Shown: positions 1-64,000 of the stretch, in pieces
Numbering within the stretch: position 1 is the first letter of the stretch
How the letters are laid out: each line of letters starts with the position of its first letter
From: Candidatus Shapirobacteria bacterium
GTDB taxonomy: Bacteria > Patescibacteriota > Microgenomatia > UBA12405
Reading direction: 5' to 3'
Length of the DNA: 64,000 nt
Assembly (NCBI GenBank): GCA_030698565.1
Contig: JAUYJS010000005.1
Span: 90,497 to 154,496 of the forward strand
Made by a program: the position numbers and the translations under genes
The notes under the pieces: generated by a model
The model's database searches: none
What the model was told of the DNA's origin: nothing
Seen by the model: the letters and a program-made list of their open reading frames with translations, nothing else

Positions 1-276
1 TTGCTGGATAAAAAAGGTGGTGCGAAGCTCTTCTGTGGTAACTTTTCCCTTTTTTTGGATAAGAGCACCAGCCAGACCTATGTCTGAAAAATACCCTAAA
101 ATGCCTATTGATTCAGCAACAATCGCGAAAAGTCCAACCTCAGCCCTACCAAGTAAAAGCGTCAAAAGAAAGAAACCTAAAAACGAAACACCCTGAATGC
201 CAAAATTTCTTAAAGTTAAAAACAGAAGATTGTGAGTGGTTTTCTTTTTTATTTCTTGTAAATCGATTTGATCCAT
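1..276 (-). CDS. Partial CDS (N-terminus only, continues beyond window start): polysaccharide/oligosaccharide flippase (Wzx/MOP-family-like) membrane protein
   Basis: Minus-strand ATG at 274-276 gives MDQIDLQEIKKKTTHNLLFLTLRNFGIQGVSFLGFFLLTLLLGRAEVGLFAIVAESIGILGYFSDIGLAGALIQKKG..., open to the window edge. The N-terminus is typical of the polysaccharide-biosynthesis flippase family. It overlaps the stop of the downstream gene by 28 nt (operon-like). Confidence 0.45.
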   Translation of the reverse strand, partial: MDQIDLQEIKKKTTHNLLFLTLRNFGIQGVSFLGFFLLTLLLGRAEVGLFAIVAESIGILGYFSDIGLAGALIQKKGKVTTEELRTTFFIQQ

Positions 277-1988
277 AAGCCTCTAGAAATATAAATTAAA
301 ACAAAAACCCAAGTGGCAAGTGATAAGTAATTCGAGATAGTTCTAACAGGTGTATTATGGAGCTTTACATAAATTTGATGATCTCCAGTCTTTAGGCTTA
401 ATACAATTCTACCCAATTCGGGTTCGATAGAATAAGTTATAAGTTGGCCATTGTCGTAAACCATGAAATTAGGAAATGCTAATTGAGAAATAAAAACTTG
501 GCTGTCTTTATTTAAAGATAAATTAAAGAACATCCAGTCGGTTCCCTTTTTTTGGCCCCAAATTGAAGTAATAGTGTCCTCTGGTTCGGTTTTGTCGATA
601 TAATCCTTGGCTGGGTAAGAGGCTGCTTTTTGAGCGGTTTTAGGTAAATAATCATAAATACCTGAAGTAATTTGATTCCTCCAAGCTAATCCAGAAAATT
701 TTTGTTCATCGGATAATGGACCAGATTGGAGTGGACGAAAATAAATTGTATTTAGGACAACAACAGAGATAATTAACAAAATAGAAACAAATATTGAAAC
801 TTTGTTTTTAAATAATTTGTGGATAATATAGGGAAAAATTCCAGCCGATAAAGATAATAAGAAAGAAGCGTGGCTTAGGAATCTCCATGGAAATTGAATT
901 TTTTGAACCAATGGAATGGCATTCCAAATAAAAGTAGATTTGTTATGGGTCATAAAGACGGAAAACATACCAAGAAAGAAAATCATCACAGGTAAGGTTA
1001 ACTTGCGGTCTATTTTTTTATTCTTTATTGAATTTAAAATGAAATAGAAAAAGATTATTAAAGGAATTAGCCAATGTAGAAATCCAATGGAATAGGACAT
1101 GCCATCGTAGGGACCCCAGACGGATGGTCCGTCTCCCCAAAAACTGCTTAAAAATAGTTGAGAAACAGAGATAAAATGAACGGAAAAATAGTAGTAATTA
1201 GTAAACATGGACTCGATTTGGACGAATTTACTTTCTAATAAAACGGGAAGAGTAAAAAAGGCAGATAGAAATACAGCTAAAATACCAGAAAATAAGAGTT
1301 TTGAGTAAATATTTTTATTTTTTAGCAGATTCAAAATATTTTTAAATCCATATGTGTCAGCAAGCCAATAAGTGCACCAAATTAAAAAGAAAGGAGCAAA
1401 GGTTAGAGCCATGGGGTTGTGAGAAAGTAATAATCCTGTCCAAGATAATGAGAGTCCAATTATAAATCTAAATTCTTTGGTTTTGATTAATTTATATGCA
1501 AAATAAAATATTAAGGGGAAGAAAACGGATGCCCAGGCCTCGTTCATGGCTCCCCTAATATAAATATTTACAGCATGATAAGGACTTAATGTGTAAAAAA
1601 GGGCTGAGATAAGTCCCCCTAAATTGCCAAAAATGGCAGAAGCCAATATAAACATAAAAATGGCGGATAGAACAATTTGAACTAAGGCCGTAATTTTTAT
1701 GGTAGTGACAAAAGAAACGCCAGTGATTCTAATCACTTCTCCAACAAAGTACGGAAGTGGTGGATAAAAATTAAATAAAGGGTAGCCATAACCAAAACCA
1801 AGGTCTGGAGTCCAGCGGCAGGGTATTTGTCCGTCTAAAAGACATTTTTCCATCTCGAGTTGACGAACCATCTGCATATCATCGTGCATGTTGAAATAAT
1901 CATGGTTTAGAAAAAAAACAAAAGTTGGAGCAATTATTAGAATTAATAAAATAATCCAAAGTAGTTTGCTTTTCAAAAAGGAAATCAT
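249..1988 (-). CDS. Large polytopic membrane protein, putative GT-C-type (YfhO/ArnT-like) glycosyltransferase
   Basis: 579 aa with more than 10 predicted hydrophobic helices and an early luminal-loop acidic motif (HDDMQM). It sits in an operon with GT-C and GT2 genes. Confidence 0.5.
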   Translation of the reverse strand: MISFLKSKLLWIILLILIIAPTFVFFLNHDYFNMHDDMQMVRQLEMEKCLLDGQIPCRWTPDLGFGYGYPLFNFYPPLPYFVGEVIRITGVSFVTTIKITALVQIVLSAIFMFILASAIFGNLGGLISALFYTLSPYHAVNIYIRGAMNEAWASVFFPLIFYFAYKLIKTKEFRFIIGLSLSWTGLLLSHNPMALTFAPFFLIWCTYWLADTYGFKNILNLLKNKNIYSKLLFSGILAVFLSAFFTLPVLLESKFVQIESMFTNYYYFSVHFISVSQLFLSSFWGDGPSVWGPYDGMSYSIGFLHWLIPLIIFFYFILNSIKNKKIDRKLTLPVMIFFLGMFSVFMTHNKSTFIWNAIPLVQKIQFPWRFLSHASFLLSLSAGIFPYIIHKLFKNKVSIFVSILLIISVVVLNTIYFRPLQSGPLSDEQKFSGLAWRNQITSGIYDYLPKTAQKAASYPAKDYIDKTEPEDTITSIWGQKKGTDWMFFNLSLNKDSQVFISQLAFPNFMVYDNGQLITYSIEPELGRIVLSLKTGDHQIYVKLHNTPVRTISNYLSLATWVFVLIYISRGLWIKSIYKK

Positions 1989-1992
1989 TGTT

Positions 1993-3540
1993 TTATTTTA
2001 GCTGAAGAAGAAGTAATTTGTCGTTTAATGGTTTAGGATACTCGGCGATTAAATTCAATTTTCTAAATTCGACGTCTGTGAGTAATAAACGAGATTTATT
2101 CATTAAAATATAAACATCGTCACCATGCTGCCGAGCATCTATTAATTTATAAGGTATCTGTTTAAAATCTAGACCAACTCCAAATACTGTCAAATGGTCT
2201 ATTTGGTTGGTGTAAATCTGTAATCCGTCGGGCAGGGTACCAAAAGCGCCTTCAGTGCCAACAATTACATTGGCTGTTTGTGATTTTTGAATTAAATATT
2301 GACTGGCCTCTTTTATTCCCCATCCAGAAGTCCAGTCGGAGGTATACCCTGTTTCTGTAGACGGCAATTTTACTAAAAATGGATTAGTGGAAATTTTATA
2401 TATCCAAATGAAATTAAATGATGATATAAAAAGAAGAAAAAATATATAAAATAAATAATTTTTAAAGAACTTTTTTAGAGAAAACAATCCAAAGGAAATC
2501 AAAATTATAAGTGATGGTATGGTGTAAAGTATGTATCTGGCAGTAAAAACTTTTGCCATAGCAGCGTTGCTTAAGATAGGCAAAAAACACCAGAAAAAGA
2601 CAATTAAAAGAGATATATAATTTTTATGTTTATTATTGAAAATGTATACAATAAAACCAAATATTGCAGAAATCAAAATTGGAAGACTAATATACGCAAA
2701 ATATATTTGAAAAGTGTCTTTTAGGTGGGGTGTGAGGGGGTCTAGGGGATGTTTGATTATTTCAGATAGTGACCAAATATAATCTTTATTGCGAATAGCG
2801 ATCATGTGAAATTGAGGGCCAAGTCTTAAAATATTGTAAATGGCAAAGGCCAAAAGGGCGGAAATAGTTGGATAAAGTAAAAACTTGTAATTTATTTTTT
2901 TGATATTGATAAGAAAAAAGGTTAGATAAGAAAGTGCTATGAAATAAATTGCTGGGGATTTTGTTAACCAAGAAATTCCCAATATTCCACCTAAAACAAG
3001 AGAAATATCTAGTCTGGGAAAGTATGCGAGAAGGACAGAAAAAAACAAAGAAAGAATGCTAAAAAAAGAAAGAAGGTTGTCGGGAAGCGACATCCTGTCG
3101 AAAAAGAATGTGAATGGAAAAGAAAGATATAAAAAACAATTTAAAAATCCAAAATGATAATTTTTATATATGTTTTCTTGGATAAACAGAAGAGGATTTT
3201 TGTTCTTTTTTTCTGTCGGAAACAAAATAACAGAGAGAAAAAATATGCCAACAAGTGATCCAAAACCTGCAAAAACAGAAACCATTCTGCCGGCAATTAG
3301 TGGATCGTTGAAGAATTGAAAAATACCAGCAGTTAGCCACATGAAAAGAGGTTGTTTGCCGTCGGTTTGAGGGATAAATCTAAGTGTTTCAATGTTTTTA
3401 ATTATTTGTGACCAGCGAATATAAATAGCTTCATCTCCAAACACCGGTACGGAAGTCAGGTTTTGCAAACGAGAGAAGAAATATATAAAAATAAATAGTA
3501 ATGAAAGTAAACCAATTATCAGGTTCTTATTCTTGGTCAT
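1993..3540 (-). CDS. GT-C family glycosyltransferase (ArnT/PMT, family 39-like) using polyprenyl-phosphate sugar donors
   Basis: 515 aa polytopic membrane protein. N-terminal loop FGDEAIYIRWSQ has the DE motif characteristic of the ArnT/PMT superfamily. It overlaps the upstream GT2 by 14 nt. Confidence 0.6.
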   Translation of the reverse strand: MTKNKNLIIGLLSLLFIFIYFFSRLQNLTSVPVFGDEAIYIRWSQIIKNIETLRFIPQTDGKQPLFMWLTAGIFQFFNDPLIAGRMVSVFAGFGSLVGIFFLSVILFPTEKKNKNPLLFIQENIYKNYHFGFLNCFLYLSFPFTFFFDRMSLPDNLLSFFSILSLFFSVLLAYFPRLDISLVLGGILGISWLTKSPAIYFIALSYLTFFLINIKKINYKFLLYPTISALLAFAIYNILRLGPQFHMIAIRNKDYIWSLSEIIKHPLDPLTPHLKDTFQIYFAYISLPILISAIFGFIVYIFNNKHKNYISLLIVFFWCFLPILSNAAMAKVFTARYILYTIPSLIILISFGLFSLKKFFKNYLFYIFFLLFISSFNFIWIYKISTNPFLVKLPSTETGYTSDWTSGWGIKEASQYLIQKSQTANVIVGTEGAFGTLPDGLQIYTNQIDHLTVFGVGLDFKQIPYKLIDARQHGDDVYILMNKSRLLLTDVEFRKLNLIAEYPKPLNDKLLLLQLK

Positions 3541-4291
3541 ATATACCTTTTAGGTTGTTGGTTTTAACCCGCCAAATTTCTTGAAGCATAGAAATTGATT
3601 CTTTTTTAAATCGAGAAAGGTCGTCGCCTTTGGTAGTGCTAGTATCTTCCTGGTTCCAATTAACCTGAACTTCTTTTATTTTATATCCCCATTTTTGGGC
3701 CATAAATAATAATTCAACGTCAAAAGCTGAAACGCGCCAACCTTTTTTAATTCTTTTTTCTTTAAAAAATTGAAGGTGCGGAAATATTTTTTTTGCTACA
3801 TCGGTTTTAAAAGCCTTGAAGCCGCATTGGGTGTCGACAATCTTTGGTAATAAAATTAATCTTCGGCCAAAAAGAAAGGCGTGGGACATTATTAATCTTA
3901 AAAAAGAATTGCCTTCTCTGGCTGAACCCCTGGATCCAATAACTACATCATAATCTTGATCAAAAAAAGGGAGAAGTTTGTTTAGTTCCAATAAAGGGGT
4001 TGACTGATCCATGTCTGTAAATAAAATTAAAGGGTATTTGGCTGCTTGTATCCCTCCCCACACAGCTGAGGGTTTACCTCCGTGGGGAAGTTCTAAAACT
4101 CGAAAATTCTTGTGATTATTAACAAAATCTTTTATTAAATGTAGACTACTATCGGTGGATTCATCGTTGGCTATAATTACTTCCCAGTTATATTTTTGTT
4201 TGGATAAAAAGTCATATACATCATTTAATACTCCCCTTTTTAGGTTATTTTCTTCATTGTAACAGGGGATAATGATAGAAATTTCAGTCAT
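3527..4291 (-). CDS. GT2 family glycosyltransferase (polyprenol-phosphate sugar synthase, DPM1/GtrB-like)
   Basis: MTEISIIIPCYNEENNL ... IIANDESTDSS is the classic GT-A N-terminal signature with a DxS/DxD region. Confidence 0.8.
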   Translation of the reverse strand: MTEISIIIPCYNEENNLKRGVLNDVYDFLSKQKYNWEVIIANDESTDSSLHLIKDFVNNHKNFRVLELPHGGKPSAVWGGIQAAKYPLILFTDMDQSTPLLELNKLLPFFDQDYDVVIGSRGSAREGNSFLRLIMSHAFLFGRRLILLPKIVDTQCGFKAFKTDVAKKIFPHLQFFKEKRIKKGWRVSAFDVELLFMAQKWGYKIKEVQVNWNQEDTSTTKGDDLSRFKKESISMLQEIWRVKTNNLKGIYDQE

Positions 4292-4327
4292 AGATTTGAT
4301 TATACAATTATTATATTTTTAAATATT

Positions 4328-5824
4328 TTATTTCTTCCCGGTTTCGTTGGCCACTAGTTTAAAAATTTTAATTCCATTAAAATCCCATTCTTGATCTATT
4401 TTTGACCAGCCAAAGGCGGCAATTTCCCATAAAGGATTATTGATAGGTTGACAATCAATTTGCCATGGTTCGCAAATTACAAAAAGTTGATCGGTTATTT
4501 TGCTGTGTAAATCGACGATCGGAGAGTTTTTTTGATAAAAGAAATAGCGGTAGGCAGCGTCGGTATTTGATTTGGCGATTAAAGCTAAATTAAATGGCTG
4601 ATTGCCGGTTTTACTGTTTATGAAATTTACTATTTCTTGAGTATTACCTATTTGCTTATTTGGAGAATATTGAAAAGGATTTTCTTTTAGAGAAAAGTAA
4701 GCAAAAGAGATTATTAAAGATAAACCAATTAATTTACCGAGTTTTGGAATTAAAGATAAAGTGTAAATTGTATAGCTGGTGAGAATAAAGACTACTGGGA
4801 AAAGGAAGCCAAAATAATGATCGTAGATATGTTGTTTATATAAACCGAGACCAATTAACCCGAGTAGATACCAAAGAGAGCAGATAATAAAGTATTTATA
4901 TGATTTATTTTTTTTGTTAATTAAAAAGGAAAATAAGATTCCTAGAACCAAAATAATGCTAGCCGTAATTCCAAAAATTATATTTTTTCCGGCAATTAAA
5001 CTGGTGTTTATTTGATTAAATAATGGGGCTAATAAGGGTATGGATTTATAGGGCTTTATATTTACGGTTGTTTGTCGTTCAGAAAAAAATTTGATGAAGG
5101 CACCTGTGTTTTGACCGTTGTGCTTGATGTCAAAAAGGATTAAGGGGGTTAATGAAACTATAAATAAAACAATGGCCCAAATTGAATATTTTATAAATTC
5201 AGGCAATTTTTTGTCTTGCTTTTTTATTAAAAAATATAAGTGAATGAGCCAGAATAATCCGGCGAGTGGTAATAAAATTAAAGCTAAAAAATGTGAATTT
5301 ATGGCAAAGACAAACGAAAGAGATGCAAAAATTAAACTTTTATATTTTCGGTCATATAAAGCATTAAAGATGAAATATGTGAATAGTAATGCAAAAAAAG
5401 GCATGATGTTGGGATTCCAAGAAAAGCTAGAGTATTTAATGGCAACAGGAGAAATAGCATAAAGAAATGATGAGATAATGGCTACTGGTTTGCTAAACCA
5501 TTTGTTGGCCACAAAATATATTAAAAAAGCGGTAGCGACACCTAAAAGGGCAATAAAAATGGCCGGTCCAACCGGATTAAAGTTGGATAATAACAAGGAA
5601 GGAGCAATTAGGTAATAATAAAATGGCCCAAGATACATGTTGCCGATACTAGTTTGAGGTCCTATAAAAAATAACTCACCGTGTTTAAGAAAATCTCTGA
5701 CAATAATTACATCTCTACCCTGATCTCCTAAAAACTCTGCATAATCATATATACGATATAGTCGTAAAAAAGCAGCTAATAGTATTATAAAAATAAGAAA
5801 ATAATTCTTCTTTAAAAATTTCAT
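4328..5824 (-). CDS. GT-C family membrane glycosyltransferase (ArnT/PMT-like)
   Basis: 498 aa polytopic membrane protein with the RLYRIYDYAEFLGDQGRD loop motif. It is paired directly with the upstream GT2 by a 4-nt overlap. Confidence 0.6.
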   Translation of the reverse strand: MKFLKKNYFLIFIILLAAFLRLYRIYDYAEFLGDQGRDVIIVRDFLKHGELFFIGPQTSIGNMYLGPFYYYLIAPSLLLSNFNPVGPAIFIALLGVATAFLIYFVANKWFSKPVAIISSFLYAISPVAIKYSSFSWNPNIMPFFALLFTYFIFNALYDRKYKSLIFASLSFVFAINSHFLALILLPLAGLFWLIHLYFLIKKQDKKLPEFIKYSIWAIVLFIVSLTPLILFDIKHNGQNTGAFIKFFSERQTTVNIKPYKSIPLLAPLFNQINTSLIAGKNIIFGITASIILVLGILFSFLINKKNKSYKYFIICSLWYLLGLIGLGLYKQHIYDHYFGFLFPVVFILTSYTIYTLSLIPKLGKLIGLSLIISFAYFSLKENPFQYSPNKQIGNTQEIVNFINSKTGNQPFNLALIAKSNTDAAYRYFFYQKNSPIVDLHSKITDQLFVICEPWQIDCQPINNPLWEIAAFGWSKIDQEWDFNGIKIFKLVANETGKK

Positions 5825-6546
5825 CTATTAAAATTTATTTTAAAGAAAAGACCGAGAAGGTCTTTGAATCCGGCAATAATTACATTTAATTTAGCTCCAG
5901 TAGCTTCACCTTCTTGACGACTAAAATGGGTGACGCCGATTTCAACGATTTTAAATTTAAGTTTTTTGGCTTTAATAAGAAGTTCACTGGAAATGAATGG
6001 GCCCCTTTCGGCTTCAAGCCGGGGAATCGTATCTATTACCCTTTTGTTAATTAGTTTAAAAGCACAGTCAATATCTTTTACTTTTAAACCAAAAAGGACA
6101 AACACGGCTAACTGCCAGAGGTAAGATCCCCAGATTCGATAAAAAGGTACTTTTCGATTGATATAAAAGCCTATAACCATATCGGCTTTAGTTTGTTTTT
6201 GTTTATCAATAAATTTATTTATTTCAGAAAAATCAAATTGACCGTCTGAATCTGTAAAAACAATCCATTGGTATTTAGAATTATAAAAACCGCTTTTTAG
6301 AGCGGCACCATAACCTCTGTTGGGGTTGTGGGTAATAATTTTTATCTTGTCGGAGTATTTTTTTTGTAATTCTAGAGCAATATCTTTGGTTTTATCTTTT
6401 GAGCCATCGTTGACAATAATAATTTCCCATTTCTTGGCTATTTTATCGAGTATTGATATAGATTTACTTACCGTCTGAGAAATATTTTTTTCTTCGTTAT
6501 AACAAGGGAAGAATACAGATAATTCATCTATTTTTGACTCGGTCAT
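5821..6546 (-). CDS. GT2 family glycosyltransferase (DPM1/GtrB-like); start revised to the internal ATG
   Basis: The ELSVFFPCYNEEKNISQTV...IIVNDGSKDKT signature is present. A near-consensus sigma70 promoter (TTGTCA-16-TATACT) lies 7 nt upstream of the ATG at 6544-6546 (MTESKIDEL...). This argues that the 6603 start is an over-extension. Confidence 0.7.
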   Translation of the reverse strand: MTESKIDELSVFFPCYNEEKNISQTVSKSISILDKIAKKWEIIIVNDGSKDKTKDIALELQKKYSDKIKIITHNPNRGYGAALKSGFYNSKYQWIVFTDSDGQFDFSEINKFIDKQKQTKADMVIGFYINRKVPFYRIWGSYLWQLAVFVLFGLKVKDIDCAFKLINKRVIDTIPRLEAERGPFISSELLIKAKKLKFKIVEIGVTHFSRQEGEATGAKLNVIIAGFKDLLGLFFKINFNR

Positions 6547-6553
6547 ACAAATT

Positions 6554-6581
6554 AGTATAGCAATATTGATAGGTTTGACAA
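6554..6581 (-). promoter_or_regulatory. Putative sigma70-type promoter (TTGTCA-16nt-TATACT) giving a leaderless or near-leaderless GT2 transcript
   Basis: Read on the minus strand: TTGTCA at 6576-6581, TATACT at 6554-6559, then 7 nt to the ATG. Confidence 0.35.
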
Positions 6582-6648
6582 GGTTATGCTCGGTGATTGA
6601 CATTATAATAATTTGTATTATAATATCCTGTAATTATATTTATTTAAC

Positions 6649-7284
6649 ATGCAGGTGGAACACAAAATTATTTCTATTGGTTTTATAACGGTCGCTATGG
6701 CAATTTTATTATTGTCACTAATGAGGCCTTTTGGTGTCCGTGCTCAATATTATCAGCCAGGTGCTGCTAGTAAATCTATTGTGGTTGATAAAAAAGTAAG
6801 AGCCGTAAACCAAACTAATTATTTTGATAATTTAACTAGTAGTCAAAAGTTATTTTTTGACAACGATTTGATTGAATTTAGTATTACTATTCAAAATGGT
6901 GGTCAAGAAACCCTTCGAAATATTGATGTCAAAGATTTTTTACCAAAAAACTTAAGGTTGATCTTTAATCCTGGCACGTTTAATGCGAATGGAAATACTG
7001 TTGAATGGAAGATTGATCAACTAAATCCAGGGGAAAGTAAAAACTATTTGATTAGAGCTAAAATTATCGGAGTTGCTAATTTAAAACTTACTTCTAATTT
7101 GCAATTAACCAATACTGCATCGGCAAACGTTGATAATATTTCAGATCAAGATAGATCAAGCTATTTTATTGGTGTTCAGACTATCCCTAAGACTGGAAAT
7201 AATGACATATTGGTTAAAACAATTTTAATTTTGAGTGTTGCTGGTGGAAGTGTTTACTTGAGAAAAGTGGCCAGAGGATATTAA
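6649..7284 (+). CDS. Secreted DUF11 (conserved-repeat) surface protein with a C-terminal IPKTG sortase sorting signal
   Basis: The N-terminus has a hydrophobic signal/anchor. The central region resembles a DUF11 repeat. The C-terminus reads TIPKTGNND, then a hydrophobic stretch ILVKTILILSVAGGSVYL, then the basic tail RKVARGY. That is a classic LPXTG-type cell-wall sorting signal. Confidence 0.65.
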   Translation: MQVEHKIISIGFITVAMAILLLSLMRPFGVRAQYYQPGAASKSIVVDKKVRAVNQTNYFDNLTSSQKLFFDNDLIEFSITIQNGGQETLRNIDVKDFLPKNLRLIFNPGTFNANGNTVEWKIDQLNPGESKNYLIRAKIIGVANLKLTSNLQLTNTASANVDNISDQDRSSYFIGVQTIPKTGNNDILVKTILILSVAGGSVYLRKVARGY

Positions 7285-7286
7285 AA

Positions 7287-8492
7287 TTAATTTACCCTAA
7301 CTCTGTCAACTTTGTAGATTGCGGAAAGAGAGTACTTGGACGTAAAGGGAATATCGCGTCCGTTCTCCACATAAGGATCGTTCATAATATATTTTCCATT
7401 TTCTTTTGATTTTATTACTACAAAGTGCTCTCCATTATTCATTCTTATTCCAACGATAACTGGGTTATTAGAGTTTAATTCGGAATCGATACTCGATAAT
7501 GAGCTCCCAATTCTAGTACGAGTGATATGAATGTCATTTACACTGAATGATCCTTGTAGTAAGTAGGCGGTTCTTCCAAAAAAAGCATTGGAACTACCAG
7601 CAATATCTGAAGGTTTTATATTTTTACCATAATGAGATGCCACCATCGCTGTTGAAGTGATTAAACAGCCATATTCGGCAATAGAGTCAGATGAAAGGCC
7701 TATTGGGTAATTGCCCCATTGGGAATCTCGTTGATTATAATAACAGCCCCAGCTATTACATAAAGTTTGGTTATTTAAGAGAGAAGCGCCTCCTTGAGAT
7801 GTAATAAAGCTTCCAAAAGAAGCTAACTGTTGTTTAGCATCAGCCAACAACTGTTCATATTTTTTCTCATCATTTTTTGTTACCTCTAGAAGGTTATTTT
7901 TAGTAGCTTTTTGATTATTGAGATTGTTTTTTTGGCTAGCTAGAGTCTTTTGAAGTGTTTCTAGTTCTTGTTGTTTTTTGGTTTTTTCTTGTTTTTGAAG
8001 ATCGTAATTAGTCCGAGTGGTTTCTAAATTAATAAGACTATCTTGACTACTTTTTTGAATCATTGAAACATATTTATATTGTTGTAAGAACATATTCAGA
8101 TCTGAAGTTAAAAACAAAGAAATAAGCGGAACTCGTTTTTGAAGTTTATAGTTTTGAGTTATTTGATGGATATAAGCAGATGAAAGTTGGTTTAAATAAG
8201 AATCTAAACCGTTAATTTTGGCGGTAAGCAGGTCAATATCTTTTTCCAACGTATTTACGGAGTTTTCTGTCTGGTTTATTTTTAGAATATTTAGTTGTAT
8301 TTGAGAGTCCAATATTTTTATTTGATTAGCGAGGGTGTCTTTGGATTTTCCCAGTTCATTTAACTTTTGGGTGTATTCATTAATTTGATTTTGAATTTGA
8401 CCAGTGTCAATATTTTCGGCGACTAGAATTTTGGAGAAAATAAAAAAACTGGCTAGCAAGAGAAGTAGGGTTACGAATGATTTTTTAATCAT
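7287..8492 (-). CDS. Secreted coiled-coil protein with a C-terminal papain-like (C39_2/CHAP-like) cysteine peptidase domain; putative FtsEX-regulated peptidoglycan hydrolase (PcsB analogue)
   Basis: It has a signal peptide. About 220 aa are heptad-rich and Q/K/E/L-rich (coiled coil). The C-terminal domain contains NQRDSQWG...EYGCLITSTAMVASHYG (candidate nucleophile Cys) and a downstream GEHFVVI...MNDPY His/Asp. It lies 3 nt downstream of ftsX. Confidence 0.6.
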   Translation of the reverse strand: MIKKSFVTLLLLLASFFIFSKILVAENIDTGQIQNQINEYTQKLNELGKSKDTLANQIKILDSQIQLNILKINQTENSVNTLEKDIDLLTAKINGLDSYLNQLSSAYIHQITQNYKLQKRVPLISLFLTSDLNMFLQQYKYVSMIQKSSQDSLINLETTRTNYDLQKQEKTKKQQELETLQKTLASQKNNLNNQKATKNNLLEVTKNDEKKYEQLLADAKQQLASFGSFITSQGGASLLNNQTLCNSWGCYYNQRDSQWGNYPIGLSSDSIAEYGCLITSTAMVASHYGKNIKPSDIAGSSNAFFGRTAYLLQGSFSVNDIHITRTRIGSSLSSIDSELNSNNPVIVGIRMNNGEHFVVIKSKENGKYIMNDPYVENGRDIPFTSKYSLSAIYKVDRVRVN

Positions 8493-8495
8493 TCC

Positions 8496-9362
8496 TTAGT
8501 ATTTAATATATCTTTTAACACCAATAAAACTAGCAAAATAACCAATGGCTGTTCCGATTAATACCTGGCTAAAAAAGACAATTAAATAGAAATTAATATC
8601 GTTGTTGATAAAAGTTATTGGTTGAAAAAAGAAATTGATTCTTTTTTGAAAATAAAAAGCCAAGGTGAAACTTAAAAATGAGCCTAAAAAGCTGCCAATA
8701 AGTCCGTAAATGACACCTTCTATTAAAAAAGGTTTTTTTACATAAAACTTAGAAGCACCTAAAAGCCGACTGATTCTAATTTCTTCTTTGCGATTGGTTA
8801 TTTTCATACCAATAATCACGAATGTAATTAAAAACGAGGTTAGTGTTGTTACAGAAACTATAGAAAGACCTGTTTTTCTGGTTATATTAGTAAAATTCAA
8901 AATAGATTTGATTATGTCTTTTTGATAAATTATTTCATCAACAATATTGGTTTTGGTAGAAAATTCTTTGTCTATTTGGTCTAAAACCTTGGGGTCAGAT
9001 ACTGAAACTTCAAATGAAGCGGGGAGGATACTGGCTGTGACCATTTCGGTTAACATGGGATTGTCTTTGTTTTGTTCTTTATAAATATTTAAGGCTTTGT
9101 CTTTGGAAATATATTTGACTTCACGAACATTGGGATATTGGGATAAATTTTGATTAATTTCATTGATGTTTTTTTGATCTAAACCGTCTTTTAAAAAAAT
9201 AGTAATTTCCGGTTTGGTTTCAAAAAAATGAAGCACTGATGATAACCCAGAACTAATGATTAGGAAGACTGAGAGGGTGAAGAAACATATTGTCATCAAG
9301 AGAACAGCTATAAAACTTTGAAATGGTGACCTCCGAATGTGGTGCCAGGTGGTATTGATCAT
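8496..9362 (-). CDS. ftsX: Cell division ABC transporter permease FtsX
   Basis: Four-TM topology with a large extracellular loop and the conserved FtsX N-terminus MINTTWHHIRRSPFQSFIAV. It overlaps ftsE by 4 nt. Confidence 0.85.
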   Translation of the reverse strand: MINTTWHHIRRSPFQSFIAVLLMTICFFTLSVFLIISSGLSSVLHFFETKPEITIFLKDGLDQKNINEINQNLSQYPNVREVKYISKDKALNIYKEQNKDNPMLTEMVTASILPASFEVSVSDPKVLDQIDKEFSTKTNIVDEIIYQKDIIKSILNFTNITRKTGLSIVSVTTLTSFLITFVIIGMKITNRKEEIRISRLLGASKFYVKKPFLIEGVIYGLIGSFLGSFLSFTLAFYFQKRINFFFQPITFINNDINFYLIVFFSQVLIGTAIGYFASFIGVKRYIKY

Positions 9363-10054
9363 GTTTTTTCTGAATAATTATGGGTTTTTTGAGGAGTGTC
9401 GTTGACAATTGTGCCATTTTTGAGCCATATAGTTCGATTATTTAATGACTCGATTACGTCTTGGTTATGAGTCGTCATTATAATTGTAGTCTTATATTTT
9501 TCGTTAATTTCTTTGAGGAGTCTGATTAGATTCCATGAGTTTTCCACATCAAGGTTGCCTGTGGGTTCATCGGCCAAAATGAGTCCGGGTTCTACGGCCA
9601 AAGCTCTGGCTAAAGAGGTGCGTTGAAGTTCTCCACCAGATAGTTGGGAGGGAAAAAGAAAACGGCGGTTAATAAGACCGACCCTTTTTAAGACGTCGTC
9701 TATTTTTGAGATTATTTTTGCTTGAGGGTAAGTGACAATATCGAGTGCTAGGGCGATATTTTCTTCAATAGTTTTGTCGGGTATTAGTTGAAAGTCTTGA
9801 AAAATTACGCCAATTTTTTGTCTGATTTTGTCTGTTTGGTTTTTTTTGGTATCAGTTAAATTAATATCATCAATTAATATTTCACCTGAACTAGCCTTTA
9901 CTTGATTAAGAATTAATTTTAGTAGGGTTGACTTCCCAGCTCCAGAAGGACCAACAATAAAGACAAACTCGCCATTTTTAACCGTAAAATTTATGCTTTT
10001 TAGAGCACTTATCGCACCAAAACTCTTGTTGACATTATTGAACGCTATTTTCAT
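9359..10054 (-). CDS. ftsE: Cell division ABC transporter ATP-binding protein FtsE
   Basis: Walker A GPSGAGKST, ABC signature LSGGELQR and Walker B ILADEPTGNLD are all present. Confidence 0.9.
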   Translation of the reverse strand: MKIAFNNVNKSFGAISALKSINFTVKNGEFVFIVGPSGAGKSTLLKLILNQVKASSGEILIDDINLTDTKKNQTDKIRQKIGVIFQDFQLIPDKTIEENIALALDIVTYPQAKIISKIDDVLKRVGLINRRFLFPSQLSGGELQRTSLARALAVEPGLILADEPTGNLDVENSWNLIRLLKEINEKYKTTIIMTTHNQDVIESLNNRTIWLKNGTIVNDTPQKTHNYSEKT

Positions 10055-10062
10055 CTTTATGT

Positions 10063-10542
10063 TTATTCGAGTCTTTTAATACTACCAATATCCATTAACC
10101 AGCCTGTTTTGGTGGAGGCATTAGTTTGACCTTTTACTTCTACTTTTAATCCAACAAATAAGTCTAAATCAACAGCTGAAGAGGTTAGTGATACTCTTTG
10201 ACTAATTCCGCCGTCTCGATTCAAAATATGTGTACCCTCGCCGTTTATATTACCTTTTTCGATTGTTCCCGAGGCAGTATCTTGAAATGCCTTGCTAGAG
10301 TCTCCGTATATTTTCCCAACTTGAACATCATCTTTGTTTTTTAAACTATCTGCAGAAGCTGCGGTGTTCTTTTCAGAATTAGTATTGGAAACAGGTGAGG
10401 TAGATTTTTGAGAAGGAAAATAGCGTGATAACCAAAAACCACTGGTTACAGCCAGGACAGCAATTATTAGAATAACAGGCAATAAAGATTTTTTTTGAGA
10501 AACTTGATTAATATTACTGGCAGATAGATTTGGTATATCCAT
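10063..10542 (-). CDS. Hypothetical membrane-anchored protein
   Basis: It has an N-terminal TM helix and an S/T-rich linker. There is no recognisable catalytic motif. Confidence 0.4.
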   Translation of the reverse strand: MDIPNLSASNINQVSQKKSLLPVILIIAVLAVTSGFWLSRYFPSQKSTSPVSNTNSEKNTAASADSLKNKDDVQVGKIYGDSSKAFQDTASGTIEKGNINGEGTHILNRDGGISQRVSLTSSAVDLDLFVGLKVEVKGQTNASTKTGWLMDIGSIKRLE

Positions 10543-10565
10543 ATTAAAAATTAAATTTTAATAAT

Positions 10566-11609
10566 TCAGTATAGCAAAAAGTTGCTTTGAAAAAACTGAT
10601 GAAAGTTTTTATATTCTTTGTCGGCAGGAATAAACACCCATTGCTTATTTATAAAATTTTCTGGATGATAAATTTGTCCTTCTTTTTCATTGCTTCCAAT
10701 AGTTAATTCAATTTTTGTCAGTGAAATATTTTTAATTTGTTTTTGAAGAATAATTCCGATACTTGTTAAATTTTTGTCGGTTAAGTTGGTGTTTATTTGG
10801 TTGTGCCAAAAATTATATAATTTAATTAAATTGGAATAGTCTATTATAAATTCTTTGGTTTTAATTTTTTTGATAATAGCGTCAATCAGTGATTGTTGTC
10901 GTTCAATACGACCAATATCAGTTCCACCACCAATAGCAGTTTCGGCACTTTTTCGAGACCGAACAAACTCGGTAATATTTGATTCAGATAGATGGTTCCA
11001 ACCAGCGTCAAAAGATATGGTTTTGTATATTGGCGCCTTGGGGTTGGTTATATATTCGGGATTGGGATATTTATTGTCCATAAATACTTTGTCTAAAAAG
11101 ACATCAACTCCGCCAATAATTTCGACAAAGTCAATTAAATTTTGAGTGGTAAAAATAATAGTTTTTTCGATTGGAATTCCAGTTAGGCGGGAGAAATTAG
11201 TTTGGAGGAAATCAAAAGGTTGCTTATTACTTAAAGATAGTGGATAGATGTTGTTAATTTTGGTATTGAGTTGATAATCCCAGAGATCTCTAGGGATAGA
11301 AGTAATTTTAATTTGACCATTATTTAGATTTAAAAAAGCGATCATAATAGTGTCAGTTGTTTCGGTCTTTTCTAGTCTATCGTCGCGTTTGTCTAGTCCT
11401 AATATTAGAAAATTAATTGATTTTTGATTTTTAAATTCATTATTTTTAAGGGTTTGGTATGGTGTATTTAGTAAATATGAAACTGGTTGATTAATCTTTT
11501 TGGACAAAAATATTAAAGCCGCAGTGACTATAATCATTACCAAAAGTATTGCTGAAGTAAGTAATATTGAAAATATTTTTAGAATTTTTTTGAAATTTAT
11601 AAGATTCAT
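10566..11609 (-). CDS. LytR-CpsA-Psr (LCP) family cell-envelope glycopolymer transferase
   Basis: N-terminal TM, then [44 protein letters not shown], the LCP core motif. Confidence 0.8.
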
Positions 11610-12691
11610 ATTTTTAGTTCAGCCTCAATAAACGCATCTAAGTCCCCATCTAAAACACCATTTGTGTCTGATGTTTCATATCTGGTTCTTAAATCTTTGA
11701 CCATTTTATAGGGATGAAGTACATAAGATCGGATTTGGTGACCCCAGCCAGCAATCACATTTTCTCCTTTCACGTCTTTCTTCTCCTGGCTTTGTCTTTC
11801 TTCTTCGATTGCCCACAGCTTAGAGGAGAGCATTTGCATGGCTAACACTCTATTTTGTTCTTGAGATCTTTGGCTTTGACAGGAAACGGCGATGCCTGAA
11901 GGTTTATGAACGATTCTGACCGCAGTACTTACTTTGTTCACATTTTGACCGCCATGACCACCGGCCCTATATGCGGAAAATTCTATATCCGCTGGATTAA
12001 TTTTGACTTCAGTATCATTTTCAAAAAGCGGGGCAACTTCGACTTTGGCAAAAGATGTTTGACGAAGTTGGTCGGCATTAAAAGGCGAAAGTCGAACTAA
12101 TCTGTGAGTACCAGTTTCGCCACGAAGATAGCCATAAGCATATCGATGATTCACTTTAAAATATACAGATTTAATACCAGCTTCTTCACCTGGAACAAAA
12201 TCTAAAACTTCAAATTTCCAACCTTTTTTTTCAAAATATTTCATGTACATGCGGTGCAACATTGAAGCCCAATCCATGGCTTCGGTACCACCTTGGCCAG
12301 AGTGGACAGATAAAATAGCTGAATACGAATCATATTTACCTGAAAGGTAGGTTTTTAATTCAATTTCAGCTATTCTTTTTTCTATTTGATCAACATCATT
12401 TTCCAACTCTGTTGACATGGATTCTTCCGGATCATTTTTGAGAAGCTGAAACATTTCGACAGCGTTGGATATTTCTGTTTCGATTGATTCAATTTCTTGT
12501 GTAAGTTTTTGAAGTTCAGAAACCTTTTGGAGAAGATCTTGGGCTTGAGTGGGATTTTGCCATAAATCAGTTTTTTCTGATTCTAGTTTTAGAGTATTAT
12601 ATTCAGATTTAACTTGATCGTAATTTAATTTACTTTTTAATTGTTCAAATTTAGTTTTTATTTCGTTAATTCGATCCATTTTTGTTTTCAA
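11606..12691 (-). CDS. prfB: Peptide chain release factor 2
   Basis: SPF tripeptide (RLSPFNADQ), GGQ motif ([13 protein letters not shown]) and the N-terminal coiled coil are present. The ORF is contiguous over 361 aa, so no programmed +1 frameshift. Confidence 0.9.
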
Positions 12692-13079
12692 TATTTTTAA
12701 TCAGGTTGTCGTATATATTTTTGACAATCATTTTTTCGATATCGATTATTTGTTTTTGGGGAAAACCATTGGTTTGACCTTTTAGATATGTTATTTGGTT
12801 TTGTAGGTTTATTATAACTGAATTTTGGTTTAAAGTTTCCAGTGTTTGCCGACTTTTCGGTGGTATTAAATTATAAAGTGAATAAAAGGTGTTTTGGAAA
12901 TAATCGGGTATTTGAACATCAACGGTCTCATCAAAAGAGAGTGTAGAGTCGGACATTGATTTGGTTTGGGGTTTTGAGAAATATGAAATTAAGAAATAAA
13001 AAAAAACAAAAAATAAAATCAACCTCAAAAATGTCTGAAAGGTGAATTTGAAATTATCTTTTTTCTTTTTATGGAGCAC
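12666..13079 (-). CDS. Hypothetical membrane protein
   Basis: 137 aa with one TM helix. It overlaps the prfB start. No motif is recognised. Confidence 0.35.
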
Positions 13080-13097
13080 TATTTATTCTAACATCAA

Positions 13098-13487
13098 CTA
13101 TCTTTTAGTTATTTGTTGTTGAATGTAGTCGATTATAGGTGTGTCGCCAGAAATACAGGTATTGTCGATGTTGGAAAACGCTAGCGGCACCCCGCCTTTT
13201 TCATCGGCAGTTAAGGTGGTACATTTTTTTGTTATTTCGGTAAAATCCATCTGGTTTTGTTTATTGTAGAACACCTCTTTTTGTTTTATGGCTAATTTAG
13301 AATCAATTTTATTGTCGATTATGTATTTTTTAACCTTTTCACAATGAACACAGCCGTTGCCCCAAAAAAGAATAATATCTGCTTTGTCGTCGGCCAAACT
13401 GCTATTGATGTTTGGTTTATAGGAAACTAATTTATAGACTGCAAATACGACCAAGGCAATAATAAAGGCATAAATTATTTTTTTCAT
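13098..13487 (-). CDS. Membrane-anchored thioredoxin-fold (glutaredoxin/NrdH-like) CxxC protein
   Basis: N-terminal TM plus WGNGCVHCEKVKKY, a CxxC redox motif. Confidence 0.55.
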   Translation of the reverse strand: MKKIIYAFIIALVVFAVYKLVSYKPNINSSLADDKADIILFWGNGCVHCEKVKKYIIDNKIDSKLAIKQKEVFYNKQNQMDFTEITKKCTTLTADEKGGVPLAFSNIDNTCISGDTPIIDYIQQQITKR

Positions 13488-13488
13488 T

Positions 13489-14118
13489 TTATTTTTGGAT
13501 AATTTTAATTATTTTATCATAGATAATTATCTTTTGAACGTTGTCGAAGCCAGAAATTACCTCGCCAAAATTCACATAATCCCCCGTGAGTTGACTACAG
13601 GCTTCTGTAGTAAGACAGATAAAAAATTGACTATCATTGGATATGTCTTTATTGGCTGGGGTTCGAGCTAATCCAAGAGAACCTTTTTGAAATGGAATTG
13701 AATTTAATTCAGATTTAATGGAGCCACCGCCAGTACCAGTACCCAACGGATCACCACCTTGAACTACAAAACCGGGTTCGACTCGGTGAAAAGTTAAATT
13801 ATTATAAAAACCACTATTGGCTTTATTGATAAAATTAGCCACAGTATTGGGAGTTTCATTTTGATACAGTTTTATCAAAATATCGCCATATTTAGTTGTT
13901 AAATTAACAAGAGTATCTTTGTTTGGTTGGAGTGTGGGTGTGGTATTTATATTCAAAGTTGGATCGGGAATAATTGTGGGTGTAATTTGTTTGGTTGCTT
14001 GATTGCTAACTATATTAATATTTGTATCAGAGTTTTTGGGTGAACCGCAAGCGCTTAAAACAAAAGATGACAAAACTAATATAGAAATAAATAGGGCTGT
14101 TTTTTTAAATTTATTCAT
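13489..14118 (-). CDS. Cyclophilin-type peptidyl-prolyl cis-trans isomerase (lipoprotein)
   Basis: Lipobox LSACGS, then FHRVEPGFVVQGGDPLGTGTGG, the cyclophilin signature. Confidence 0.85.
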   Translation of the reverse strand: MNKFKKTALFISILVLSSFVLSACGSPKNSDTNINIVSNQATKQITPTIIPDPTLNINTTPTLQPNKDTLVNLTTKYGDILIKLYQNETPNTVANFINKANSGFYNNLTFHRVEPGFVVQGGDPLGTGTGGGSIKSELNSIPFQKGSLGLARTPANKDISNDSQFFICLTTEACSQLTGDYVNFGEVISGFDNVQKIIIYDKIIKIIQK

Positions 14119-14121
14119 TTT

Positions 14122-14883
14122 TTATTTTAGCAGAACCAACATATTTCTTGGTCCGGAATCAATATCTTCTTTAATATCACTTTTAGGGAAATCATGATTA
14201 CTTTCTAATAAAAGATTATAGGAATATTTAAAATAGGCACCAAATTGAGTGCCAACATCATGAACAATGAATTTCTGGATATTATCGTTATAACCCAAGA
14301 TGACAACGCTGTGATAATAAGGGCCGCCTGATTTAAAGTAACGATTTTCTTTATATAAAGTTTTCCCGTTTGCCGGAACAATAACTGGAATATTTTGAGA
14401 AATATATTTTTTAATTTCTTCAATTGTTGGATTAGTAACTATGTTGGTTTTATAATTTAAATAGTTGGAAGATAAAATGGCCATTTGAGTAGTATTAATA
14501 TCTTTGGCCCATCCCTGACTTTTTTCAAAATCTATCATTTTCAAAATATCGGTTTTGGTTTGGTCTAATGATGGCTGTTGATTTTTATAGTAATAATCTA
14601 CAGTTAAAAGTGCAGCTTCTTCGCAGGAATCTTGCCAAGGTTGATCCCAGTTTTTCTCGGGTGCTTGGGGAACAAAAACGGTGGAAATTAAATGTTTGTT
14701 GGGTAAACCATCGGGTAAGATTTTTGTAGGTTGAGGTAATAATATTTCTCCAATTTCTTCTGTTTTCTGAGTTAAATAAAATGTTTTGTTGTTTATTTTT
14801 TCTTGATTTTTTTTATTGAAAATAAAGAAAGTAAATATTAATAGAAAAATAAAACCAAAAAGATAAAATATTTTTTTGACCAT
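14122..14883 (-). CDS. Secreted papain-like (C39_2-like) peptidase domain protein
   Basis: Signal peptide plus QAPEKNWDQPWQDSCEEAALLTVDYYY (Q...C motif) and a downstream YYHSVVILGYND His. Confidence 0.5.
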   Translation of the reverse strand: MVKKIFYLFGFIFLLIFTFFIFNKKNQEKINNKTFYLTQKTEEIGEILLPQPTKILPDGLPNKHLISTVFVPQAPEKNWDQPWQDSCEEAALLTVDYYYKNQQPSLDQTKTDILKMIDFEKSQGWAKDINTTQMAILSSNYLNYKTNIVTNPTIEEIKKYISQNIPVIVPANGKTLYKENRYFKSGGPYYHSVVILGYNDNIQKFIVHDVGTQFGAYFKYSYNLLLESNHDFPKSDIKEDIDSGPRNMLVLLK

Positions 14884-14897
14884 TTAAATAGTTTACT

Positions 14898-15722
14898 TTA
14901 TTTAAATCTCTTGAGTTTGACTGTGGGAACTCTAAATTTACGATTTTCCCGATAATGCATTAATCCATAGATGCCTAATCGAATGCCTTCGGGTACAAAA
15001 AAGAAGGCAAGCCTTATTACTGCTTTTATGTCCCACTTGTCGCTCATGGCTCTGGTTTGGCCGGTAAGAATCGCCTCTTTTAGATCTTTGGCAGTTTTCC
15101 CTTCAAACATGGTGTAACCCTTGCCAATTCCTTTTAGAATATGGGCATCACTAGCACCTATTTCGGATTTAAAAAGAAGAGTGTGATTGATAAATTGAGC
15201 CATGTTGTTTTCCTTGACCATCATTACAGGAGTGCCGTTAATAACCTCGATTCCATGATAAAGATCTTTTTCTTTTATGGTGGCAATAATACCGACACCA
15301 CCCATGGTATTTTTGTTTTTGTCCAACATTTTTGTCTGATAAAAAGGGTGGGCAAGAATGGCAATTCCGCCTTGTTTTTTTATATTGAGAAGTGTGTCGT
15401 GGGCTGAAAGCCCAGGTGAGATTCTTTTTTTAATAAAAAGAGCAACGATATGACCTTCGATACTAGAAACCTCTTCTCCAATAATTATTTCAAATCTAAA
15501 TTTTCTTTTCTTGGCTATTTTTCGGGCTTTAAGTGCGCCTTTAATTGTGTCGTGATCAGTAATGGCTATAATATCTAATTCTGTTTTATTTTCTACATAA
15601 TCAAGAATTTTCTCTATTGATGGTTGGCCATCGGAAAAATTGCTGTGCATGTGTACATCGGCCTTGCCGAGTTTCTTGATATTCTCGTCGATTATCGTTT
15701 CCATCAGATTCTTATTATACAT
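14898..15722 (-). CDS. PHP-domain metal-dependent phosphoesterase
   Basis: KADVHMHSNFSDGQPS and IIAITDHD are PHP-family motifs. Confidence 0.75.
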   Translation of the reverse strand: MYNKNLMETIIDENIKKLGKADVHMHSNFSDGQPSIEKILDYVENKTELDIIAITDHDTIKGALKARKIAKKRKFRFEIIIGEEVSSIEGHIVALFIKKRISPGLSAHDTLLNIKKQGGIAILAHPFYQTKMLDKNKNTMGGVGIIATIKEKDLYHGIEVINGTPVMMVKENNMAQFINHTLLFKSEIGASDAHILKGIGKGYTMFEGKTAKDLKEAILTGQTRAMSDKWDIKAVIRLAFFFVPEGIRLGIYGLMHYRENRKFRVPTVKLKRFK

Positions 15723-15777
15723 TTAAATGTAAATTCATTGTAATTGTAATAATTACATCTTGTAGTACAATATACGG

Positions 15778-17625
15778 ATGCAAAAATACCAAGATATCCG
15801 AAATATAGCCGTAATCGCCCATGTTGATCATGGCAAAACTACCTTGGTTGATGCTTTATTGAAACAAACACACACTTTTAGGGAAAATCAGGAAGAAATG
15901 AATATTGACCGGATTATGGACAGTAATGATTTGGAAAGAGAAAAAGGTATAACTATTTTGTCAAAGAATACTTCGGTAATGTACAAGAATACAAAAATTA
16001 ATATTATCGATACTCCAGGGCATGCTGATTTTGGTGGAGAAGTAGAAAGAGTCTTGAATATGGCTGACGGTGCTTTGTTGATTGTCGATGCGGCTGAAGG
16101 TCCTTTGTCACAAACAAAATTTGTTTTAAAAAGAGCTTTGGATTATGGTTTGAAAGTAATTTTGGTTGTCAATAAAATTGATAGAAAAGATGCGAGAACT
16201 AAAGAAGTAATAATGGATACTGAAAATTTGTTTTTATCTTTGGCTGATGATCCGGAACTTTTAGATTTCCCAATTATTTATGCTATTGGTCGTGAAGGAA
16301 AGACTTTTTATAAAATGCCTGATTCTTTGGAAGAAATAGGCGATACTTCTCCCCTTTTTGAAACTATTTTAAAAGCTATTCCTTCGGCTGTTAAAAATGA
16401 AGATAAGCCATTCCAAATGTTAGTTTCTTCTTTTGAAAAGAACGAATACTTGGGTAGATTATCAGTAGGTAGAATCAATCAAGGAAAAATCAATAAAAAT
16501 GACACTATTTCTTTGGTAAGGCCGAGCAATGAAGTAATTGGAAATTTTAAAATTGAAAAAATGTATGTCAACGAAGGTATCAGTAAAGTGGAAACTGATA
16601 GCGCTGGCAGTGGTGAAGTTGTTTATTTGGCTGGAATTTCGGCAATAGAAATTGGACAAACACTAACCAGTACTGATTCTCAAGTAGCATTGCCAAATAT
16701 TGAAGTAAGTGAGCCAACATTAAAAGCTAGTTTTGGACCAAATACTTCTATTTATGCTCGAGATGAGTCAAAATATTTAACTAGCCGGGAATTGAAAGAA
16801 AGACTTTTCCAAGAAGCTGAGACTAACTTGGGATTGAAAGTTGAAGATGATCCTGAAGATAGTATTCGTGTTTTGGTTTCAGGCCGAGGTGAATTACATT
16901 TGGCTATTTTGATTGAAAAATTACGTCGCGAAGGTTATGCCATGGAAGTGGGGAAACCTGAAGTAATTTTGAAAACTATTGATGGAAAAGTTTGTGAACC
17001 ATTCAACGAACTAATTATTTTGTCTCCCGAAGAATATATGGGAACAATTACATCTGAATTAGGTAAAAGAAAAGCAGAAATGCAAGATATGCAAACAGAT
17101 GGAAAAGGCGGAATAAAGATGACTTACAAAATAAGCGAAAGAAATGCTTTGGGTTTGAGAAGTGTGTTAATGACAGAAACAAAGGGAACCATATCTTTAA
17201 ATTTCTTATTTTTGGGATATGAATTAAAACAACCAGAAACTAATAAGACCAGAAATGGTGTATTGATTGCTTCGGAATCAGGTAAAGCATTGTCGTTCGG
17301 ATTGGATTTAGCTCAAAAAAGAGGTATTACTTTCATCGAACCAACCGCTGGTGTTTACGAAGGACAAATTGTGGGTTTTAGACCAATGATTGGGGATTTG
17401 GAAATTAATATTTGTAAAGGAAAGCAACTAACAAATATGAGATCTTCGGGTAACGATGATTCGATTATGTTGGCGCCGCCAGTCAAATACAGTATTGAAG
17501 AGTCTTTGGATTTTATAAACAGTGATGAGTTAATCGACGTAACCCCAAAACAGATTAGATTAAGAAAGAAACAATTAAGCAAGGTCGACAGAATCAGATC
17601 CGAAAGAAAACAAAAAGTAAGCTAA
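15778..17625 (+). CDS. typA: Translational GTPase TypA/BipA
   Basis: AHVDHGKTTLVD, DTPGHADFGGEVER and NKID are present. At 615 aa it is co-linear with BipA. Confidence 0.9.
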   Translation: MQKYQDIRNIAVIAHVDHGKTTLVDALLKQTHTFRENQEEMNIDRIMDSNDLEREKGITILSKNTSVMYKNTKINIIDTPGHADFGGEVERVLNMADGALLIVDAAEGPLSQTKFVLKRALDYGLKVILVVNKIDRKDARTKEVIMDTENLFLSLADDPELLDFPIIYAIGREGKTFYKMPDSLEEIGDTSPLFETILKAIPSAVKNEDKPFQMLVSSFEKNEYLGRLSVGRINQGKINKNDTISLVRPSNEVIGNFKIEKMYVNEGISKVETDSAGSGEVVYLAGISAIEIGQTLTSTDSQVALPNIEVSEPTLKASFGPNTSIYARDESKYLTSRELKERLFQEAETNLGLKVEDDPEDSIRVLVSGRGELHLAILIEKLRREGYAMEVGKPEVILKTIDGKVCEPFNELIILSPEEYMGTITSELGKRKAEMQDMQTDGKGGIKMTYKISERNALGLRSVLMTETKGTISLNFLFLGYELKQPETNKTRNGVLIASESGKALSFGLDLAQKRGITFIEPTAGVYEGQIVGFRPMIGDLEINICKGKQLTNMRSSGNDDSIMLAPPVKYSIEESLDFINSDELIDVTPKQIRLRKKQLSKVDRIRSERKQKVS

Positions 17626-17632
17626 TTTTATT

Positions 17633-17929
17633 TTAGGGTTTTTGTGTGGGAATTATTTGCTCCCAATTAATTTGTGATGTGAGGTTTTGCACCCAAGTAT
17701 TTAAAGAATTGGTAAAATTGATTTGAGATAGAAAATATATAATTGCTGCCGCAACTACGACTGTACCAAAAAGGGAACCGAGAGAATGAAAAATTCCGGC
17801 AATAAAGTTGTAAAACGCAAATTTCCAAGGATTAGCAGTATAGACCATAAAATTACCTTTGGCACCAATCATGTCAATTCTTTTGTTGAGCTTTTTTAAT
17901 TCAAGAACTACTTTTTGGCTGGATTTCAT
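17633..17929 (-). CDS. Hypothetical small membrane protein
   Basis: 98 aa with two predicted TM helices. It overlaps the HIT gene by 4 nt. Confidence 0.35.
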   Translation of the reverse strand: MKSSQKVVLELKKLNKRIDMIGAKGNFMVYTANPWKFAFYNFIAGIFHSLGSLFGTVVVAAAIIYFLSQINFTNSLNTWVQNLTSQINWEQIIPTQKP

Positions 17930-18330
17930 TTATTTAAAAAATTAATAATTTTTTGGCTAATTTCGGTCATTTCATGTGGAGTATATTTTTCGTGATGAGA
18001 AAGATCTAATCCATTTTGATGAATATTGTTTAAAAATCTAGGGATGATGCGAATATGGGCATGGGGGACTTCGTAGCCAATAGTTAAAAAGGAAACGGAA
18101 TCGGCATTAAGGGCTTTTATTGAAGCTTCGGCTATTTTCTTGGAAGCTTCCCAGTAAAGACCAAATTCGGGAACATCATAGACCCAACGATAATGAATTT
18201 TTGGAATTAACAAAGAATTGCCCATACTTAGGGGATTAATATCTAAAAATCCAATAAAATTATCGTCTTCGTAAATTTGATATTTGGGTATTTTACCTGC
18301 GACTATTTTGCAAAATATACAATCGTCCAT
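17926..18330 (-). CDS. HIT-family (histidine triad) nucleotide hydrolase/transferase
   Basis: The N-terminal CIFCKIVAGKIP is a HIT zinc-ribbon-like start. It also carries a VPHAHIRIIPR histidine motif. Confidence 0.75.
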   Translation of the reverse strand: MDDCIFCKIVAGKIPKYQIYEDDNFIGFLDINPLSMGNSLLIPKIHYRWVYDVPEFGLYWEASKKIAEASIKALNADSVSFLTIGYEVPHAHIRIIPRFLNNIHQNGLDLSHHEKYTPHEMTEISQKIINFLNK

Positions 18331-18350
18331 ATTTTTAAATTAAATATTAC

Positions 18351-19370
18351 TTAAATTTTACCAAGTTCTGGATAAATCGTAGCAATTGTTTTGAGTAAAT
18401 ATTTTTTTGCTTCATCAAGTGGCTTGCTTATAAGGGCACCGGCGGCTGCTTTGTGACCACCACCTGTTCCAAGGGCTTGGGCTATTTTGGAGACATCATA
18501 GACGTCTGGTTTACGAGTTCTAAAACTAACTTTAACTTTTTCTGGTTGATATTCAATTAAACTAATACCGATATCCCAACCGACGACGGATTTTAACATA
18601 TTGGCAACATTGAGACTTTCGGATGCCTGTAAATTCAAATGGCTATCTTGGAGGATTTTTTGAGACACGGAGGCGATAGCGACTTGATCTTTAAAATAAT
18701 TTTCTATGGAACTTAAATATAGAGCCAACATTTTGAGTTTGTCGGGCGATTCGTTATTTTCAATTTCAAAAATGGTTTTTGGGAAATTGTCGTTGATTTT
18801 TGCGAGTTCGGCACAAATTTCAAATGTTTTACTGGTAGTACGGGGATATTTGAAACCGCCACTATCGGTGTACATACCCGTAAATAGACATAAAGCCATG
18901 TTTTCGTCGATTTTAATATTCCCCTGTTTATAAACCTCGTAAAGAATTTGGCAGGTGGCTGGAGAGTCTTTGTCGACTAAATTAATTTGAGCAAAGTTTA
19001 GATTGGTGTCGTGGTGGTCAATAATTATTGTTTTTAAATTTGAGGGAAATTTAATTTCACCCAAATTGGATATTAGATTTGGAGCGCTGGCATCTAAGAT
19101 TAAAAATAAATCAAATTTTTTGAGATCGATTTGAAATAAATTTTTATTTAAAATTTTGTCGGTGCCGGGTAAAGATAAGAGATTGGGAGGTAAACTAGAA
19201 TCACCGGAAATTAAGGTAACATTTTTTTTGAGATGTTTGAGAGCAAACATAAAAGACAAGGCACTACCGACGCTGTCACCATCGGGCCCTGGATGGAGAT
19301 GAAGAAGAATATTTTTGGAATTATGGATAATATCCCAAATTTTGATTATTTTTTGTGTATTGGTTTTCAT
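18351..19370 (-). CDS. nrnA: DHH/DHHA1 phosphoesterase (NrnA-like nanoRNase/pAp phosphatase)
   Basis: HLHPGPDGDSVGSALS, IIDHHD and C-terminal GGGHKAAAG are present. Confidence 0.8.
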   Translation of the reverse strand: MKTNTQKIIKIWDIIHNSKNILLHLHPGPDGDSVGSALSFMFALKHLKKNVTLISGDSSLPPNLLSLPGTDKILNKNLFQIDLKKFDLFLILDASAPNLISNLGEIKFPSNLKTIIIDHHDTNLNFAQINLVDKDSPATCQILYEVYKQGNIKIDENMALCLFTGMYTDSGGFKYPRTTSKTFEICAELAKINDNFPKTIFEIENNESPDKLKMLALYLSSIENYFKDQVAIASVSQKILQDSHLNLQASESLNVANMLKSVVGWDIGISLIEYQPEKVKVSFRTRKPDVYDVSKIAQALGTGGGHKAAAGALISKPLDEAKKYLLKTIATIYPELGKI

Positions 19371-19380
19371 TAATTTATTT

Positions 19381-19434
19381 TACCCGAACTTGGGATAACA
19401 ACATTTTTTTGAAATGACACAGGAAATGTAGACT
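19381..19434 (-). pseudogene. Startless fragment encoding ...KKCCYPKFG*, a copy of the SEC-C zinc-finger tail of secA
   Basis: On the minus strand, 19381-19412 aligns 25/32 nt with the real secA 3' end at 21059-21090, including a perfect 15-nt core TTGGGATAACAACA. In frame it reads TVYISCVISKKCCYPKFG-stop, preceded by an in-frame stop and no ATG. Confidence 0.45.
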
Positions 19435-19465
19435 GTTTAGATTTATCATTTCAAAAAGTTTTTTA

Positions 19466-19750
19466 TTAGAAATTATTATTATCTTTAATTTTGTTTAATA
19501 TTGATAAGGTGGCTTTTATGGAGGAATTATCTATGTTGCGTAGTTGAATCCGTTTACTAAATTGTTTACTAAGTGGAGTTAAAAATTCATCAGCCCATGA
19601 TGGAGTTAAAACTATAACACCTTCAAAGTCGATAATAACTTCTTCATTTTTATTAATTTGATTAAGCATTGGTCTGAAAGCTAATAAAGCCTCTTTTCCA
19701 GAAGGTCTTGATACTAAAGTAGTTCCAAATTTTTTAAGTTGTATAATCAT
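19466..19750 (-). CDS. Hypothetical protein, possibly DUF4325/STAS-like
   Basis: 94 aa starting MIIQLKKFGTTLVSRPSGKEALLAFRPML...IIDFEGVIVLTPSWADEF. The resemblance is weak and from memory. Confidence 0.35.
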   Translation of the reverse strand: MIIQLKKFGTTLVSRPSGKEALLAFRPMLNQINKNEEVIIDFEGVIVLTPSWADEFLTPLSKQFSKRIQLRNIDNSSIKATLSILNKIKDNNNF

Positions 19751-19769
19751 TGTGTTTTTTCAATTTTTA

Positions 19770-20075
19770 TTACAGCAAAACATCTCTGGTTTCGCAATAA
19801 ATTTGGGGATCTAATTCAAATCCGTTCTGAGATTGAACCCATTCAATCGCCATATTGCGGTAATTTGTTGCTGAATTCAATTTAGCTTCAACATCTGAAA
19901 ATTTATAAAATCGATGTCCATGTGGACCGGTCCTAACTGATGAAAACTTGCCTAATCTATCCCATCTTCTGAGAGTGTCTATAGAAATACCTAATAACTC
20001 AGAAACCTCTCCTATTTTTATTAATTTGGAACTCATAATTTTATTAATCTGTATAAATTTTATCAATCTATTCAA
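19770..20075 (-). CDS. MerR/excisionase-family helix-turn-helix DNA-binding protein
   Basis: KLIKIGEVSELLGISIDTLRRWDRLGKF is the HTH_17/MerR-type excisionase-family motif. Confidence 0.65.
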   Translation of the reverse strand: MNRLIKFIQINKIMSSKLIKIGEVSELLGISIDTLRRWDRLGKFSSVRTGPHGHRFYKFSDVEAKLNSATNYRNMAIEWVQSQNGFELDPQIYCETRDVLL

Positions 20076-20160
20076 ATCTGTGCAAGTTTACTATTAATCT
20101 ATATAAATCTATGCAAAATATATTAAAACTATGCAAATCTATGCAAAATTTAGACTTTTT
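20041..20160. repeat. Iteron-like cluster of short direct repeats (AATCTRTGCAAA x4 and TATTAATCTRTATAAAT x2)
   Basis: Read directly from the sequence: tattaatctgtataaat at 20042 and tattaatctatataaat at 20092; atctgtgcaag, atctatgcaaaa, actatgcaaa and atctatgcaaaa between 20076 and 20150. It lies immediately upstream of the excisionase-like HTH gene. Confidence 0.6.
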
Positions 20161-20249
20161 TTAAAAGTTGGAAATGTAAAGTTCGGGTATAAATGGGTTA
20201 AACTTCATAAATATTACTCATCTTATCTTTAATAAAGATATAATAAATT

Positions 20250-20468
20250 ATGAAAATATTAGTAATAGTTCATCCAAATTCAAAAAATCCAAGAGTTGAG
20301 AAAGATTTAGTAGAGATGTTGCATATTTATGTAAGTGCACCACCGTTGGAAGGAAAAGCTAACAAGGCTACAATCGAATCACTGGCTAAATTCTTGAAAG
20401 TTAAAAAATCGAAGATAATTTTAATACGAGGAGAAAAATCAAAGAATAAGGTATTTGAAATTGGTTGA
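20250..20468 (+). CDS. DUF167 (YggU/UPF0235) family protein
   Basis: 72 aa: MKILVIVHPNSKNPRVEKD...VSAPPLEGKANKATIESLAKFLKV matches the YggU-like family. Confidence 0.6.
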   Translation: MKILVIVHPNSKNPRVEKDLVEMLHIYVSAPPLEGKANKATIESLAKFLKVKKSKIILIRGEKSKNKVFEIG

Positions 20469-20506
20469 TTTTATAAAATTACTTGCTTTGTTGAAAGGAT
20501 TTAGAA

Positions 20507-20992
20507 CTAATTAATGTCATTTAAACTTTTAACAATATCTAAATCGTTTTTACCTCGTTTTTCTTTTCTGTAACCATCTTTAGAACTGAAAGTGTAGGCA
20601 TTAATAAAAGCTTGTTTATTCAGTGTTTTAATTAATATTCCTTCTTTGTGATGTATTTGAATATCCTTTTTTGGATCACAAATATTGTCCTTAATAAGAA
20701 TACTTTTTTTAGTAAAAGCAATTTTTAAATCCTGTTTATTTATAAATTCATGTTCTTTGCTGTCAATTAATTCAAAACCATTATTTTTCATAATTTTAAT
20801 CAGATCTAACCATTTATCGCTTAAATAAACATCCTCAACAAGAAGATCTATATCATCAAAATTTTTAAAATTACCAAGATAAATTGAAACTCCTAATGAA
20901 CCATACAAAATTGAATCTATTTTATTTTCTAATAAAAAATTATTTACTTTCTGATAGTTTTTTAAATCAACAGCCATGAGTGGATTATACAA
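20507..20992 (-). CDS. Minimal nucleotidyltransferase-fold protein
   Basis: GSLGVSIYLGNFKNFDDIDLLVED fits the GS-x(9-13)-DxD Pol-beta-type NTase signature. Confidence 0.5.
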   Translation of the reverse strand: MYNPLMAVDLKNYQKVNNFLLENKIDSILYGSLGVSIYLGNFKNFDDIDLLVEDVYLSDKWLDLIKIMKNNGFELIDSKEHEFINKQDLKIAFTKKSILIKDNICDPKKDIQIHHKEGILIKTLNKQAFINAYTFSSKDGYRKEKRGKNDLDIVKSLNDIN

Positions 20993-21058
20993 GAGTTTGA
21001 TTTCATTCTGAGGATAATCGTTTTGTTTACTTTGAATAAATTATTATTACGCTCTATT

Positions 21059-23719
21059 TTATCCAAGTTTGGGATAACAACACTTTTTATATTTTTTACC
21101 GGAACCGCAGGGACATGGATCATTGCGGCCGATGATTGATTTGTTTACTGGTGTCGTACTTTTCTTAGATATGCTTGTTTGATTTTCAGATTGATTAGCA
21201 TCATTTATGTCTCCCCTGCCCTCAACTATTGTTTCCGGAATTACATCGGTAGGCATTGAGATTGGTTCCAATCTAAATATTTTTCTGGCTAAATTATATT
21301 CAAATTGACGCATCAATTTTTGGAACATTTCATAACCTTCTTTTCTATATTCGATTAATGGATCTTTTTGAGCGTAACCTCGCAATCTGACACCGCTTCT
21401 TAAATCATCTAAAGCTGTTAAATGTTCCACCCAGAGTGGATCAAGAGTAGTAATAACTGCATAAGTTAAAATACTATTGGCAATATCTTTGCCAAAATAA
21501 GAAAGCCGTTGTTCCCATTGGTCTTTTATTGTTTTAGTCAAAAACTCATTAGGGTTTGGTTCATTTTGAAGTTGTTTTTTAATTTTTTGACGTTGATCGT
21601 CGTCCATGGGAAATATTTCAGAAAATTCCAAGGCTACTTTTTCAAAATTGATTGTGCCATCGGTATCTTCGAGACCGCTTTTCATTATGAAGTTAATTTC
21701 GGAAGAAAGATATTTACTAACTTCTTTCCAATTATTGTCGACCGAAAACTGACCATTATATAAAGACAAATCCCTTAGGGAATAAATTATTTTTCTTTGT
21801 TTATTGATAACATCGTCGTATTCGACCAAATTTTTACGGGCATCAAAATTAAAACCTTCGACTTTGACTTGAATTTGTTCGATGATTTTGGAAACTAGCG
21901 GATGAGTTAATGGAGCATCATCGGGCATATTGAACCGAGTCATCAGACCACTAATCTTTTCGCCACCAAAAATTCTCATTAAATCATCGTCAAGAGCGAC
22001 ATAGAATTGGGAAACACCCGGATCGCCTTGGCGGCCAGCACGACCTCTTAGTTGATTATCAATTCTTCGAGATTCATGTCTTTCGGTACCAATTACATAT
22101 AAACCACCTAAAGAAATTATTTTATCGTGATCTTTTTGCCACTCCTTTAGATCTACTCCATCTTTTGGTCCGCCTAAAATAATGTCAACGCCTCTACCGG
22201 CCATATTTGTGGCCACTGTTATGGCGCCAAATTTACCTGCTTTGGAAATTATTTTGGCTTCTGCTTGGTGATTTTTAGCGTTTAAAACTTGATAAGGCAG
22301 ACCTTTTTTTGCTAACAAAGAAGATATTGTTTCGTTTTTTTGAATAGAAGTAGTACCAATCAGTACTGGTTGGCCTAATTTGTGTAATTGTTCAATTTGA
22401 CTAACTATTGCCGTGTATTTGGCTCTTTGACTTTTGAAAATTAAGTCTTGAAAATCATTTCTCTGAATTAATCGTTGAGTAGGAATAGTAATTACATCAA
22501 GATTGTATATTTTTTTAAATTCTTCGGCTTCGGTCGCGGCAGTACCGGTCATGCCCGCTAATTTTTTATAAAGACGGAAATAATTTTGAAAAGTAATTGT
22601 GGCCCAAGTTTGAGATTCTCTTTGAACGGTAACATTTTCTTTGGCTTCAACTGCTTGATGAAGACCATCGGACCAGCGACGACCGTTCATAAGACGACCA
22701 GTGAATTCATCGACAATAATTATTTCATTGTCTTTGACAACATAATCTCTGTCTTTATGAAATAAAGCCGTAGCTTTGATAGCATTTTCAACATAATGGA
22801 TTGTCTCAAAAGATTCTTCGTATAGGTTTTTAACTCCTAAAATTCTTTCGATTTTCCTGATGCCATATTCAGAAAGAGTAGCTGATTTAGTTTTTTCATC
22901 AATTATATAATCAGTGGGCTGAAGTTGAGCCGCAATTTGGGCAAATTTATAATATTTATCGACTGGCTGATTGTTGGGTGAGGAAATAATTAATGGTGTT
23001 CTGGCTTCATCAATTAATACAAAATCGACCTCATCGACAACAGCAAAATTGTGGGGTCGCTGAACCATTTGATTAAAATCGGGCACCATGTGGTCGCGTA
23101 AATAATCAAAACCAAATTCATTGTTCGTACCATAAGTAATGTCAGTTTGATAAGCCTCTTTGCGAGAAACCGGCCTTAGGTGGGCCAAACGATCATCGAT
23201 TGTTTCGTTTGGATCAGTGAAATTGGGATCATAGATAAAAGATCCTTCGTGGATGATACAAGAAGTGCTAATTCCTAATTTCTGGAGTGCCTTTGGATAC
23301 CAACCAGCACCGACTCGGGTTAAATAATCATTTGGGGTAACAATGTGAACTCCCTGCCCAGAAAGCGAATTAAGATAAGCCGCAAAAACAACAGAATGAG
23401 TTTTACCTTCTCCGGTTCTTTGCTCGGAAATTGCTCCTTGGTGAAGTGAAATGGCCGACATCAATTGAACATCGTAAGCTCGTTCACCAATAGTTCTTTT
23501 AATGGTTTCACGGACAACAGCATAAGCTTCTGGAAGAATATCATCTAGGGTTTTGCCGTTATTTAATTGTTTTTTAAATTGGGTAGTTTTTTCGGAAAGT
23601 TTTTCATCACTTAAAGAAGAAAAATTTTTCTCTAAGCTATTTATTTTGTCGATAATCGCCTTATATGAGCTAATTCTTTTTCGATTTTCATCAAATAAAT
23701 TTTTTACGAAATTTAGCAT
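21059..23719 (-). CDS. secA: Preprotein translocase ATPase SecA
   Basis: DEAD-like motor motifs, 886 aa, and the C-terminal SEC-C zinc finger [14 protein letters not shown]. Confidence 0.95.
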
Positions 23720-23749
23720 ATTGATAATTATACCCTATTAAAATAGCCA

Positions 23750-23786
23750 GTCCCGACGGGCTCATTTGATTGAACCGAGTCGGGAC
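23750..23786 (-). terminator. GC-rich hairpin (GTCCCGAC ... GTCGGGAC) followed by a U-tract on the minus strand, between serS stop and secA start; candidate serS terminator
   Basis: An 8-11 bp inverted repeat with a roughly 21-nt loop, in an otherwise AT-rich spacer. On the minus-strand RNA it is followed by UGGCUAUUUUAAU. Confidence 0.4.
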
Positions 23787-23805
23787 GGGTGGCTCCTCTA
23801 ACAAA

Positions 23806-25068
23806 TTAAGTGGTTTCGATAATATCGAAACTGGTAAATGGTTGTAAGACTTTGGGAATACAAATACTGCCGTCTTTTTGTTGGTGATTTTCAATAATGG
23901 CGATTACTGCCCTGTCGGTAATTACTGTGGCATTGAGGATATGAACATATTCATTTTTACCTTCGATTTTGGTTTTTATGTTTAGTCTTCTAGCTTGATA
24001 ATCACCGCAGTTACTGCACGATTGAGTTTCTCTAAATGTATCTTGTCCGGGAAACCAAGAATTGATGTCGTACATGCGTCGGTTGGGTTGGGGTAAGTCT
24101 CCGGTGCATGCTTTGACGACTTGATAGGGAATTTCCAAAGATTGCATTATTTCTTCTTCAATAGAAAGTAATTCCAAACACATGGCGTCAGAAATTTTAT
24201 AATCAGGAGTAGAAAAAACATTCATTTCAACTTTATTGAAAGAATGAACTCTAAAAACTCCTCGAGTATCTTTACCATAAGTGCCGGCTTCTCGCCTAAA
24301 ACAAGTAGAATAATTTACATATTTAATTGGTAAATTTTTGGAGTCTAAAATTTCGTCCATATGGTATGGCACAACAGAATGCTCGGAACTACTGATAAAA
24401 ATTAAATCATCTTCGGGGAAAGAATAATAAGCATTGTCTAGATTTTTGTTGCTAGTATAGCCCATTTTTTCTTCTGATTCTATTTTGACCATGGCGGGTG
24501 GAATCATGCCAACAAAACCTTTTTGGATAAGTTTTTGGAAGGCAAAATTCATGACAGCCATTTCTAAAACTGCGCCTTTGCCCTTGAAATAACCAAATCG
24601 AGAACCGGAAACTTTGGCGGCTCTTTTGACATCAATAATGTCGAGTTTTTCCCCTAAATCAATATGGTCGAGTGGTTTGAAATCAAATTTTGTTGGTTGA
24701 CTAAACTCGTGAAATAAAACATTTTCTGAATCGTCTTTACCAACAGGAACATCGGAGGCAACCATGTTGGGAAGTTCTTTTAGAATATTATTTTGTTTTT
24801 CTTCAAGTTCTTTTAATTCAGTTTCTTGGACTTTTAATTTTCCTTTTAAATCGGTTGCTTCTTTTAATTGATCATCGGTGGGCTTGCCTTTGAAATTTTT
24901 GGCTAATAAATTTTGTTGAGATCTAAGTTCTTCGACTTGAGTCAAAACCGATCTCCTTAATTTATCGATTTCTAAAATTTGATCTACTAATTTAGGACTC
25001 CGTTGACGGTTTATTAAGTTCTGCTTAACTAATTCGGGTTGTTGTCTAATTAAATTTATGTCGATCAT
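23806..25068 (-). CDS. serS: Seryl-tRNA synthetase
   Basis: N-terminal coiled-coil arm (MIDINLIRQQPELVKQNL...) and a class II core (FRREAG..., motif 3 region). 420 aa. Confidence 0.9.
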   Translation of the reverse strand: MIDINLIRQQPELVKQNLINRQRSPKLVDQILEIDKLRRSVLTQVEELRSQQNLLAKNFKGKPTDDQLKEATDLKGKLKVQETELKELEEKQNNILKELPNMVASDVPVGKDDSENVLFHEFSQPTKFDFKPLDHIDLGEKLDIIDVKRAAKVSGSRFGYFKGKGAVLEMAVMNFAFQKLIQKGFVGMIPPAMVKIESEEKMGYTSNKNLDNAYYSFPEDDLIFISSSEHSVVPYHMDEILDSKNLPIKYVNYSTCFRREAGTYGKDTRGVFRVHSFNKVEMNVFSTPDYKISDAMCLELLSIEEEIMQSLEIPYQVVKACTGDLPQPNRRMYDINSWFPGQDTFRETQSCSNCGDYQARRLNIKTKIEGKNEYVHILNATVITDRAVIAIIENHQQKDGSICIPKVLQPFTSFDIIETT

Positions 25069-25152
25069 GAAACTAAGATAGTTTATCAGAATTTATGCAA
25101 AAAATTACCGTAAAATAAACGTAACTCGAAGTGTTTTATCGGTATCTTTTGT

Positions 25153-25713
25153 TTAGATATTTTTGTACATCAAAATACTATCGACAAATTTGTTTCTATG
25201 TTTTATGCCTTTTGGTAAGATGCCGTATTCCTTAAAACCGTTTTTTAAATATAATTTTTGAGCAATCGGATTGTTACTAAATACACTCAAAACTACTATT
25301 TTTAAGTTTATTAATTTTGCTTTGGCTTCTTTAAGTACGGTTTTTAGTAAAATGTTGCCAATACCCTCTCCACGACAACTTTTTGAAACTATAATTCCAA
25401 AACTTCCCACATGACTGGAAACATTGCCATCCATGTCGATACTACTGCTACCAACAATTTTATTGTCAATTAAAGCAAGTAAAAAAATAGACTTGTTGTT
25501 TAATATACCCTCGACTTTTGAATCAACATATTTTTGTTCTTCTTCTAAAGTCAACTGTTCTCCCTGAAAAATAACATATGTTTTTTCTTGAGAAATTAGA
25601 TTAATAAAATTTAGCTGATTTTCAGCATCTTTTTTATTTATATATCTGATGACTAAATCGTTTCCCTTTTTGGTTTTGCCTTGGTATAGAATTTGTTCTG
25701 ATATTTGTTTCAT
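25153..25713 (-). CDS. GNAT family N-acetyltransferase
   Basis: GIIVSKSCRGEGIGNILLKTVLKEAK is the acetyl-CoA binding motif A (R/Q-x-x-G-x-G/A). Confidence 0.8.
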   Translation of the reverse strand: MKQISEQILYQGKTKKGNDLVIRYINKKDAENQLNFINLISQEKTYVIFQGEQLTLEEEQKYVDSKVEGILNNKSIFLLALIDNKIVGSSSIDMDGNVSSHVGSFGIIVSKSCRGEGIGNILLKTVLKEAKAKLINLKIVVLSVFSNNPIAQKLYLKNGFKEYGILPKGIKHRNKFVDSILMYKNI

Positions 25714-25721
25714 ATAATTAT

Positions 25722-25991
25722 TTATAGTCCTAAATAGTGTTGGAGTTTAAGACTTTGCATTAATAAATATTCGGCTTTAACATTGGCTGTATCTGTGTTG
25801 TTTTTAAGATATTCGATATCTACAATTTCTGAAATTTTAGGATCAATTTTTGTTAATTTTGGAAAATTATTTAAAATATTTTGAATAAAAACACAATTTT
25901 TTGGATTATTATCCTGGCTTCTGACCAAAAACATAACTGATCTTTTTAAATCAGCGGAAATATTTAATAATTCTAGTTTTGATTTATCCAT
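25722..25991 (-). CDS. Hypothetical small protein
   Basis: 89 aa. It lies 8 nt upstream of the GNAT gene and overlaps the next gene by 8 nt. Confidence 0.3.
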   Translation of the reverse strand: MDKSKLELLNISADLKRSVMFLVRSQDNNPKNCVFIQNILNNFPKLTKIDPKISEIVDIEYLKNNTDTANVKAEYLLMQSLKLQHYLGL

Positions 25992-26328
25992 AAATAAATT
26001 CTGGAAAATATTTTTTAACTATACTTGTAAACTTTTCTCTAATTACCGGATCAAGTATTTCAGTGCTCGGATTTGAATCTGGTCTAATATTGGCAACGGC
26101 AGAGCATTCTATAATTTTAGAAACTAAATCGATTCCTCCTCCCCAAATATTTTTTTGCAGTGATCCAGAATCAATTAGTATTTTTTCAATATCAGCATGA
26201 AGTCGCGAGCCGCCATACAAAATTTCTTTATCAATATCTGCGACCAATTTTATATATCCATCGAATTCTTCGGTTAGTTTTTTTAGTTCGTTTGGAGTTG
26301 GTGAATGGTTGATTTTTAAAATAGCCAT
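25984..26328 (-). CDS. Hypothetical protein
   Basis: 114 aa, no motif recognised. Confidence 0.35.
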   Translation of the reverse strand: MAILKINHSPTPNELKKLTEEFDGYIKLVADIDKEILYGGSRLHADIEKILIDSGSLQKNIWGGGIDLVSKIIECSAVANIRPDSNPSTEILDPVIREKFTSIVKKYFPEFIYG

Positions 26329-26497
26329 TACGTTGATTATAATCCAATTTCTAGATTTATTTTATGTTTCGTCTTTTAAGACTCATCAGTATAGACAAAA
26401 ATCTATAAACATAAATTACCAAACTCTGAAGGGACCTACTAGTCAATACTCCGCATTGGAGTTAGCTAATAGATCCCTTATCGAGTTTGATTGTTAA

Positions 26498-26980
26498 CTA
26501 CCGGAAAGGTGAGCGGTAAATTTTTCGCCAAGTGAAGTCGATCTGGAGCACTTCAAACCACAAGGTTATCCCTGCGATTTGATAAACACCTTTTTTGGGT
26601 TTGTTGTCGGCAATGATAATTAACAGGATAGGGTCTCGTGCGCTACCCGCCCACAGTACTTTCTTCCTTGATCCAAACTTCTCTTTCGATACAAGACGAA
26701 GTGTCTGTGTAAAATGTGGCAACCGATGCAGAAAGGTGGACTTGAAAATCCAATAATATTCTCCATTTCCTATGGGCATAACCAGAAGCTCATCACCAGG
26801 TCTAGGTTCTTTAAGTATCTCAAAGGATATGTCGTTAATTCTGTTTAAAGCTACATAGTTCTGTATCTTTATTTCCTGCTCATCATTAGGAAAAACAATA
26901 ATGGTACCACCGAGACCAGATATCCAATTAACAACTCTCGCACTTCTCCAATCCAAATCACGCAACAAAAACACCTCCAT
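26498..26980 (-). CDS. Hypothetical protein encoded by a compositionally atypical (GC-richer) segment
   Basis: 160 aa ORF. Local GC is visibly about 40-45%, against about 30% in the flanks. It is W- and R-rich and flanked by non-coding spacers on both sides. Confidence 0.4.
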   Translation of the reverse strand: MEVFLLRDLDWRSARVVNWISGLGGTIIVFPNDEQEIKIQNYVALNRINDISFEILKEPRPGDELLVMPIGNGEYYWIFKSTFLHRLPHFTQTLRLVSKEKFGSRKKVLWAGSARDPILLIIIADNKPKKGVYQIAGITLWFEVLQIDFTWRKIYRSPFR

Positions 26981-27056
26981 AAAAATAAACTTTACCGTGA
27001 AAGTACAATAAAGTTTATCACACTAATTTCAATAATACAATTATATAGGATATATT

Positions 27057-27668
27057 TTATAGCCCAATTTCTAGAGCGATTTGTTGCATTGAGGTCAGAC
27101 AAATTTCGATGAATTTTTCGAGGGGAATGTTTAGGCCGGTTTCTAGTTCGCACATTTTGACTTCACCGCGACGGGTGCCGGCGGCAAATTTGGGTTCTTT
27201 TAAAAATCTTTTTAGAACTGACGAAGTTTTTACTTCGGCTAATTTCTTACTTGGATAAATCAAGGCGACGGCGGTAATGAGTCCAGTTAAACTATCGGCG
27301 CAAAAAATAGACCATTGGGCTAAATTTTCGGCTTTTACTCCAGTTAATTCTGGTGCATGAGCCTTGATAATAGAATCAACAGTGTCGTCAATTTCTAATC
27401 CATATTTTGCCAATACTTCTTTAGTTTTATTGGGATGATCATTTTTTGTATCGCCTGAATAATCGATATCATGGATTAATCCGGATAATAACCAGTCTTC
27501 TTTTGATGTTTCATTGTTGTCTAGTCGATTATTTTCTTTTAAATAATCATATAAACCACCCATACAGGCTTCCACCGACAAGGAGTGATAAAAAATATTT
27601 TTTTCGAGATTTGATTTAACTGCGTTTTGATAAGTTGTGCGATCGTAGGTCATAAAACTATTCTTCAT
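27057..27668 (-). CDS. HD-domain phosphohydrolase
   Basis: LSGLIHDIDYSGD contains the HD motif. It overlaps lysS by 11 nt. Confidence 0.7.
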   Translation of the reverse strand: MKNSFMTYDRTTYQNAVKSNLEKNIFYHSLSVEACMGGLYDYLKENNRLDNNETSKEDWLLSGLIHDIDYSGDTKNDHPNKTKEVLAKYGLEIDDTVDSIIKAHAPELTGVKAENLAQWSIFCADSLTGLITAVALIYPSKKLAEVKTSSVLKRFLKEPKFAAGTRRGEVKMCELETGLNIPLEKFIEICLTSMQQIALEIGL

Positions 27669-29118
27669 TCCTCATGGCAGGAAAAAAAATAACATCTTTG
27701 ATGGTTGCTTGGTCAGTTAGAAGTTGAGTAAATCGATCAATACCCATGCCCCAACCAGCTGTGGGCGGCATACCATACTCCAAAGCTCTAATATAATCCT
27801 TGTCTAGTTGCATGGCTGTTTCGTCGCCTTTTTTGGCTAAAGCTTCTTCTTCTATCCAACGGTCGTATTGGTCTTTTGGATCATTTAGTTCGTTATACGC
27901 CTTCATGAATTCCGCGCCACACACAAGAAGTTGAAACGAAGCAATCTTTTCAGGGTTATTTTCTTTTCTTTTGGCTAAGGCGATCATACAGGCCGGATAA
28001 TCAGTCACAAAGGTTGGTTGAACAATAAATGGACGAACAAATTCCTTGTAAAGTGCATCAAAATAAGCACCTAAACCATAGGTTTTTTTGAGATCTAATT
28101 TTAAATTATTTTGTTTTAGAACCGACTTGAAACCTTCTTCTGTTCTAATAGTATCGATATCAATTCCGATTTTCTCAAAAATAATATCTCTAAAGGTTAC
28201 CCGTTTAAATGGTAGATCAAAATTAAGTTCCGTGCCTTGATAAGAAAGCTTAAGGCCACCTTTGATTAATTTAATAATATGAGTAACTAGTTTTTCGGTA
28301 AATTTCATTAAAACATCGTAATCTACATAAGCCCAATAAAATTCAATTTGAGTAAATTCAGGATTGTGAAATTTGGAAACACCTTCGTTTCGAAAATCTT
28401 TGCTGACTTCGTATACTTTCTCTAATCCACCGACAATCAATCTTTTAAGATAAAGCTCATTGGAAATCCTAAGATACATATCCATGTCTAAAGTATTGTG
28501 ATAAGTTTTAAAAGGCTTAGCTGAAGCACCGCCATACAAAGGCTGTAATATTGGTGTCTCAACTTCCAAAAAACCATGATCGTCTAAAAATCGACGCATT
28601 TCGCGCAGTATCTTGGTTCTAGTTTCAAAAACTTGACGAACTTCTGGATTAACAATCAAATCAACATACCTTTGACGATATCTTTCTTCAATATCGGTCA
28701 GTCCATGAAATTTTTCAGGAAGTGCTCTAATATTTTTAGCTAGAATCTGAAAGGATTCAACATTTATGGTTATTTCGCCGGCTTGAGTTTTAAATACTTT
28801 TCCTTGAATAGAGATAATGTCGCCCAGATCTAATAATTTGGTAAATTCCATATTTTTTCCAAGAATACTTCCCTGAAAAAAAAGTTGTATTTTTCCTGTT
28901 CTGTCGTGTAAATCAGCAAATAAAATTTTGCCATGACCGCGGAGAGACATAATTCTGCCAGCAACTAAAACCGATTTGTCAATCATCTCCAAAACTTGGG
29001 CACAGGTTTGTTTGTCTTCTAGATTTGGTTGAGGATAGGGATTCAAACCAAGATTTTTAATCTTATCGAGTTTTTCTAACCTCTGTTTAGTGAGATCGTT
29101 TATTTTTGTATCCAACAT
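27658..29118 (-). CDS. lysS: Lysyl-tRNA synthetase (class II)
   Basis: An OB-fold N-terminus and class II motifs: FRNEG, EFTQIEFYWAY and the C-terminal GMGIDR. Confidence 0.9.
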   Translation of the reverse strand: MLDTKINDLTKQRLEKLDKIKNLGLNPYPQPNLEDKQTCAQVLEMIDKSVLVAGRIMSLRGHGKILFADLHDRTGKIQLFFQGSILGKNMEFTKLLDLGDIISIQGKVFKTQAGEITINVESFQILAKNIRALPEKFHGLTDIEERYRQRYVDLIVNPEVRQVFETRTKILREMRRFLDDHGFLEVETPILQPLYGGASAKPFKTYHNTLDMDMYLRISNELYLKRLIVGGLEKVYEVSKDFRNEGVSKFHNPEFTQIEFYWAYVDYDVLMKFTEKLVTHIIKLIKGGLKLSYQGTELNFDLPFKRVTFRDIIFEKIGIDIDTIRTEEGFKSVLKQNNLKLDLKKTYGLGAYFDALYKEFVRPFIVQPTFVTDYPACMIALAKRKENNPEKIASFQLLVCGAEFMKAYNELNDPKDQYDRWIEEEALAKKGDETAMQLDKDYIRALEYGMPPTAGWGMGIDRFTQLLTDQATIKDVIFFPAMRNEE

Positions 29119-29136
29119 AGAAGGATTTTACAATCT

Positions 29137-29604
29137 TTAGCAGAATATTGAAACTATTTTGTAGGTAATTTTGCCAACAGGTGCCTGAACTTCAATTTCA
29201 TCATTAACTTTCTTACCCATTAAGGCTTTACCAAGAGGAGATTGATCAGAAATTTTATTTTGAGTAGGATCGGTCTCTAATTGATTGACTATATTGAAAA
29301 CTTTCTCGGATTTACCTGATATTTTTACTTTAACTTTACAACCGACTTGAACAGTGTCTAATGTTTTATTATCGTTAGTAATTATTTGCGAAACCTCAAT
29401 AACTTCTTCAATATTGTCTATTTTTTCATTAACTAATTCCAATTCTTCTTTGAGTTGAGTAGCTAAACCGTCCTCTCCAGACTCGTCGGGTTGGGCCACA
29501 TCTTCTATTTTAGTGACTAAATGATCTTGTTTTAATTTTAGTTCATGGAGTTCATCTACTAGCTTGCGATAACCTTCTTTAGTTAGTAAAGTTTTATTAT
29601 TCAT
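29137..29604 (-). CDS. greA: Transcription elongation factor GreA
   Basis: N-terminal coiled coil (LTKEGYRKLVDELHELK) and C-terminal FKBP-like SPLGKALMGKKVNDEIEV. Confidence 0.85.
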   Translation of the reverse strand: MNNKTLLTKEGYRKLVDELHELKLKQDHLVTKIEDVAQPDESGEDGLATQLKEELELVNEKIDNIEEVIEVSQIITNDNKTLDTVQVGCKVKVKISGKSEKVFNIVNQLETDPTQNKISDQSPLGKALMGKKVNDEIEVQAPVGKITYKIVSIFC

Positions 29605-29731
29605 ATATATAAATCTAAAGAGGAGGATGCTTTTACATTTGTTAAAATAGAAATAGTAAAAGTAAGTCTCTTAAAATATCGTGTTTAATAATAAGATATA
29701 AAGGTTTTTTTGTCAATTAATTCACCAAGGT

Positions 29732-30433
29732 ATGATTGAGTTTTTTAAAATTACACCCAAAAAGAGAAAAGTAAAAATTAAATCTGGTTCAGGTATTATT
29801 TATAGTAATCCTTCTGGTTTTAAAAGATTTTTATTTTATTTTGGAAATTGTTTATTTGTTTTATCTTTTATTTACTTTGTGTATTTATACTGGCCTTTGA
29901 GTGTTTCTTTGGTCAAATATAAGTTAGCCTTAAATTCTTTTAATCCTCAAAAAGCAGAAACGGTGATTTATTCGGCACCAATTATTGATTCAAAAGTTTT
30001 TAATATTCAAATTCCAAAAATTTTGGCAACAGCCGATGTTGTGCCTAACGTATCCCCTTTTGATCAGAATGAATACATGAATGTTTTAAAAAATAATGTT
30101 GTAGCCCATGCCAAGTCAACCGCTTTTCCGGGAGATGGAAAAGGGAAATCAATCTATATTTTTGCCCACTCATCGGGTCAAGGTGTTGGAGGAGCCAGAA
30201 ATAATCCGGTGTTTTATCTTCTGGGGCAACTCAAAAATGATGACGAAGTATTTGTTAACTTCAAAGGTCAAGTGTTTACTTATCGAGTGTATGAACAGAA
30301 GATAGCCAAGCCAAGCGATATTGAATATCTGGCTTATAAAGATAATGAAAAAGAAGTTTTAATTTTACAAACATGCTGGCCGATTGGGACAGATTGGAAC
30401 AGGCTTTTAGTATTTACCCAAAGGGTTAAATAA
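29732..30433 (+). CDS. Sortase family transpeptidase
   Basis: N-terminal TM anchor, IYIFAHSSGQ (His), the active-site region VLILQTCWP (TLxTC-like) and a C-terminal Arg. Confidence 0.65.
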   Translation: MIEFFKITPKKRKVKIKSGSGIIYSNPSGFKRFLFYFGNCLFVLSFIYFVYLYWPLSVSLVKYKLALNSFNPQKAETVIYSAPIIDSKVFNIQIPKILATADVVPNVSPFDQNEYMNVLKNNVVAHAKSTAFPGDGKGKSIYIFAHSSGQGVGGARNNPVFYLLGQLKNDDEVFVNFKGQVFTYRVYEQKIAKPSDIEYLAYKDNEKEVLILQTCWPIGTDWNRLLVFTQRVK

Positions 30434-30459
30434 GCAATTGATATTGTTATAATACATTT

Positions 30460-31608
30460 ATGGAAAATTCCAAATTATCAATAGACCAAAAGATTGAATT
30501 AATTAGTAGGAATTGTCAGGAAGTTTTAACTCCTAAAGATCTGAGATATCTATTGGAAAGCAACACTCCACTTAATCACTACATTGGTTTTGAAATTTCG
30601 GGAATGGTGCATTTGGGAACTGGTTTAATTTCAATGGGAAAGATTGCTGATTTTTTGCAAGCAGGAGTTAGTTGTCAAGTTTTTTTGGCTGATTTTCATT
30701 CTTATTTGAATAATAAGTTGGGTGGAGATTGGGATAAAATTCGATGGGCAACCGAGAATTATTTTAAACAAGCTTTAATCGCTTCTTTAAAATGTTTTAA
30801 CGTCGATGAAGCGCAAGTCAAGTTTGTGATGGGAAAAGATTTATATGAAACTAACTTAGTCCATTGGGAAACATTTATGGAAGTGGGTAAAAATGTAACT
30901 TTATCTAGGAATTTAAGGTCAATTTCGATAATGGGGAAAAAGAAGGGTGCTGATATTGATATGTCTACTTTGTTTTACCCCCCACTTCAAGTAGCTGACA
31001 TTTTTACATTAAAGGTTAATCTAGTTCAAGCAGGCATGGATCAGAGAAAAGCACATGTCGTGGCTAGGCAAGTTGCTGAAAAATTAACGATCAATCCTCT
31101 CAGGGACAGTAAGGGTAATAAAATTGCACCAGTGGCTGTTCATCAAAATTTAATCGCAGGACTTTCAGGTCCAGAAGCGGTTGATTTGGGACAAAATAGT
31201 GAAGATGTTCAAATAGATTTAAAAATGAGTAAATCAAAACCAAACTCAGCAGTTTTTGTGCACGATACTCCTGACGAAATTAGAAATAAGGTGCGGAAGG
31301 CTTATGGTCCACCTAAAATTACAGAATATAATCCATTAATTAACTGGGTGCAGACATTAATTTTCTGGGGTCAAGAACAGGGCGAGTTTACAATAAATAG
31401 ACCGGATAGATTTGGGGGTAACGTTACTTATAATAGTGTCTCTGGACTAATAAAAGATTACCAAGATGAAAAACTTTATCCAACTGATTTGAAAAATGCT
31501 ATTTCTGATTGGTTGATTGAAAAGCTAGAACCAGCTAGAAAACATTTCGAAAATCCAATAGCAAAAGAAGGGTTGGAAAAAATGAAGGAGCTGATAAACA
31601 TAAAATAA
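30460..31608 (+). CDS. tyrS: Tyrosyl-tRNA synthetase, archaeal/eukaryal type
   Basis: HYIGFEISGMVHLGTG (HIGH-region analogue) and KMSKS are present. The C-terminal block INRPDRFGGNVTYNS...LYPTDLKNAISDWLIEKLEPARK is closely co-linear with archaeal TyrRS. There is no bacterial S4 domain. Confidence 0.85.
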   Translation: MENSKLSIDQKIELISRNCQEVLTPKDLRYLLESNTPLNHYIGFEISGMVHLGTGLISMGKIADFLQAGVSCQVFLADFHSYLNNKLGGDWDKIRWATENYFKQALIASLKCFNVDEAQVKFVMGKDLYETNLVHWETFMEVGKNVTLSRNLRSISIMGKKKGADIDMSTLFYPPLQVADIFTLKVNLVQAGMDQRKAHVVARQVAEKLTINPLRDSKGNKIAPVAVHQNLIAGLSGPEAVDLGQNSEDVQIDLKMSKSKPNSAVFVHDTPDEIRNKVRKAYGPPKITEYNPLINWVQTLIFWGQEQGEFTINRPDRFGGNVTYNSVSGLIKDYQDEKLYPTDLKNAISDWLIEKLEPARKHFENPIAKEGLEKMKELINIK

Positions 31609-31609
31609 T

Positions 31610-32167
31610 ATGGTTGAATCTATAAGAAATGATGCTGGAGTAATTGTTGGACAAATATATAATGGTGAATCAGAGGAATATTTAACTACAAAAGAAGCTT
31701 TGAGGGGAGGTTATGAATTAGATGATGATGATAATAAGATTAAAACAGAAGATAATTATCCTGGTGCGGAAGTTATAGTCAAAAAAAGAAAAGTCGAAAC
31801 TATTTCAGATGAAGATAATATTAGAATAGCGAATGAAATAGTCAGGGAGTTAAGGCTAGAGAAAGTAGGTATAAACCCAAAGATTGTAAGGGTTAAAACT
31901 GGAGCAAAAGTAATATTAGGCGGAAAAGAATGGTTTTTGCAAAAAAGTTTTAATGCGTTAAGACTGGACGTGAGTCTCATTGATGATCCGCATGCAAAAA
32001 AGTATCGTTACTATTCGGTTGAAAATATAAGTAGAAGTAATTTTTATAAAAATGATAGTACTTCCGAGAAAGATTTGTTGCCTGGAAAAAGATTTTCTGT
32101 AAATACTTGTTTTTTAAGAAAACCCTCTCTTGACGCTTTAAATTTACAAATAAAACTTCCTATTTAA
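31610..32167 (+). CDS. Hypothetical protein translationally coupled to tyrS
   Basis: 185 aa. It starts 2 nt after the tyrS stop. No motif is recognised. Confidence 0.4.
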   Translation: MVESIRNDAGVIVGQIYNGESEEYLTTKEALRGGYELDDDDNKIKTEDNYPGAEVIVKKRKVETISDEDNIRIANEIVRELRLEKVGINPKIVRVKTGAKVILGGKEWFLQKSFNALRLDVSLIDDPHAKKYRYYSVENISRSNFYKNDSTSEKDLLPGKRFSVNTCFLRKPSLDALNLQIKLPI

Positions 32168-33437
32168 GTGATCTTTTAATTAATTCTTGACGATAGTGAT
32201 TGGCAAAGCGATGGGCTTCGTCGCGGAGACGCTGAAGTAGACGAAGTGCTTCAGAATTTTTGGGTAAATTAACTTCTACCCAGTTTAGGGGTGTTTTGAT
32301 TACAATTGTTTCTTCTCTTTTGGCTAATCCAATTAGGGCGACGTCGGTAATATTTAAAATTGAAAAGAGTTTGTAAACAGAAGACACTTGAGGTTTACCA
32401 CCATCAACAAGAATGATATTTGGTAAAGTCCATTCTGGATGCTTAAATCTTCGCCAGACAACTTCTTTGATCATAAATTGATCATCTTGCATTACCTTAG
32501 TATATATTTTAAATTTTCGATATTCATTTTTTTCTATTCTTCCATTTTGATAAACAACCATCGATCCGACAAAATATTTACTTCCCAAGTTAGATATATC
32601 GTATGCTTCCATCCTATCGATATTGGTCAATTTGTTAAAATAAGGACCAAGAATTGTTTTAAGTTGATTTTCTGCTTTACTAATTTGATCTTCTTGTAAT
32701 TCAATTTGATCAAATAAATGATTTAAATTGTTCCAACCGGAGATTATATATTTAAGAGAAGCTAGTTGGTCGCGCTTGATAGTTGCTTGTTCATATTTTT
32801 CTGCTTTTGAACATTGATCCATTTCTTTATTAATTGATCTTATTAGGCCGCCTATTTTGCCGTTTAATATACTTTTAATTCGAGAAATATTTACTTTATA
32901 TTCATGATTATCTATATATGGTCCTGGGCATAATCCCAAATGACAATACAAACATTTTTTAGTTGGATGATGGGGCCCTGAGTAAAATGGAAAAATTCTT
33001 CTAATTGTTTTTAGCAGACTCTTTACAGCAGAGCTGTTGGGAAACGGTCCATAAAAATAAGAGTTGGGGTTGAGAGTAGATTTGAAAGCCGGTGAGACTA
33101 TAGGAAATTTATCCTTACTAATGGTTATATATATATAACTTCGGTCATCTTTTAATTGAGAATTATATTTGGGTTTATGTTTTTTAATTAAACTGGCTTC
33201 TAAAATTAAGGCTTCAATTTCAGAACCTACTAACTTCCAATCTATACTATCGATTTGAGATACTAATTGTTCTGTTTTTGGACCAAGAGCATCGTTACTT
33301 TGAAAATATTGAGCGACTCTTCTTTTTAGATTAATTGCTTTGCCAACATAAATAATCTCATTTAAAGAATTTTTATAAATATATACTCCAGGTGTCGTTG
33401 GTAGTTTCTTAACGATTTTTGGCAGTTGATTGTTCAT
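32160..33437 (-). CDS. uvrC: Excinuclease ABC subunit C (short form lacking the C-terminal HhH domain)
   Basis: GIY-YIG N-terminus (GVYIYKNSLNEIIYVGKAINLKRRVAQYF) and a Cys cluster CLYCHLGLC. It is 425 aa, against about 600 aa for canonical UvrC, and overlaps uvrA by 29 nt. Confidence 0.8.
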   Translation of the reverse strand: MNNQLPKIVKKLPTTPGVYIYKNSLNEIIYVGKAINLKRRVAQYFQSNDALGPKTEQLVSQIDSIDWKLVGSEIEALILEASLIKKHKPKYNSQLKDDRSYIYITISKDKFPIVSPAFKSTLNPNSYFYGPFPNSSAVKSLLKTIRRIFPFYSGPHHPTKKCLYCHLGLCPGPYIDNHEYKVNISRIKSILNGKIGGLIRSINKEMDQCSKAEKYEQATIKRDQLASLKYIISGWNNLNHLFDQIELQEDQISKAENQLKTILGPYFNKLTNIDRMEAYDISNLGSKYFVGSMVVYQNGRIEKNEYRKFKIYTKVMQDDQFMIKEVVWRRFKHPEWTLPNIILVDGGKPQVSSVYKLFSILNITDVALIGLAKREETIVIKTPLNWVEVNLPKNSEALRLLQRLRDEAHRFANHYRQELIKRSLK

Positions 33438-36114
33438 AAACAGCTTTTTTTAGATATTGGCCAGTATAACTTTTGGAGCAATCGATAATGTCTTGGACAG
33501 TACCAATAGCAACAACTTGGCCACCTTTTTCGCCACCTTCTGGACCCATATCGATAATCCAATCAGAATTTCTAATTACATCTAAATTATGTTCGATAAC
33601 TACAACAGTATTACCTTTTTCAACTAATTGTTTTAATACTTTAATTAATTTATCGACGTCATAAAAATGAAGACCAGTGGTGGGTTCGTCTAATATATAA
33701 AGTGTGTGATTTTTTGTGGTTTTAACTAATTCTCGACTTATTTTTAATCTTTGCGATTCACCGCCTGATAAGGTGTTTGATGATTGGCCTAATTCCAAAT
33801 AACCCAAACCGACTTCTTGAATTGTTTCTAGTTTCCTTTTTAATTTAGGAATGTTCTTGAAGAACTCGGCAGCTTCATCTATGGTTAATTTTAAAATTTC
33901 AGCAATATTTTTATCTTTATATTCGACTTCCAATGTTTCATCTTTGAATCTAGTGCCATGACACTCGTCACAGGTAACATAGATATCTGATAAAAATTGC
34001 ATTTCGATTTTAATTTGACCCTGGCCTTGGCAGACTTCGCAGCGGCCATTTTTGACATTAAAAGAAAACCTTCCTGCATCGTAACCTCGTATTTGGGCTT
34101 CGGTGGTTTTGGCAATTAGAGTTCTTATATCATCAAAAACTTTTGTATAAGTAGCTGGGTTACTTCTTGGTGTTCGTCCGATTGGTGATTGGTCGACAAG
34201 CAGTATATCGGATACAGATTGACAACCGTCGATACTATCATATTCCCCTATTGTTCCATAATAGCTACCTAATATACTTTTTCGAACACCTCCGTAAAGT
34301 GTGTCGTGAATCAAAGTAGATTTACCAGAACCAGATACGCCGGTTACAGAAATTAAATTATTTAAAGGGAATTCAACATTAATATCTTTGAGATTCCATT
34401 GACGACAACCTTTTATAACTATTTTTTTATTATCGATATTTAACTTTTTAACATGAGAGTCTAAAACTGACATTTTACCTGACATATATTTGCCGGTTAA
34501 TGATTTTGGATTCTTTATTATTTCTTCAAGAGTGCCTTCGGCAACAATTTCACCTCCGTTTTTACCAGCATATGGCCCAAAATCGACAATATGATCGGCA
34601 TTCTTTATAACATCTTCGTCGTGCTCAACTACAACCACAGTGTTGCCTAGGTGTTTTAATTTTCTGAGAGTTTGAATCAATCTGTCGTTATCGCGTGAAT
34701 GTAAGCCAATTGTTGGTTCATCTAAGATATATAAAACACCCGTAAGACCGGTTCCGATTTGACTGGCCAATCTAATTCTTTGGGATTCACCACTCGAAAG
34801 AGTACTGGCTTCCCTACCTAAACTTAGATAATCTAAACCAACAGCCAAAAGGAATTCAATTCTGGAATTAAGTTCTCTTTTTATGGGATTTAAAATTTCT
34901 TTCTCTTTGTCGCTACTTAAATTATCATTTAATGAACCGATCCAACTGTTTAATTTATCAATTGGTAATTTACAAACATAAGAAATATTTTTGCCTAAAA
35001 TAGTAATTGATAATGCGTCTGAATTTAATCTAGTTCCTTTGCAGGTAGGACAGCTTTTTTTGATCATGAATTTTTCTAATTCTTCCCGAACACCATCTGA
35101 AGGAGAGTTAACATATTTACTTTCGAGCATCCTGGCTTTCCACTCTGGAAATTTGCTTCGATCGATTTGAAATTTCGAACCTAGACCTTTACATTCTGGA
35201 CAAGCTCCTTGTGGTGAATTAAATGAAAATAATCGGGGTTCAATTTCTGGTAACGAAATATTGCAGATAGGACAGGCATAATTTTCCGAATAAAGCACGT
35301 CTTTCATAATCTCCGGATTATCGGGGAAATTAAAGGATTGATCTTCCACCTCTGAGGCAATTACTAAACCATTGGATAGTTTCATGGCTTGTTCAACATC
35401 GTCAATTAAACGAGTATAAATATCTTCTTTCTTTTTTAAAACTTCTTTGGAGACCGAAACACGATCGATGATAGCGTCAATATTGTGTTTGTTGGTTTTA
35501 AAAATGGTGTATTCGGAGTAAAGATCAATAACCCGATTGTCGACTCGGATCCATTTATAACCCTGTTTGCGTAAATTTTCAGTTAAACCTTTGAAATCAC
35601 CTTTTTTGTCCCTCACGACTGGCGACATAATAAAGAATCTATAATTAATAGACACGAGCGCACGTTCTTCGGCTTGATTAATTATTTGAGTAACTATTTG
35701 TTTACTAGTTTGAGGCGCGACTTCGCGGCCACAATTGGGACAACTAGGGTGACCGACTCTGGCAAATAACAGTCTTAAATAATCGTAAATTTCGGTTATG
35801 GTACCAATAGTTGACCTGGGATTGTGCGATATAGCTTTTTGGTTTATCGCAATAGATGGAGATAAACCTTCGATTAAATCGACGTCTGGTCGCTTCATAT
35901 TTCCTAAAAATTGACGGGCATAGGAAGAAAGACTCTCGACATATCGACGCTGACCTTCGGCAAAAAGAGTATCGAAAGCCATAGAGGATTTACCTGAACC
36001 CGATACACCAGTAAAAACTATTAGTTGGTTTTTATCGAACTCAAAGGAAACATTTTTTAAGTTGTTTTCCCTGGCTCCTCTAACTACTATTTTTCCGTTA
36101 TTAAATTGTTCCAT
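33409..36114 (-). CDS. uvrA: Excinuclease ABC subunit A
   Basis: Two ABC modules (GVSGSGKSS, and again at GVSGSGKST) with zinc-finger CxxC pairs. 901 aa. Confidence 0.95.
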   Translation of the reverse strand: MEQFNNGKIVVRGARENNLKNVSFEFDKNQLIVFTGVSGSGKSSMAFDTLFAEGQRRYVESLSSYARQFLGNMKRPDVDLIEGLSPSIAINQKAISHNPRSTIGTITEIYDYLRLLFARVGHPSCPNCGREVAPQTSKQIVTQIINQAEERALVSINYRFFIMSPVVRDKKGDFKGLTENLRKQGYKWIRVDNRVIDLYSEYTIFKTNKHNIDAIIDRVSVSKEVLKKKEDIYTRLIDDVEQAMKLSNGLVIASEVEDQSFNFPDNPEIMKDVLYSENYACPICNISLPEIEPRLFSFNSPQGACPECKGLGSKFQIDRSKFPEWKARMLESKYVNSPSDGVREELEKFMIKKSCPTCKGTRLNSDALSITILGKNISYVCKLPIDKLNSWIGSLNDNLSSDKEKEILNPIKRELNSRIEFLLAVGLDYLSLGREASTLSSGESQRIRLASQIGTGLTGVLYILDEPTIGLHSRDNDRLIQTLRKLKHLGNTVVVVEHDEDVIKNADHIVDFGPYAGKNGGEIVAEGTLEEIIKNPKSLTGKYMSGKMSVLDSHVKKLNIDNKKIVIKGCRQWNLKDINVEFPLNNLISVTGVSGSGKSTLIHDTLYGGVRKSILGSYYGTIGEYDSIDGCQSVSDILLVDQSPIGRTPRSNPATYTKVFDDIRTLIAKTTEAQIRGYDAGRFSFNVKNGRCEVCQGQGQIKIEMQFLSDIYVTCDECHGTRFKDETLEVEYKDKNIAEILKLTIDEAAEFFKNIPKLKRKLETIQEVGLGYLELGQSSNTLSGGESQRLKISRELVKTTKNHTLYILDEPTTGLHFYDVDKLIKVLKQLVEKGNTVVVIEHNLDVIRNSDWIIDMGPEGGEKGGQVVAIGTVQDIIDCSKSYTGQYLKKAVYEQSTAKNR

Positions 36115-36122
36115 TTTATTTT

Positions 36123-38117
36123 TTATTCAAATTTTTTTATTTTATTTCTAATTTTAATAGCTGCTTCGAAATTTAAATCAGAAGCGAATAAACGCATTTG
36201 TTTTTTGAGTTTAGTAATATGTTTTTTACGTTGCACTGGGGTTAATTCTAGTGGATCGGTTTCCATTATATCCTGATTTTTACTGGCATCCTCCAATATC
36301 TCTATGATTTTTGGACGAATTGATTTGGTTATAGTTTGAGGAATAATATTGTGAGTTCGATTATATTTCAACTGAATTTTCCGACGACGATTAACTTCTT
36401 GAATTGCGCCGACCATAGCCGGAGAAATACTGTCTGCATACAAAAAGACTTCACCGGATATGTGCCTTGAGGCTCGACCCATGATTTGAATTAATGAAGT
36501 TTTGGATCTTAAAAAACCTTGTTGATCGGCGTCTAAAACGGCGACCAAACTAACTTCAGGTAAGTCTAAACCTTCTCTCAAAAGATTGATACCAACTAAG
36601 ACGTCGTAATCACCAGATCGAAGACTATCCAAAATTGTTGATCTTTCTAGGGTAGCGATATCAGAATGTAGATAAGCAACTTTTAGCGGTATTTCGGTAT
36701 TATTTATATCGGAAAGATAAATAGACAGATCTTCGGCCATACGTTTTGTTATAGTAATTAACAAAGTTCTTTCTTTTTTGGCGACTCTTTTTTTAATTTC
36801 TGCAATTAGATCGGGAATTTGATTGTGACTACTTTTAACTTTAACAATGGGATCGATTAATCCAGTTGGTCTAATAATTTGTTCAATTACATTTTCCCCA
36901 GATTCTTTAATTTCGTATGGAGCTGGGGTGGCTGATACATAAATAGTTTTAGAAACACGAGAGTTAAATTCCTCGGCTTTAAGTGGTCGATTGTCTAGGG
37001 CCGATGGGAGTCTGAATCCAAAATCAATTAAAGTCTTTTTTCTAGCTTGATCACCAAAATACATGCCACCTATTTGGGGCATGGTGGCGTGTGATTCATC
37101 GATTACCGTCAAAAAATTATTACCCCAAATATGCTTAAAATAATCTACCATCGTGTAGGGTGGATCGCCTGGTTTGCGATTTTTTTCAAAATAAATAGAA
37201 TAATTTTCAATACCATTAACGTAATTTACTTCCTGCAGCATCTCCAAATCGTACTCAACTCTTTGTTGAATCCGATGAGCTTCTAAAATTTTATTTTGTG
37301 ATTTAAAAAATTCGACTTGTTTTTGACAATCAGATCTTATTTTTTTCAAAATTTCTTTATTATCAATTCCAGAGGCACCGACATATTGCTTGGCAGCATA
37401 AAGACGAAATGATTCTAAATTAAACTCATGACCGGAAAATGGATGTCGCTGAATTATTTTGGTTAATTTTTGATTATCAAATTCTAAAGCGATTATCCAA
37501 TCCTGATATGAAGGCCAAATTTCAATTACTTCACCCCTAACTCGAAAGGTTGATCGTTTAAATTCTAATTCATTACGTGTATAAAAAAGAGAAATAAAAC
37601 TTTCAAATAATTGACGACGAGGCCATTCTTGGCCAATTTTGAAGTCGATTACATGGCCACCAAATTCAATAGGATCACCAATGTTATAGATACAACTAAC
37701 CGAGGCGACCACGATATTGTCGTTGCCGGAAAATAAATTTGACGTAGCTTCTAGTCTTAGTTTGTCTATTAGATCATTTATTTCTACTTCTTTGGCAATA
37801 TAGGTATCAGTCGAAGGAATATAAGCTTCTGGCTGATAATAATCATAATAAGAAACGAAATATGAAACTTTATTATTGGGAAAAAGTTCTTTAAACTCTT
37901 GATATAGTTGACCTGCCAAAGTTTTATTATGGGAGATTACTAGGGTTGGCAACTGAGTCTTTTCGATAACATTGGCGATAGTAAAAGTTTTACCAGAACC
38001 AGTCACACCCAAAAGGGTTTGTTTGTCGACACCACGATTTAAATTAGAGACCAGTTTATCTATAGCCTGGGGCTGATCACCTGCCGGTAAAAATGATGAA
38101 TTTATCTTAAATGGCAC
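36123..38117 (-). CDS. uvrB: Excinuclease ABC subunit B
   Basis: LLGVTGSGKTFTIANVIEK helicase motif I and a C-terminal UVR domain. 664 aa. Confidence 0.95.
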   Translation of the reverse strand: MPFKINSSFLPAGDQPQAIDKLVSNLNRGVDKQTLLGVTGSGKTFTIANVIEKTQLPTLVISHNKTLAGQLYQEFKELFPNNKVSYFVSYYDYYQPEAYIPSTDTYIAKEVEINDLIDKLRLEATSNLFSGNDNIVVASVSCIYNIGDPIEFGGHVIDFKIGQEWPRRQLFESFISLFYTRNELEFKRSTFRVRGEVIEIWPSYQDWIIALEFDNQKLTKIIQRHPFSGHEFNLESFRLYAAKQYVGASGIDNKEILKKIRSDCQKQVEFFKSQNKILEAHRIQQRVEYDLEMLQEVNYVNGIENYSIYFEKNRKPGDPPYTMVDYFKHIWGNNFLTVIDESHATMPQIGGMYFGDQARKKTLIDFGFRLPSALDNRPLKAEEFNSRVSKTIYVSATPAPYEIKESGENVIEQIIRPTGLIDPIVKVKSSHNQIPDLIAEIKKRVAKKERTLLITITKRMAEDLSIYLSDINNTEIPLKVAYLHSDIATLERSTILDSLRSGDYDVLVGINLLREGLDLPEVSLVAVLDADQQGFLRSKTSLIQIMGRASRHISGEVFLYADSISPAMVGAIQEVNRRRKIQLKYNRTHNIIPQTITKSIRPKIIEILEDASKNQDIMETDPLELTPVQRKKHITKLKKQMRLFASDLNFEAAIKIRNKIKKFE

Positions 38118-38137
38118 AGCTTATATTTTATCAAAGT

Positions 38138-38800
38138 TTATCTCTTACTTGTGGCAAAAATTATATCAACAGCAGTACCTTTGACTCCAATCCCAGCATG
38201 ATCCCATCTTTGAGCTAATTGATTGTCATCGTGGGGTTTGTCGCCAGCAAAAACCCATTCAATTAAATGGACTCCAAAAACTTTATATCCAAAAGAAGAA
38301 TTTTCTCCTAGCCAGTTGTAACCAAGCTTATTATAGCCATCTTGATTTTCAATAAAATCTAGGAAGCCTTTGTGAGCATCAGTTTTGTTTACTAAAAAAA
38401 AGTAATCCGCACGGGATTGGGCATAATCAGCTAATGTGTTGTCCCAAACTAATAATTGGGAACCTTGTCTTTGTCGATATTCATTGAGTGCAACCAATAT
38501 TTCAGACGGAGTAGCCATGCGTGTATCGTTAGCAATTTTCATAGTCCAAGTATATTCACCAATTTGTTTGGCTACACCCCAAGGTTCTGTGTCTGGGGTA
38601 ACTTTTGGGATTAATTTTGGTTTATCTATGGTTTGAACGGGAGTTGGTTCTATTATTAGTGGTTTTGTGTCTTGAAAAATGGGTATAATTTCCTCGAAAA
38701 TATCGCTTTTTATTTTATTAATATCCGAATCTTTTAATAAGCCGGGGTTTAAGAAAAGAAAACCGATTAGACAAGAAAGTATAACTATAAGTCGAATCAT
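38138..38800 (-). CDS. Secreted CAP/SCP (PR-1-like) domain protein
   Basis: Signal peptide, then NEYRQRQG...LVWDNTLADYAQ...LGENSSFG...WDHAGIGV, which are CAP-domain motifs. Confidence 0.6.
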   Translation of the reverse strand: MIRLIVILSCLIGFLFLNPGLLKDSDINKIKSDIFEEIIPIFQDTKPLIIEPTPVQTIDKPKLIPKVTPDTEPWGVAKQIGEYTWTMKIANDTRMATPSEILVALNEYRQRQGSQLLVWDNTLADYAQSRADYFFLVNKTDAHKGFLDFIENQDGYNKLGYNWLGENSSFGYKVFGVHLIEWVFAGDKPHDDNQLAQRWDHAGIGVKGTAVDIIFATSKR

Positions 38801-38891
38801 TGCTCAATTTTATCACTATATTTTTGAATAATAGTTAAATTAGGACTAAATTAATACTGTATTATATATCACTATATGTTAAATTTGATAT

Positions 38892-40436
38892 GTGTTAACA
38901 AAGATTTTCAGCGTGGCAAGTATTGGACTAAAAGCGATTGATATCGATGTGGAAGTAAATGTGGCAGAAATGGGTTTTCCGGGATTTGGGATTGTTGGTT
39001 TAGCTAGTAAAGCGGTTGAAGAATCGAAAGAAAGAATTAAAACTGCGATCGTAAATTCGGATATTGAGTTTCCAAATAAAAAAATTACGATTAATTTGGC
39101 TCCAGCTGACATACCAAAAGAAGGCTCTTGCTATGATTTGCCCATGGCTATAGGAGTAATAGCGTCTACGGGTGAGGTTAGATTGCCAAGTGAAAAATCA
39201 TATTTTTATGGAGAACTTTCTTTGGATGGAGGTCTAAGACACACCAAGGGCGTATTTTTGTTAGCAATTTTAGCCAAAGAACAGGGAATTAAAAATATAT
39301 TTGTACCTCGTCTTTGCGCAAATGAAGCAAGTGTAATTGAAGGTATAAAAGTATTCCCGGTTGACAGTTTAAAAAGTCTTATTAGACATTTAAATGGCGA
39401 TAAATTAATTCAACCACTAATCACAATTGATAAAGAAGAGTTGATTTTTGAAGCCGAACCAGAATTTGATTTTAGTGAAATTTTGGGGCAAGAACAGGCA
39501 AAAAGAGCATTGGAAATTGCGGCGGCTGGAGGACATAACATTTTTATGATGGGGCCACCTGGATCAGGAAAAACAATGCTTTCCCGAGCATTACCAGGTA
39601 TTTTACCTATACTAACCGAAAAAGAAAGTTTGGAAGTTACTAAAATTTATTCTATTTCTGGAAACATTCCTCCAGGCGGTTCTCTGGTTCGTCGAAGACC
39701 GTTTAGATCACCCCATCATACAACTTCACAAATTGGATTAATTGGCGGTGGGAGTAACCCCAGACCTGGTGAAGTGTCTTTGGCTCACAGAGGCGTACTT
39801 TTTTTGGACGAATTTCCTGAGTTTAATCGGCATACTATCGAGGCTTTGAGACAGCCAATTGAAGATGGCAATATAAATATTTCCCGGGCTAGTGGATCGG
39901 TAAATTATCCAGCCCAATTTATGTTGGTAGCTTCGGCAAATCCTTGCCAGTGTGGGTTTTTGGGCGATACCAAAAAGGAATGCAAATGTAATGTTCACCA
40001 GATTCTAAATTATCAAAGAAAACTATCTGGACCAATTATGGACAGAATTGATTTGCATTTGAATGTACCAGCTGTAGATATAAATAAATTAATGATATTG
40101 CCGGATAAGAATGAAAATAGATCGGCTAAATCAAGTGATATTCGAAAAAAAGTGATGGATGCTCGTGAAATTCAAACACAAAGATTTAAAAATACTAATA
40201 ATCTTTACAGCAATTCTGATATGAAAAATATTCACTTAAAAGAATTTGCCAATATGACCAACGAAGCCAATTTATTATTAAAACAGGCAGTTAATAAATT
40301 TTCTCTGTCAGCCCGAGCTTATTTTAGATTGATAAAAGTGTCGCGAACTATTGCTGATTTGTCGGCTAGTGAAGCTATTTTAGATAAGCATGTGGCCGAA
40401 GCACTTCAATATAGAATCAGATCAGAAAGCGTATGA
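38892..40436 (+). CDS. comM: YifB/ComM family Mg-chelatase-like AAA+ ATPase
   Basis: N-terminal Lon-like domain (FSVASIGLKAIDIDVEVN) and an AAA+ core with Walker A and B, GGHNIFMMGPPGSGKTMLS ... LFLDEFPEF. 514 aa. Confidence 0.85.
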   Translation: MLTKIFSVASIGLKAIDIDVEVNVAEMGFPGFGIVGLASKAVEESKERIKTAIVNSDIEFPNKKITINLAPADIPKEGSCYDLPMAIGVIASTGEVRLPSEKSYFYGELSLDGGLRHTKGVFLLAILAKEQGIKNIFVPRLCANEASVIEGIKVFPVDSLKSLIRHLNGDKLIQPLITIDKEELIFEAEPEFDFSEILGQEQAKRALEIAAAGGHNIFMMGPPGSGKTMLSRALPGILPILTEKESLEVTKIYSISGNIPPGGSLVRRRPFRSPHHTTSQIGLIGGGSNPRPGEVSLAHRGVLFLDEFPEFNRHTIEALRQPIEDGNINISRASGSVNYPAQFMLVASANPCQCGFLGDTKKECKCNVHQILNYQRKLSGPIMDRIDLHLNVPAVDINKLMILPDKNENRSAKSSDIRKKVMDAREIQTQRFKNTNNLYSNSDMKNIHLKEFANMTNEANLLLKQAVNKFSLSARAYFRLIKVSRTIADLSASEAILDKHVAEALQYRIRSESV

Positions 40437-40807
40437 AACAACTTAATTATTTAAAAGGTAAAAATGGTGAGTTAATTGCCAAAAACTATCTTTTGGAAAA
40501 AGATTATAAATTTGTAGAGCAGAATTACAAAAATTATTTGGGCGAAATTGATTTGATTATGAGTTTTAGAGATATTTTAGTTTTTGTAGAAGTTAAATTA
40601 AAAGTCGGCAATAGATTTGGTTTACCAGAGGAAATGATTAACAGAAACAAAATTAGTAGAGTCAAAAGAGTGGCTGAAAGTTATTTGGTGTTGAATCCAA
40701 TAATATCTCAAAATTATAAAAAATACAGATTGGATGCGATTTGTGTGGTGGTCAATGAATTGAATTGTATCAAAAGAATTAATCACTACAAAAATATTGA
40801 ATTTTAA
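40433..40807 (+). CDS. yraN: YraN-family (UPF0102) endonuclease
   Basis: GELIAKNYLLEKDYKFVEQNYK...GEIDLIM...LVFVEVK is the YraN signature. It overlaps comM by 4 nt. Confidence 0.75.
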   Translation: MKQLNYLKGKNGELIAKNYLLEKDYKFVEQNYKNYLGEIDLIMSFRDILVFVEVKLKVGNRFGLPEEMINRNKISRVKRVAESYLVLNPIISQNYKKYRLDAICVVVNELNCIKRINHYKNIEF

Positions 40808-41693
40808 TATGAGATATTGGAAAAAATGGCCTATTAACCAGATCAATGTAGATGATGAAAGATTTCCGAAATATTTAAAATCGATTAAAACATGTCCTAA
40901 AAAATTATTTTTTAGAGGTAATTGGAACTCAAATATTTTTGAAAAAACTATTGGCGTGGTTGGCAGTAGACGAATTACCAGATATGGCCGTGATGTAATT
41001 GCAAAATTTGTACCAACTTTTGTCGGTAATAAAATTACAATAATTTCTGGATTCATGTATGGAGTCGACAGTGAAGCTCATAAAACATGTGTTGAAAACG
41101 GTGGAAAAACGATAGCTGTTTTAGGCGGTGGACTTAATTATATTTATCCTCCGGAAAATGATAATTTATATTCTTTGATTTTAGAAAACGGCGGATTAGT
41201 ATTGTCTGAATACGAAGCTGATTTTAAACCAACTTTATGGAGTTTTCCTCAAAGAAATAGAATTGTATCGGCCTTATCGACCATAGGAATTCTGGTTATT
41301 GAAGCTGGTTTAAATTCAGGCAGTTTAATTACGGCAAAAATTGCCAAAAAGCAGGGTAAAAAAATATTTTCAATTCCGGGTCAAATTAATTCTTCAACGT
41401 CTACTGGAACTAATTGGTTAATTAAAAATTATAATGGGATTCTGGTGAGCAGTCCTGATGATATTTTGGAGAGTAGTTTTAAAATTAACGCTACTCAAAT
41501 TGATTTGTTTGAGCCGGATTTAAGTGAGATTGAAAGAAAAATAATCGGTTTATTGAAGAGTGAAGAATTAAGCGTCGACGAATTGTCGATTAAATTAAAT
41601 TTAGCAATTGCTGATATTTCAATTAATTTATCAATGTTATTAATGAAGAATTTGATTGAGGAAGAAGCGGGGAAAGTTTATTTAAAAAATTAA
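40797..41693 (+). CDS. dprA: DNA processing protein DprA (Smf)
   Basis: The Rossmann core GVVGSRRITRYG...ISGFMYGVDSEAHKTCVENGGKTIAVLGGGLNYIYPPEN is present. It overlaps yraN by 11 nt. Confidence 0.85.
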   Translation: MNFNMRYWKKWPINQINVDDERFPKYLKSIKTCPKKLFFRGNWNSNIFEKTIGVVGSRRITRYGRDVIAKFVPTFVGNKITIISGFMYGVDSEAHKTCVENGGKTIAVLGGGLNYIYPPENDNLYSLILENGGLVLSEYEADFKPTLWSFPQRNRIVSALSTIGILVIEAGLNSGSLITAKIAKKQGKKIFSIPGQINSSTSTGTNWLIKNYNGILVSSPDDILESSFKINATQIDLFEPDLSEIERKIIGLLKSEELSVDELSIKLNLAIADISINLSMLLMKNLIEEEAGKVYLKN

Positions 41694-42830
41694 TTAAAGA
41701 TACGGTGCCCAATTAGCGATCGGGGCGACATTGCCAACAACAAAGTTGATGGCATATAGAATAATGGCTGGCAAAAGTAATAGAAAGACGACCTTGAAAT
41801 ATGTTTTGGTTAATGGGTTTTTGTAAGCTAAAAATAAGAAAGGGTAAACCGGAGCAATGTAGCGACTAATATCGCGATGAGCTACTAATAAAGTAGCAAA
41901 AGTAAAGACGACCGGATAAACGGCGATTATATCGAATTTATACTTTTTGATTAATCGATAGACACCATAAAGCGCCAAAAGATAAATATAAACTACATCC
42001 TCTAACCAAATAGTATTTATCCAAGATTTGGTGCTGATAAAAACTAAATATGGCAATTTGTTTAAATGAAAATTATCGCCACTATGAAAATAAGCCCAGA
42101 AGTCACCTGTTTCTAATTTGTAAAAGTAAAATATGCCAAGAACAGTCAATGGCATTAGAACGAACGCCCAATATTTTTTCAAGACCTGTGCAAGGTTTTT
42201 GGTTTTAATAAGTTCATAAATAGCTAAAATGCCATACGATATTAAAAGAAGGATTCCAGGACTTTTGAATAATTGACTCATGGCAGCAAAAACCGCCGCG
42301 AGAAAATATTTTTTATTTTTAAAATAGATGATCGAGGCTAAGGTACTAAATATAAACCAGCTTTCGGGAGCGCCGATTTGACGTAGGACAAATAATCTGG
42401 CGGGGAAGAAAATCAAAAGTGCGGCAAGCCAGAAAGCTTTTGATTCTTTCATAAACATTTTGAAAAATTCAAAACTGACCAATGAGAGAATGATAGAACC
42501 CAAAAGAGAAGAAAATAACATGGCTTTGGGGCCGGTGGTAAAGAGATTAAGGGCACTGATCAACAAGGGGAACCCGGGTAAATGGGCTGGGTAATATTCA
42601 AGAGGTTGGGGTAAAGAAAAATTTGGCCCGATACAGTTCTTGTCATAGCCGCACTTGGAAATGACCATGTAGTTGGGACCATCGTAATTAGCAAAGACAG
42701 TTTCCAAAGTAACATTGGGAAAACCAATTTTGGAAGGAATGTTTTTGTAGAAGATAAACCAGAATAAAAGTGTCGAAGTAAGAGTAATTAAGGCTAAGAC
42801 ATAATATTTTGAAAATTTGGTAAAATGCAT
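41694..42830 (-). CDS. Polytopic membrane protein, possibly a GT-C-like glycosyltransferase
   Basis: 378 aa with about 10 TM helices. No diagnostic motif is seen. Confidence 0.4.
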   Translation of the reverse strand: MHFTKFSKYYVLALITLTSTLLFWFIFYKNIPSKIGFPNVTLETVFANYDGPNYMVISKCGYDKNCIGPNFSLPQPLEYYPAHLPGFPLLISALNLFTTGPKAMLFSSLLGSIILSLVSFEFFKMFMKESKAFWLAALLIFFPARLFVLRQIGAPESWFIFSTLASIIYFKNKKYFLAAVFAAMSQLFKSPGILLLISYGILAIYELIKTKNLAQVLKKYWAFVLMPLTVLGIFYFYKLETGDFWAYFHSGDNFHLNKLPYLVFISTKSWINTIWLEDVVYIYLLALYGVYRLIKKYKFDIIAVYPVVFTFATLLVAHRDISRYIAPVYPFLFLAYKNPLTKTYFKVVFLLLLPAIILYAINFVVGNVAPIANWAPYL

Positions 42831-42851
42831 CTATCTGATTGTACAATATCT

Positions 42852-42923
42852 GGCCCCATCGTCTAGTGGTTCGGACACCAGGTTCTCATCCTGGTAACCG
42901 GAGTTCAATTCTCCGTGGGGTCA
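42852..42923 (+). tRNA. tRNA-Glu (anticodon CUC)
   Basis: Cloverleaf read manually: acceptor GGCCCCA/TGGGGTC, D-arm GTC-TAGTGGTTCG-GAC, anticodon stem CCAGG/CCTGG with loop TTCTCAT (CTC), T-arm CGGAG-TTCAATT-CTCCG, discriminator A. No CCA is encoded. Confidence 0.8.
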
Positions 42924-42986
42924 CACTTTTTTTTATAGGTCAAAAACGTGAAGATACCCTATATTTTGCTTATTTTCACGGTTATG

Positions 42987-43015
42987 TTGACAAAATCGTG
43001 AATAATCTCTATAAT
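42987..43015 (+). promoter_or_regulatory. Consensus sigma70 promoter TTGACA-17nt-TATAAT, 8 nt upstream of the Fic ATG (leaderless transcript likely)
   Basis: TTGACA at 42987-42992 and TATAAT at 43010-43015 with an exact 17-nt spacer. CGTGAA half-sites lie at about 42957 (inverted as TTCACG at about 42975) and 42997, overlapping the promoter. Confidence 0.5.
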
Positions 43016-43023
43016 TTGAGCAT

Positions 43024-43902
43024 ATGACTAAAATATCTAATGTTTTTAATAAAATAAATTCGCTTCGTCAAAGATATTATCAAGCTTTTAATGGTAAAGA
43101 TGCCCTTATTCAGCTTATTAGCGAGTCGGAAGTGGCTGAACAAGTTTATAATTCTAATGCTATTGAAAATAGTACTCTGACTCTTGAAGAAACTGAAAAA
43201 ATTCTTTTACAGATTGATTTGGACAGGTATATTACTGAACGGGAAATTTTTGAAGCTAAGAATTTGGCTCGAGTGGTTATTTATATAGATAAGAAAGCTA
43301 AAGAACAAGAACTTAATTTGGAGATGATTTTATCGCTTCATAAAATGCTGATTTCTAATATTCGAGATGATATTGCTGGAAGATTTAGAAAAGAAAATGA
43401 ATTTGTTCGAGTCGGTAGTTATATTGCTCCAAACCCAAAAGAAGTGATTGAGAGGCTTGAAAAAATGTTATCTGAATATAATGCCAGTAATAATGAAAAT
43501 ATTATTAAGCGTATTGCTCGTTTACATTTAACATTTGAATGTACTCATCCTTTTATTGATGGTAATGGTCGAATTGGTAGAGTTATTAATAACTATTTAT
43601 TAATAAGGGAGGGATTTGTACCTATAAATATAAAGTTTATTAATCGACAAAAATATTATGATGCTTTTAAGGAGTTTGAAGAAAAACAGACAACAACAAT
43701 TATGGAAGATATAGTAGGAAAAGCATTAACTAATAGTTATTATAAAAGATTAGCTTATTTAGAAGGTAAAAAAATCATCACTTTAATCGATTATGCTAAT
43801 AATAATAAACTTTCACACTCAAACCTTTTAAATAAGGCTGGTAGACAAACTATTGAAGCTTTTTTAGAAAAAAATGTTTGGAAAATTGGGGTTGATCAGT
43901 AA
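43024..43902 (+). CDS. Fic/Doc family protein (putative AMPylator) with an N-terminal autoinhibitory motif
   Basis: The canonical Fic motif HPFIDGNGRIGR, that is HxFx(D/E)GNGRxxR, is intact. The N-terminal SNAIEN matches the (S/T)xxxE(G/N) inhibitory-helix motif. Confidence 0.85.
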   Translation: MTKISNVFNKINSLRQRYYQAFNGKDALIQLISESEVAEQVYNSNAIENSTLTLEETEKILLQIDLDRYITEREIFEAKNLARVVIYIDKKAKEQELNLEMILSLHKMLISNIRDDIAGRFRKENEFVRVGSYIAPNPKEVIERLEKMLSEYNASNNENIIKRIARLHLTFECTHPFIDGNGRIGRVINNYLLIREGFVPINIKFINRQKYYDAFKEFEEKQTTTIMEDIVGKALTNSYYKRLAYLEGKKIITLIDYANNNKLSHSNLLNKAGRQTIEAFLEKNVWKIGVDQ

Positions 43903-43981
43903 AAACTTGTCCATTTTTCTGTATAAATTATATATACAATATTTTCGTTAATAAAATAAATAATTTCAAAATTAAATATTA

Positions 43982-44008
43982 GAGTTCGATTCTCCGTGGG
44001 GTCACACA
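43982..44008 (+). repeat. attR-like direct repeat of the tRNA-Glu 3' end
   Basis: GAGTTCGATTCTCCGTGGGGTCACAC (43983-44008) against GAGTTCAATTCTCCGTGGGGTCACAC in the tRNA (42901-42926), 25/26 identical. Confidence 0.65.
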
Positions 44009-44133
44009 TTGGGACTAAGGTACTACTAAATGGTGGTTTTATTCCTAAATATGGGGCTAATTTTGGAGTTCCAGAAGTTAAATCTGAGTATGTAGGTGGA
44101 CTATCAAAGATAAGACCAAAGAAGGCAGCTCTT

Positions 44134-45300
44134 TTAAGTAGCTGTTTTAAATTCGTTTAAGATGGTTTCCCTAACCATTTTTGAATTTTCATTATCAGCA
44201 CCTAAATGTGCTTGGTTATGCATAGAAAAAACCTTGTTCAAAATTCCACTTTTACGGTTTTTATTGGTGGTCCTTCTTAAATCACCGGGGAGTATTTGTC
44301 TTCCTCTCTTAACGAAATATCTAACCATTTTTAGAACTTCTTGGTCTTTATAATTTATTAAAATTGTTTTAATAACTCTTTCGATTTCGGCCGGTTCTCC
44401 TGTTCCTTTTGATCTTTGAATTTCCATGAAAGCCGTACTAATTAAAAGTTCAACAATGTCGATTGCCTTTTGTTCTCTTTCAATAATTTTCTTTACCCTA
44501 CCTTTGGCAATATCTATCTCTCCAACCTTTAATGTTATGTTTTCGGCTTCCATTTCTAATTTAAAAGCTTTTTCTTTCTTTACAATTTCAACCATTTGTT
44601 GATGCAAGGAATCTGTTCTTCTTTCTGACGGAGTAAGAATTATATCGGGAATATTTAGAACTGGATTTGAAACTTTCACTGCTTCTATTTCGGGGTGTTC
44701 TGAATCAGGTGTTGTCTTTATTGTTTCAGCATTTTGAAACATAACATCGCCTACGATGTCTCCTATTGGTCCAAATTGTTGGTGAACTGAGTCTATATAT
44801 TTTGTTTCCTCTGCAAGCGCCTGAAATCTATCTATCGCTTGTAATTTGGATGATCCAATTTTGTTTGCTGCAAAAATATCGGCAATAGCAATTCCTTTTG
44901 TGAGTATTTCAGGTTTTTTAATTACTATACCGTCTTTATATGGACCGTAATATTCGGATAGCCCGAGCCTTTCCACATTTACAGCAATTTCTTCTGGTGT
45001 GCCGCGTCGTCTCATAGGTTCTGCATGAAACACAAACCCTAATAATTTACCAAAATGATTTTTAGCCATACTTATAAAATCCTGTACATAATGATCGTCC
45101 CATTGTCTTAGGATCCTATCACCCCAAACATCTATTTTATCTATAAAACTAGAATGCATGTCGTAGACCAACTCGCCGTTTATGGTTTTCAGCTTTCCAC
45201 CGTAAACTCCAACTGTGCTCTCATAATCACTCGACGGAAGTGAATTTTTCATTAATTTATTTGATGCTTCTGAAATTCCTCTAGCTATTCTTTCTGCCAT
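44134..45300 (-). CDS. Hypothetical protein (388 aa), slightly GC-richer than its surroundings
   Basis: Long uninterrupted ORF with no recognisable motifs. It is adjacent to the Fic islet. Confidence 0.4.
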   Translation of the reverse strand: MAERIARGISEASNKLMKNSLPSSDYESTVGVYGGKLKTINGELVYDMHSSFIDKIDVWGDRILRQWDDHYVQDFISMAKNHFGKLLGFVFHAEPMRRRGTPEEIAVNVERLGLSEYYGPYKDGIVIKKPEILTKGIAIADIFAANKIGSSKLQAIDRFQALAEETKYIDSVHQQFGPIGDIVGDVMFQNAETIKTTPDSEHPEIEAVKVSNPVLNIPDIILTPSERRTDSLHQQMVEIVKKEKAFKLEMEAENITLKVGEIDIAKGRVKKIIEREQKAIDIVELLISTAFMEIQRSKGTGEPAEIERVIKTILINYKDQEVLKMVRYFVKRGRQILPGDLRRTTNKNRKSGILNKVFSMHNQAHLGADNENSKMVRETILNEFKTAT

Positions 45301-45381
45301 ATGATAGGTATTATACGATATAAAAATTAATTATCAAAATTAAATTTATTTATCTCTTCTTACTCGTTAGATATTTAATAT

Positions 45382-45843
45382 CTATTTTATGTTTATCAAC
45401 TCAACTTCGAATATTAGAGTGGCTTTGGGTGGAATTGCACCTGGGATACCGTTGTCTCCGTAGGCTAAATCAGAAGGGATGGTTAGTTTTCTTTTGCCAC
45501 CAATCTTCATACCAGGAACACCCTGATCCCAACCCTTAATTACTCGCCCAACTCCGATTTCAGTTTCAAAAGGTTGATTTCGGTCGTAAGAACTGTCAAA
45601 TTTTTGGCCATTTTCCAGAGTACCGCTGTAATGCATAACTACTGTATCACCTGATTCAACTTCTTGTCCCTCTCCGATTTTAATGTCTTCTATTTTTAAT
45701 TGATCCATATTTGTTTTAGTGGTTGGTGTAATTTGTAATTGTAAATTGTCTTTTTGAATTGTTTGGGGCTTGTTTGATAGTAATTTAAATAAGCTAGATA
45801 AAACTATTATAACGATAATTAATGCAATAATCTTTTTGGTCAT
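45382..45843 (-). CDS. FKBP-type peptidyl-prolyl cis-trans isomerase (secreted or membrane-anchored)
   Basis: N-terminal TM or signal, then [21 protein letters not shown]...[23 protein letters not shown]...LIFEVELI, the FKBP signature. Confidence 0.85.
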
Positions 45844-45904
45844 ATATTAAGTTTTATTTAAATAACAATTTAATATATTATCATTTTATTTTTTTCTTAC
45901 CAAC

Positions 45905-46402
45905 TTAATTTGATTTGGTTTTTTTTAGCCAAGAAATGTACTCGAACGAGATATTGTTTTTTTGATTCAAATATGGACCGTCTTTGTTTACAATTTTCCA
46001 GTTTTTGTTGTTAATATCGGGAAAAAAGGTGTCACCCTCAAAAGTAGCGTCGATTTTTGTAATATAAATTTTATCAGCGAAATTTATTGCTTGACTATAT
46101 ATTTCGCCGCCACCGGCTACAAATATTTCTTCACTATTAGTATCTATTAAATTCATTATCTCGTTCCATGAATGACAAACTGCCGCGTTTGTTGCTTTAT
46201 AATTTTTATTTCTAGTTAGAACTATTATTTTTCTATCTGGTAAATCATTTTTTAGGGTTTCAAAAGTCTTCCTCCCCATAACTACAAAATGACCGGTTGT
46301 TTGTTTTTTGAAATGTATTCTGTCTTCAACGATATTCCAAGGAATTTTATTATTGAACCCAATGACATTGTTTTTTGAAACGGCGGCAATCAATGAAATC
46401 AT
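45905..46402 (-). CDS. folA: Dihydrofolate reductase
   Basis: MISLIAAVSKNNVIGFNNKIPW...VVMGRKTFETL are DHFR motifs. It overlaps folC by 4 nt. Confidence 0.85.
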   Translation of the reverse strand: MISLIAAVSKNNVIGFNNKIPWNIVEDRIHFKKQTTGHFVVMGRKTFETLKNDLPDRKIIVLTRNKNYKATNAAVCHSWNEIMNLIDTNSEEIFVAGGGEIYSQAINFADKIYITKIDATFEGDTFFPDINNKNWKIVNKDGPYLNQKNNISFEYISWLKKTKSN

Positions 46403-47715
46403 TTCTGCTTTAAAATATTTAGAAATTCAGAAATCATGTATAAAGAGCCAGTGACCAAAATACCACAATCTTGACTTTTTTTACACAATTGCTGGGCTCT
46501 TTGATAAGCTTTTTTTAGATCTAATTCAATTATAAAATCTGATTCATTTATGATATTTTTATCTTCTGGATTATAGGTTTTATCCCAACCAAGATCACTA
46601 CTTTTTTTGGATCCAGTGATTATGATTTTTTGACTAATTGATTTTAGAATGCTTAAACTTTGATTAATATCCTCTCTTTTTTTATATCTAAAAATTATAA
46701 TAAATTTTTTGTCTGGATAATAATTTTTAATAGAATCAACAAGAGCTTCGAATTTATCTGGATTGTGAGCCCCATCAATAATACCCGGTGGCTTATCAGA
46801 AAATAATTGAAAACGGCCGGGAATTTTTGTTTTATTAATCCCTGACCTAATTACTTCATTTGAAATTTTTGGAAATTCTAATTTCATATTTAACGCCATA
46901 GCAATAGCTAAGGAAGAGTTGTTTATTTGAAATAAACCAGATAATTGAGTAGTAATACCTGTGAGTCGATTTGCGTCTAAGTCAAAATCAAACTTAGTAG
47001 GTAATATTTGTATATGTTTAATATAAAAATCACGATTTAATAAAAATAATTTGGATTTATTTGCTTCTATTTTTTTGTTCAATATATTGACAAGATCCGG
47101 TTCTTGTATCCCTGAAACTACAATAGAATTCGGTTTAATTATTTCCTGTTTATCTTGCAAAATTAATTCTTTGGTTCCGCCCAATATTCTAGTATGATCA
47201 AGACCAATGTTAGTAATAATTTGATAGTTGGATTTAATGATATTTGTTCCATCTAACTTACCCCCTAATCCAACTTCTAAAACTACGACATCACATTTTT
47301 CTTCAAAAAAATAGACAAAGGCTAATGCTAGTAAAATTTCATAATAAGAAGGTGGAACACCGTACTTTTCTTCAACTTTTTGAAAATTAGGTTGAATTTG
47401 TTTGTATATTTCTTTAAATCTTTTTGGTGAAATGTTGATACCGTTTATCTGAGCTCTTTCCCGAATAGTTATCACGTCTGGAGACAAATGAAGACCTGTT
47501 TTATAACCGGATTCTTTGAGAATTGAAGCTAAAAATGTTGATGTTGATCCTTTGCCGCTAGTTCCACCAACATGAACAAACTTTAAATTATTTTGTGGAT
47601 TACCTAAAATATCCATTAAGTATTTAAACCTGGATAAACCAATATTTTTATTCCATTTTCTATCGCCATGAGGAATAAATGTTTTTAGATACTTAACTAT
47701 TGAGCTATATTTCAT
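46399..47715 (-). CDS. folC: Folylpolyglutamate synthase / dihydrofolate synthase (Mur ligase family)
   Basis: HVGGTSGKGSTSTFLASIL is the Mur-ligase P-loop. 438 aa. Confidence 0.85.
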   Translation of the reverse strand: MKYSSIVKYLKTFIPHGDRKWNKNIGLSRFKYLMDILGNPQNNLKFVHVGGTSGKGSTSTFLASILKESGYKTGLHLSPDVITIRERAQINGINISPKRFKEIYKQIQPNFQKVEEKYGVPPSYYEILLALAFVYFFEEKCDVVVLEVGLGGKLDGTNIIKSNYQIITNIGLDHTRILGGTKELILQDKQEIIKPNSIVVSGIQEPDLVNILNKKIEANKSKLFLLNRDFYIKHIQILPTKFDFDLDANRLTGITTQLSGLFQINNSSLAIAMALNMKLEFPKISNEVIRSGINKTKIPGRFQLFSDKPPGIIDGAHNPDKFEALVDSIKNYYPDKKFIIIFRYKKREDINQSLSILKSISQKIIITGSKKSSDLGWDKTYNPEDKNIINESDFIIELDLKKAYQRAQQLCKKSQDCGILVTGSLYMISEFLNILKQK

Positions 47716-47717
47716 TT

Positions 47718-48920
47718 TTAGACAGTAAATTGGCCATCTTTATATATAATTATTGTTTCTTTATTATTTAAAGTGGCTGTAACCACCCTGTTTTTCGTAG
47801 AAATAATATCGGTATGTATGACTGAGTCGTTATAGCCCATAGATGTCCATTCTTTTTTGGAAACCTTAGTTAAGTCCCCAGTGTAAGATTCTTTATATGC
47901 CATGCCGAGCGCAATATGGGTATTACCAAACTCTCCCCCAAAGTTTTCATCAAAAAGTGTTTCGGCCATAAATTTATATATGTGAGACATCCTTTTGTCG
48001 GTCAAAGAAAATTCACCTATTTTGTTGGCATTCTTAACTTTAACCATTTCTTCAATTATTTTTTGGCCTTGCTTGGCTTCGACTTTAATTACTATTCCTT
48101 TTTTAAATTCCAACTTAATATCCTTAATTATATTTCCATAACGATAAAGCGGCATGTCAAATGAAATTTGACCTTCGGTTCGGCGCCAATCGGGCGATAT
48201 AAATACTTCAAAGCTAGGAATATTAAGGCCGTCACCACCAATCCAAGATCTATTTTTATCAACTCCAATAATTAAATCGGTTCCATTTGACTCAATATGT
48301 AAGTGGTCTATGTCTAAAGAATTAAGGCTTTTTTTGATGCGATTAATTTCATTTTTAGTATCCTGCCATTTTTTAATTGGATTTGAATCGTCTAAATAGC
48401 ATGCTTTTATAATCTGCTGCCAACATTCTTTGAGTGATAAGCCAGCTTCTTGGGCCATAGCTTCGGTAGCATATAGACCCAAAGTCCAAGTAAATTTATT
48501 TTCAAGTTCTTTTTTGTTACGCCAATCCATATATGGCTTGAGAGATCTGTTTCTCTCCATTATTTTTCTTGGGTCAATTCCCTCTAATTCATGTTTATTG
48601 GTCTCGGCTATTATTGAAATAAAATGATCAGCCTCTTTTATTTTTCCTTTTAAAAAAAAAGATGGGAAAAAAGCGATTTGATCGTCGCTAGCCAAATCAA
48701 AAAAATCCTTCATTAATTCATCTGGAATGTACTGAATAATTGGATGGGCTTCTGCTTTTAATACCGCTTTTTGAAGTGCAATTAATAATGGTTTAGCTGT
48801 CTCTGGAACCTGTAAAAAGACTGTTTCGTTTTTCTTTATACCAGCACCACTGTTTAAAGCATAGTTAACCAAAATATTGGCATAATTATTTAAAATGTTT
48901 TCACTCGGTTGATAAGACAT
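47718..48920 (-). CDS. Aminopeptidase, M29 (AmpS/PepS) family; start revised to the internal ATG
   Basis: MSYQPSENILNNYANILVNYALNSGAGIKKNETVF is a typical M29 N-terminus. The 43 codons upstream in the ORF track look non-native. Confidence 0.7.
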   Translation of the reverse strand: MSYQPSENILNNYANILVNYALNSGAGIKKNETVFLQVPETAKPLLIALQKAVLKAEAHPIIQYIPDELMKDFFDLASDDQIAFFPSFFLKGKIKEADHFISIIAETNKHELEGIDPRKIMERNRSLKPYMDWRNKKELENKFTWTLGLYATEAMAQEAGLSLKECWQQIIKACYLDDSNPIKKWQDTKNEINRIKKSLNSLDIDHLHIESNGTDLIIGVDKNRSWIGGDGLNIPSFEVFISPDWRRTEGQISFDMPLYRYGNIIKDIKLEFKKGIVIKVEAKQGQKIIEEMVKVKNANKIGEFSLTDKRMSHIYKFMAETLFDENFGGEFGNTHIALGMAYKESYTGDLTKVSKKEWTSMGYNDSVIHTDIISTKNRVVTATLNNKETIIIYKDGQFTV

Positions 48921-48993
48921 GGCTATATTATAAGTGAAAACTGAATCAAGATAAGCAGTTAAGCTATATTTAATATAAAATAGTTTTATATTT

Positions 48994-49161
48994 ATGCAAA
49001 ACTTAGACGAATTCTTTATTAAAATTAAATTAAATCCAGAACAGTCCACTGCCGTTAGAGAATTTATTATTGACTTACTGGTTGATAATTTAAAATTAAT
49101 GAAAGAAGAATATAACGGTGAAATTGATCGAGCTATTAAAGGTTTATTAGAAGCAAAGTAG
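48994..49161 (+). CDS. Possible small ORF (55 aa), not in the ORF track
   Basis: ATG at 48994 to TAG at 49159-49161 encodes MQNLDEFFIKIKLNPEQSTAVREFIIDLLVDNLKLMKEEYNGEIDRAIKGLLEAK. The composition is helical and charged, and it fills an otherwise empty 260-nt gap. Confidence 0.25.
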   Translation: MQNLDEFFIKIKLNPEQSTAVREFIIDLLVDNLKLMKEEYNGEIDRAIKGLLEAK

Positions 49162-49181
49162 CTTAGAAAATTTTATTCGCG

Positions 49182-50603
49182 TTAATCTAAACTTTCGACA
49201 TTTACCCCATAACCCCAATCCACTTCCGGAAATGAGTGTAATAATTTATGGATATAATTTTTTAGTTCGTTGTATTTTGTTTGATTACTTGATTCAAATT
49301 TTATAGTGAGATATGGACCATTTTGAGAATATCTGATTACAAACATAGAATCGGACATATCTAATCTAACTCCGTCACCAGCCCTTTCATCATCAATAAT
49401 TTTTGCATCAGGATAATCTTGCTTTAGTATTTGACTTACCTTTTCTGTTAGCGCAACTTTTTTGTCATCAGCACAGCCAACTTTAATTTCTGGGCTAGAA
49501 ATATATTTGGGTAAGGAGTTGACTGCTTGAGATAAAGTTTGATTGGTTCTAGATAAAAAATCCAGTAATCTCATGGTTGAATAAATACCATCGTCATGGT
49601 TATAAAAATCGGCAGAAAAGAAAAAGTGACCAGATAGTTCACCAATAAAAGCAGCTTTAACTTCTTGGTTTTTTTTCTTCAAAAAAGAATGGCCAGTTCT
49701 CCACATAAATGGAACGCCACCGTGCTTGATGATTGTGTCTTCAACTACTTTTGAACACAAAGTGTTGTACATAATTTTGTCACCGGCATGATGATCCAAA
49801 ACATCACTGGCGAATAAAGCAACTAAAACATCATTCCAAATAATGCCGCCTTTTTCATCGACGATACCAATACGGTCACCATCGGCATCGTAGGTAAAAC
49901 CAATATCAGCGCCGCTTTCTAAAACTTCTTGCGAAATTCTTTTAGCAACTTGAGATTCAGTAGGATCTGGGGTTCCTAGAGGAAACGACGAATCAATATT
50001 GCAATTTTTTTCGATAACTTCAAAACCGGCTTTTTTTAGAATTATAGGGACAAGTGCGCCGGCAGTAGTACAACTAGGATCAACCAAAACCTTCATAGAT
50101 TTAAAATTAGAAAATCTTTTTAAAATGTCATCAAAATAAGCTTCGTTTATTTCCTGAAAAGTAACGTTACCGATTTTCTCTCCCGCCAAATAATCTTCTG
50201 ATTCGACTAAACTATAAATTTCTTGGATACCGTCACTAACCAGCGTTTCTGAAAAATCAGCCGCTAATTTAAAACCGTTATATTCTGCTGGATTATGGGA
50301 AGCGGTAATAAATGCTCCACCCTTTCTGTTTAAATAATATTGAGCCCAATAAAAAGTTCCGACCATAGTCAAACCAATATTAATTACGTCTATTCCTGTC
50401 CAGTTAAGTCCTTTTATAAATGCATCTGAATATTCTTTGCTACTAGCCCGACAATCATAGCCAACAACGGCCTCGAAAATACCTCTTTTTTTTAGATATG
50501 TTCCGTGGGCTCTACCAATATGCTCCGCAATTTCTGAATTCAAATCTTGATTAACAATTCCTCGAATATCATAACCACGAAAAATACTTTTATTTACTTG
50601 CAT
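49182..50603 (-). CDS. Phosphoglucomutase/phosphomannomutase family (alpha-D-phosphohexomutase)
   Basis: Active-site TASHNPAEYNGFK and the four-domain, 473-aa length. Confidence 0.85.
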   Translation of the reverse strand: MQVNKSIFRGYDIRGIVNQDLNSEIAEHIGRAHGTYLKKRGIFEAVVGYDCRASSKEYSDAFIKGLNWTGIDVINIGLTMVGTFYWAQYYLNRKGGAFITASHNPAEYNGFKLAADFSETLVSDGIQEIYSLVESEDYLAGEKIGNVTFQEINEAYFDDILKRFSNFKSMKVLVDPSCTTAGALVPIILKKAGFEVIEKNCNIDSSFPLGTPDPTESQVAKRISQEVLESGADIGFTYDADGDRIGIVDEKGGIIWNDVLVALFASDVLDHHAGDKIMYNTLCSKVVEDTIIKHGGVPFMWRTGHSFLKKKNQEVKAAFIGELSGHFFFSADFYNHDDGIYSTMRLLDFLSRTNQTLSQAVNSLPKYISSPEIKVGCADDKKVALTEKVSQILKQDYPDAKIIDDERAGDGVRLDMSDSMFVIRYSQNGPYLTIKFESSNQTKYNELKNYIHKLLHSFPEVDWGYGVNVESLD

Positions 50604-50660
50604 GATTTTTTTTAACTATTTAATGTTGGTATTTTAAAATATATCACAAAAAAATATGGG

Positions 50661-51029
50661 TTGCTTATTTTTGGGGCAATTTTGTTAAAATCAGTCATGG
50701 AACAAATAGATTATGCCGATTTTGCCAAAGTTGAGTTTCAAATTGGTCAAATAATTGAGGCAGAGAAACTAGAAGCATCAGAAAAATTAGTTAAAATGAA
50801 GGTTGATTTTGGTGAAGCCGGAATTAAAACAGTATTCTCGGGAATTTATAAATGGTATAAACCGGAAGATTTATTGAATAAAAAATCTGTTTTCGTGGTC
50901 AATATTAAACCTTTAAAAATTGTGGGCGAATTGTCAGAAGCCATGATTTTTGCCGCTTCAGGTGAAGATGAAAGTGTCAGCTTATTACTTCTTGATAAAG
51001 ATTTACCTATTGGTTCAAAGGTATTTTAA
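50661..51029 (+). CDS. tRNA-binding domain protein (CsaA/Trbp111/EMAPII-like OB fold)
   Basis: DFAKVEFQIGQIIEAEKLEASEKLVKMKVDFGE...VVNIKPLKIVGELSEAMIF is the Myf-domain signature. It lies immediately upstream of argS. Confidence 0.75.
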   Translation: MLIFGAILLKSVMEQIDYADFAKVEFQIGQIIEAEKLEASEKLVKMKVDFGEAGIKTVFSGIYKWYKPEDLLNKKSVFVVNIKPLKIVGELSEAMIFAASGEDESVSLLLLDKDLPIGSKVF

Positions 51030-51030
51030 T

Positions 51031-52758
51031 ATGAACAATATTGTAAAGATAATATCTGATGACATATTCAAAGTTTGTGCAGAGTTAGGTATAAAAGTTA
51101 ATAAAGGTGAAATAAAATTAGAACATCCTGCTGATACTCAATTTGGAGATTATGCTACTAGTTTGCCTATGGGATTGGCTAAATCGGAACACAAAAGTCC
51201 AAACGAAATTGCTGGTAGTATAAAGGCGAGACTGGATAAAATTATTGATAAAGAAATAATTGAAAAAGTTGAAATTGCTGGGGCGGGATTTATAAATTTT
51301 TATTTGAAAAAAGAATTTTTAATCAAAGAGGCAGAAGTCTTAAATTATGAATTGGAATTCAAAAATAAGTTATCAGAAGTAGGACATGGAAAAACACTGG
51401 TTATTGATTACTCGGCACCAAATATTGCTAAGCCTTTTGGAATTGGTCATTTGAGATCGACTAATATTGGTCAATCTTTATATAACTTATATAAAATACT
51501 GGGTTGGAACACTATCGGAGATAATCATATCGGTGACTGGGGAACACAATTTGGAAAATTAATTGTAGCCATTAAAAGATTGGGTTCTGCAAAGCAGAAT
51601 TTAGATGATTTGACAATTGAGGATTTAGAAAAGCTTTATGTTAAATTTCACAAAGAAGCAGAAACTAATCCAGAATTAGTTGATGAAGGTAGAGACTGGT
51701 TTTCCAAACTGGAAAATGGCGACAAAGAAGCAAAAGAAAATTGGCAAAAATGTATTGATATTTCTTTTAAGGAATATGATCAAGTCTATGAATTGTTAGA
51801 TGTAAAAATTGACGAGATTCACGGAGAATCGTTTTATGCCAATATGCTACCTGAAATAATTGATGGGATTACTAAAAAGGGTATTACTAAAATAAGCGAC
51901 GGGGCACTTATTATTGAATTTGATGATATGCCGCCGGCCATGCTTAGAAAATCAAACGGAACAACTACGTATCTTACCCGTGATATGGCGACAATTAAAT
52001 ATCGAAAAGAAATATGGAACCCAGATATGGTAATTTATGAAGTTGGAGCTGACCAGCAATTGCATTTTAGACAAGTATTTAAAATAGCCGAACTTATGGG
52101 TTGGATGCCAAAAGAGGGTTTAGTACACGTGGCTCATGGATTAATTAGATGGCCAACTGGTAAATTTTCTACTAGAAAAGGTGACACTATTCATTTGTCC
52201 GATGTAATTGATAGGGCGATGGAAAAGGCAGAAGAAATTGCGAATAAAAGCCAAGTGAGTAAAGACTTATCGACAGAGGAAAAAAAGGAAATGATTAAAA
52301 ATGTAGCCATCGGGGCGATTAAGTTTAATGATTTGTCGTCAGACCCAAAAAGAGATATTGTTTTTGATTGGGATCAGGTAATGAGTCTAGAGGGAGATTC
52401 TGGCCCATACCTTCAATATACTTACGCTCGGTGTTGCAGTGTCCTTGATAAAACTAAAATTAAAGAACAGAAAAATATTAATAATTCAGCTGAAAACTTA
52501 AACCCAGAAGAATTGGCTTTGTTAAAAGAGTTTTATAAATTTGAAGAAAAAATAATTGAGGCGGCCACTCGATTCTCGCCTTCTGTTGTTGCTGAATATT
52601 TAATTAATGTTGCCAGAAAATATAATGAATTTTATGGGAAACATAGAATATTAGATCAGCCCGAGGAAAATTTTCGAATATTTTTAACTAAAACAACTTC
52701 TAGTATCTTGGAAATCGGCTTGAAACTTTTGGGAATCAAACCGATTGAAAAAATGTAA
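51031..52758 (+). CDS. argS: Arginyl-tRNA synthetase
   Basis: N-terminal Arg_tRNA_synt_N, HIGH-like PNIAKPFGIGHLRST and a C-terminal DALR anticodon-binding region ending KM. The start is set at ATG 51031, since the track ORF begins earlier inside the upstream gene. Confidence 0.9.
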   Translation: MNNIVKIISDDIFKVCAELGIKVNKGEIKLEHPADTQFGDYATSLPMGLAKSEHKSPNEIAGSIKARLDKIIDKEIIEKVEIAGAGFINFYLKKEFLIKEAEVLNYELEFKNKLSEVGHGKTLVIDYSAPNIAKPFGIGHLRSTNIGQSLYNLYKILGWNTIGDNHIGDWGTQFGKLIVAIKRLGSAKQNLDDLTIEDLEKLYVKFHKEAETNPELVDEGRDWFSKLENGDKEAKENWQKCIDISFKEYDQVYELLDVKIDEIHGESFYANMLPEIIDGITKKGITKISDGALIIEFDDMPPAMLRKSNGTTTYLTRDMATIKYRKEIWNPDMVIYEVGADQQLHFRQVFKIAELMGWMPKEGLVHVAHGLIRWPTGKFSTRKGDTIHLSDVIDRAMEKAEEIANKSQVSKDLSTEEKKEMIKNVAIGAIKFNDLSSDPKRDIVFDWDQVMSLEGDSGPYLQYTYARCCSVLDKTKIKEQKNINNSAENLNPEELALLKEFYKFEEKIIEAATRFSPSVVAEYLINVARKYNEFYGKHRILDQPEENFRIFLTKTTSSILEIGLKLLGIKPIEKM

Positions 52759-55140
52759 TTAGTTTAATGTCGGAGCCGCAAATAGTTGGCTGTATATTTC
52801 GTTATAATGTTCGACGGGAATAAATTTGATCCCATTTCTAACTTCCTTAGGTATTTCAACTAAAGATTTTTTATTATCTTTTGGTATAAAAATAGTTTTT
52901 AAACCAGCTCTGTGAGCAGCAATAGATTTTTCTTTTAATCCGCCGATTTCTAGGATATTACCCCGGATAGTTATTTCCCCTGTCATTCCAACATCTTTTG
53001 GTATGGTAGTTCCTTTTAGGGCTGAAATTAAAGAGGTGGTAATAGCTCCACCGGCTGATGGGCCATCTTTTGGAGTAGCGCCTTCGGGTACATGAATATG
53101 AATATCTATCTTGTGGAAATCTTGATTAATACCAAAATTTTTAGCTTGACTACGGACATAAGACAGGGCGGCTTGACAGGATTCTTTCATAACAGAGCCA
53201 AGTTTTCCAGTCAAAATTAATTGTCCTTTGCCGGGCATAATGTTTACCTCTATAAATAGAATATCGCCACCGACTGAAGTCCAGGCGAGACCAGTGGAAA
53301 TACCGATTTCGTCCTTTTTACCCTTTAGTTGGGAAGAGAACTTTTCCGGGCCCAAAAACTTTTTAATAGTTTTAATATTATTTAAGTCAACTTTTTTCGT
53401 GTTGGTAGTTACTATTTTTTTGGCTACTTTTCTAAAAAGAGTAGCTATGGTTCTTTCTAAACTTCGGACACCGGCTTCTCTTGTATATTTATCTATGATG
53501 AACCTCAAGGTGTTGTCTTTGATTTCATCTATATTTTTTTCATACAAACCATTGGCTTTTAATTCTTTTTTGATTAAATATTTTTTGGCAATATGGAACT
53601 TTTCGTCCTGAGTGTAACCAGAAAAATTAATAATTTCCAAACGATCACGTAATGGACCAGGAATAGTACTAATTTCATTGCCAGTTAGAATAAAAAATAC
53701 TTTAGATAAATCGATAGGAAAATCTAGATAATGATCAGCAAAATCCCGGTTTTGTTCTGGATCTAAGGTTTCCAAAAGAGCGGCCGATGGATCTCCTCGA
53801 TAATCAGCACCAATTTTATCAATTTCATCTAACATAAAAACAGGATTCATACTTTTAGCATCTTTTAGACCTTTAACAATACGGCCGGGCATGGCACCGA
53901 CATAGGTTCTTCGGTGACCCCTGATTTCTGCTTCATCGCGGATACCACCAAGAGATGCACGGACAAATTCTCTACCAAGTGCACTGGCAATAGATTTACC
54001 CAAAGAAGTTTTACCAACACCCGGAGGGCCAATGAAACACAAAATATTGGCGACGGAATGAAGTTCATCCTTGTCTTTTTTATTTTTATTTTTTAGAGTT
54101 AACACGGCTAAATATTCAAGGATTCTTTCTTTGACATCTTTTAAACCGTAATGATCGTCGTCTAATATTTGAGCAGCTTTAGAAAGCTTAATATCGAAAT
54201 TGGAGTATTTACCCCAAGGCATCTCAATAACAGTTTCTAGATAAGTTCTAATATAACTAGACTCTGGTGCCATGGCACCCATCTCAGTAAGACGGTTAAG
54301 TTCTTTTAACATTTTCTTTTTTATATCCTTGGGCATAGCTGATTTACGAATCTTGTTTTCCAAATCGCCAAACTCACTACTATCACTTCCATGACCAAGT
54401 CTTTTTAACTCTTTTTCGATTTGTCTTTTTCTTTCTTCAAGCACATTTCTTTTCATGCCAGTATTAAATTTCTCTTGAGTTTTTTCTTCGATCGACCGTT
54501 CTAGCTCAGCAATTTTCATTTCTTTAACTAAGTATTCAGTAGCTGATTTAAGTCTAAAGCTAACGAGCAAAGTTTCTAAAAGAATTTGTTTTTCGGCAAT
54601 TTTGGCTTCAATTGAAAAACAAACTTGATCAGCTAAATCACTACTCGATACACCAGTGCTTAACTGCATCATGGCTGGCAGATCAAATTGTCGACCCATA
54701 GCAAATGCTTTTTTTAGTTGGCTTAATAAGGCCTCAGCTGATTGTTGTATATCAGAAACTGGTTCGTTTATTAGTGGTAGGTCGACATATTCGACTAAAA
54801 AATGTGGTTCCGATTGAACTAATTTAACAATGTTTACGCGAGAAATTCCTTTGACAATAGCATGTAAACTACCGTCAGTTTGCAAAATATGTTCAATTTT
54901 TGCTAAAACCCCAACGGTATAAATATCGTCCATTTGGGGTTTTTCTGTTTTAGCATTTTGCTGGGTAGCAATTATTACCAATTTATTGGTATTATCGTAG
55001 GCGTAAAGAAGAGAGTTCATGGATTCTTTACGACCGAAAAATAATGAGGTTTCTACTGAAGGAAACAAGACCAAATTGCGAAGAGGAATTAAAGGTAAAA
55101 CCTTTCTAACTGGTTGGAGTGTTTTTGGATTATTTTTCAT
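52759..55140 (-). CDS. lon: ATP-dependent Lon protease
   Basis: LON N-domain, AAA+ GPPGVGKTSLGKSIA and protease-domain PKDGPSAGG (catalytic Ser). 793 aa. Confidence 0.95.
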   Translation of the reverse strand: MKNNPKTLQPVRKVLPLIPLRNLVLFPSVETSLFFGRKESMNSLLYAYDNTNKLVIIATQQNAKTEKPQMDDIYTVGVLAKIEHILQTDGSLHAIVKGISRVNIVKLVQSEPHFLVEYVDLPLINEPVSDIQQSAEALLSQLKKAFAMGRQFDLPAMMQLSTGVSSSDLADQVCFSIEAKIAEKQILLETLLVSFRLKSATEYLVKEMKIAELERSIEEKTQEKFNTGMKRNVLEERKRQIEKELKRLGHGSDSSEFGDLENKIRKSAMPKDIKKKMLKELNRLTEMGAMAPESSYIRTYLETVIEMPWGKYSNFDIKLSKAAQILDDDHYGLKDVKERILEYLAVLTLKNKNKKDKDELHSVANILCFIGPPGVGKTSLGKSIASALGREFVRASLGGIRDEAEIRGHRRTYVGAMPGRIVKGLKDAKSMNPVFMLDEIDKIGADYRGDPSAALLETLDPEQNRDFADHYLDFPIDLSKVFFILTGNEISTIPGPLRDRLEIINFSGYTQDEKFHIAKKYLIKKELKANGLYEKNIDEIKDNTLRFIIDKYTREAGVRSLERTIATLFRKVAKKIVTTNTKKVDLNNIKTIKKFLGPEKFSSQLKGKKDEIGISTGLAWTSVGGDILFIEVNIMPGKGQLILTGKLGSVMKESCQAALSYVRSQAKNFGINQDFHKIDIHIHVPEGATPKDGPSAGGAITTSLISALKGTTIPKDVGMTGEITIRGNILEIGGLKEKSIAAHRAGLKTIFIPKDNKKSLVEIPKEVRNGIKFIPVEHYNEIYSQLFAAPTLN

Positions 55141-55220
55141 ATTGAGAGTATATTTAGCAGTCTAGCATTTTGTTTGCTAAGTGTCAATTATAATTTTTAA
55201 ATTAAGTTAAAATACCAGAT

Positions 55221-56135
55221 ATGAATATAACAGAAAATATGCAAATTAAATTTGGTCGAGTGGTTTTAATGGGACGACCAAACACTGGCAAGTCAACTAT
55301 ATTGAATGCCATATTAAAACAAAAGGTAGCCATCACTTCCCCACTGCCACAGACAACCAGGAGAAATATGAGGGTAGTTTACTCCGATTCTAGGGGTAAA
55401 ATAGTTTTTTCAGATACTCCAGGAATTATTAATAAGGTGGACGATCTGATTGGCAAACAAGTTAATACTGAAGCACCAAAAGAAGTGGGTAGGGCTGATG
55501 TTGTTGTGTGCCTAGTGGATATATCGAGACCAAAAAGCGAAGAAGAAAATAAGGTATTAGGTCTAATTAGAAAGACAAACGCTAAAAAGGTTTTGGTGTA
55601 CAACAAAATGGATAAGGCTAGGGGTAGTAAAGATCATTTGGCTGAATATAAATATCTGGAAGATGAGTTTGATGATTTTATTGAAACAAGTGCTTTGAAA
55701 GAAAAAAATGTAGGTGGATTGTTGAATATAATTTTTGATTTATTACCAATTGGAGATCCAAAGGAAATTGAAAAGGACGTTGAAGTGTTGGAATCAAAGG
55801 GCGGTCCGTTAATTAGTATGGGTTCTAAGGAGTTTGTGGCGGAAATAATTAGAGAAAAAACTTACTTGTTTTTGAGAGAAGAGCTCCCATATACTATTTT
55901 TGTGGCAGTTGATGAAATAAAAGATAAAAGAAAGTTAATTTTAATTAAAGCGTCTATTTATACTAGTGGCGATAGATATAAAAAAATGATTATCGGAACT
56001 GCGGGTAAAAAAATAAAAGAAATCGGCTATAACGCTCGTAAAGAATTAGAATTAATGTCGCAAAGAAAAGTCTTCTTGGAACTAACAGTAAAAGTAGATA
56101 AACACTGGCAAGAAACAGAAACCTTGAACTATTGA
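55221..56135 (+). CDS. era: GTPase Era
   Basis: G1 GRPNTGKST, G2 PQTTR, DTPG, NKMD and a C-terminal KH domain. Confidence 0.9.
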   Translation: MNITENMQIKFGRVVLMGRPNTGKSTILNAILKQKVAITSPLPQTTRRNMRVVYSDSRGKIVFSDTPGIINKVDDLIGKQVNTEAPKEVGRADVVVCLVDISRPKSEEENKVLGLIRKTNAKKVLVYNKMDKARGSKDHLAEYKYLEDEFDDFIETSALKEKNVGGLLNIIFDLLPIGDPKEIEKDVEVLESKGGPLISMGSKEFVAEIIREKTYLFLREELPYTIFVAVDEIKDKRKLILIKASIYTSGDRYKKMIIGTAGKKIKEIGYNARKELELMSQRKVFLELTVKVDKHWQETETLNY

Positions 56136-56168
56136 CAAGGGTTTGGTTTTAAACTAGACTTATTTTAT

Positions 56169-56600
56169 ATGTCATCAAATTCATCAGGAAAATTTTTTGT
56201 AGCTGGTATTATTGGTGCTTTGGCCGGCGCGATTGGAGGCTTACTGTTGGCTCCTAAATCAGGTAAAGAAACTAGAAAAGAAATTACAAAATATGCTGAA
56301 AAATTAGCTAAATTGGTTAAAACAGAAACTGAAGAGACTGAAGATAGAGTTAAAGAAGTGTTTGGAAAGGTTACAGATACTTACCAAGAAAAATACAATG
56401 AGATTAAGTCAACTGTAACCCAAAAAATTGCTTCTTTAAAAACAGCTGGTAATGAAATTGATAAAGAAAAATATTTTTCGATCGTAGAATCGGTGGTTAG
56501 TGATTTTAAAGATGATCTAAAATCAGGTAAAAACGGAGCCATCAAAATGAGTAGTCAGCTTAAAAAAGACTGGGAAAAATTCAAAAAAGCTTTAGCTTAA
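56169..56600 (+). CDS. YtxH-like (DUF948) membrane-anchored coiled-coil protein
   Basis: The N-terminal hydrophobic stretch FFVAGIIGALAGAIGGLLLAPKSGKETRKE is typical of the YtxH family. Confidence 0.55.
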   Translation: MSSNSSGKFFVAGIIGALAGAIGGLLLAPKSGKETRKEITKYAEKLAKLVKTETEETEDRVKEVFGKVTDTYQEKYNEIKSTVTQKIASLKTAGNEIDKEKYFSIVESVVSDFKDDLKSGKNGAIKMSSQLKKDWEKFKKALA

Positions 56601-57542
56601 GTTCTTGGTAATTAAATCACTCAATTTTTTGATACTGTCACTATCTATTATAGAAACAAAGGCTTGGGGATTTAATTCTTTTTGAATTTTTTCTGCTGCA
56701 CCTTCAGGCAATAAATCAGACTTAGTTATAATTAAAATTTCTTTTTTTTCGGCTAATGTTGAAGAGTAATTTTCCATTTCAGTTCTGACAATTTTGTAAT
56801 CTGTTTTAAAATCAAAAGATTCGGCAGACAGACAGTGAACTATTATTTTTGTTTTTTCAATATGTTTTAGAAATTTATAGCCCAAACCTTTTCCCTCAGA
56901 AGCACCTTCAATTAAACCGGGAATATCGGCAATTATTTGTCCACCCTTGGTTACGCCTAAATTTGGTTCCAGTGTGGTGAAAGGATAATTGGCGATTTTA
57001 GCATCAGCAGATGTAAATTCATTTAAAAGACTGGTTTTCCCGGCATTGGGCAAACCAATTAAACCAACTTGAGCAATTAGTTTTAGTTTTAAAAATAAAT
57101 TTTTGGCGAGAGGTTTTTGACCGGGAGTTGATTCTAAAGGTGTCTGATTAGTTGAAGAACGATAATGGTGGTTACCATAACCACCTCGACCACCCTTGGC
57201 GATCATTTCGATTTGGCCAAGCTCAGTTAATTCAATCGAAGTACCGTTGTCAAAATTGATTATAGTGCCTACTGGTGCTTTTAAAATAAGATCTTCGCCA
57301 TTGGCACCCCTTCGATTATTGCGAGCGCCAGGAACGCCATTTGGTGCGGAAAATACCTTGGGAAAACGGAATTGATTTAATTTACTAATATCAGAAACGG
57401 CTTCAAAAAAAACAGATCCACCTTTACCACCGTCACCGCCGTCAGGACCACCCTTGGGCCGATGTTTGTCATGGTAAAAATGGACAACGCCATTGCCACC
57501 TTCTCCGGATTTGACTGTAATATAAACTTCATCAACTAACAT
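56592..57542 (-). CDS. obg: GTPase Obg (short form without C-terminal extension)
   Basis: Gly-rich Obg fold (GGNGVVHFYHDKHRPKGGPDGGDGGKGGSV) and G-domain GLPNAGKTSLL. 316 aa. Confidence 0.85.
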   Translation of the reverse strand: MLVDEVYITVKSGEGGNGVVHFYHDKHRPKGGPDGGDGGKGGSVFFEAVSDISKLNQFRFPKVFSAPNGVPGARNNRRGANGEDLILKAPVGTIINFDNGTSIELTELGQIEMIAKGGRGGYGNHHYRSSTNQTPLESTPGQKPLAKNLFLKLKLIAQVGLIGLPNAGKTSLLNEFTSADAKIANYPFTTLEPNLGVTKGGQIIADIPGLIEGASEGKGLGYKFLKHIEKTKIIVHCLSAESFDFKTDYKIVRTEMENYSSTLAEKKEILIITKSDLLPEGAAEKIQKELNPQAFVSIIDSDSIKKLSDLITKNLS

Positions 57543-57551
57543 ATTCGAGTA

Positions 57552-58595
57552 TTATATATTATTCTGGATAACTAATTGTCCACAGGCAGCATTTAATTCT
57601 TGACCAAAGGAGCGCCGAACAGAAAAGGGCATTCTTCTGCGGGTTAATTCTGATTCAAATTCTTTAAATTTTTGTTCAGAACTGGGTTCCATTCCGTCTT
57701 TGACTGGATTTAAGGGAATTAAATTAAGATAAAAAAGTTTATTGGATCCAATGAACTCAGATACTAGATCTATGTCTTTTGGTGAGTCATTGATACCCTT
57801 CATAAGGGCATATTCAAAAAATATTTGCCGGTTTGTTTTTTGAGTATAAATCTCGCAGGCTTTTTTTAACTCGTCTAGAGAAAACATCTTGGCAACCGGC
57901 ATTATTGACTCTCTTGTTTTTTGATTTGCAGAGTGAAGAGAAACAGCTAGATTAATCTGAGTGTCTAAATTAGCAAAATCGATGATTTTATCGGCGATGC
58001 CTGAAGTTGATACACTTATTTTTCTGGCACCTAAATTTAGACCTTCGGGTGAATTTATAATTTGTAAAGCTTCAATTAAATTATCCCAATTTAAAAACGG
58101 TTCACCCATACCCATAACTACAACACGACCAACGTACGGGATTGCTTCGTCACTTTGCTCCTCGCAATGACGCTTAAATAAAACATTGTTCCAAAATAAG
58201 ACCTGATCGACAATTTCTTCGGCAGTTAAGTTTCTTTTTAAACCCATTTTGCCAGTGGCACAAAAACTACAATTCATGGGACAGCCGACCTGACTAGAAA
58301 CACAAACTGTTAACCAATCGTCGTAATCCATTAAAACTGTTTCTATTTTTTGACCGTCTTTTAATTCCAACAATGCTTTTTGAGTGTATTGATCAGAAAC
58401 AACTTTATTCTGTTTTACTGAATAAAGAGATAAATTTTTATCTAAATATTCCCGTAATTGTTTGGGCAAATCGGTCATGGAATCGAACGAGCCAAATATT
58501 CCTTTAAAGTAATTTTTTAGAATCTGATTAAAGCGAAATTTAGGTTGATTAAAATCGTCTAAGGTTTTCTGAAGAAGGTTTATATCCATTAGCAA
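57552..58595 (-). CDS. rlmN: 23S rRNA/tRNA adenine-C2 methyltransferase RlmN (radical SAM)
   Basis: CVSSQVGCPMNCSFCATG is the CxxxCxxC cluster. The C-terminal Cys is in AACGQL. Confidence 0.85.
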   Translation of the reverse strand: MLMDINLLQKTLDDFNQPKFRFNQILKNYFKGIFGSFDSMTDLPKQLREYLDKNLSLYSVKQNKVVSDQYTQKALLELKDGQKIETVLMDYDDWLTVCVSSQVGCPMNCSFCATGKMGLKRNLTAEEIVDQVLFWNNVLFKRHCEEQSDEAIPYVGRVVVMGMGEPFLNWDNLIEALQIINSPEGLNLGARKISVSTSGIADKIIDFANLDTQINLAVSLHSANQKTRESIMPVAKMFSLDELKKACEIYTQKTNRQIFFEYALMKGINDSPKDIDLVSEFIGSNKLFYLNLIPLNPVKDGMEPSSEQKFKEFESELTRRRMPFSVRRSFGQELNAACGQLVIQNNI

Positions 58596-58910
58596 TTATT
58601 TGTTGACGGCGTTGACATAGTCCTGTTTTTGGCGAAAACCGACAAGTGTGTCTACAATTTGACCATTGTCAAATAATATGACGGTAGGGATGGAGGTAAT
58701 ACTGTATTTAATAGAAATATCATTTTCTTCATCAACATTGACTTTGACAACTTTTACTTTATCTTTCAGTTCTTCACTAACTTCTTCAATAATTGGTCCG
58801 AGCATTTGGCAAGGTCCACACCAGGGCGCCCAAAAATCAACTAAAACTTTACCCTTATAATCTAATACTTCACTTTGGAATGATTGAGTAGTTACATCTG
58901 TGTTTGCCAT
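58596..58910 (-). CDS. trxA: Thioredoxin
   Basis: WAPWCGPCQ active site. 104 aa. Confidence 0.9.
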   Translation of the reverse strand: MANTDVTTQSFQSEVLDYKGKVLVDFWAPWCGPCQMLGPIIEEVSEELKDKVKVVKVNVDEENDISIKYSITSIPTVILFDNGQIVDTLVGFRQKQDYVNAVNK

Positions 58911-58935
58911 TTGTTATTTAATTTATAAATTAGTT

Positions 58936-59334
58936 TTATTTGGTTTTAACCAATTTTGCTGTGTAGATTATCTGTCTTAGAATACCGTCTGGGCCTTCAA
59001 TTTGATTGGTTCCAGATAGTGCAACATATTGAGCTAAATAATCGGATAAAGCTGTTTTGAGTTCTTTCATTTGATATTGATGTTCTTTAATTTTTTCCAT
59101 TAACTGAACATTTTCCGGTTGTTTGACAAGTCTTTCTTTGGCAACACTTTTATTTTTAGCTGTTTTTTTACATTCCTTTAGGGCTTCTTGGTATTCGTCA
59201 TCGTTTTCCAATACGGAATTAATCATTTCTTTGTATTCTCTTAGTTCTTTTTGAATTTCTTCAACGCGAACAGTTGAGGTGTTGATTAATGATTCAACGT
59301 TTAAAAGATTTAAGGCTTGGTTTTGATCAGACAT
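58936..59334 (-). CDS. Hypothetical coiled-coil protein
   Basis: 132 aa, heptad-rich, no motif. Confidence 0.35.
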   Translation of the reverse strand: MSDQNQALNLLNVESLINTSTVRVEEIQKELREYKEMINSVLENDDEYQEALKECKKTAKNKSVAKERLVKQPENVQLMEKIKEHQYQMKELKTALSDYLAQYVALSGTNQIEGPDGILRQIIYTAKLVKTK

Positions 59335-59344
59335 AAGTTTAACT

Positions 59345-60397
59345 TTAGCAATTTAAAAATTCGCATTCAAGACTCAAAAGTTCATCAACAGATTTTAGCC
59401 TGATTAAATCTGCTCGAAGATGCTTGGCGTTGGTTAATCCGCTAGTATACAAAAGGAAATGTTTTCGAAGACTATCAAAACAGCGTTTTGGAAAAACATC
59501 GGAATATGTTTGAGTGTGCAACAACATAGCAGAAAATCTTTCCTGGGGCAAAGCAGTGTAATTAGTAAACACCCATGGATTGCCCATGGCGGCTCGACCG
59601 ATCAATACTCCATTAACTCCGTATTTTTGGGCCATTTCTATGGCTTGAGATTTTGATTGAATATCGCCATTTCCCCAAATTAGAGTTTTAGTATTTTTGG
59701 CTAATTTAACAGCTAAGGCAATATTGTCCCAATCAGCGATACCAGAGTAACCTTGTTTTAAGGTACGACCATGTAGAGTAATAAAATCTAAGTCATGCGA
59801 CAAAAGGTGAGGGAACCAGGACTCAACTGTGGGCTTATCGACTCCCAATCTGGTTTTTACTGATATGGTGGGTATAATTTTTTCTCGATCTGATTTTAGA
59901 CCAGTATATTTAAGGTTTCTCTCAATTACTTTTAATGTTTTTAAATTTAAGTCAATATCTTTTATTGTAATTTTATTTTCTAACCAATCAGAAACTGCTT
60001 TTTGAACAGATTTGATAATTTTTGAGGCTAATTCTGGCTGGTTTATTAGAGCGGCGCCACTTCCGTTTTGAGTGACAGTTTTGGCTGGGCAGCCCATGTT
60101 GACATCAACACCATCAAAACCCAAATGACATAAAACTAAAGCAGCCTTATAAAAACCTTCGGGATCCTTGCCAAATAGTTGCCCAATGATCGGCCTTTCT
60201 TCAGTTTTATACAGAAGAATGTCGTAAAGTTTTACTCCACCACGAGTTAATCCCTCGGCACTAGCAAATTCAGTGAAAGTAACATCGGGCTTGGCGATTT
60301 TGGTTTGGACCAAACGAAAAGGTTCGTCGGTTATACCATCCATTGGTGAGAGGCCAACAATAAAATTATCTTTAATAAATTCTTTAAAACTTTTCAT
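59345..60397 (-). CDS. dus: tRNA-dihydrouridine synthase
   Basis: TIM-barrel FMN motifs: LSPMDGITDEPFR, a catalytic Cys region (NMGCPA) and KTRLG. Confidence 0.85.
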   Translation of the reverse strand: MKSFKEFIKDNFIVGLSPMDGITDEPFRLVQTKIAKPDVTFTEFASAEGLTRGGVKLYDILLYKTEERPIIGQLFGKDPEGFYKAALVLCHLGFDGVDVNMGCPAKTVTQNGSGAALINQPELASKIIKSVQKAVSDWLENKITIKDIDLNLKTLKVIERNLKYTGLKSDREKIIPTISVKTRLGVDKPTVESWFPHLLSHDLDFITLHGRTLKQGYSGIADWDNIALAVKLAKNTKTLIWGNGDIQSKSQAIEMAQKYGVNGVLIGRAAMGNPWVFTNYTALPQERFSAMLLHTQTYSDVFPKRCFDSLRKHFLLYTSGLTNAKHLRADLIRLKSVDELLSLECEFLNC

Positions 60398-60406
60398 TTA
60401 TAAAAA

Positions 60407-60973
60407 TTATTTCTTCTTTTTAAATCTTGTTTTACTGGCAAACTTGGCACCGATTTTGGAACCGAAATGACGAGTGACATATACGGTCTGACGCACATGC
60501 TTGGCGGAAAAATTTTTGTCAACGGGTTTGTTTTTTTTGTCACCAGAAGACTTCTCTTTATTGAATCCAAAACGCGGTTTATAGTCTTCTTTGGGCCGAT
60601 CTGGGTTTTGAGCCAGACCACTTTCCGAACTAAAACTACTTTTGTGTTTTGTTTTTTTGTAGCGTTTCTGAACAGCTTCTTCATGACGCAACCTACCCTC
60701 TTCAGTTAAATAAGGATCGGGTTGAGCGTAGTCCACAATGATATTGAGATCACCTATTCTGGTATGATGATATTTTTCTTTGGCTCTGATGGCATCGTCT
60801 AAATTTTCATATTCAACGTAGCCCATTCCCCGACTTCTACCCCAGCGATTTTTGATGATTTGCACAGAAATCACCTTACCTTCGGTAATAAATAACGAAA
60901 GAAGTTCTCCTTCTGTGGTTTTATAAGGGATACTACCTATAAATAATCTTTTTTGTGGTGTGTTATTGCTCAT
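60407..60973 (-). CDS. RRM-domain RNA-binding protein with a basic C-terminal tail
   Basis: RNP2 LFIGSIP and RNP1 RGMGYVEY, followed by a K/R-rich low-complexity tail. Confidence 0.7.
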   Translation of the reverse strand: MSNNTPQKRLFIGSIPYKTTEGELLSLFITEGKVISVQIIKNRWGRSRGMGYVEYENLDDAIRAKEKYHHTRIGDLNIIVDYAQPDPYLTEEGRLRHEEAVQKRYKKTKHKSSFSSESGLAQNPDRPKEDYKPRFGFNKEKSSGDKKNKPVDKNFSAKHVRQTVYVTRHFGSKIGAKFASKTRFKKKK

Positions 60974-61027
60974 TAAGTTGATGTATTTTACTAAAAATAT
61001 TGTAATTTTGCTTGCTACAATAAATTT

Positions 61028-61681
61028 GTGGTTAATTTTATCAAATTAATTTTAGGATCACTGCAAACTAATTGTTATCTTCTTTTTGATGATGGGACAA
61101 AAAAATGCTTTATTATCGACCCGGCAAACGAGTCGGATCTTATTAGTGAAACAATAGAATTAAAGAAATTAAAACCTGTTGGGGTTTTGCTGACACATGG
61201 TCATTTTGATCATGCGATGGCGGCAATGGATCTAAAATTAATGTATAAAATTCCTATATACGCAAATGAAAAAGATTTGTTTTTGTTAAAAAGAATTAAA
61301 AAAACGGCTGAGTTTTTTTTGAAAATGCCGGTTGAGGTTTTGGATGTTGAAAAAGTAGATATTGATTTGGAAAAATTAAGCGAAATAAATTTGGGAGAAG
61401 AAAAAATTGAAGTAATTAAAACTCCGGGTCATACATCTGGTAGTGTTTGTTTTTATTCTGCAAAGCAGAATATTTTATTTTCAGGTGATACATTATTTGC
61501 TGAAGGTTTAAGAGGTGGAACGGATCACCAATATTCATCTACAAAAGATATTTATAAAAGTATTTATAAATTAATGCAATTGCCACGAGGCACAACTGTA
61601 CTGTCTGGTCACGGAGAGGAGACAACTATTGGTTCCGAATCGGAAAGGTACGTGTTTAAGGATGAGAATAAAGAAAATTAA
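61028..61681 (+). CDS. MBL-fold metallo-hydrolase (glyoxalase II-like)
   Basis: LLTHGHFDHAM is the HxHxDH motif. A downstream His/Asp is in GHTSGS. Confidence 0.8.
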   Translation: MVNFIKLILGSLQTNCYLLFDDGTKKCFIIDPANESDLISETIELKKLKPVGVLLTHGHFDHAMAAMDLKLMYKIPIYANEKDLFLLKRIKKTAEFFLKMPVEVLDVEKVDIDLEKLSEINLGEEKIEVIKTPGHTSGSVCFYSAKQNILFSGDTLFAEGLRGGTDHQYSSTKDIYKSIYKLMQLPRGTTVLSGHGEETTIGSESERYVFKDENKEN

Positions 61682-61830
61682 CGATTTTTTTCAATTTGAT
61701 TGTAATTGAGATATAATTTTGATATTCTTGCTCGGTTAAATAGTTACCAATACTCTATTGTCCCAAAAGAACACAAGCTTTGGTAATTATCCCCGTCGTC
61801 CCGCCAGGACTAGGGGTTTTGACAATTTAA

Positions 61831-61901
61831 TACCCCGTCGTCTAACGGTAGGACAGCTGGCTCTGAACCAGCTAATTGTGGTTCGAATCCATACGGGGTA
61901 A
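61831..61901 (+). tRNA. tRNA-Gln (anticodon CUG)
   Basis: Manual fold: acceptor TACCCCG/CGGGGTA (U1-A72, as in bacterial tRNA-Gln), D-arm GTC/GAC, anticodon stem GCTGG/CCAGC with loop CTCTGAA (CUG), T-arm TGTGG-TTCGAAT-CCATA, discriminator A. Confidence 0.7.
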
Positions 61902-61943
61902 CAACATTTTAATGTTTTAATAATTTTTAGGTAAAATGAATAT

Positions 61944-62351
61944 ATGTATAAAATATCCGTAAAAGTATCACCGTCAAGTATCGAAGGGGAAGGTGTATTT
62001 ACTAATGAAGACATACCTAAAAATAATATTGTTTGGATATATAAATCAGGATATGACTTAATAATGTCAAAAGAAGATTTTAAAAAATTACCTTCCGAAG
62101 AAAAGTCTCGGATAGAAAAAATCGGATACCTTTCACCTTGGTCTAATAGATGGGTTTTCCCTCCTGAAAATGATGCTGCACAATTTACTAATCACAGTAG
62201 AAAAAATAATTTATCAACAGTTTATAATAAAAAAATTTCTGAAGAACCCTATTTTATCGCTAATAGGGATATAAGAGCAGATGAGGAACTGACTAATAAT
62301 TATTACGAGTTTGATTTATTAATTCAAAAAACCAAGCCTGATTGGGCATAA
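61944..62351 (+). CDS. Minimal SET-domain protein (putative lysine methyltransferase)
   Basis: IEGEGVFTNEDIPKNNIV is the GxG SET-N motif, AQFTNHSRKNNL the NHS motif and ADEELTNNYY the ELxxxY post-SET region. At 135 aa it is the size of viral and bacterial minimal SET proteins. Confidence 0.75.
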   Translation: MYKISVKVSPSSIEGEGVFTNEDIPKNNIVWIYKSGYDLIMSKEDFKKLPSEEKSRIEKIGYLSPWSNRWVFPPENDAAQFTNHSRKNNLSTVYNKKISEEPYFIANRDIRADEELTNNYYEFDLLIQKTKPDWA

Positions 62352-62448
62352 ATAGTTCTAATGAACTAACCATTCGACTCCAAATTTTATATTTTAATTT
62401 GAATCTCCTCTTGCGAGAATTTCCGAAACTCTACTGAGTTTTTTCCTA

Positions 62449-62471
62449 CATACGGGGTAACTATTTTAATA
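62449..62471 (+). repeat. attR-like direct repeat of the tRNA-Gln 3' end
   Basis: 13-nt exact match CATACGGGGTAAC, plus downstream ATTTTAAT shared with the tRNA flank. Confidence 0.55.
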
Positions 62472-62505
62472 AAACTCAAATTAAATATGGTAAAATCCGA
62501 ACAAT

Positions 62506-63054
62506 ATGAGTAATTTGAGGGAATATGTGAATTGGTTGCCCTTACAAGCAACAGAATATATTCCATATATAAAACCAAATGCTGGAATCCCAATAGACAA
62601 CCAAAGAATTAACTTGTCTTTACTTTGCGGAAACGAAAGAAAGATATTAAAGACTCCAGTGGATGGTGATTATAGTTTGGTTTTACAATATAAAAGTAAA
62701 GAAGGAGCTGTGGTTAGTTTTAGTACAACAGAACCGGAAAACTTGTCGGTTCTACAAATACAAGGAGCGAGAAGTAAAGAAAGTTATAGAGTTTCAATTT
62801 GTATTTTATGGATCGAACTTTTTAGTAACCAAGTAGAAAAAATGGTCACCCATGAATTAAGTCCGTTTACAAGAATTACTATGCCTAAACTTGAAGAAAT
62901 CAGTGGGTTGTATGAGACGGGAACAGAAGCGGCAATTAAAAGATACCAATACTTTGCTGATATACTTAAGTTAAGATATTCACAAAGTGAGCGTCGATAT
63001 ATGAAAGAATTAAAAACACCAGATATTGTGATTCCAGTTACGAACTGGAAGTAA
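62506..63054 (+). CDS. Hypothetical protein
   Basis: 182 aa, no motif recognised. Confidence 0.35.
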   Translation: MSNLREYVNWLPLQATEYIPYIKPNAGIPIDNQRINLSLLCGNERKILKTPVDGDYSLVLQYKSKEGAVVSFSTTEPENLSVLQIQGARSKESYRVSICILWIELFSNQVEKMVTHELSPFTRITMPKLEEISGLYETGTEAAIKRYQYFADILKLRYSQSERRYMKELKTPDIVIPVTNWK

Positions 63055-63073
63055 TAAACTATAATACTTTTAT

Positions 63074-63814
63074 ATGGAACTTAAAAACAAAGTCGCCTTA
63101 ATAACCGGTGCTTCTAAGGGAATGGGGCAATCAATAGCTGTGGCGTTAGCTAAAGAGGGGTGCTCGGTGATTATTAATTTTAAATCGGATTCTGTTTCTG
63201 CTCGGGCAGTTTTAGAAGAATGTAACAAATACTCGAATGGTAATTTAGTTTTGCAAGCTGATGTATCTAACGAAATTGAAGTCAAAACAATGTTTGAAAA
63301 AATTAAAAAGACATTCAAACATTTGGATATATTAATAAATAACGCTGGAATTTTTGACGATAACGATTCTCCTAGTAATATTGATGCTTTTGAAAACATT
63401 TATAGAAATAATTTTTTAAGCAGCATTATCGTTACAAAATACGCCTTGAAATTATTGAAAATAGGGAAAATTGTCAATATGTCTTCAATCCATGGTCGGC
63501 TCGGATACGGAAGACCAACGGCTATCAGTTATTCTGCCTTTAAAGCAGCTCTTGAAAATTACACTAAAAATTTAGCTAAAGCCCTTGCTCCTAAAATATT
63601 AGTTAATGCGATTGCTCCCGGGAGGGTAATGACTTCTATGTGGGGAAAATTAAATAACAAAGAACAGCAAGAACTAGGAAAGGCACATTTAATTAAAAGA
63701 ATGATTAAGCCAGACGAAATATCGAATGGTGTTGTTTTTATATTAAAGAATGATGCGATTTGTGGAGAAATTTTGACCATAGACGGTGGATATAGTTTGC
63801 TAACATTAGATTAG
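63074..63814 (+). CDS. Short-chain dehydrogenase/reductase (FabG-like SDR)
   Basis: TGASKGMGQSIA is the TGxxxGxG motif. NNAG and the catalytic YSAFK (YxxxK) are also present. Confidence 0.85.
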   Translation: MELKNKVALITGASKGMGQSIAVALAKEGCSVIINFKSDSVSARAVLEECNKYSNGNLVLQADVSNEIEVKTMFEKIKKTFKHLDILINNAGIFDDNDSPSNIDAFENIYRNNFLSSIIVTKYALKLLKIGKIVNMSSIHGRLGYGRPTAISYSAFKAALENYTKNLAKALAPKILVNAIAPGRVMTSMWGKLNNKEQQELGKAHLIKRMIKPDEISNGVVFILKNDAICGEILTIDGGYSLLTLD

Positions 63815-63829
63815 GTCTGTTTAAATAAT

Positions 63830-64000
63830 ATGAAAATAAACGATAAAATTTATGGTGATATCGAGATAAAGAGCAAGGTAATAATTGATTTAATAAACAC
63901 TCCAGCATTCCAAAGATTGAAAAAAATTAGCCAAGACGGCGCACCGCATTATATTCAGCCAGTAAGAAATGTCTCGAGGTACGAACACTCAATTGGAGTA
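63830..64000 (+). CDS. Partial CDS (N-terminus): HD-domain phosphohydrolase, dNTP triphosphohydrolase-like
   Basis: MKINDKIYGDIEI...LINTPAFQRLKKISQDG...RYEHSIGV matches the N-terminal motif of HD superfamily dGTPase-like proteins. It runs off the window end. Confidence 0.6.
   Translation, partial: MKINDKIYGDIEIKSKVIIDLINTPAFQRLKKISQDGAPHYIQPVRNVSRYEHSIGV

Follow-up and report, generated by a model that had tools for sequence, protein, structure and literature searches.

A coiled-coil protein with a C39-like papain-fold domain as a candidate FtsEX partner in an ftsEX operon of Candidatus Shapirobacteria

The ftsEX operon and its surroundings

We analysed a 64,000-nucleotide stretch of a Candidatus Shapirobacteria genome (the window), in which ftsE, ftsX and a gene for a 401-aa protein follow one another on the minus strand (Table 1). 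An earlier note on this DNA had read the gene order with spacings of -4 and +3 nt, and both are confirmed: ftsE and ftsX overlap by ATGA, and GGA separates the ftsX stop codon from the ATG of the third gene. FtsE carries the ABC ATPase motifs (Walker A GPSGAGKST, signature LSGGELQR, Walker B LILADEPTG) and is encoded next to ftsX; its top NCBIfam match is TIGR02673 (1e-71, 241 bits, slightly under the equivalog cut-off of 264.85). FtsX has four transmembrane segments, TM1 and TM2 flanking a large extracellular domain. It matches Pfam FtsX_ECD (3.4e-19, 69.7 bits, gathering score 23.5, profile positions 2-93 of 96), Pfam FtsX (1.2e-11, 45.2 bits, gathering score 25.5) and NCBIfam FtsX models (1e-51 and 1e-48, under their equivalog cut-offs), as well as the FtsX chains 8hd0_C, 8idb_C, 8i6o_A and 8tzj_C in the PDB (1e-14 to 3e-11). 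An NCBI protein with 100% identity to the 401-aa protein bears the name 'C39 family peptidase [Candidatus Shapirobacteria bacterium]'.

The LytR-CpsA-Psr (LCP) gene and prfB, which together span 10566..12691, lie upstream of the operon and are closely packed with it. A gene for a conserved single-pass membrane protein, TM159, sits between prfB and ftsE in every locus with sufficient DNA, at a median gap of 8 nt to ftsE. TM159 had no match in Pfam, the PDB or PHROG and is a candidate accessory component. The cofactors SweCD and SteAB are absent from the cluster, and it is TM159, unrelated to them, that precedes ftsE. The product of the convergent neighbour gene is a surface protein that bears a sortase-like signal. 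These envelope surroundings, the LCP gene in the gene string and the convergent surface-protein gene, are consistent with a wall-bearing cell.

Table 1. Genes and features of the locus, in window coordinates
Feature	Position	Strand	Description
prfB	11606-12691	-	PCRF and RF-1 domains in product; 4-nt overlap with LCP gene
LCP gene	10566-11609	-	LytR_cpsA_psr, 1.4e-20
TM159 gene	10063..10542	-	conserved single-pass membrane protein; 8 nt upstream of ftsE
ftsE	9359..10054	-	231-aa ABC ATPase; ABC_tran 9e-37
ftsX	8496..9362	-	288-aa permease-like mechanotransmitter; extracellular domain ~aa 52-140
Coiled-coil + C39-like peptidase gene	7287..8492	-	401 aa and stop; third operon gene
Predicted Sec signal peptide	8418..8492	-	aa 1-25, read from sequence; predicted cleavage between ...KILVA and EN
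EnvC/PcsB-type antiparallel coiled coil	7797..8405	-	aa 30-232
Hairpin tip	8070..8150	-	aa 115-141, YKLQKRVPLISLFLTSDLNMFLQQYKY; presumed FtsX-ECD docking region
Module-swap breakpoint	7926..7931	-	between aa 188 and 189, relative to near-identical strain contig L081
C39-like papain-fold catalytic domain	7290..7775	-	aa 240-401
Q254 codon	7731..7733	-	oxyanion-hole Gln, in YYNQRD; coordinate verified
C276 codon	7665..7667	-	catalytic nucleophile, YGCLITS (motif GCLITSTAMV)
H356 codon	7425..7427	-	catalytic His, EHFVVI
D372 codon	7377..7379	-	third catalytic residue, MNDP
Standalone membrane-anchored C39_2 protein gene	14122..14883	-	253 aa; C39_2 4.6e-10

The two halves of the 401-aa protein

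The N-terminus of the 401-aa protein is hydrophobic (MIKKSFVTLLLLLASFFIFSKILVA, followed by EN). A25, at the predicted signal cleavage site, is conserved in at least 90% of homologues, and the pLDDT of the model is low there. The AF2 model (pLDDT 87.8) places helices at residues 30-48, 54-120, 132-205 and 209-232, ahead of an alpha/beta domain that spans 240-401; two of the helices, 54-120 and 132-205, are long, at ~100 Å each. A profile search of the N-terminal half against the PDB returned EnvC (8hd0_E, 1.1e-10, in register over residues 16-230) and PcsB (3e-3). Foldseek placed EnvC (8tzl_E, 6tpi_A), PcsB (4cgk) and RipC (8idc_E) at the top ranks, and the NCBIfam EnvC model matched at 3e-8. 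The protein, predicted to be exported, therefore has a long antiparallel hairpin of ~200 aa homologous to the coiled coils of EnvC, PcsB and RipC. The hairpin tip is in register with that of EnvC, its residues Y115 and Y141 are invariant in homologues, and pLDDT falls to 62-75 within it. By analogy with the EnvC-FtsX and RipC structures (PMC11627006), the tip is presumed to dock on the FtsX extracellular domain.

The C-terminal domain matches Pfam Peptidase_C39_2 (PF13529) over residues 251-374 and profile positions 5-143 of 143 (4.5e-10, 40.7 bits, gathering score 24), and many homologues bear a precomputed PF13529 annotation. Peptidase_C39 (PF03412) also matches (1.3e-7, 32 bits, gathering score 22). 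This HMM of the PCAT exporters is passed by a domain that is C-terminal to a predicted secreted coiled coil, not N-terminal on an exporter. The model of the domain is a confident papain fold (pLDDT 94, pTM 0.91). Its nearest solved structures in Foldseek are the C39 domains of PCAT1, ComA and LahT, the C39-like protein 3ERV, the cell-wall isopeptidase PeiR, and papain-like toxins. The best of these matches reach E-values of ~1e-3 and TM-scores of ~0.5, and no solved structure is close; they are so remote that homology does not reveal the specificity of the domain for a substrate. Among C39 relatives, the best-studied ones are proteases of leader peptides rather than wall hydrolases. CHAP, NlpC/P60 and M23 gave no Pfam match at E<=1 and are absent from the top 50 Foldseek matches of the domain, which sets it apart from the C-terminal domains of the EnvC (LytM/M23), PcsB (CHAP) and CwlO/RipC (NlpC/P60) types.

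None of the catalytic residues Q254, C276, H356 and D372 varies among 119 homologues or among 121 sequences that cover three architectures; the invariance of the four extends over more than 200 sequences, two phyla and three architectures. The domain has an invariant subfamily signature of its own, YYNQRD...W...GC...H...DP. The earlier note had described a signal peptide, a coiled coil of about 220 aa and a C39_2-type papain-fold domain rather than CHAP, NlpC/P60 or LytM, and had staked the assignment on a conserved Cys/His dyad. The dyad is present and each part of this description stands, with signal cleavage predicted from the N-terminus. A weak PHROG endolysin match (2.4e-4) was also seen for the domain, and tblastn found no phage lysin homologues; C39_2 is a recognised class of endolysin catalytic domain (PMC3314691, PMC10541714).

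EnvC (E. coli, V. cholerae, P. aeruginosa) is the closest homologue of the coiled coil; the similarity to 8hd0_E (1e-10) runs in register through the hairpin tip, EnvC holds Foldseek ranks 1-2, and its helices are similarly long (~100 Å). However, EnvC carries a catalytically dead, degenerate LytM/M23 domain and activates AmiA and AmiB, whereas the 401-aa protein has an intact cysteine peptidase set and no M23 domain. PcsB of Streptococcus pneumoniae is secreted, as the 401-aa protein is predicted to be, and shares with it the layout of an N-terminal long coiled coil followed by a papain-superfamily cysteine hydrolase, and profile and fold searches with the 401-aa protein both reach 4CGK. Since both join a coiled coil to a hydrolase domain of their own, the partner itself would be the enzyme. 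The two differ in catalytic set (C-H-E/N in the CHAP domain of PcsB, Q-C-H-D here) and in gene context, pcsB being unlinked to ftsEX whereas the gene studied here is the third cistron of the operon; in sequence, its coiled coil is nearer EnvC than PcsB. In CwlO (B. subtilis) and RipC/RipA (Mycobacterium, Corynebacterium), a coiled-coil adaptor is likewise fused to an FtsEX-controlled papain-superfamily wall endopeptidase, and RipC (8idc_E) and the RipA N-terminal domain are among the Foldseek matches. Those enzymes are of the NlpC/P60 type, in contrast to the 401-aa protein, which lacks both this domain and the proline-rich linker.

The C39 domains of the PCAT exporters (ComA, PCAT1, LahT; PF03412) share the fold subclass and the Q/C/H/D arrangement. 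Foldseek aligned the ComA PEP with a target-normalised TM of 0.63 and an rmsd of 3.5 Å over 136 columns, at ~15% sequence identity. In the exporters the domain is N-terminal on an ABC transporter and acts on Gly-Gly leaders, whereas here it is C-terminal to a coiled coil and predicted to be exported, with the cell wall as its expected substrate. Known members of Peptidase_C39_2, its best Pfam family, include B. anthracis 3ERV and the mycobacteriophage LysA N5 domain (Bxz2 gp11). A 2023 survey described C39_2 proteins as single-domain peptidases (PMC10318531), in contrast to the fusion with an FtsEX-type coiled coil found here.

Distribution of the architecture and exchange of its catalytic module

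Relatives of the protein occur in 524 GTDB species genomes. In a sample anchored on the C39-like protein, ftsX lies directly upstream in all 77 loci with enough upstream DNA to be assessed. The median gap from ftsX to the gene is +4 nt and the median ftsE/ftsX junction -4 nt (65 loci), and the former is at most 50 nt in 63 of the 65. A locus scan anchored on ftsX, built on an alignment of five FtsX sequences, found a homologous coiled-coil gene directly downstream in 68 of 68 assessable loci. The co-conservation with ftsEX that had been predicted for relatives is thus borne out from both directions. Several family members carry the JGI name 'CwlO-like', and Pfam CC_PcsB matches some.

A second branch of the architecture is found in Dormibacterota, mostly unlinked to ftsEX, and the Dormibacterota ftsEX operon has an M23 partner of its own; FtsEX dependence may therefore not be universal across the family. 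The earlier note had also proposed a distinct solution in this lineage. The C39-like module on an FtsEX-partner coiled coil is upheld, but it is not the only solution of the lineage, around half of the closely related operons carrying a permuted M23 module, nor is it confined to the lineage, since Dormibacterota share the architecture.

Among the 68 loci of the ftsX-anchored sample, the module downstream of ftsX is C39-like in 28 and a circularly permuted M23, with intact HxxxD and HxH motifs, in 32. On the FtsX tree the module switched at least eight times (in 500 label shuffles the mean was 19.6 and the lowest count 11). Between contigs that are 99.7% and ~98% identical, the module is the sole difference. 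One such contig, L081, is ~98% identical to the window from position 16498 through ftsX and 89% identical over the first 400 nt of the 401-aa gene; beyond 7928 it cannot be aligned and encodes a permuted M23 module. An assembly chimera (P0014/L081) was considered and rejected, because the junction is identical in two runs. The M23-type C-terminus of P0014/L081 is that of a genuine family whose natural end is fixed (...LYLHLQ), and a second, independent contig trio from different samples has the same swap pattern.

Of 146 loci, 144 have one module type to the exclusion of the other; the two exceptions are full-length tandem genes, each with a signal peptide. Silent or orphan downstream module cassettes, as in polymorphic toxin loci, were not found across the 146 loci. 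N-terminal coiled coils resemble one another as much across module types as within a type (identity ratios 1.05-1.12). For a 'restraining' tail helix specific to the module, the signal was weak (ratio 1.17 against 1.05-1.12 elsewhere), and no such helix is claimed.

M23 is a wall-peptidase family. The replacement of the C39-like domain by a catalytically intact M23 on the same adaptor suggests that the two are functionally equivalent, the C39-like domain acting as a wall peptidase. Tentatively, and with the balance somewhat against it, the Microgenomates FtsEX effector gene may be a cassette-like polymorphic locus, in which one FtsX-docking coiled coil carries alternative modules (C39-like, permuted M23 and a second M23-like variant). 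Recombination within the DNA that encodes the coiled coil would swap these modules, even between co-occurring strains with 98-99.7% identity. Diversifying or balancing selection would then act on what is presumed to be the central division hydrolase, which would not be a fixed housekeeping enzyme. If so, candidate selective forces include wall chemotype, host- or phage-derived inhibitors, and metal versus redox availability.

Proposed function, alternative readings and a second C39_2 gene

We consider it probable that the 401-aa protein is a wall hydrolase under FtsEX control whose catalytic module can be exchanged. The three genes would constitute an FtsEX mechanotransmission module with its extracytoplasmic effector. 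The effector would be exported, and its EnvC-type hairpin tip would dock on the FtsX dimer at its extracellular domains. As FtsE runs through its ATP cycle, the effector would alternate between inhibition and release. FtsX binding, ATP-dependent activation and autoinhibition are expected here by homology and from reviews of the known systems (PMC11627006, PMC12505981). The released C39-like domain, kept ~100 Å off the membrane by the coiled coil, would cut peptidoglycan at peptide or amide bonds, in all likelihood for splitting the septum. The coiled coil would serve as a general adaptor to FtsX, with an interchangeable module at its catalytic end, and recombination in the homologous coiled-coil DNA could turn one allele into another.

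A true FtsEX-controlled peptidoglycan hydrolase could instead serve wall expansion or turnover, as FtsEX-CwlO does in Bacillus subtilis. That system shows, according to PMC6705773 as cited in PMC11627006, that the same machinery can serve elongation; the JGI name given to several members would suit such a role, and no feature of the window links the operon to divisome genes. However, nothing points to elongation specifically, Patescibacteria cells are tiny and septal cleavage is the commonest role of FtsEX, and we regard this reading as rather unlikely. We give slightly less credence still to a protease tethered to FtsEX that acts at the division site and processes or sheds a secreted or wall-anchored protein such as a pilin, adhesin or sortase substrate. 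C39_2 and C39 are the only sequence families matched, canonical C39 peptidases cut after Gly-Gly leaders, and the nearest solved folds include the leader peptidases PCAT1, ComA and LahT and papain-like toxins; the surface protein encoded convergently could be a substrate of this kind. Against a protein substrate, the C39-like domain swaps with the wall-peptidase family M23 on the same adaptor in near-identical strains, no PCAT-type exporter is fused or adjacent, and the operon holds no double-glycine precursor genes. In addition, all characterised coiled-coil FtsEX partners act on peptidoglycan (PMC11627006).

The domain might also be a non-catalytic activator that binds and turns on a separate hydrolase such as an amidase, the way in which EnvC, the closest coiled-coil homologue, works through its degenerate LytM domain (PMC11627006). 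[quoted passage not shown] The conserved cluster contains no amidase gene, and this reading appears very improbable.

How FtsEX controls wall cleavage is a central question in bacterial cell division, and one under very active study. To our knowledge, all described FtsEX partners carry a LytM/M23 (EnvC), CHAP (PcsB) or NlpC/P60 (CwlO, RipC, RipA) domain. The literature searched, in which subscription journals were thinly covered, contains no description of a C39-type catalytic module on an FtsEX partner, and the C39-like domain would, judging from sequence, add a fourth. Present on a homologous adaptor in Dormibacterota as well as in hundreds of species of uncultivated Patescibacteria, such a module would extend the modularity rule of FtsEX partners and provide a concrete candidate cell-separation enzyme for a large uncultivated clade. 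It would also give physiological context to a C39_2 subfamily, described only as single-domain proteins in PMC10318531. The natural allele series (C39, permuted M23 and both in tandem) on near-identical backbones amounts to an experiment already set up, suited to asking how a single mechanotransmitter governs active sites that are unrelated, and whether it is the adaptor or the module that encodes autoinhibition. The C39-like domain is small and well predicted (176 aa, pLDDT 94), making it amenable to in vitro work.

The window encodes another C39_2 protein, standalone and membrane-anchored, which had been proposed as a paralogue of the fused domain. Its C39_2-like character is confirmed by Pfam, but close paralogy was rejected: neither BLASTP (E 0.08) nor hhalign (probability <1%) finds it significantly similar to the fused domain, with which it has only the Pfam family in common, and it is therefore a distant family member. 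Its gene keeps the same relative position in Shapirobacteria-like loci.

The ftsEX operon and its coiled-coil partner

The 401-aa protein is encoded directly behind ftsE and ftsX (table). The ftsE/ftsX junction is an ATGA overlap (-4 nt), and the sequence from the ftsX stop codon to the start of the third gene reads TAA-GGA-ATG (+3 nt), exactly the spacing given in the earlier note. Tight packing extends upstream of ftsE through TM159, a 159-aa membrane protein, a LytR-CpsA-Psr (LCP) family gene and prfB. The window is AT-rich, with a GC content of 30-37%. FtsE matched ABC_tran (9e-37), with FtsE TIGR02673 (1e-71) as its top NCBIfam match. FtsX matched FtsX_ECD over nearly the whole profile (3e-19) and FtsX (1e-11), as well as the FtsX chains of the solved E. 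coli, M. tuberculosis, P. aeruginosa and V. cholerae complexes (1e-14 to 3e-11). The 401-aa protein shows 100% identity to the NCBI entry "C39 family peptidase [Candidatus Shapirobacteria bacterium]", which places the organism among the Microgenomates of the Patescibacteria.

Positions of the operon, its neighbours and the permuted-M23 genes
Feature	Position	Strand	Remark
ftsE, 231 aa	9359-10054	-	ORF listing
ftsX, 288 aa	8496-9362	-	ORF listing
Third gene, 401 aa	7287-8492	-	ORF listing
TM159, 159-aa membrane protein	10063-10542	-	ends 8 nt before ftsE
LCP-family gene	10566-11609	-	23 nt before TM159
prfB	11606-12691	-	overlaps LCP gene by 4 nt
Standalone membrane-anchored C39_2 protein	14122-14883	-	plausible Q/C/H/D residues
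DUF11-domain surface protein	6649-7284	+	convergent with third gene
129-aa membrane-anchored protein	13098-13487	-	CxxC motif
Permuted-M23 coiled-coil genes	L081 8001-9098		also directly after ftsX in L090, L091, L093, L103; P0376-P0384

The DUF11 gene is separated from the third gene by 2 nt between the stop codons, and its product carries a C-terminal sortase-like sorting signal (IPKTGNN, a hydrophobic stretch, RKVARGY). Shapirobacteria-like loci, and also contig L120, have a homologue of this gene in convergent orientation behind the partner gene.

The third protein had been read as a coiled-coil partner of FtsEX, and both profile and structure comparisons relate its N-terminal half to EnvC. 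The NCBIfam EnvC model matched residues 32-222 (3e-8). With a 37-sequence family profile, E. coli EnvC (8hd0_E) aligned in register over residues 16-230, including the hydrophobic hairpin-tip motif (1.1e-10), followed by V. cholerae EnvC (1e-7) and PcsB (2.6e-3). The full-length AlphaFold2 model built from the family alignment (mean pLDDT 87.8) consists of an N-terminal hydrophobic helix, which is a predicted signal peptide, helices at 30-48, 54-120, 132-205 and 209-232, and an alpha/beta domain. The two long helices of the model, of 67 and 74 residues, measure ~100 Å each, the same length scale as the coiled coils of EnvC and PcsB (~100 Å; PMC11627006). Model confidence drops at the hairpin tip (aa 110-140), as would be expected of a region that becomes ordered on partner binding. 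A Foldseek search of the PDB with this model placed V. cholerae and E. coli EnvC at the top, followed by PcsB, RipC of the M. tuberculosis FtsEX complex and the C39 peptidase domains of PCAT1 and ComA.

The C39-like catalytic domain

The C-terminal half passes the Pfam gathering scores of Peptidase_C39_2 (40.7 bits against 24) and Peptidase_C39 (32 against 22), and no CHAP, NlpC/P60 or M23 match was found in the protein at E<=1. Modelled alone, the domain reached a pLDDT of 94 and a pTM of 0.91. Its Foldseek neighbours are all papain-like: the C39 domains of PCAT1, ComA (target-normalised TM 0.63) and LahT, papain-like CDI toxins, the pseudomurein endoisopeptidase PeiR, the B. anthracis C39-like structure 3ERV, SpeB and AvrRpt2. 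The top 50 matches include no CHAP or NlpC/P60 structure. With E-values of ~1e-3 and TM-scores of ~0.5, no solved structure is close to the domain.

Residues Q254, C276, H356 and D372 are invariant in 119 full-length homologues, as are R255, D256, W259, G275, P294, F304 and P373. Together with the Pfam scores and the papain fold, this residue set supports the C39_2-type domain that the earlier note had proposed, with the conserved Cys/His dyad in place. The signature QRD...W...GC...H...DP is invariant in 28 Microgenomates sequences, 69 Dormibacterota sequences and 24 proteins of ~490 aa in which the same domain stands behind an unrelated repeat region. Because the signature holds in all three groups, a degenerate, EnvC-like pseudo-enzyme is ruled out.

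An extra cysteine pair, C245 and C250, is confined to the Microgenomates branch and may form an extracytoplasmic disulfide. This CxxxxC motif (window 7743-7760, just before YYNQRD) occurs in most Microgenomates C39-like domains and is absent in Dormibacterota. The nearby 129-aa protein, which has no Pfam match on record, carries its CxxC motif as WGNGCVHCEKV.

The standalone C39_2 protein had been described as a paralogue of the fused domain. The two share the Pfam family C39_2, but no similarity was detectable between them beyond that common model. In Shapirobacteria-like loci the standalone gene keeps its place ~5.6 kb upstream of the operon and adjoins genes for a cyclophilin lipoprotein and a PHP-domain protein.

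Linkage to ftsEX and exchange of the catalytic module

When one genome per GTDB species was scanned, 524 genomes proved to encode a relative. In 77 of the best 80 loci ftsX lies immediately upstream; the remaining three have <350 nt of upstream DNA. The conserved order is prfB-(LCP)-TM159-ftsE-ftsX-gene, and the 65 loci whose ORFs are complete have median junctions of -4 nt between ftsE and ftsX and +4 nt between ftsX and the gene. Conversely, a gene with a homologous coiled coil directly follows ftsX in all 68 assessable loci among 80 metagenome loci found by FtsX alignment, a sample that represents relatives with 36-69% FtsX identity, a part of the Patescibacteria. Synteny from both anchors thus establishes the co-conservation with ftsEX on which the earlier note had made its reading depend.

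TM159, a single-pass protein, is invariably located between prfB (or the LCP gene) and ftsE, and its distance to ftsE has a median of 8 nt. Its extracellular C-terminal domain of ~70 aa is conserved (GEGxH..R.GG.SQ..YLTSS..DL...VG.KV.VWGET....KAGWLMDVG). TM159 gave no match in Pfam, PDB or PHROG and may be an FtsEX cofactor. The LCP gene separates prfB from TM159 only in the Shapirobacteria-like subset; in more distant Microgenomates, prfB is followed directly by TM159. Many GTDB representative MAG records with the Microgenomates-type operon bear the title "uncultured Gammaproteobacteria" or "Pseudomonadales bacterium" (L001, L003-L005, L007, L009 and others), which look like placeholder or wrong taxonomic labels.

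Within the ftsX-anchored sample, the coiled coil is followed by the C39-like module in 28 loci and by a different module, a permuted M23 domain, in 32, so that in roughly every second related ftsEX operon the slot of the C39 gene is taken by a permuted-M23 gene. In this family, which has an EnvC-type coiled coil, the C-terminal, HLH-bearing half (G-x-x-G-x-S-x-G-x-HLHF) precedes the N-terminal, HxxxD-bearing half (HHGID...LYLHLQ-stop), and the natural C-terminus reads ...GKMTLYLHLQ. Re-permutation of one member in silico merged what Pfam had matched as two separate stretches (62 bits) into a single continuous PF01551 match (positions 2-89 of 96, 73 bits). The circular permutation is therefore genuine, and both HxxxD and HxH are intact.

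Mapped onto a neighbour-joining tree built from 59 FtsX proteins, module type requires at least 8 switches, against 19.6 on average and never fewer than 11 for label shuffles; module type is therefore partly clade-bound, yet has been exchanged repeatedly. In its N-terminal 160 residues, the coiled coil is equally similar whether proteins of one module type or of different types are compared (identity ratios 1.05-1.12), and by sequence it behaves as a common FtsX adaptor. Exchange is also seen between near-identical contigs. L081 matches the window at ~98% identity between position 16498 and the end of ftsX and at 89% over the initial 400 nt of the third gene; beyond window position 7928 (aa 188) it no longer resembles the window and encodes permuted M23. 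Three contigs from different samples (L142, L139, L138) share 99.7% identity over ~4.35 kb, a stretch that takes in ftsE, ftsX and the third gene as far as codon ~159, and then split into the C39-like module, permuted M23 and a second M23-like variant. These series also include L140, L141 and L143, and L082 alongside L081. All near-isogenic contigs end at most ~100 nt after the third gene, which is assembler behaviour at a strain-level bubble. The pattern suggests that a presumably essential divisome effector is polymorphic at the strain level.

Of 146 loci, 144 have one module type only, although metagenome contigs can hide tandem copies past their ends. The two exceptions (L117, L120) carry ftsX, coiled-coil C39 and coiled-coil permuted-M23 genes in tandem, both partner genes being full-length with their own signal peptides (L120 3861-6133). 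Recombination between two tandem homologous coiled-coil regions would yield exactly the observed hybrid alleles, and such a locus may be the ancestral or intermediate source of the single-module alleles.

Known partners, proposed mechanism and distant relatives

The FtsEX partners named in a 2024 review and a 2025 mechanistic paper carry LytM (EnvC), CHAP (PcsB) or NlpC/P60 (CwlO, RipC, RipA) domains, with no mention of C39. In a 2023 survey of papain-like peptidases (PMC10318531), C39_2 enzymes are described as single-domain and transporter-associated, and FtsEX goes unmentioned. No paper describing the FtsEX-linked coiled-coil and C39-like architecture was found in the searchable literature, which covers few subscription journals, and the database labels of these proteins are generic. 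The 401-aa protein belongs to Pfam C39_2. It is not a member of the PcsB, CwlO or RipC families, because their defining catalytic domains were searched for and not found; by analogy, it would share with them the mode in which the adaptor itself is the enzyme.

What we say about the function of this protein is inferred from its sequence, its predicted structure and the gene context. By homology with EnvC, PcsB and RipC (PMC11627006, PMC12505981), it would most likely be exported, dock through its hairpin tip on the FtsX extracellular domains, undergo ATP-driven release of an autoinhibited catalytic domain, and cleave peptide or amide bonds of peptidoglycan ~10 nm from the membrane. We infer peptidoglycan as the substrate from the coiled-coil adaptor itself, the interchange with an intact M23 module, the wall-related fold neighbour PeiR, a weak PHROG endolysin match (2.4e-4) and the use of C39_2-type domains in endolysins, such as the N5 domain of mycobacteriophage LysA (PMC3314691) and those in lysin domain lists (PMC10541714).

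Searched alone against 1.84 billion cluster representatives, the C-terminal domain matched 1031 of them at E<=1e-3 and 193 at E<=1e-10; of the 104 matches listed with a length of 360-460 aa, 100 have the homologous coiled coil as well. Candidatus Dormibacterota form a more distant branch of the architecture, with proteins of ~430 aa that match Pfam CC_PcsB (P0280-P0348) and are named only "PcsB-like coiled-coil domain-containing protein" (NCBI) or "CwlO-like" (JGI). In most cases the Dormibacterota gene is monocistronic and not linked to ftsEX (L086-L089; the branch also occurs in L083), resembling pcsB and cwlO of Firmicutes, which are likewise unlinked. In L084, a C39-type gene (7001-8305) lies 1.2 kb upstream of an ftsE-ftsX-(coiled-coil M23) operon (9517-12595) that has its own coiled-coil M23 partner. 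In the ~490-aa proteins (e.g. P0351), the repeats preceding the C39-like domain are of the GGVHPFGGAP type.

Follow-up and report, generated by a model that had tools for sequence, protein, structure and literature searches.

The 3' ends of tRNA and protein-coding genes are integration targets of genomic islands, ICEs/IMEs and CIMEs, which restore the terminus of the gene. Free-standing homing endonuclease genes occur beside conserved genes; homing normally leaves no duplicated target. C-terminal displacement with orphan arrays is described for rhs, CDI and T6SS effector genes (PMC5361080): the conserved 5' gene body serves as an anchor, the incoming DNA supplies a new 3' end together with cargo, the old 3' end is moved downstream and kept as a remnant, and successive events stack such remnants. 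To explain the T6SS and rhs arrays, homology-facilitated illegitimate recombination (HFIR) that leaves displaced 3' remnants has been proposed (PMC5361080; therein Jackson, 2009; de Vries & Wackernagel, 2002; Prudhomme, 2002). Small winged-HTH proteins of the MerR superfamily (BldC/lambda-Xis type) bind tandem direct repeats head-to-tail (PMC5859096).

The locus described here lies in a 64-kb stretch (64,000 nt; the window) of a metagenome-assembled genome of Ca. Shapirobacteria (CPR), in which an accessory block separates secA from nrnA (Table 1). As in the rhs, CDI and T6SS arrays, a conserved gene body is the anchor, a new 3' end and cargo have come in and the old 3' end is kept downstream; remnants are stacked in two related loci (L025 and L023, three tails each). 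Unlike in those arrays, an essential housekeeping ATPase takes the place of the polymorphic toxin, the new tail is equivalent in function (the same SEC-C zinc motif) and brings no new toxin domain, the cargo consists of miscellaneous accessory and metabolic genes in place of immunity genes, and the displaced pieces measure only 20–82 nt. With islands, ICEs/IMEs and CIMEs at gene 3' ends the locus has in common attL/attR-like repeats, a gene end restored by element DNA, an empty site in relatives and low GC. It differs from them in that the patch is only 1.7 kb long, that the ORFs examined include no integrase, relaxase, Rep or above-threshold excisionase, that its genes do not travel together elsewhere and that same-site inserts have no conserved arms. 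The likeness to homing endonuclease genes is found in L025, where the first insert at the secA-tail site is an HNH_repeat+HNH homing endonuclease gene overlapping the remodelled secA tail, whereas the window patch encodes no recognisable endonuclease.

Table 1. Features of the secA–nrnA region (window coordinates).
Feature	Position	Strand	Evidence or remark
nrnA (DHH/DHHA1 phosphoesterase), conserved right-hand neighbour	18351..19370	-	Pfam
Displaced native secA terminus (…SKKCCYPKFG-stop + 4 nt)	19376..19412	-	Non-coding; 29/30 to L134 secA tail
12-nt perfect inverted repeat, 28-nt loop, abutting the right junction	19406..19457 (arms 19406-19417 / 19446-19457)		Repeat search
Inserted segment, 1,679 bp	19411..21089		Gap versus L134; repeat spacing; placement ambiguous by repeat length
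DUF4325 (STAS-like) protein, 94 aa, 20 nt downstream of HTH gene	19466..19750	-	PF14213 33.6 bits (cut-off 23)
MerR-type winged-HTH protein, 88 aa, no effector domain	19770..20036	-	PF00376 47.8 bits (cut-off 28.2); 88 aa in L001 too
Direct repeat of ~10-12 nt, seven copies (TTTGCATAGATT on HTH sense strand)	20046..20147	-	Directly upstream of HTH start
DUF167/YggU-family protein, 72 aa	20250..20468	+	PF02594 70.6 bits (cut-off 30.9); TIGR00251 72.7 bits
Minimal nucleotidyltransferase-fold protein (predicted), 156 aa	20507..20977	-	Motif and AlphaFold model; ORF from TTG at 20992 = 161 aa
Live secA tail, repeat copy 1	21055..21088	-	29/34 to 19376-19409; 25/30 to L134
secA, 886 aa	21059..23719	-	Pfam SecA_DEAD, P-loop_SecA, SecA_SW, SecA_PP_bind, SEC-C

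A repeat search of the window found the 3' end of secA again on the nrnA side of the patch, in the same orientation and with an identity of 85%. The copies are 1,679 nt apart, and the repeat takes in 4 nt past the stop codon. An earlier note on this DNA had reported a match of 25/32 (19381-19412 versus 21060-21091), which was reproduced and extends to 29/34; the perfect core, put at 15 nt in the note, measures 14 nt (TTGGGATAACAACA). The next best match to the 34-mer in the whole window (both strands) is 24/34, and the best match in simulated windows (second-order Markov, n = 300) never exceeded 26/34, so that the repeat is not due to chance. In the secA frame the nrnA-proximal copy reads stop-Ile-stop-TVYISCVISKKCCYPKFG-stop; it has an in-frame stop upstream and is without ATG, GTG or TTG, as had been claimed. 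KFG-stop is the consensus secA ending of the clade, and the window SecA is 70–75% identical in amino-acid sequence to those of Ca. Shapirobacteria. The A-run at which the insert meets the native tail lies in the junction-proximal arm of the 12-nt inverted repeat.

The order serS-secA-nrnA-HIT-DUF5665-BipA is kept in Shapirobacteria. In the close relative L134 (nrnA product 94% identical in amino acids to that of the window) the site is empty, with the secA stop codon 9 nt before the nrnA ATG, and a global alignment of the window with L134 gave a single large gap, of 1,679 bp. Counting L134 and L135, secA adjoins nrnA in 16 Shapirobacteria loci. The comparison of relatives proposed in the earlier note thus bears out that the patch is an insertion, without which the two genes are direct neighbours. 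The L134 secA tail matches the displaced copy better than the live copy (29/30 versus 25/30), which identifies the nrnA-side copy as the native secA end and the live KLG-stop end as having arrived with the insert; the duplicated tail is therefore an insertion scar, again as the note had it. The 9-nt spacer from the displaced tail to the nrnA ATG is identical to that of L134. It is the distal part of the live tail (…AAACTTGGATAAAATA, Leu-Gly-stop) that came in with the insert. At the secA–nrnA junction of about 18 other loci, unrelated cargo is found (GlpX, class II FBA, CorA, PP2C, Fic, MFS and a PMT_2-like protein). No homolog of any patch gene was found across 80 secA loci, and the patch is present only in assemblies whose genes here are 99–100% identical in amino acids to those of the window. 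In the GC profile the insert has 22–30% and the flanks 32–40%.

These comparisons show that a 1,679-bp mosaic accessory block entered this Shapirobacteria lineage recently, within the last ~30 nt of secA. The native tail (…CCYPKFG-stop) was thereby moved 1.68 kb further downstream, where it is left as a non-coding remnant 9 nt before nrnA, and the incoming DNA's own homologous SEC-C tail (…CCYPKLG-stop) now ends secA. Neither of the two findings named in the note as refuting its view was made: the nrnA-side fragment does not belong to the terminus of some other SEC-C protein, and the patch is not syntenic in relatives.

Displaced secA tails were also found as independent events in L023, L025 and L032. 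L023 has an 82-nt repeat (76/82, 93%) and a third tail remnant; L025 has two tail remnants. Remnants measure ~20–82 nt across events. Those of three out of five events start within ~15 nt of the same place, at KK/WKK codons, a clustering that could also come from a site-specific enzyme. The secA-tail insertion scar is repeated at the same site in relatives and is ordinary in kind.

The four patch genes are those that the earlier note had listed (Table 1). For the 156-aa protein no Pfam match was obtained, and the match to Lnu(C) is weak (18.9 bits). Its 26 homologs have an invariant G26-S27...D42-x-D44, corresponding to the nucleotidyltransferase motif hG[GS]...[DE]x[DE]. The AlphaFold model (pLDDT 92.3) matches the nucleotidyltransferases TM1012, LnuA and MenT1 (TM ~0.62–0.69); Foldseek returned these three and ANT(2'') with E values of 5e-6 to 6e-4. 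By motif and predicted model, the protein has a Pol-beta-like nucleotidyltransferase fold. Elsewhere its homologs occur as single genes, in different chromosomal surroundings. In L090 the HTH ortholog, too, is followed by a DUF4325 homolog.

Of the label MerR/excisionase, or Xis-like, given to the HTH protein in the earlier note, the MerR part is borne out by a score that clears its cut-off by a wide margin; the excisionase part has only sub-threshold scores, for HTH_17 (26.3 versus 27) and TIGR01764 (21.7 versus 28.8). PADLOC mad1 gave 44.9 bits. The best NCBIfam match is BldC, at 29.7 bits versus a family cut-off of 77, which places the protein outside the BldC family (NF033787); judged from its sequence, it may be BldC-like in working at most. 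It resembles the BldC/lambda-Xis type in being an 88-aa DNA-binding domain, with no effector domain, accompanied by cognate-looking direct repeats phased 10 nt. Unlike BldC, it has an extra C-terminal segment and is paired with a DUF4325 STAS-like gene; its binding is predicted.

The motif AATCTRTRYAAA occurs four times in the window, in every case at 20046-20147, versus 0.3 expected. With up to two mismatches allowed there are seven copies (starts 20046, 20065, 20075, 20096, 20106, 20126 and 20136), which form three pairs phased 10 nt and one single copy. A promoter scan, overall not above chance, placed a promoter-like site over the repeats, at 20066-20038. GCATAGATT repeats were also found upstream of the HTH orthologs in L091 (80% identity) and L090 (68% identity), in unrelated contexts; in L091 five copies are clustered there, a count reached in 0 of 200 shuffles. 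Since the repeats travel with the HTH gene in unrelated contexts, they point to an autoregulatory operator rather than to att arm sites or an origin of replication. The cluster is probably the cognate operator of the MerR/BldC-like protein, apart from the insertion machinery; BldC-type MerR proteins bind head-to-tail on direct repeats (PMC5859096). Of the iterons proposed earlier, the dense direct-repeat cluster holds and the iteron role does not. An iteron-type replicon is not supported, as no Rep family match was obtained in the patch and the repeats are kept upstream of HTH orthologs in non-replicon contexts.

The note had further suggested a decayed integrative or replicative element. Direct repeats bracket the insert, with the gene end regenerated, and the site is empty in relatives, as is characteristic of integrative elements. 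A recombinase search within the 64-kb window, covering ~50 ORFs by Pfam and the L001 annotation, detected no integrase, resolvase or Rep in the four patch ORFs, in 30 further window ORFs or in the stretch annotated in L001 (~7.3–21.8 kb of the window). Together with the sub-threshold Xis scores and the HTH-linked repeats, this leaves the suggestion borne out in part only. Pairwise local alignments of the 70-nt insert ends of four events all scored below the shuffled 95th percentile, giving no conserved att arms or insert ends, and no relatives of the patch were found on viral contigs. The patch is not a coherent element: the nucleotidyltransferase homologs sit singly elsewhere.

We favour, with a probability of about 0.5, recent entry of the block into the secA tail by HFIR without a dedicated integrase, equivalent to the C-terminal displacement of rhs and T6SS loci, with the repeats as the HTH operator. 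Donor DNA in which accessory genes follow a secA 3' region would have been taken up from another Shapirobacterium, and the highly conserved recipient secA would have paired with it as the homologous anchor. The non-homologous far end of the donor would then have joined illegitimately at the microhomology CAAAAAA inside the recipient tail, bringing in as cargo the nucleotidyltransferase-fold gene, the DUF167 gene and the operator–HTH–DUF4325 module. The pattern by which HFIR is recognised, with the anchor (conserved secA) at one end of the insert and the displaced remnant of the native 3' end at the opposite one, is seen here and repeated in L023, L025 and L032. The right junction lies in an A-run where CAAAAAA is common to the insert end and the native sequence, a low-complexity match of 7 nt that is weak in a genome of 30% GC. 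Predicted DNA-uptake and recombination machinery is encoded in the window (DprA, 40797-41693; a ComM-like Mg-chelatase ATPase, 38892-40436), and competence genes, with ComEC and pili among them, are common throughout CPR (PMC6744442). That no dedicated integrase was involved is suggested by the search negative for integrase and Rep, by patch genes that are not a unit elsewhere, by the varied remnant lengths and missing common end motif, and also by the independent tail displacements in relatives, the A-run junction and the DprA and ComM-like genes. Against this mechanism, none of the 80 secA loci has the donor arrangement of secA(…KLG-stop) followed by the nucleotidyltransferase gene. Divergence from L134 at four-fold sites is 72/157 (0.46) in secA, 25/111 (0.23) in nrnA, 15/38 (0.39) in HIT and 19/34 (0.56) in DUF5665; as HIT and DUF5665 are also highly diverged, the pattern is mosaic, and no donor tract stops cleanly at the junction.

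Site-specific integration, the model of the earlier note, is a possible but rather doubtful alternative. A decayed or trans-mobilised element (CIME/IME-like) with an attP mimicking the secA 3' end would have been crossed over in the 14-nt core TGTTGTTATCCCAA by a tyrosine or serine recombinase encoded elsewhere, leaving the live tail as attL and the displaced native tail as attR. A perfect 14-nt core between diverged arms resembles a classical att core, which counts against HFIR, and the direct repeats bracket the insert exactly. The displaced native 3' end and regenerated gene end are those of islands targeting gene 3' ends, the events in L023, L025 and L032 strike the same few codons (three remnant starts within ~15 nt), and one of the patch genes is for a small HTH protein of the MerR/Xis superfamily. 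However, no integrase was found in the patch or any examined window ORF, the excisionase models score under their cut-offs, and the HTH-gene repeats lie 640–950 nt from either junction and accompany the gene in non-secA contexts. The patch genes occur separately elsewhere, the four independent inserts have no common arm motifs, the repeat length varies from ~20 to 82 nt, and viral contigs yielded no relatives. Campbell-type homologous integration, in which one RecA-dependent crossover within the secA tail brings in a circle carrying a short secA 3' fragment and cargo, is unlikely. It predicts the observed topology, a direct repeat of the common segment flanking the cargo; the circle could come from excision between tail repeats in another cell, and the L023 repeat (82 nt, 93% identical) has a length sufficient for RecA. 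In the window, 34 nt at 85% with a 14-nt perfect core nevertheless fall short of the minimal processing segment that RecA usually needs. Transforming DNA is imported in the form of linear single strands, and neither a circular form nor a second copy was observed.

That the patch is ancestral, and was lost precisely from L134 and the other relatives through recombination of the tail repeats, is very improbable. Direct repeats can mediate precise deletion, and L134 is the only close relative available; the tight secA–nrnA junction in 16 loci, the 80 secA loci free of patch-gene homologs, the restriction of the patch to assemblies of 99–100% amino-acid identity and its low GC argue otherwise, and the duplicated tail would need an original insertion anyway. 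Chance similarity or a chimeric assembly might be suspected in AT-rich low-complexity sequence from a metagenome-assembled genome. This is effectively refuted by the match of 29/34 against a simulated maximum of 26, by a copy that is in frame, with a stop at its end and the ancestral spacing to nrnA, and by recovery of the arrangement with the patch in two independent SRA assemblies, L001 (spanning both junctions) and L002 (spanning the nrnA-side junction).

A broader reading, which we regard as a long shot, is that the SEC-C codons at the secA end form a dedicated, reusable attachment site in Ca. Shapirobacteria, at which a trans-acting recombinase would serially insert cassettes, each tiny, integrase-less and provided with its own replacement SEC-C tail. 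If this were true, an integron-like or CIME-like cassette system would be anchored in an essential gene of a CPR bacterium, and the stacked dead tails in L025 and L023 would be its record.

The 1,679-bp block of four accessory genes between secA and nrnA (the patch) is an insertion that regenerated the end of secA and displaced the native end. The genome belongs to Candidatus Shapirobacteria (Microgenomates/CPR), many of whose MAGs encode a SecA with 70-75% identity to that of the window. The GC content of the patch is 22-30%, against 32-40% for the flanks.

The last codons of secA recur beside nrnA. The 25/32 match described in the earlier note was reproduced from the sequence and was extended by a repeat search to 29/34 at a spacing of 1,679 nt, four bases past the stop codon included. 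The perfect core claimed there exists (TTGGGATAACAACA), but is 14 nt long rather than 15. Elsewhere in the window the 34-mer is matched at 24/34 at most, and none of 300 second-order Markov simulations produced a match better than 26/34. The nrnA-side copy translates as *I*TVYISCVISKKCCYPKFG*, without a start codon. Two SRA assemblies independent of each other (L001 and L002) show the same secA-patch-nrnA arrangement, which is therefore no assembly artefact. A frameshifted YecA-like gene ending at 19380-19412 was considered and rejected: the likeness spans just 10 codons, and the reading is contradicted by the 29/30 identity to a relative's secA tail and by secA's own spacing to nrnA.

Features of the window at and around the secA-nrnA junction, and at a second region.
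Feature	Coordinates	Strand	Remark
serS	23806-25068	minus	upstream of secA
secA	21059-23719	minus	patch downstream
Repeat, live tail	21055-21088		present secA 3' end
Patch	about 19411-21089		gap in alignment with L134
Motif copy	20490-20510		after NTase stop
HTH gene	19770-20036		88 aa
Repeat, displaced tail	19376-19409		beside nrnA
nrnA	18351-19370	minus	beyond patch, then HIT and DUF5665
BipA		plus	after DUF5665
ComM-like Mg-chelatase ATPase	38892-40436		
124-aa ORF	40433-40807		between ComM-like gene and DprA
DprA	40797-41693		
tRNA-Glu	42852-42924		
Fic-domain gene	43024-43902		

The comparison set consisted of 80 secA loci from reference genomes, with both secA and nrnA present in 31 Shapirobacteria loci. 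The order serS-secA-nrnA-HIT-DUF5665-BipA is conserved in these 31; the secA stop lies a few to about 50 nt from the nrnA start in 14 of them, and unrelated inserts of 0.4-3.9 kb separate the two genes in 17. The cargo of these 17 comprises GlpX, class II FBA, CorA, PP2C, Fic, MFS, a histidine phosphatase and a PMT_2-like protein; homologs of the four patch genes were absent from all 80 secA loci. At E up to 1e-60, 642 nrnA homologs were listed. An nrnA scan of metagenomes returned relatives at 50% identity or less only, which are uninformative for the junction.

The empty site was provided by L134, a JGI contig whose nrnA product is 94% identical in amino acids to that of the window. Over about 4.2 kb the two are 80-98% identical in nucleotides, save for one 1,679-bp gap. 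In L134 the secA stop and the nrnA ATG are 9 nt apart, just as the displaced tail and nrnA are in the window, and the L134 tail (AAAAAATGTTGTTATCCCAAGTTCGGCTAA) matches the displaced copy at 29/30 and the live copy at 25/30. The clade consensus for the secA end is ...KFG*, and the live secA of the window ends in ...KLG*. From this match, the spacing and the consensus it follows that the nrnA-side copy is the native terminus and that the live terminus came with the insert. A second empty site was found in L135, and at L136 the junction holds CorA. With the empty site and the displaced native tail in hand, the earlier proposal that the patch is an insertion with a duplicated-tail scar proves correct. 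Within nrnA, two stretches (window 19130-19013 and 18410-18353) have zero synonymous differences from L134 beside stretches with about 40% differing codons, a pattern that indicates mosaic homologous recombination between these lineages.

The 156-aa patch protein has no Pfam match, yet carries an invariant G-S...D-x-D motif, and its confident model (pLDDT 92.3) matches the minimal nucleotidyltransferases (NTases) TM1012, LnuA, MenT1 and ANT(2'') in a fold search; a PDB sequence-profile search with the NTase alignment gave nothing meaningful, the likeness emerging only by fold. It is 100% identical to a protein of an NCBI Shapirobacteria MAG. Its homologs (43-83% identity) occur in Collierbacteria, Shapirobacteria and other Patescibacteria as single genes whose chromosomal surroundings are unrelated, and in none of the contexts examined is secA a neighbour. 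Directly 3' of the homologs' stop codon in several Patescibacteria (L084, L086, L087, L089, L137 and L138) lies a motif of about 17-20 nt (TAGTTCGAAAATCGNCC / TTAGTTCTGAAACCGTTCC), which in L087, L084 and L137 also precedes the NTase-like gene and in L137 follows the next small gene as well, in the manner of a cassette-boundary or terminator-like repeat. A single diverged copy is present in the window, after the NTase stop. The second patch gene encodes a DUF167/YggU protein. The third encodes a MerR-type winged-HTH protein (PF00376, 47.8 bits), whose best NCBIfam match is BldC (29.7 bits against 77), and a DUF4325 STAS-like gene follows 20 nt downstream. The HTH protein is 26-31 residues shorter at its C-terminus than its orthologs (114 and 119 aa; L090:703-1047 and L091:291-650) and may be truncated. 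A defence function was considered and rejected, since PADLOC matched no more than a generic HTH (mad1) and, marginally, a PtuA fragment. Viral contigs scanned with HTH, NTase and DUF4325 yielded no informative matches, and an Rfam search of 18800-21600 (E up to 1) yielded nothing.

Upstream of the HTH gene AATCTRTRYAAA occurs four times, all within 20046-20147, against 0.3 expected. At up to two mismatches seven copies are present (starts 20046, 20065, 20075, 20096, 20106, 20126 and 20136), arranged as 10-nt-phased pairs about 30 nt apart, and the array ends 10 nt before the HTH start codon. The exact degenerate motif is absent elsewhere in the window, where near-exact copies cluster only at this gene, and the relaxed-stringency window-wide count is at chance level. 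Only three HTH homologs were found, among them those of L091 (80% identity) and L090 (68% identity, from a much GC-richer genome). Both have GCATAGATT repeats just upstream of the HTH gene in the same orientation as in the window, in contexts with no secA, integrase or Rep, which makes the repeats a cis element of the HTH module; in L090 a DUF4325 homolog lies downstream. Most simply, the repeats would be an autoregulatory operator of the HTH protein, by analogy with effector-less MerR-like proteins such as BldC, which bind head-to-tail to tandem direct repeats (PMC5859096). The suggestion of a decayed integrative or replicative element with Xis and iterons is not supported: the excisionase-type models score below their cut-offs, no Rep was found in the ORFs examined and the repeats accompany the HTH gene elsewhere.

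Displaced SEC-C tails stand at the secA-nrnA junction in other lineages too, for a minimum of five events across three or more lineages. In L023 there are three: the live ...CHYPETN*, a complete NDPCWCGSGKKWKKCHYPELQ* 46 nt before nrnA, which sits in an 82-nt repeat (76/82), and HYPETQ* 2 nt before nrnA. L032 has only the last two of these types, 44 nt apart with a hairpin between. The tail remnants about 44 nt apart around a GATCC...GGATC hairpin are a structure common to both genomes (L032:10659-10735, L023:11398-11468), and could reflect either a mini-insertion or what is left of a larger insert after deletion. In L025 three tails bracket two inserts in succession. The first is a homing endonuclease gene (HNH_repeat+HNH; 3013-3651, minus strand), which lies on the opposite strand to secA and overlaps the remodelled live tail and secA stop (2990-3056); the second encodes a 113-aa protein of no assigned family. 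The SEC-C motif of the L025 secA carries a 6-residue insertion (CWCG-KTNADGKPV-KWKHCHYP). Remnants are about 20, 30, 34, 36 and 82 nt long, and when the 70-nt insert-internal ends of four events were compared, they were no more alike than shuffled controls. The non-Shapirobacteria (Microgenomates) loci contain no SEC-C tail duplicates downstream of secA. In one of them (L075:10271-10920) the peptide GLIGAKEHRG*, just after secA and not a SEC-C tail, recurs about 580 nt downstream (25/33 nt).

Phage_integrase, resolvase, transposase and Rep families were absent from the four patch ORFs and 30 further window ORFs, and likewise from the annotated genes of L001, which span roughly 7.3-21.8 kb of the window. 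The two tRNA genes of the window are far from the patch. One, tRNA-Glu, is flanked by a Fic-domain gene and by two large ORFs, of 378 and 388 aa, without a Pfam match, and this region (41694-45300) may be another variable spot. The window also encodes, as near neighbours, DprA and a ComM-like ATPase, which are natural-transformation recombination functions; competence components are widespread in CPR (PMC6744442).

We favour, at a probability of about 0.5, recombination of the homology-facilitated illegitimate (HFIR) type, the model put forward to explain displaced C-termini at rhs and T6SS loci (PMC5361080); the present feature works in a similar way. Incoming DNA would have been anchored by homology in conserved secA sequence and its far end joined illegitimately, the right junction falling in a low-complexity CAAAAAA run; this run is common to the insert end and the native sequence. 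HFIR is favoured because no integrase was found in the ORFs examined, the cargo at this slot is heterogeneous and includes ordinary metabolic genes, the patch genes do not form a unit elsewhere, remnant lengths vary, common arms are lacking and the junction has the CAAAAAA run. Against HFIR, no donor lineage for the insert was found among the 80 secA loci; in a donor-tract test by synonymous divergence, four-fold-site differences from L134 were mosaic (secA 0.46, nrnA 0.23, HIT 0.39, DUF5665 0.56).

Site-specific integration by a recombinase acting in trans would also be expected to leave three clustered remnant start points and a perfect 14-nt core between diverged flanks; we regard this route as less probable than HFIR. 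The scar looks like that of 3'-end-targeting islands, yet the patch lacks the marks of an integrative element, with no recombinase in the ORFs examined and no conserved arms, and those of an iteron replicon, with no Rep in the same ORFs. Campbell-type homologous crossover of a circular intermediate seems improbable, and an ancestral patch with precise loss, or an artefact, shares the little that is left.

What is unusual about an event of this known kind is its place, the SEC-C tail of an essential CPR gene; no report of integration at the end of secA was found in the literature. Current understanding is not overturned. The locus offers a clean, dated case of accessory gene gain by an ultra-small CPR genome, in which the insertion can be placed to the nucleotide by means of the empty-site relative and its polarity read from the displaced native end. 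Together with its array of GCATAGATT repeats, the small MerR-type protein makes a putative protein-DNA pair that can be tested. Within the clade the secA-nrnA junction is a recurrent hotspot, with different cargo in about half of the loci and stacked dead secA tails in at least three lineages; gene flow in organisms that are thought to rely on DNA uptake may thus use conserved essential genes as anchors for recombination.

Follow-up and report, generated by a model that had tools for sequence, protein, structure and literature searches.

Three short islets bounded by duplicated host gene ends in a Candidatus Shapirobacteria contig

Integron cassettes are single-gene units of about 0.5-1 kb that have no recombinase of their own and rely for insertion on one encoded at another place. 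The IMEX elements and pdif modules (Xer-dependent cassettes) are small and recombinase-less as well; they have short recombination sites and are moved by a recombinase from outside the module. Classical genomic islands (GEIs) insert at the 3' end of a tRNA or other conserved gene and show target-derived direct repeats, a lower G+C content, accessory cargo, and presence or absence among relatives (PMC2704930). The streptococcal CIMEs keep attL and attR, lack integration and transfer genes, and need the recombinase of another element (PMC5704250). In Dehalococcoides strain VS, 11 ssrA repeats lie between blocks of accessory genes, and integration genes occur in the first blocks only (PMC2764846). 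Since genomic islets, CIMEs, and ssrA-bounded integrase-less segments of Dehalococcoides have all been described (PMC2704930, PMC5704250, PMC2764846), the proposal of a sequence-only reading of the DNA studied here, namely that it reveals an undescribed mode of accessory-gene traffic, was overstated.

The window, i.e., the whole stretch of DNA analyzed, comprises 64,000 nt of Candidatus Shapirobacteria (CPR/Patescibacteria; assembly GCA_030698565.1, contig JAUYJS010000005.1, positions 90,497 to 154,496 of the forward strand). It was compared with loci from other species or metagenome contigs, including 160 related SecA and Lon loci, 80 of which hold a related secA. Three islets of 0.5-1.6 kb, with one to four genes each, lie at the very ends of the essential host genes secA, tRNA-Glu(CUC), and tRNA-Gln(CUG), where the sequence-only reading had placed three loci of the same architecture, and the intact host gene end with a direct repeat was confirmed at each (29/34, 27/29, and 13 nt, respectively). 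The secA and tRNA-Glu repeats are clear outliers against the background, and the junctions are true duplicated gene ends rather than ordinary sequence redundancy. Two of the islets sit on GC minima (0.242 and 0.274 versus approximately 0.33). The three target sequences differ, and a comparison of the arms and cores of all three islets showed no common sequence above chance; the islets share their architecture only. Their density, which had been called unusual, is indeed out of the ordinary for the lineage. Among 57 further tRNA genes from related loci, not one has 13 nt or more of its 3' end repeated in the 6 kb downstream, and a second copy of the secA tail was found in only 1 of the 23 related secA loci that have an insert or no DHH gene in view.

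The secA gene (positions 21059 to 23719, reverse strand) is intact and encodes 886 residues with five SecA Pfam domains, including SEC-C at residues 865 to 883. Its last 30 nt and the 4 nt downstream (21055 to 21088, reverse strand; attL-like) are repeated with 29 of 34 positions identical at 19376 to 19409 on the same strand (attR-like remnant), 10 nt before the start codon of the DHH gene. Both copies are in frame (KKCCYPK[L/F]G-stop): the live end encodes ...KKCCYPKLG-stop, and the displaced one ...KKCCYPKFG-stop. The mismatches flank an identical core of 14 nt, TGTTGTTATCCCAA, on either side. This exact seed alone barely exceeds the background maximum of 13, whereas the next-best 34-nt downstream match for the 3' ends of 75 window ORFs is 25/34.

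The two copies are separated by 1645 nt with four genes. On the reverse strand are a gene for a DUF4325 (STAS-like) protein of 94 residues (19466 to 19750; Pfam, 3e-8), a gene for a MerR/HTH_17 DNA-binding protein (19770 to 20036; Pfam MerR, 1e-12), for which ATG at 20036 is the probable start (the ORF finder uses TTG at 20075), and a 161-residue ORF (20507 to 20992), which has faint similarity to nucleotidyltransferases (a weak LnuC-like match, 1e-3), no Pfam match, and no homologue in the 160 related loci. A DUF167 (YggU family) gene of 72 residues lies on the forward strand (20250 to 20468; Pfam, 1e-19; TIGR00251). Repeated TTTGCATAGATTT motifs (repeat families D2 and D4), probably operator-like, occupy 20042 to 20152 on the 5' side of the MerR gene. 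The islet had been described as an Xis-HTH patch, but the excisionase model scores 2.5e-4, below its cut-off, against the best match to MerR and 3e-12 for the PADLOC model mad1, and the islet is a four-gene composite. The DUF4325 and MerR pair recurs in locus L206 (DUF4325, 69% amino acid identity). In L121, the MerR gene (88% amino acid and 89% nucleotide identity, versus 73% for secA) comes directly after the secA stop codon and the TTTGCATAGATTT motifs are kept, whereas the secA-proximal half of the islet, with DUF167 and the 161-residue ORF, is missing.

Presence/absence polymorphism, which the sequence-only reading had proposed to check, is evident at this site, since in 23 of 42 related loci the DHH gene comes immediately after secA. 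The spacing of 10 nt between the remnant and the DHH gene is also found at empty sites, for example in L093, L107, and L118. The KFG* ending is the commonest among related secA genes, and CCYPKLG* is absent from all of them (80 loci). By this comparison, the displaced remnant encodes the ancestral secA ending (...CCYPKFG*), and the live ...KLG* ending was probably supplied by the inserted element; an ancestral ending on the remnant together with a foreign live ending is the hybrid-site signature of site-specific recombination. L095 contains a different single-gene cassette (prolyl oligopeptidase) inside the secA tail, with no integrase nearby. Its remnant and the downstream TAAACAATT equal the tail of L111, which has no cassette, whereas its live tail differs, and L095 bears the same hybrid-site signature.

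The tRNA-Glu(CUC) gene (42852 to 42924, forward strand, as are all features of this islet; ARAGORN; Rfam, 57 bits) is intact and adjoins a gene for a 378-residue protein at 41694 to 42830, an arrangement that is conserved in relatives. The segment from its T-arm to its 3' end (42901 to 42929; attL core, family D1) is repeated at 43982 to 44010 (attR core) with 27 of 29 positions identical, 19 of them in one exact run; for random 45-mers in the window, the probability of sharing at least 14 nt is 1e-4, and 15 nt was reached in 0 of 20,000 pairs. The leader (42927 to 43023) contains CGTGAA/TTCACGG repeats and a perfect TTGACA-17-TATAAT promoter at 42987 to 43015 (12 of 12 consensus positions). 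It is followed by the Fic gene (43024 to 43902; 292 residues; Pfam Fic, 4.5e-23), whose product has the active-site motif HPFIDGNGRIGR and the N-terminal inhibitory motif SNAIEN, and by a noncoding right arm (43903 to 43981) that ends in AAATATTAG beside the tRNA fragment. The trailer of this fragment, CACATTGGGAC, resembles that after tRNA-Glu in L030. The Fic and SET domains had been regarded as eukaryote-like, but they are not specifically so here; Fic matches candidate phage-defense families (PADLOC PDC-S04, 2e-34; SoFic, 5e-28). No clean empty site for this islet was found in relatives, and the gene beyond it (44134 to 45300) has no homologue in them.

The same Fic unit, with the same leader, the same right arm, and a tRNA fragment, occurs at tRNA-Glu(UUC) in L182 and L212/L213, where the flanks are unrelated and no integrase is nearby. 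The leader is 96% identical to that of L182 and 86% to that of L212, and the right arm, up to the fragment, is 82% and 72% identical, respectively. Homology with L191-L198 begins at 42927, and that with L182 and L212 ends at 44005-44006, at the second repeat copy; beyond the repeat, the flanks of the window and L182 are approximately 47% identical, i.e., at the random level. Fic of L182 is 95% identical in amino acids (94% in nucleotides), and the neighboring class-I aminoacyl-tRNA synthetase is 64% identical. The fragment in L212 differs from the local tRNA and resembles the window type, which indicates that the fragment travels with the cassette. The best 120 Fic homologues are 82-95% identical and come from genomes named Peregrini-, Berkel-, Jackson-, Komeili-, Azam-, and Shapirobacteria; Lon identity drops to approximately 51-54% between Shapiro- and Levybacteria.

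The intact tRNA-Gln(CUG) gene (61831 to 61902, forward strand, as is the whole islet; ARAGORN/Rfam) comes after an MBL-fold gene, an order shared with more than 25 relatives. The final 13 nt of the tRNA gene, CATACGGGGTAAC (61890 to 61902; family D3), recur exactly at 62449 to 62461, and the match reaches 16 nt with a 3-nt indel, with TTTTAAT after each copy. The SET cassette (61903 to 62363) consists of a 41-nt leader, the SET gene (61944 to 62351; 135 residues; Pfam SET, 4e-13), and 12 nt beyond it, and is followed by a noncoding right arm (62364 to 62448). The 13-nt match by itself has a probability of approximately 0.01-0.02 for a 2-kb search and is marginal alone; we accept it because the comparative geometry fits. 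The gene at 62506 to 63054 has an orthologue in L005 that starts 44 nt past tRNA-Gln with no SET gene between them; in the window, the gene starts 45 nt past the second copy, so that L005 represents the empty site. The cassette is approximately 90% identical in nucleotides to that at the orthologous tRNA-Gln in L199; the SET proteins are 86% identical, versus 43-63% for five flanking host proteins. The L199 copy lacks the right arm, and no integrase is nearby. It also has no right-hand repeat, which indicates that some cassette copies are simply fixed.

Near-identical Fic, SET, and MerR cargo is thus found at like gene-end sites in unrelated genomes, and conservation of the cargo far above that of the host flanks (Fic, 95% versus 64%; SET, 86% versus 43-63%; MerR, 88% versus 73%) points to a horizontal origin. 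As the sequence-only reading had noted, the islets are without an integrase: a Pfam scan of the approximately 60 window ORFs revealed no recombinase or transposase. In 38 loci, the called genes that surround Fic, SET, or MerR at a distance of 6-8 kb or less also include no recombinase, and a cruder, insensitive motif check of 2061 ORFs, taken from the window and the 160 SecA/Lon loci, was negative for the tyrosine-recombinase box II motif.

We favor, at somewhat better than even confidence, the explanation that the islets are minimal att-flanked cassettes, i.e., CIME-like genomic islets, that need a recombinase in trans. Each would have been gained horizontally: a site on the element that mimics the end of a conserved host gene would have recombined with that gene, in a conservative site-specific reaction, so that the cassette came to lie at the gene's extreme 3' end and the gene stayed intact. 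The crossover would fall within the last few nucleotides of the tRNAs, whereas in secA the last codons would be replaced by the element's version, and the original 3' end would be left as a short remnant beyond the cassette. Integration and any later movement would rely on an enzyme, most likely a tyrosine integrase, acting in trans from a helper element or the chromosome, and the cassettes may still be able to excise. The cargo would be self-contained accessory or defense-type genes: Fic with an inhibitory-helix motif and its own consensus promoter, a minimal SET methyltransferase, and the MerR-HTH/DUF4325 pair with DUF167 and a nucleotidyltransferase-like ORF. The earlier suggestion of a family of trans-mobilized cassettes is partly supported, as is the sequence-only reading as a whole: trans mobilization gains support because minimal units recur without an integrase (L182, L212/L213, L199, and L095) and the cargo is more conserved than the host, whereas a single family is contradicted by three targets with no common arms or core. 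Several observations weigh against the cassette explanation: no recombinase, excised circle, or polymorphism at strain level was seen, the tRNA-Glu islet has no clean empty site, the L199 cassette has no right-hand repeat, the Fic gene also occurs with other boundaries, and the three islets have no arm motif in common.

Independent decay, in which the islets are now-immobile stumps of larger islands or prophages that once had their own integrase and suffered internal deletions, is possible but unlikely in our view. It is the textbook fate of tRNA-borne islands, and CIMEs are by definition decayed ICEs or IMEs (PMC5704250). The loss of the right-hand repeat in L199 and the composite secA islet, half of which is missing in L121, are consistent with it, as is the general variability, ordinary metabolic genes included, of the regions downstream of these tRNAs and secA in relatives. 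In addition, 35 nt from the 3' part of a tRNA-Glu(CUC) of the Shapirobacteria type are present on a viral contig (L164) without belonging to a tRNA gene there, and phages that target this tRNA may therefore exist. However, the same minimal Fic unit, with its leader and a right arm abutting the repeat, occurs in at least three genomes and at two tRNA-Glu isoacceptor genes, and identical pruning several times is unlikely; by this comparison, it is the minimal unit itself that recurs. Moreover, the noncoding spaces inside the islets (97, 79, 41, and 85 nt) are too small for integrase pseudogenes, and no integrase remnants were found in any sampled locus.

Spread without a recombinase, by DNA uptake and homologous or homology-facilitated illegitimate recombination with the tRNA or secA end as an anchor and the repeats as by-products, seems improbable. 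One finding that speaks for it also counts against the cassette explanation: the repeat copies of L182 are identical to each other (25/25) and match the local tRNA-Glu(UUC), and despite a cassette identity of 94-96%, 7-8 of 27 positions differ from the window repeats, which is unexpected from a fixed element-borne site and easier to understand if host sequence was copied or converted; the window repeats likewise match their local tRNA. The targets rank among the most conserved sequences of the genome, DprA is encoded in the window (40797 to 41693), and the Fic gene is seen with several boundary types (L176 and L208 show a direct repeat of approximately 48 nt, L191 none), which indicates that it moves by more than one route. 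On the other hand, the homology arms would be merely 13-50 nt, and donor and recipient tRNAs differ, at the 7-8 positions given above and in the acceptor and T stems between the window and L199 tRNA-Gln. The foreign DNA of the Fic and SET islets begins no more than 4 nt from the end of the tRNA, and so exact a boundary is typical of site-specific crossover. Neither the secA tails, in which mismatches flank an identical core and the live tail is a foreign replacement, nor the nonlocal fragment kept in L212 is in line with this route.

Coincidental matches in an AT-rich genome, with normal lineage-specific genes between them, are very improbable: exact seeds of 13-14 nt do lie near the top of the background (a 13-nt downstream match in one spurious ORF tail, 12 nt in four, and 12 nt in 2 of 59 upstream tRNA controls), but chance is already contradicted for secA (29/34 versus a maximum of 25/34) and tRNA-Glu (19 nt exact, p well below 1e-4), the remnants lie at the expected distances from the next host gene (10 nt and 45 nt), and homology with foreign cassette copies stops at the repeats.

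The islets resemble GEIs in their 3'-end insertion, target-derived repeats, lower G+C, accessory cargo, and presence or absence among relatives. GEIs, however, are 10-200 kb long and "often harbour functional or cryptic" integrase or transfer genes, whereas the cassettes here are 0.5-1.6 kb with one to four genes and none of these were found; in addition, one target here is a protein-coding gene whose last codons are replaced. Like integron cassettes, they are small units without their own recombinase, but they show no attC-like imperfect palindrome and no IntI or attI platform, a promoter is carried on the cassette, and the attachment site is the 3' end of a host gene. They share with IMEX elements and pdif modules the form of small recombinase-less modules between short recombination sites; however, dif-like 11-6-11 arms were not seen in the repeats by eye, and the three sites are unlike one another. 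In Dehalococcoides, a streamlined genome likewise has the 3' end of a structural RNA repeated around accessory genes, but as tandem blocks at one site with a cognate integrase cluster beside ssrA, whereas three sites with one cassette each and no integrase in view are found here. CIMEs are similar in having att sites without their own recombinase, but they are decayed ICEs or IMEs, and their movement is by accretion with an ICE that arrives at their site; neither such an origin nor such accretion is seen here. The present cassettes are also far shorter, and different genomes share the Fic unit in its minimal form.

The G+C content of the window is approximately 33%, and housekeeping genes are densely arranged in it (secA, serS, lon, argS, era, obg, rlmN, dus, dprA, uvrC, and others); an Rfam scan of the window detects two tRNAs and nothing else. 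The nearest Lon and SecA relatives come from MAGs labelled Candidatus Shapirobacteria or Patescibacteria, with an identity ceiling of 84% for Lon and approximately 79% for SecA. Further G+C minima are located at 8001-9000 (0.287) and 25001-26000 (0.271), the latter spanning a GNAT acetyltransferase gene (25153-25713) and two small ORFs (25722-26328).

The three gene-end repeats proposed in the sequence-only reading were all located, and the shared architecture, i.e., an intact host gene end and a direct repeat of it with cargo between them, is present at all three loci. The secA copies at 21055-21088 and 19376-19409 are identical at 29 of 34 positions, and both encode KKCCYPK(L/F)G-stop. The tRNA-Glu(CUC) copies at 42901-42929 and 43982-44010 agree at 27 of 29 positions, including 19 nt exactly, and the tRNA-Gln(CUG) copies at 61890-61902 and 62449-62461 are identical (13/13). 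The target genes, tRNA-Glu, tRNA-Gln, and secA with its SEC-C motif, are intact, and foreign cargo starts no more than 4 nt from the tRNA ends. In random 45-nt windows, common stretches of at least 12, 13, and 14 nt occur with p = 9e-4, 3e-4, and 1e-4, respectively. When the 3' ends of 75 window ORFs were compared with downstream sequence, the longest exact match besides the 14 nt of secA was 13 nt, and the best 34-nt match was 25/34, versus 29/34 for secA. A 3'-end repeat of at least 13 nt was found downstream of none of 57 other tRNA genes in related loci, and the upstream controls gave 12-nt matches twice. The tRNA-Glu and secA repeats exceed this background and thus stand unaided; the tRNA-Gln 13-mer is not self-sufficient against it and leans on comparative evidence.

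Twelve nucleotides (TAACAACATTTT) are common to the tRNA-Gln junction (GGGGTAACAACATTTTAAT, 61895-61913) and the antisense of the displaced second secA tail, or remnant (GGGATAACAACATTTTTTT, 19394-19409), in the same orientation relative to each cassette (p of approximately 9e-4 per pair and approximately 0.01 after 12 comparisons). A single recombination core for the three sites was rejected, as their arms are alike no more than expected by chance, and the 12-nt match is retained as a lead. A third, inverted copy of the secA tail at 20163-20192 was likewise rejected, since its 11-nt match is expected approximately once per ten such searches. The "family" of cassettes suggested earlier is not upheld, as no arm or core motif is common to the three islets above chance; the islets represent one architecture and not one sequence family.

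Presence/absence comparison with relatives had been proposed for each cassette, and the secA and tRNA-Gln sites do occur in relatives without an islet. The secA site was surveyed in 42 related metagenome loci showing both secA and the downstream DHH-family gene. In 23 of these, secA directly adjoins the DHH gene (estimated gap of no more than 100 nt), representing empty sites, and 18 of the 42 have inserts of 0.4 to 4.3 kb between the two genes. The remnant stop codon in the window lies 10 nt from the DHH start, as in the empty sites. The remnant encodes ...CCYPKFG*, which is the commonest ending among the closest relatives, and the ending of the live secA, ...CCYPKLG*, is found in none of 80 related loci. 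The two tails differ at 5 positions, which flank an identical 14-nt core on both sides, and they would not be explained by slippage or simple target duplication. An ancestral remnant combined with a foreign live tail is the pattern of conservative site-specific recombination with an element-borne imitation of the gene end. In the Shapirobacteria-like contig L095 (12676-14792), a lone prolyl-oligopeptidase (S9) gene (12682-14739) sits in the secA tail, flanked on one side by the live tail and on the other by a second copy of it at 14766, with no integrase. The live tail of L095 differs from this second copy, which, together with the downstream TAAACAATT, equals the tail of the related locus L111, in which the peptidase gene is absent. 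Taken together, the window and L095 show that recombinase-less cassettes have entered the secA tail on at least two independent occasions. A protein-coding housekeeping gene can thus act more than once as an attachment site, the incoming DNA replacing its last codons.

The secA islet, described earlier as an "Xis-HTH patch," does contain an HTH gene, but it comprises four genes and not an excisionase-HTH alone: those for a DUF4325 protein, a MerR/HTH_17 protein, a DUF167 protein, and a 161-aa ORF. In PADLOC, the MerR-type protein has a match to the "mad1" component of a defence system; its match to an excisionase model is weak. In the related locus L121, the secA stop is followed immediately by the MerR gene with its repeat-rich upstream region (89% nucleotide identity), and the secA of L121 is 73% identical to that of the window; the MerR/DUF4325 pair is also found away from secA, in the locus L206. 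Ahead of the MerR-type gene, TTTGCATAGATTT occurs three to four times (20092-20152), and these repeats are conserved in L121 (2890-2990); they look like operator sites for autoregulation.

The SET gene next to tRNA-Gln was confirmed (Pfam SET, 4.3e-13, residues 15 to 120). Its translation carries FTNHS and ELTNNY, corresponding to the NHS and ELxxxY motifs, and by this motif test the product is a putative SET-domain methyltransferase. The cargo functions in general (Fic, SET, and MerR-type) are predicted from sequence. Locus L199 is syntenic with the window (Trx-Dus-RRM-MBL-tRNA-Gln), with host proteins 43 to 63% identical; its SET gene is 86% identical to that of the window in amino acids and approximately 90% in nucleotides and starts 4 nt past the tRNA. 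An exact look-up of the window Fic and SET proteins gave no match, and a similarity search found a SET protein 100% identical to that of the window on a 232-kb contig of a Candidatus Shapirobacteria MAG (MDP4009759.1). In L005, the orthologue of the window gene at 62506-63054 begins 44 nt past tRNA-Gln without SET between them, and the window gene begins 45 nt past the second tRNA-Gln repeat copy.

A hairpin directly upstream of tRNA-Gln at 61789-61815 copies the first 10 to 12 nt of the tRNA (CCCCGTCGTC) and closes on itself (…GTCC-loop-GGAC-TA-GGGG). It is present in three genomes, i.e., the window, L021 (at approximately position 118, reverse strand), and L178 (7030-7075), preceding tRNA-Gln(CUG) and tRNA-Gln(UUG), and is missing from L176, whose sequence otherwise matches that of L178 exactly as far as the hairpin. 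Compared with shuffled sequences, it folds far better in L178 (z = -4.8) and not better in the window (z = -0.4); it may represent a terminator, an insertion footprint, or a mini-element resembling a tRNA. In L033, a T-arm-like sequence (TGTGGTTCGAATCTC) is located 10 nt downstream of the tRNA-Gln 3' end and may belong to a further tRNA gene or represent a 3' fragment.

The Fic gene between the tRNA-Glu copies was also confirmed (Pfam Fic, 4.5e-23). Fic proteins have the active-site motif HxFx(D/E)GNGRxxR, and an inhibitory motif, (S/T)xxxE(G/N), may reside in the same protein; in the window translation, the first is present as HPFIDGNGRIGR and the second as SNAIEN, which places the protein in the Fic/Fido family with an inhibitory-helix motif, and it matches the candidate defence families PDC-S04 and SoFic (PADLOC). 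The leader of the cassette contains a perfect promoter, TTGACA-17-TATAAT (12/12). In the metagenome locus L182, the order is tRNA-Glu(UUC), leader, fic, right arm, and a 25-nt exact copy of the 3' end of its own tRNA. Nucleotide identity between the window and L182 is 96% for the leader, 94% for fic, and 82% for the right arm, the homology ends at the tRNA repeat, and the flanks are unrelated. The Fic proteins are 95% identical versus 64% for the neighbouring aminoacyl-tRNA synthetases. The same leader-Fic-right arm unit lies at tRNA-Glu(UUC) in L212 and L213 (86% nucleotide identity), where the right-hand fragment mismatches the local tRNA and is nearer to the window type. The best 120 Fic matches are all 82 to 95% identical, with source names from six CPR classes; for comparison, Lon is approximately 51 to 54% identical between Shapirobacteria and Levybacteria.

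Seven distinct Fic contexts were sampled out of thousands of Fic homologues with at least 80% identity, and six of the seven have a tRNA gene within approximately 500 nt (Glu-CUC, Glu-UUC twice, Leu-UAG, Leu-GAG, and Gln-UUG). Of these six, one adjoins a type IV secretion-like cluster (L176-L180), with no integrase in view. A Fic gene downstream of tRNA-Glu is absent in all relatives showing this tRNA, and an exact empty site for tRNA-Glu was not found among relatives because the next gene in the window (44134-45300) has no homologue in them. The short trailer past the second tRNA-Glu copy is similar to that found behind tRNA-Glu in L030.

In L176-L181 and L208-L211, Fic (L176, 6001-6885; L208, 6668-7546) comes after a 73- to 74-aa ORF and is bounded by an imperfect direct repeat of approximately 48 nt (ATAGGTTTCCATCAG.TTGATAAA.TG…AGGTG), which is not a tRNA end. 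The right-hand repeat copy runs into a module of approximately 60 nt that is also present in L183; a tRNA-Leu origin of this right-end module (L176, L183, and L208) was rejected, as the alignment failed to outscore shuffled sequences in 5 of the 6 tests. The right flank of L176 and the left flank of L213 both contain SBP_bac_5-SecG-holin-transglutaminase-LexA-TP_methylase, and from this common gene set one lineage appears to carry two distinct copies of the Fic cassette approximately 15 kb apart, one by the type IV secretion-like cluster and tRNA-Gln(UUG) and the other at tRNA-Glu(UUC). In relatives, other accessory genes come right after tRNA-Glu, as in L051 (ORF 118-1527, opposite strand) and L030 (ORF 337-1614); by eye, from the translations, one is reverse transcriptase-like with a YADD motif and one DNA methyltransferase-like.

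The claim that the islets lack an integrase was borne out: Pfam, NCBIfam, and PADLOC detect no mobility gene in the six cargo ORFs, and the sole link, a faint one, is that of the HTH protein to excisionase and the IS607 N-terminus, below the cut-off. A Pfam scan found no recombinase or transposase domain in approximately 60 window ORFs, and precomputed Pfam lists for genes within 6 to 8 kb of the cargo contained no integrase in the 38 loci carrying Fic, SET, or MerR. The tyrosine-recombinase box II motif was found in none of 2061 ORFs from the window and 160 SecA and Lon loci; because this search is crude and, of the source genome, took in the window, an integrase elsewhere in the genome is possible. 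A family of approximately 375 aa downstream of both tRNAs in relatives was rejected as the integrase, as it is LytR-CpsA-Psr-like by eye and the box II motif is absent from it. Phage carriage of the cassettes was rejected: IMG/VR contains no Fic or SET relatives; one distant MerR-like match, in a viral contig with densely overlapping ORFs, looked unrelated, and secA-tail matches in viral contigs were at chance level. Where viral contigs match the tRNA-Glu 3' end, the match is to a complete phage tRNA gene, the exception being L164 (IMGVR_UViG_3300010885_080919, 98 kb), in which 35 nt from the 3' part of a tRNA-Glu(CUC) of the Shapirobacteria type lie outside any tRNA gene (727-748) and are identical to the tRNA of L004. 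No integrase was found in the 1.6 kb of L164 examined. This fragment may be a phage attachment site for tRNA-Glu(CUC) and, hence, a lead to a helper integrase.

We lean somewhat toward the view that the minimal cassette itself is the moving unit, with a recombinase that is not on the cassette; the trans-mobilization put forward in the sequence-only reading is favored accordingly, but its single family is not supported. A short DNA molecule would bring a gene with its own promoter and would also bear an attachment site mimicking a host gene end, which would recombine with that end by means of an enzyme encoded off the cassette. At the tRNA sites, the exchange point would lie in the last few nucleotides and the tRNA would remain wholly host-derived; host-specific acceptor and T-stem differences are retained in the tRNAs of the window, L182, and L199. 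At secA, the exchange would occur in the TGTTGTTATCCCAA core, and the element would provide the last three codons and the stop. Such a model requires an integrase encoded elsewhere. The two repeat copies in L182 show no difference from one another or from the local tRNA-Glu(UUC), and the window repeats match the local tRNA-Glu(CUC), so that the two sets differ at 7 to 8 of 27 positions though the cassettes are 94 to 96% identical, which a fixed element-borne site would not predict. This misfit possibly reflects conversion between copies or selection for a working tRNA; exchange at the outer edge with fast turnover of the tRNA-like arm of the element is also possible, and the right arm is the most divergent part of the cassette.

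The independent decay of larger islands at each site appears rather unlikely. Spread without a recombinase, by DNA uptake and short-homology recombination, is given little credence. Target-site duplication by a transposon or casposon, which L182 alone (25/25 local repeat) would suit, was rejected since there are no terminal inverted repeats and the L212 fragment does not come from the local tRNA, and for secA since the live and remnant tails differ and the remnant is ancestral.

To our knowledge, little is understood of how genes pass between the very small, symbiotic CPR bacteria, whose mobile elements have seldom been delineated. We suggest, tentatively, that CPR/Patescibacteria may have in common a pool of recombinase-less cassettes, each with a single gene and a promoter, that are put into and taken out of tRNA and secA 3' ends by recombinases encoded elsewhere; Fic, SET, the regulator pair, and the peptidase may belong to it. 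The docking sites are now defined by sequence (the tail of secA and the 3' ends of the two tRNA genes, tRNA-Glu and tRNA-Gln), and a concrete passenger is available in the Fic cassette of approximately 1 kb, 82 to 95% identical across CPR classes, so that excision circles, empty sites, and the missing recombinase become searchable in existing read sets. The expected Fic circle junction is ...TTCAAAATTAAATATTAGAGTTC[G/A]ATTCTCCGTGGGGTCACACTTTTTTTTATAGGTCAAAAACG..., the expected empty tRNA-Glu site is the tRNA followed by ATTGGGACTAAGG, and the source runs are SRR22388223 for L182 and SRR22388063 for L199. The chief points of interest are the CPR-wide Fic cassette and the repeated use of the secA tail, which make the recombinase search directly testable.

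Islands and "islets" at tRNA genes with 16- to 20-bp flanking repeats are textbook cases (PMC2704930), and streamlined Dehalococcoides genomes contain up to 11 ssrA 3'-end repeats between accessory blocks (PMC2764846). In cis-mobilizable elements (CIMEs), attL and attR are kept and the integration genes are lost (PMC5704250); the window islets likewise keep attL- and attR-like copies without integration or transfer genes. CIMEs derive from an ICE or IME by deletion, a possible origin of the islets too; the 38 loci with cargo genes yielded no full-length relative bearing an integrase, and one Fic copy adjoins the type IV secretion-like cluster of L176-L180. With islets, CIMEs, and these ssrA blocks already described, the "undescribed mode" of gene traffic proposed earlier does not stand; our literature search found no paper on tRNA-linked islands or such elements in CPR. 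The window islets resemble tRNA/gene-end genomic islets in their insertion at the 3' end of an intact gene, their target-derived repeats, and their absence in relatives, but they have no integrase or other mobility gene, by which genomic islets are also recognized. They are not integron cassettes, because no attC is present, the cassette ends having no inverted repeat, and because a 12/12 promoter lies within the Fic cassette itself; integron cassettes also require an IntI/attI platform, and no IntI-like tyrosine recombinase is found in the window. By eye, the repeats have no dif-like arms, and the islets therefore do not resemble Xer-dependent modules. The differences from known systems are the single-gene size, no cognate integrase nearby, and the recurrence of the minimal unit across genomes, together with the targeting of the secA tail, in which codons are replaced, and the CPR host group. 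If true, the CPR cassette pool would be functionally like integron cassettes or pdif modules, docking at the ends of essential genes, and would account for near-identical genes across classes with only approximately 50% core-protein identity.
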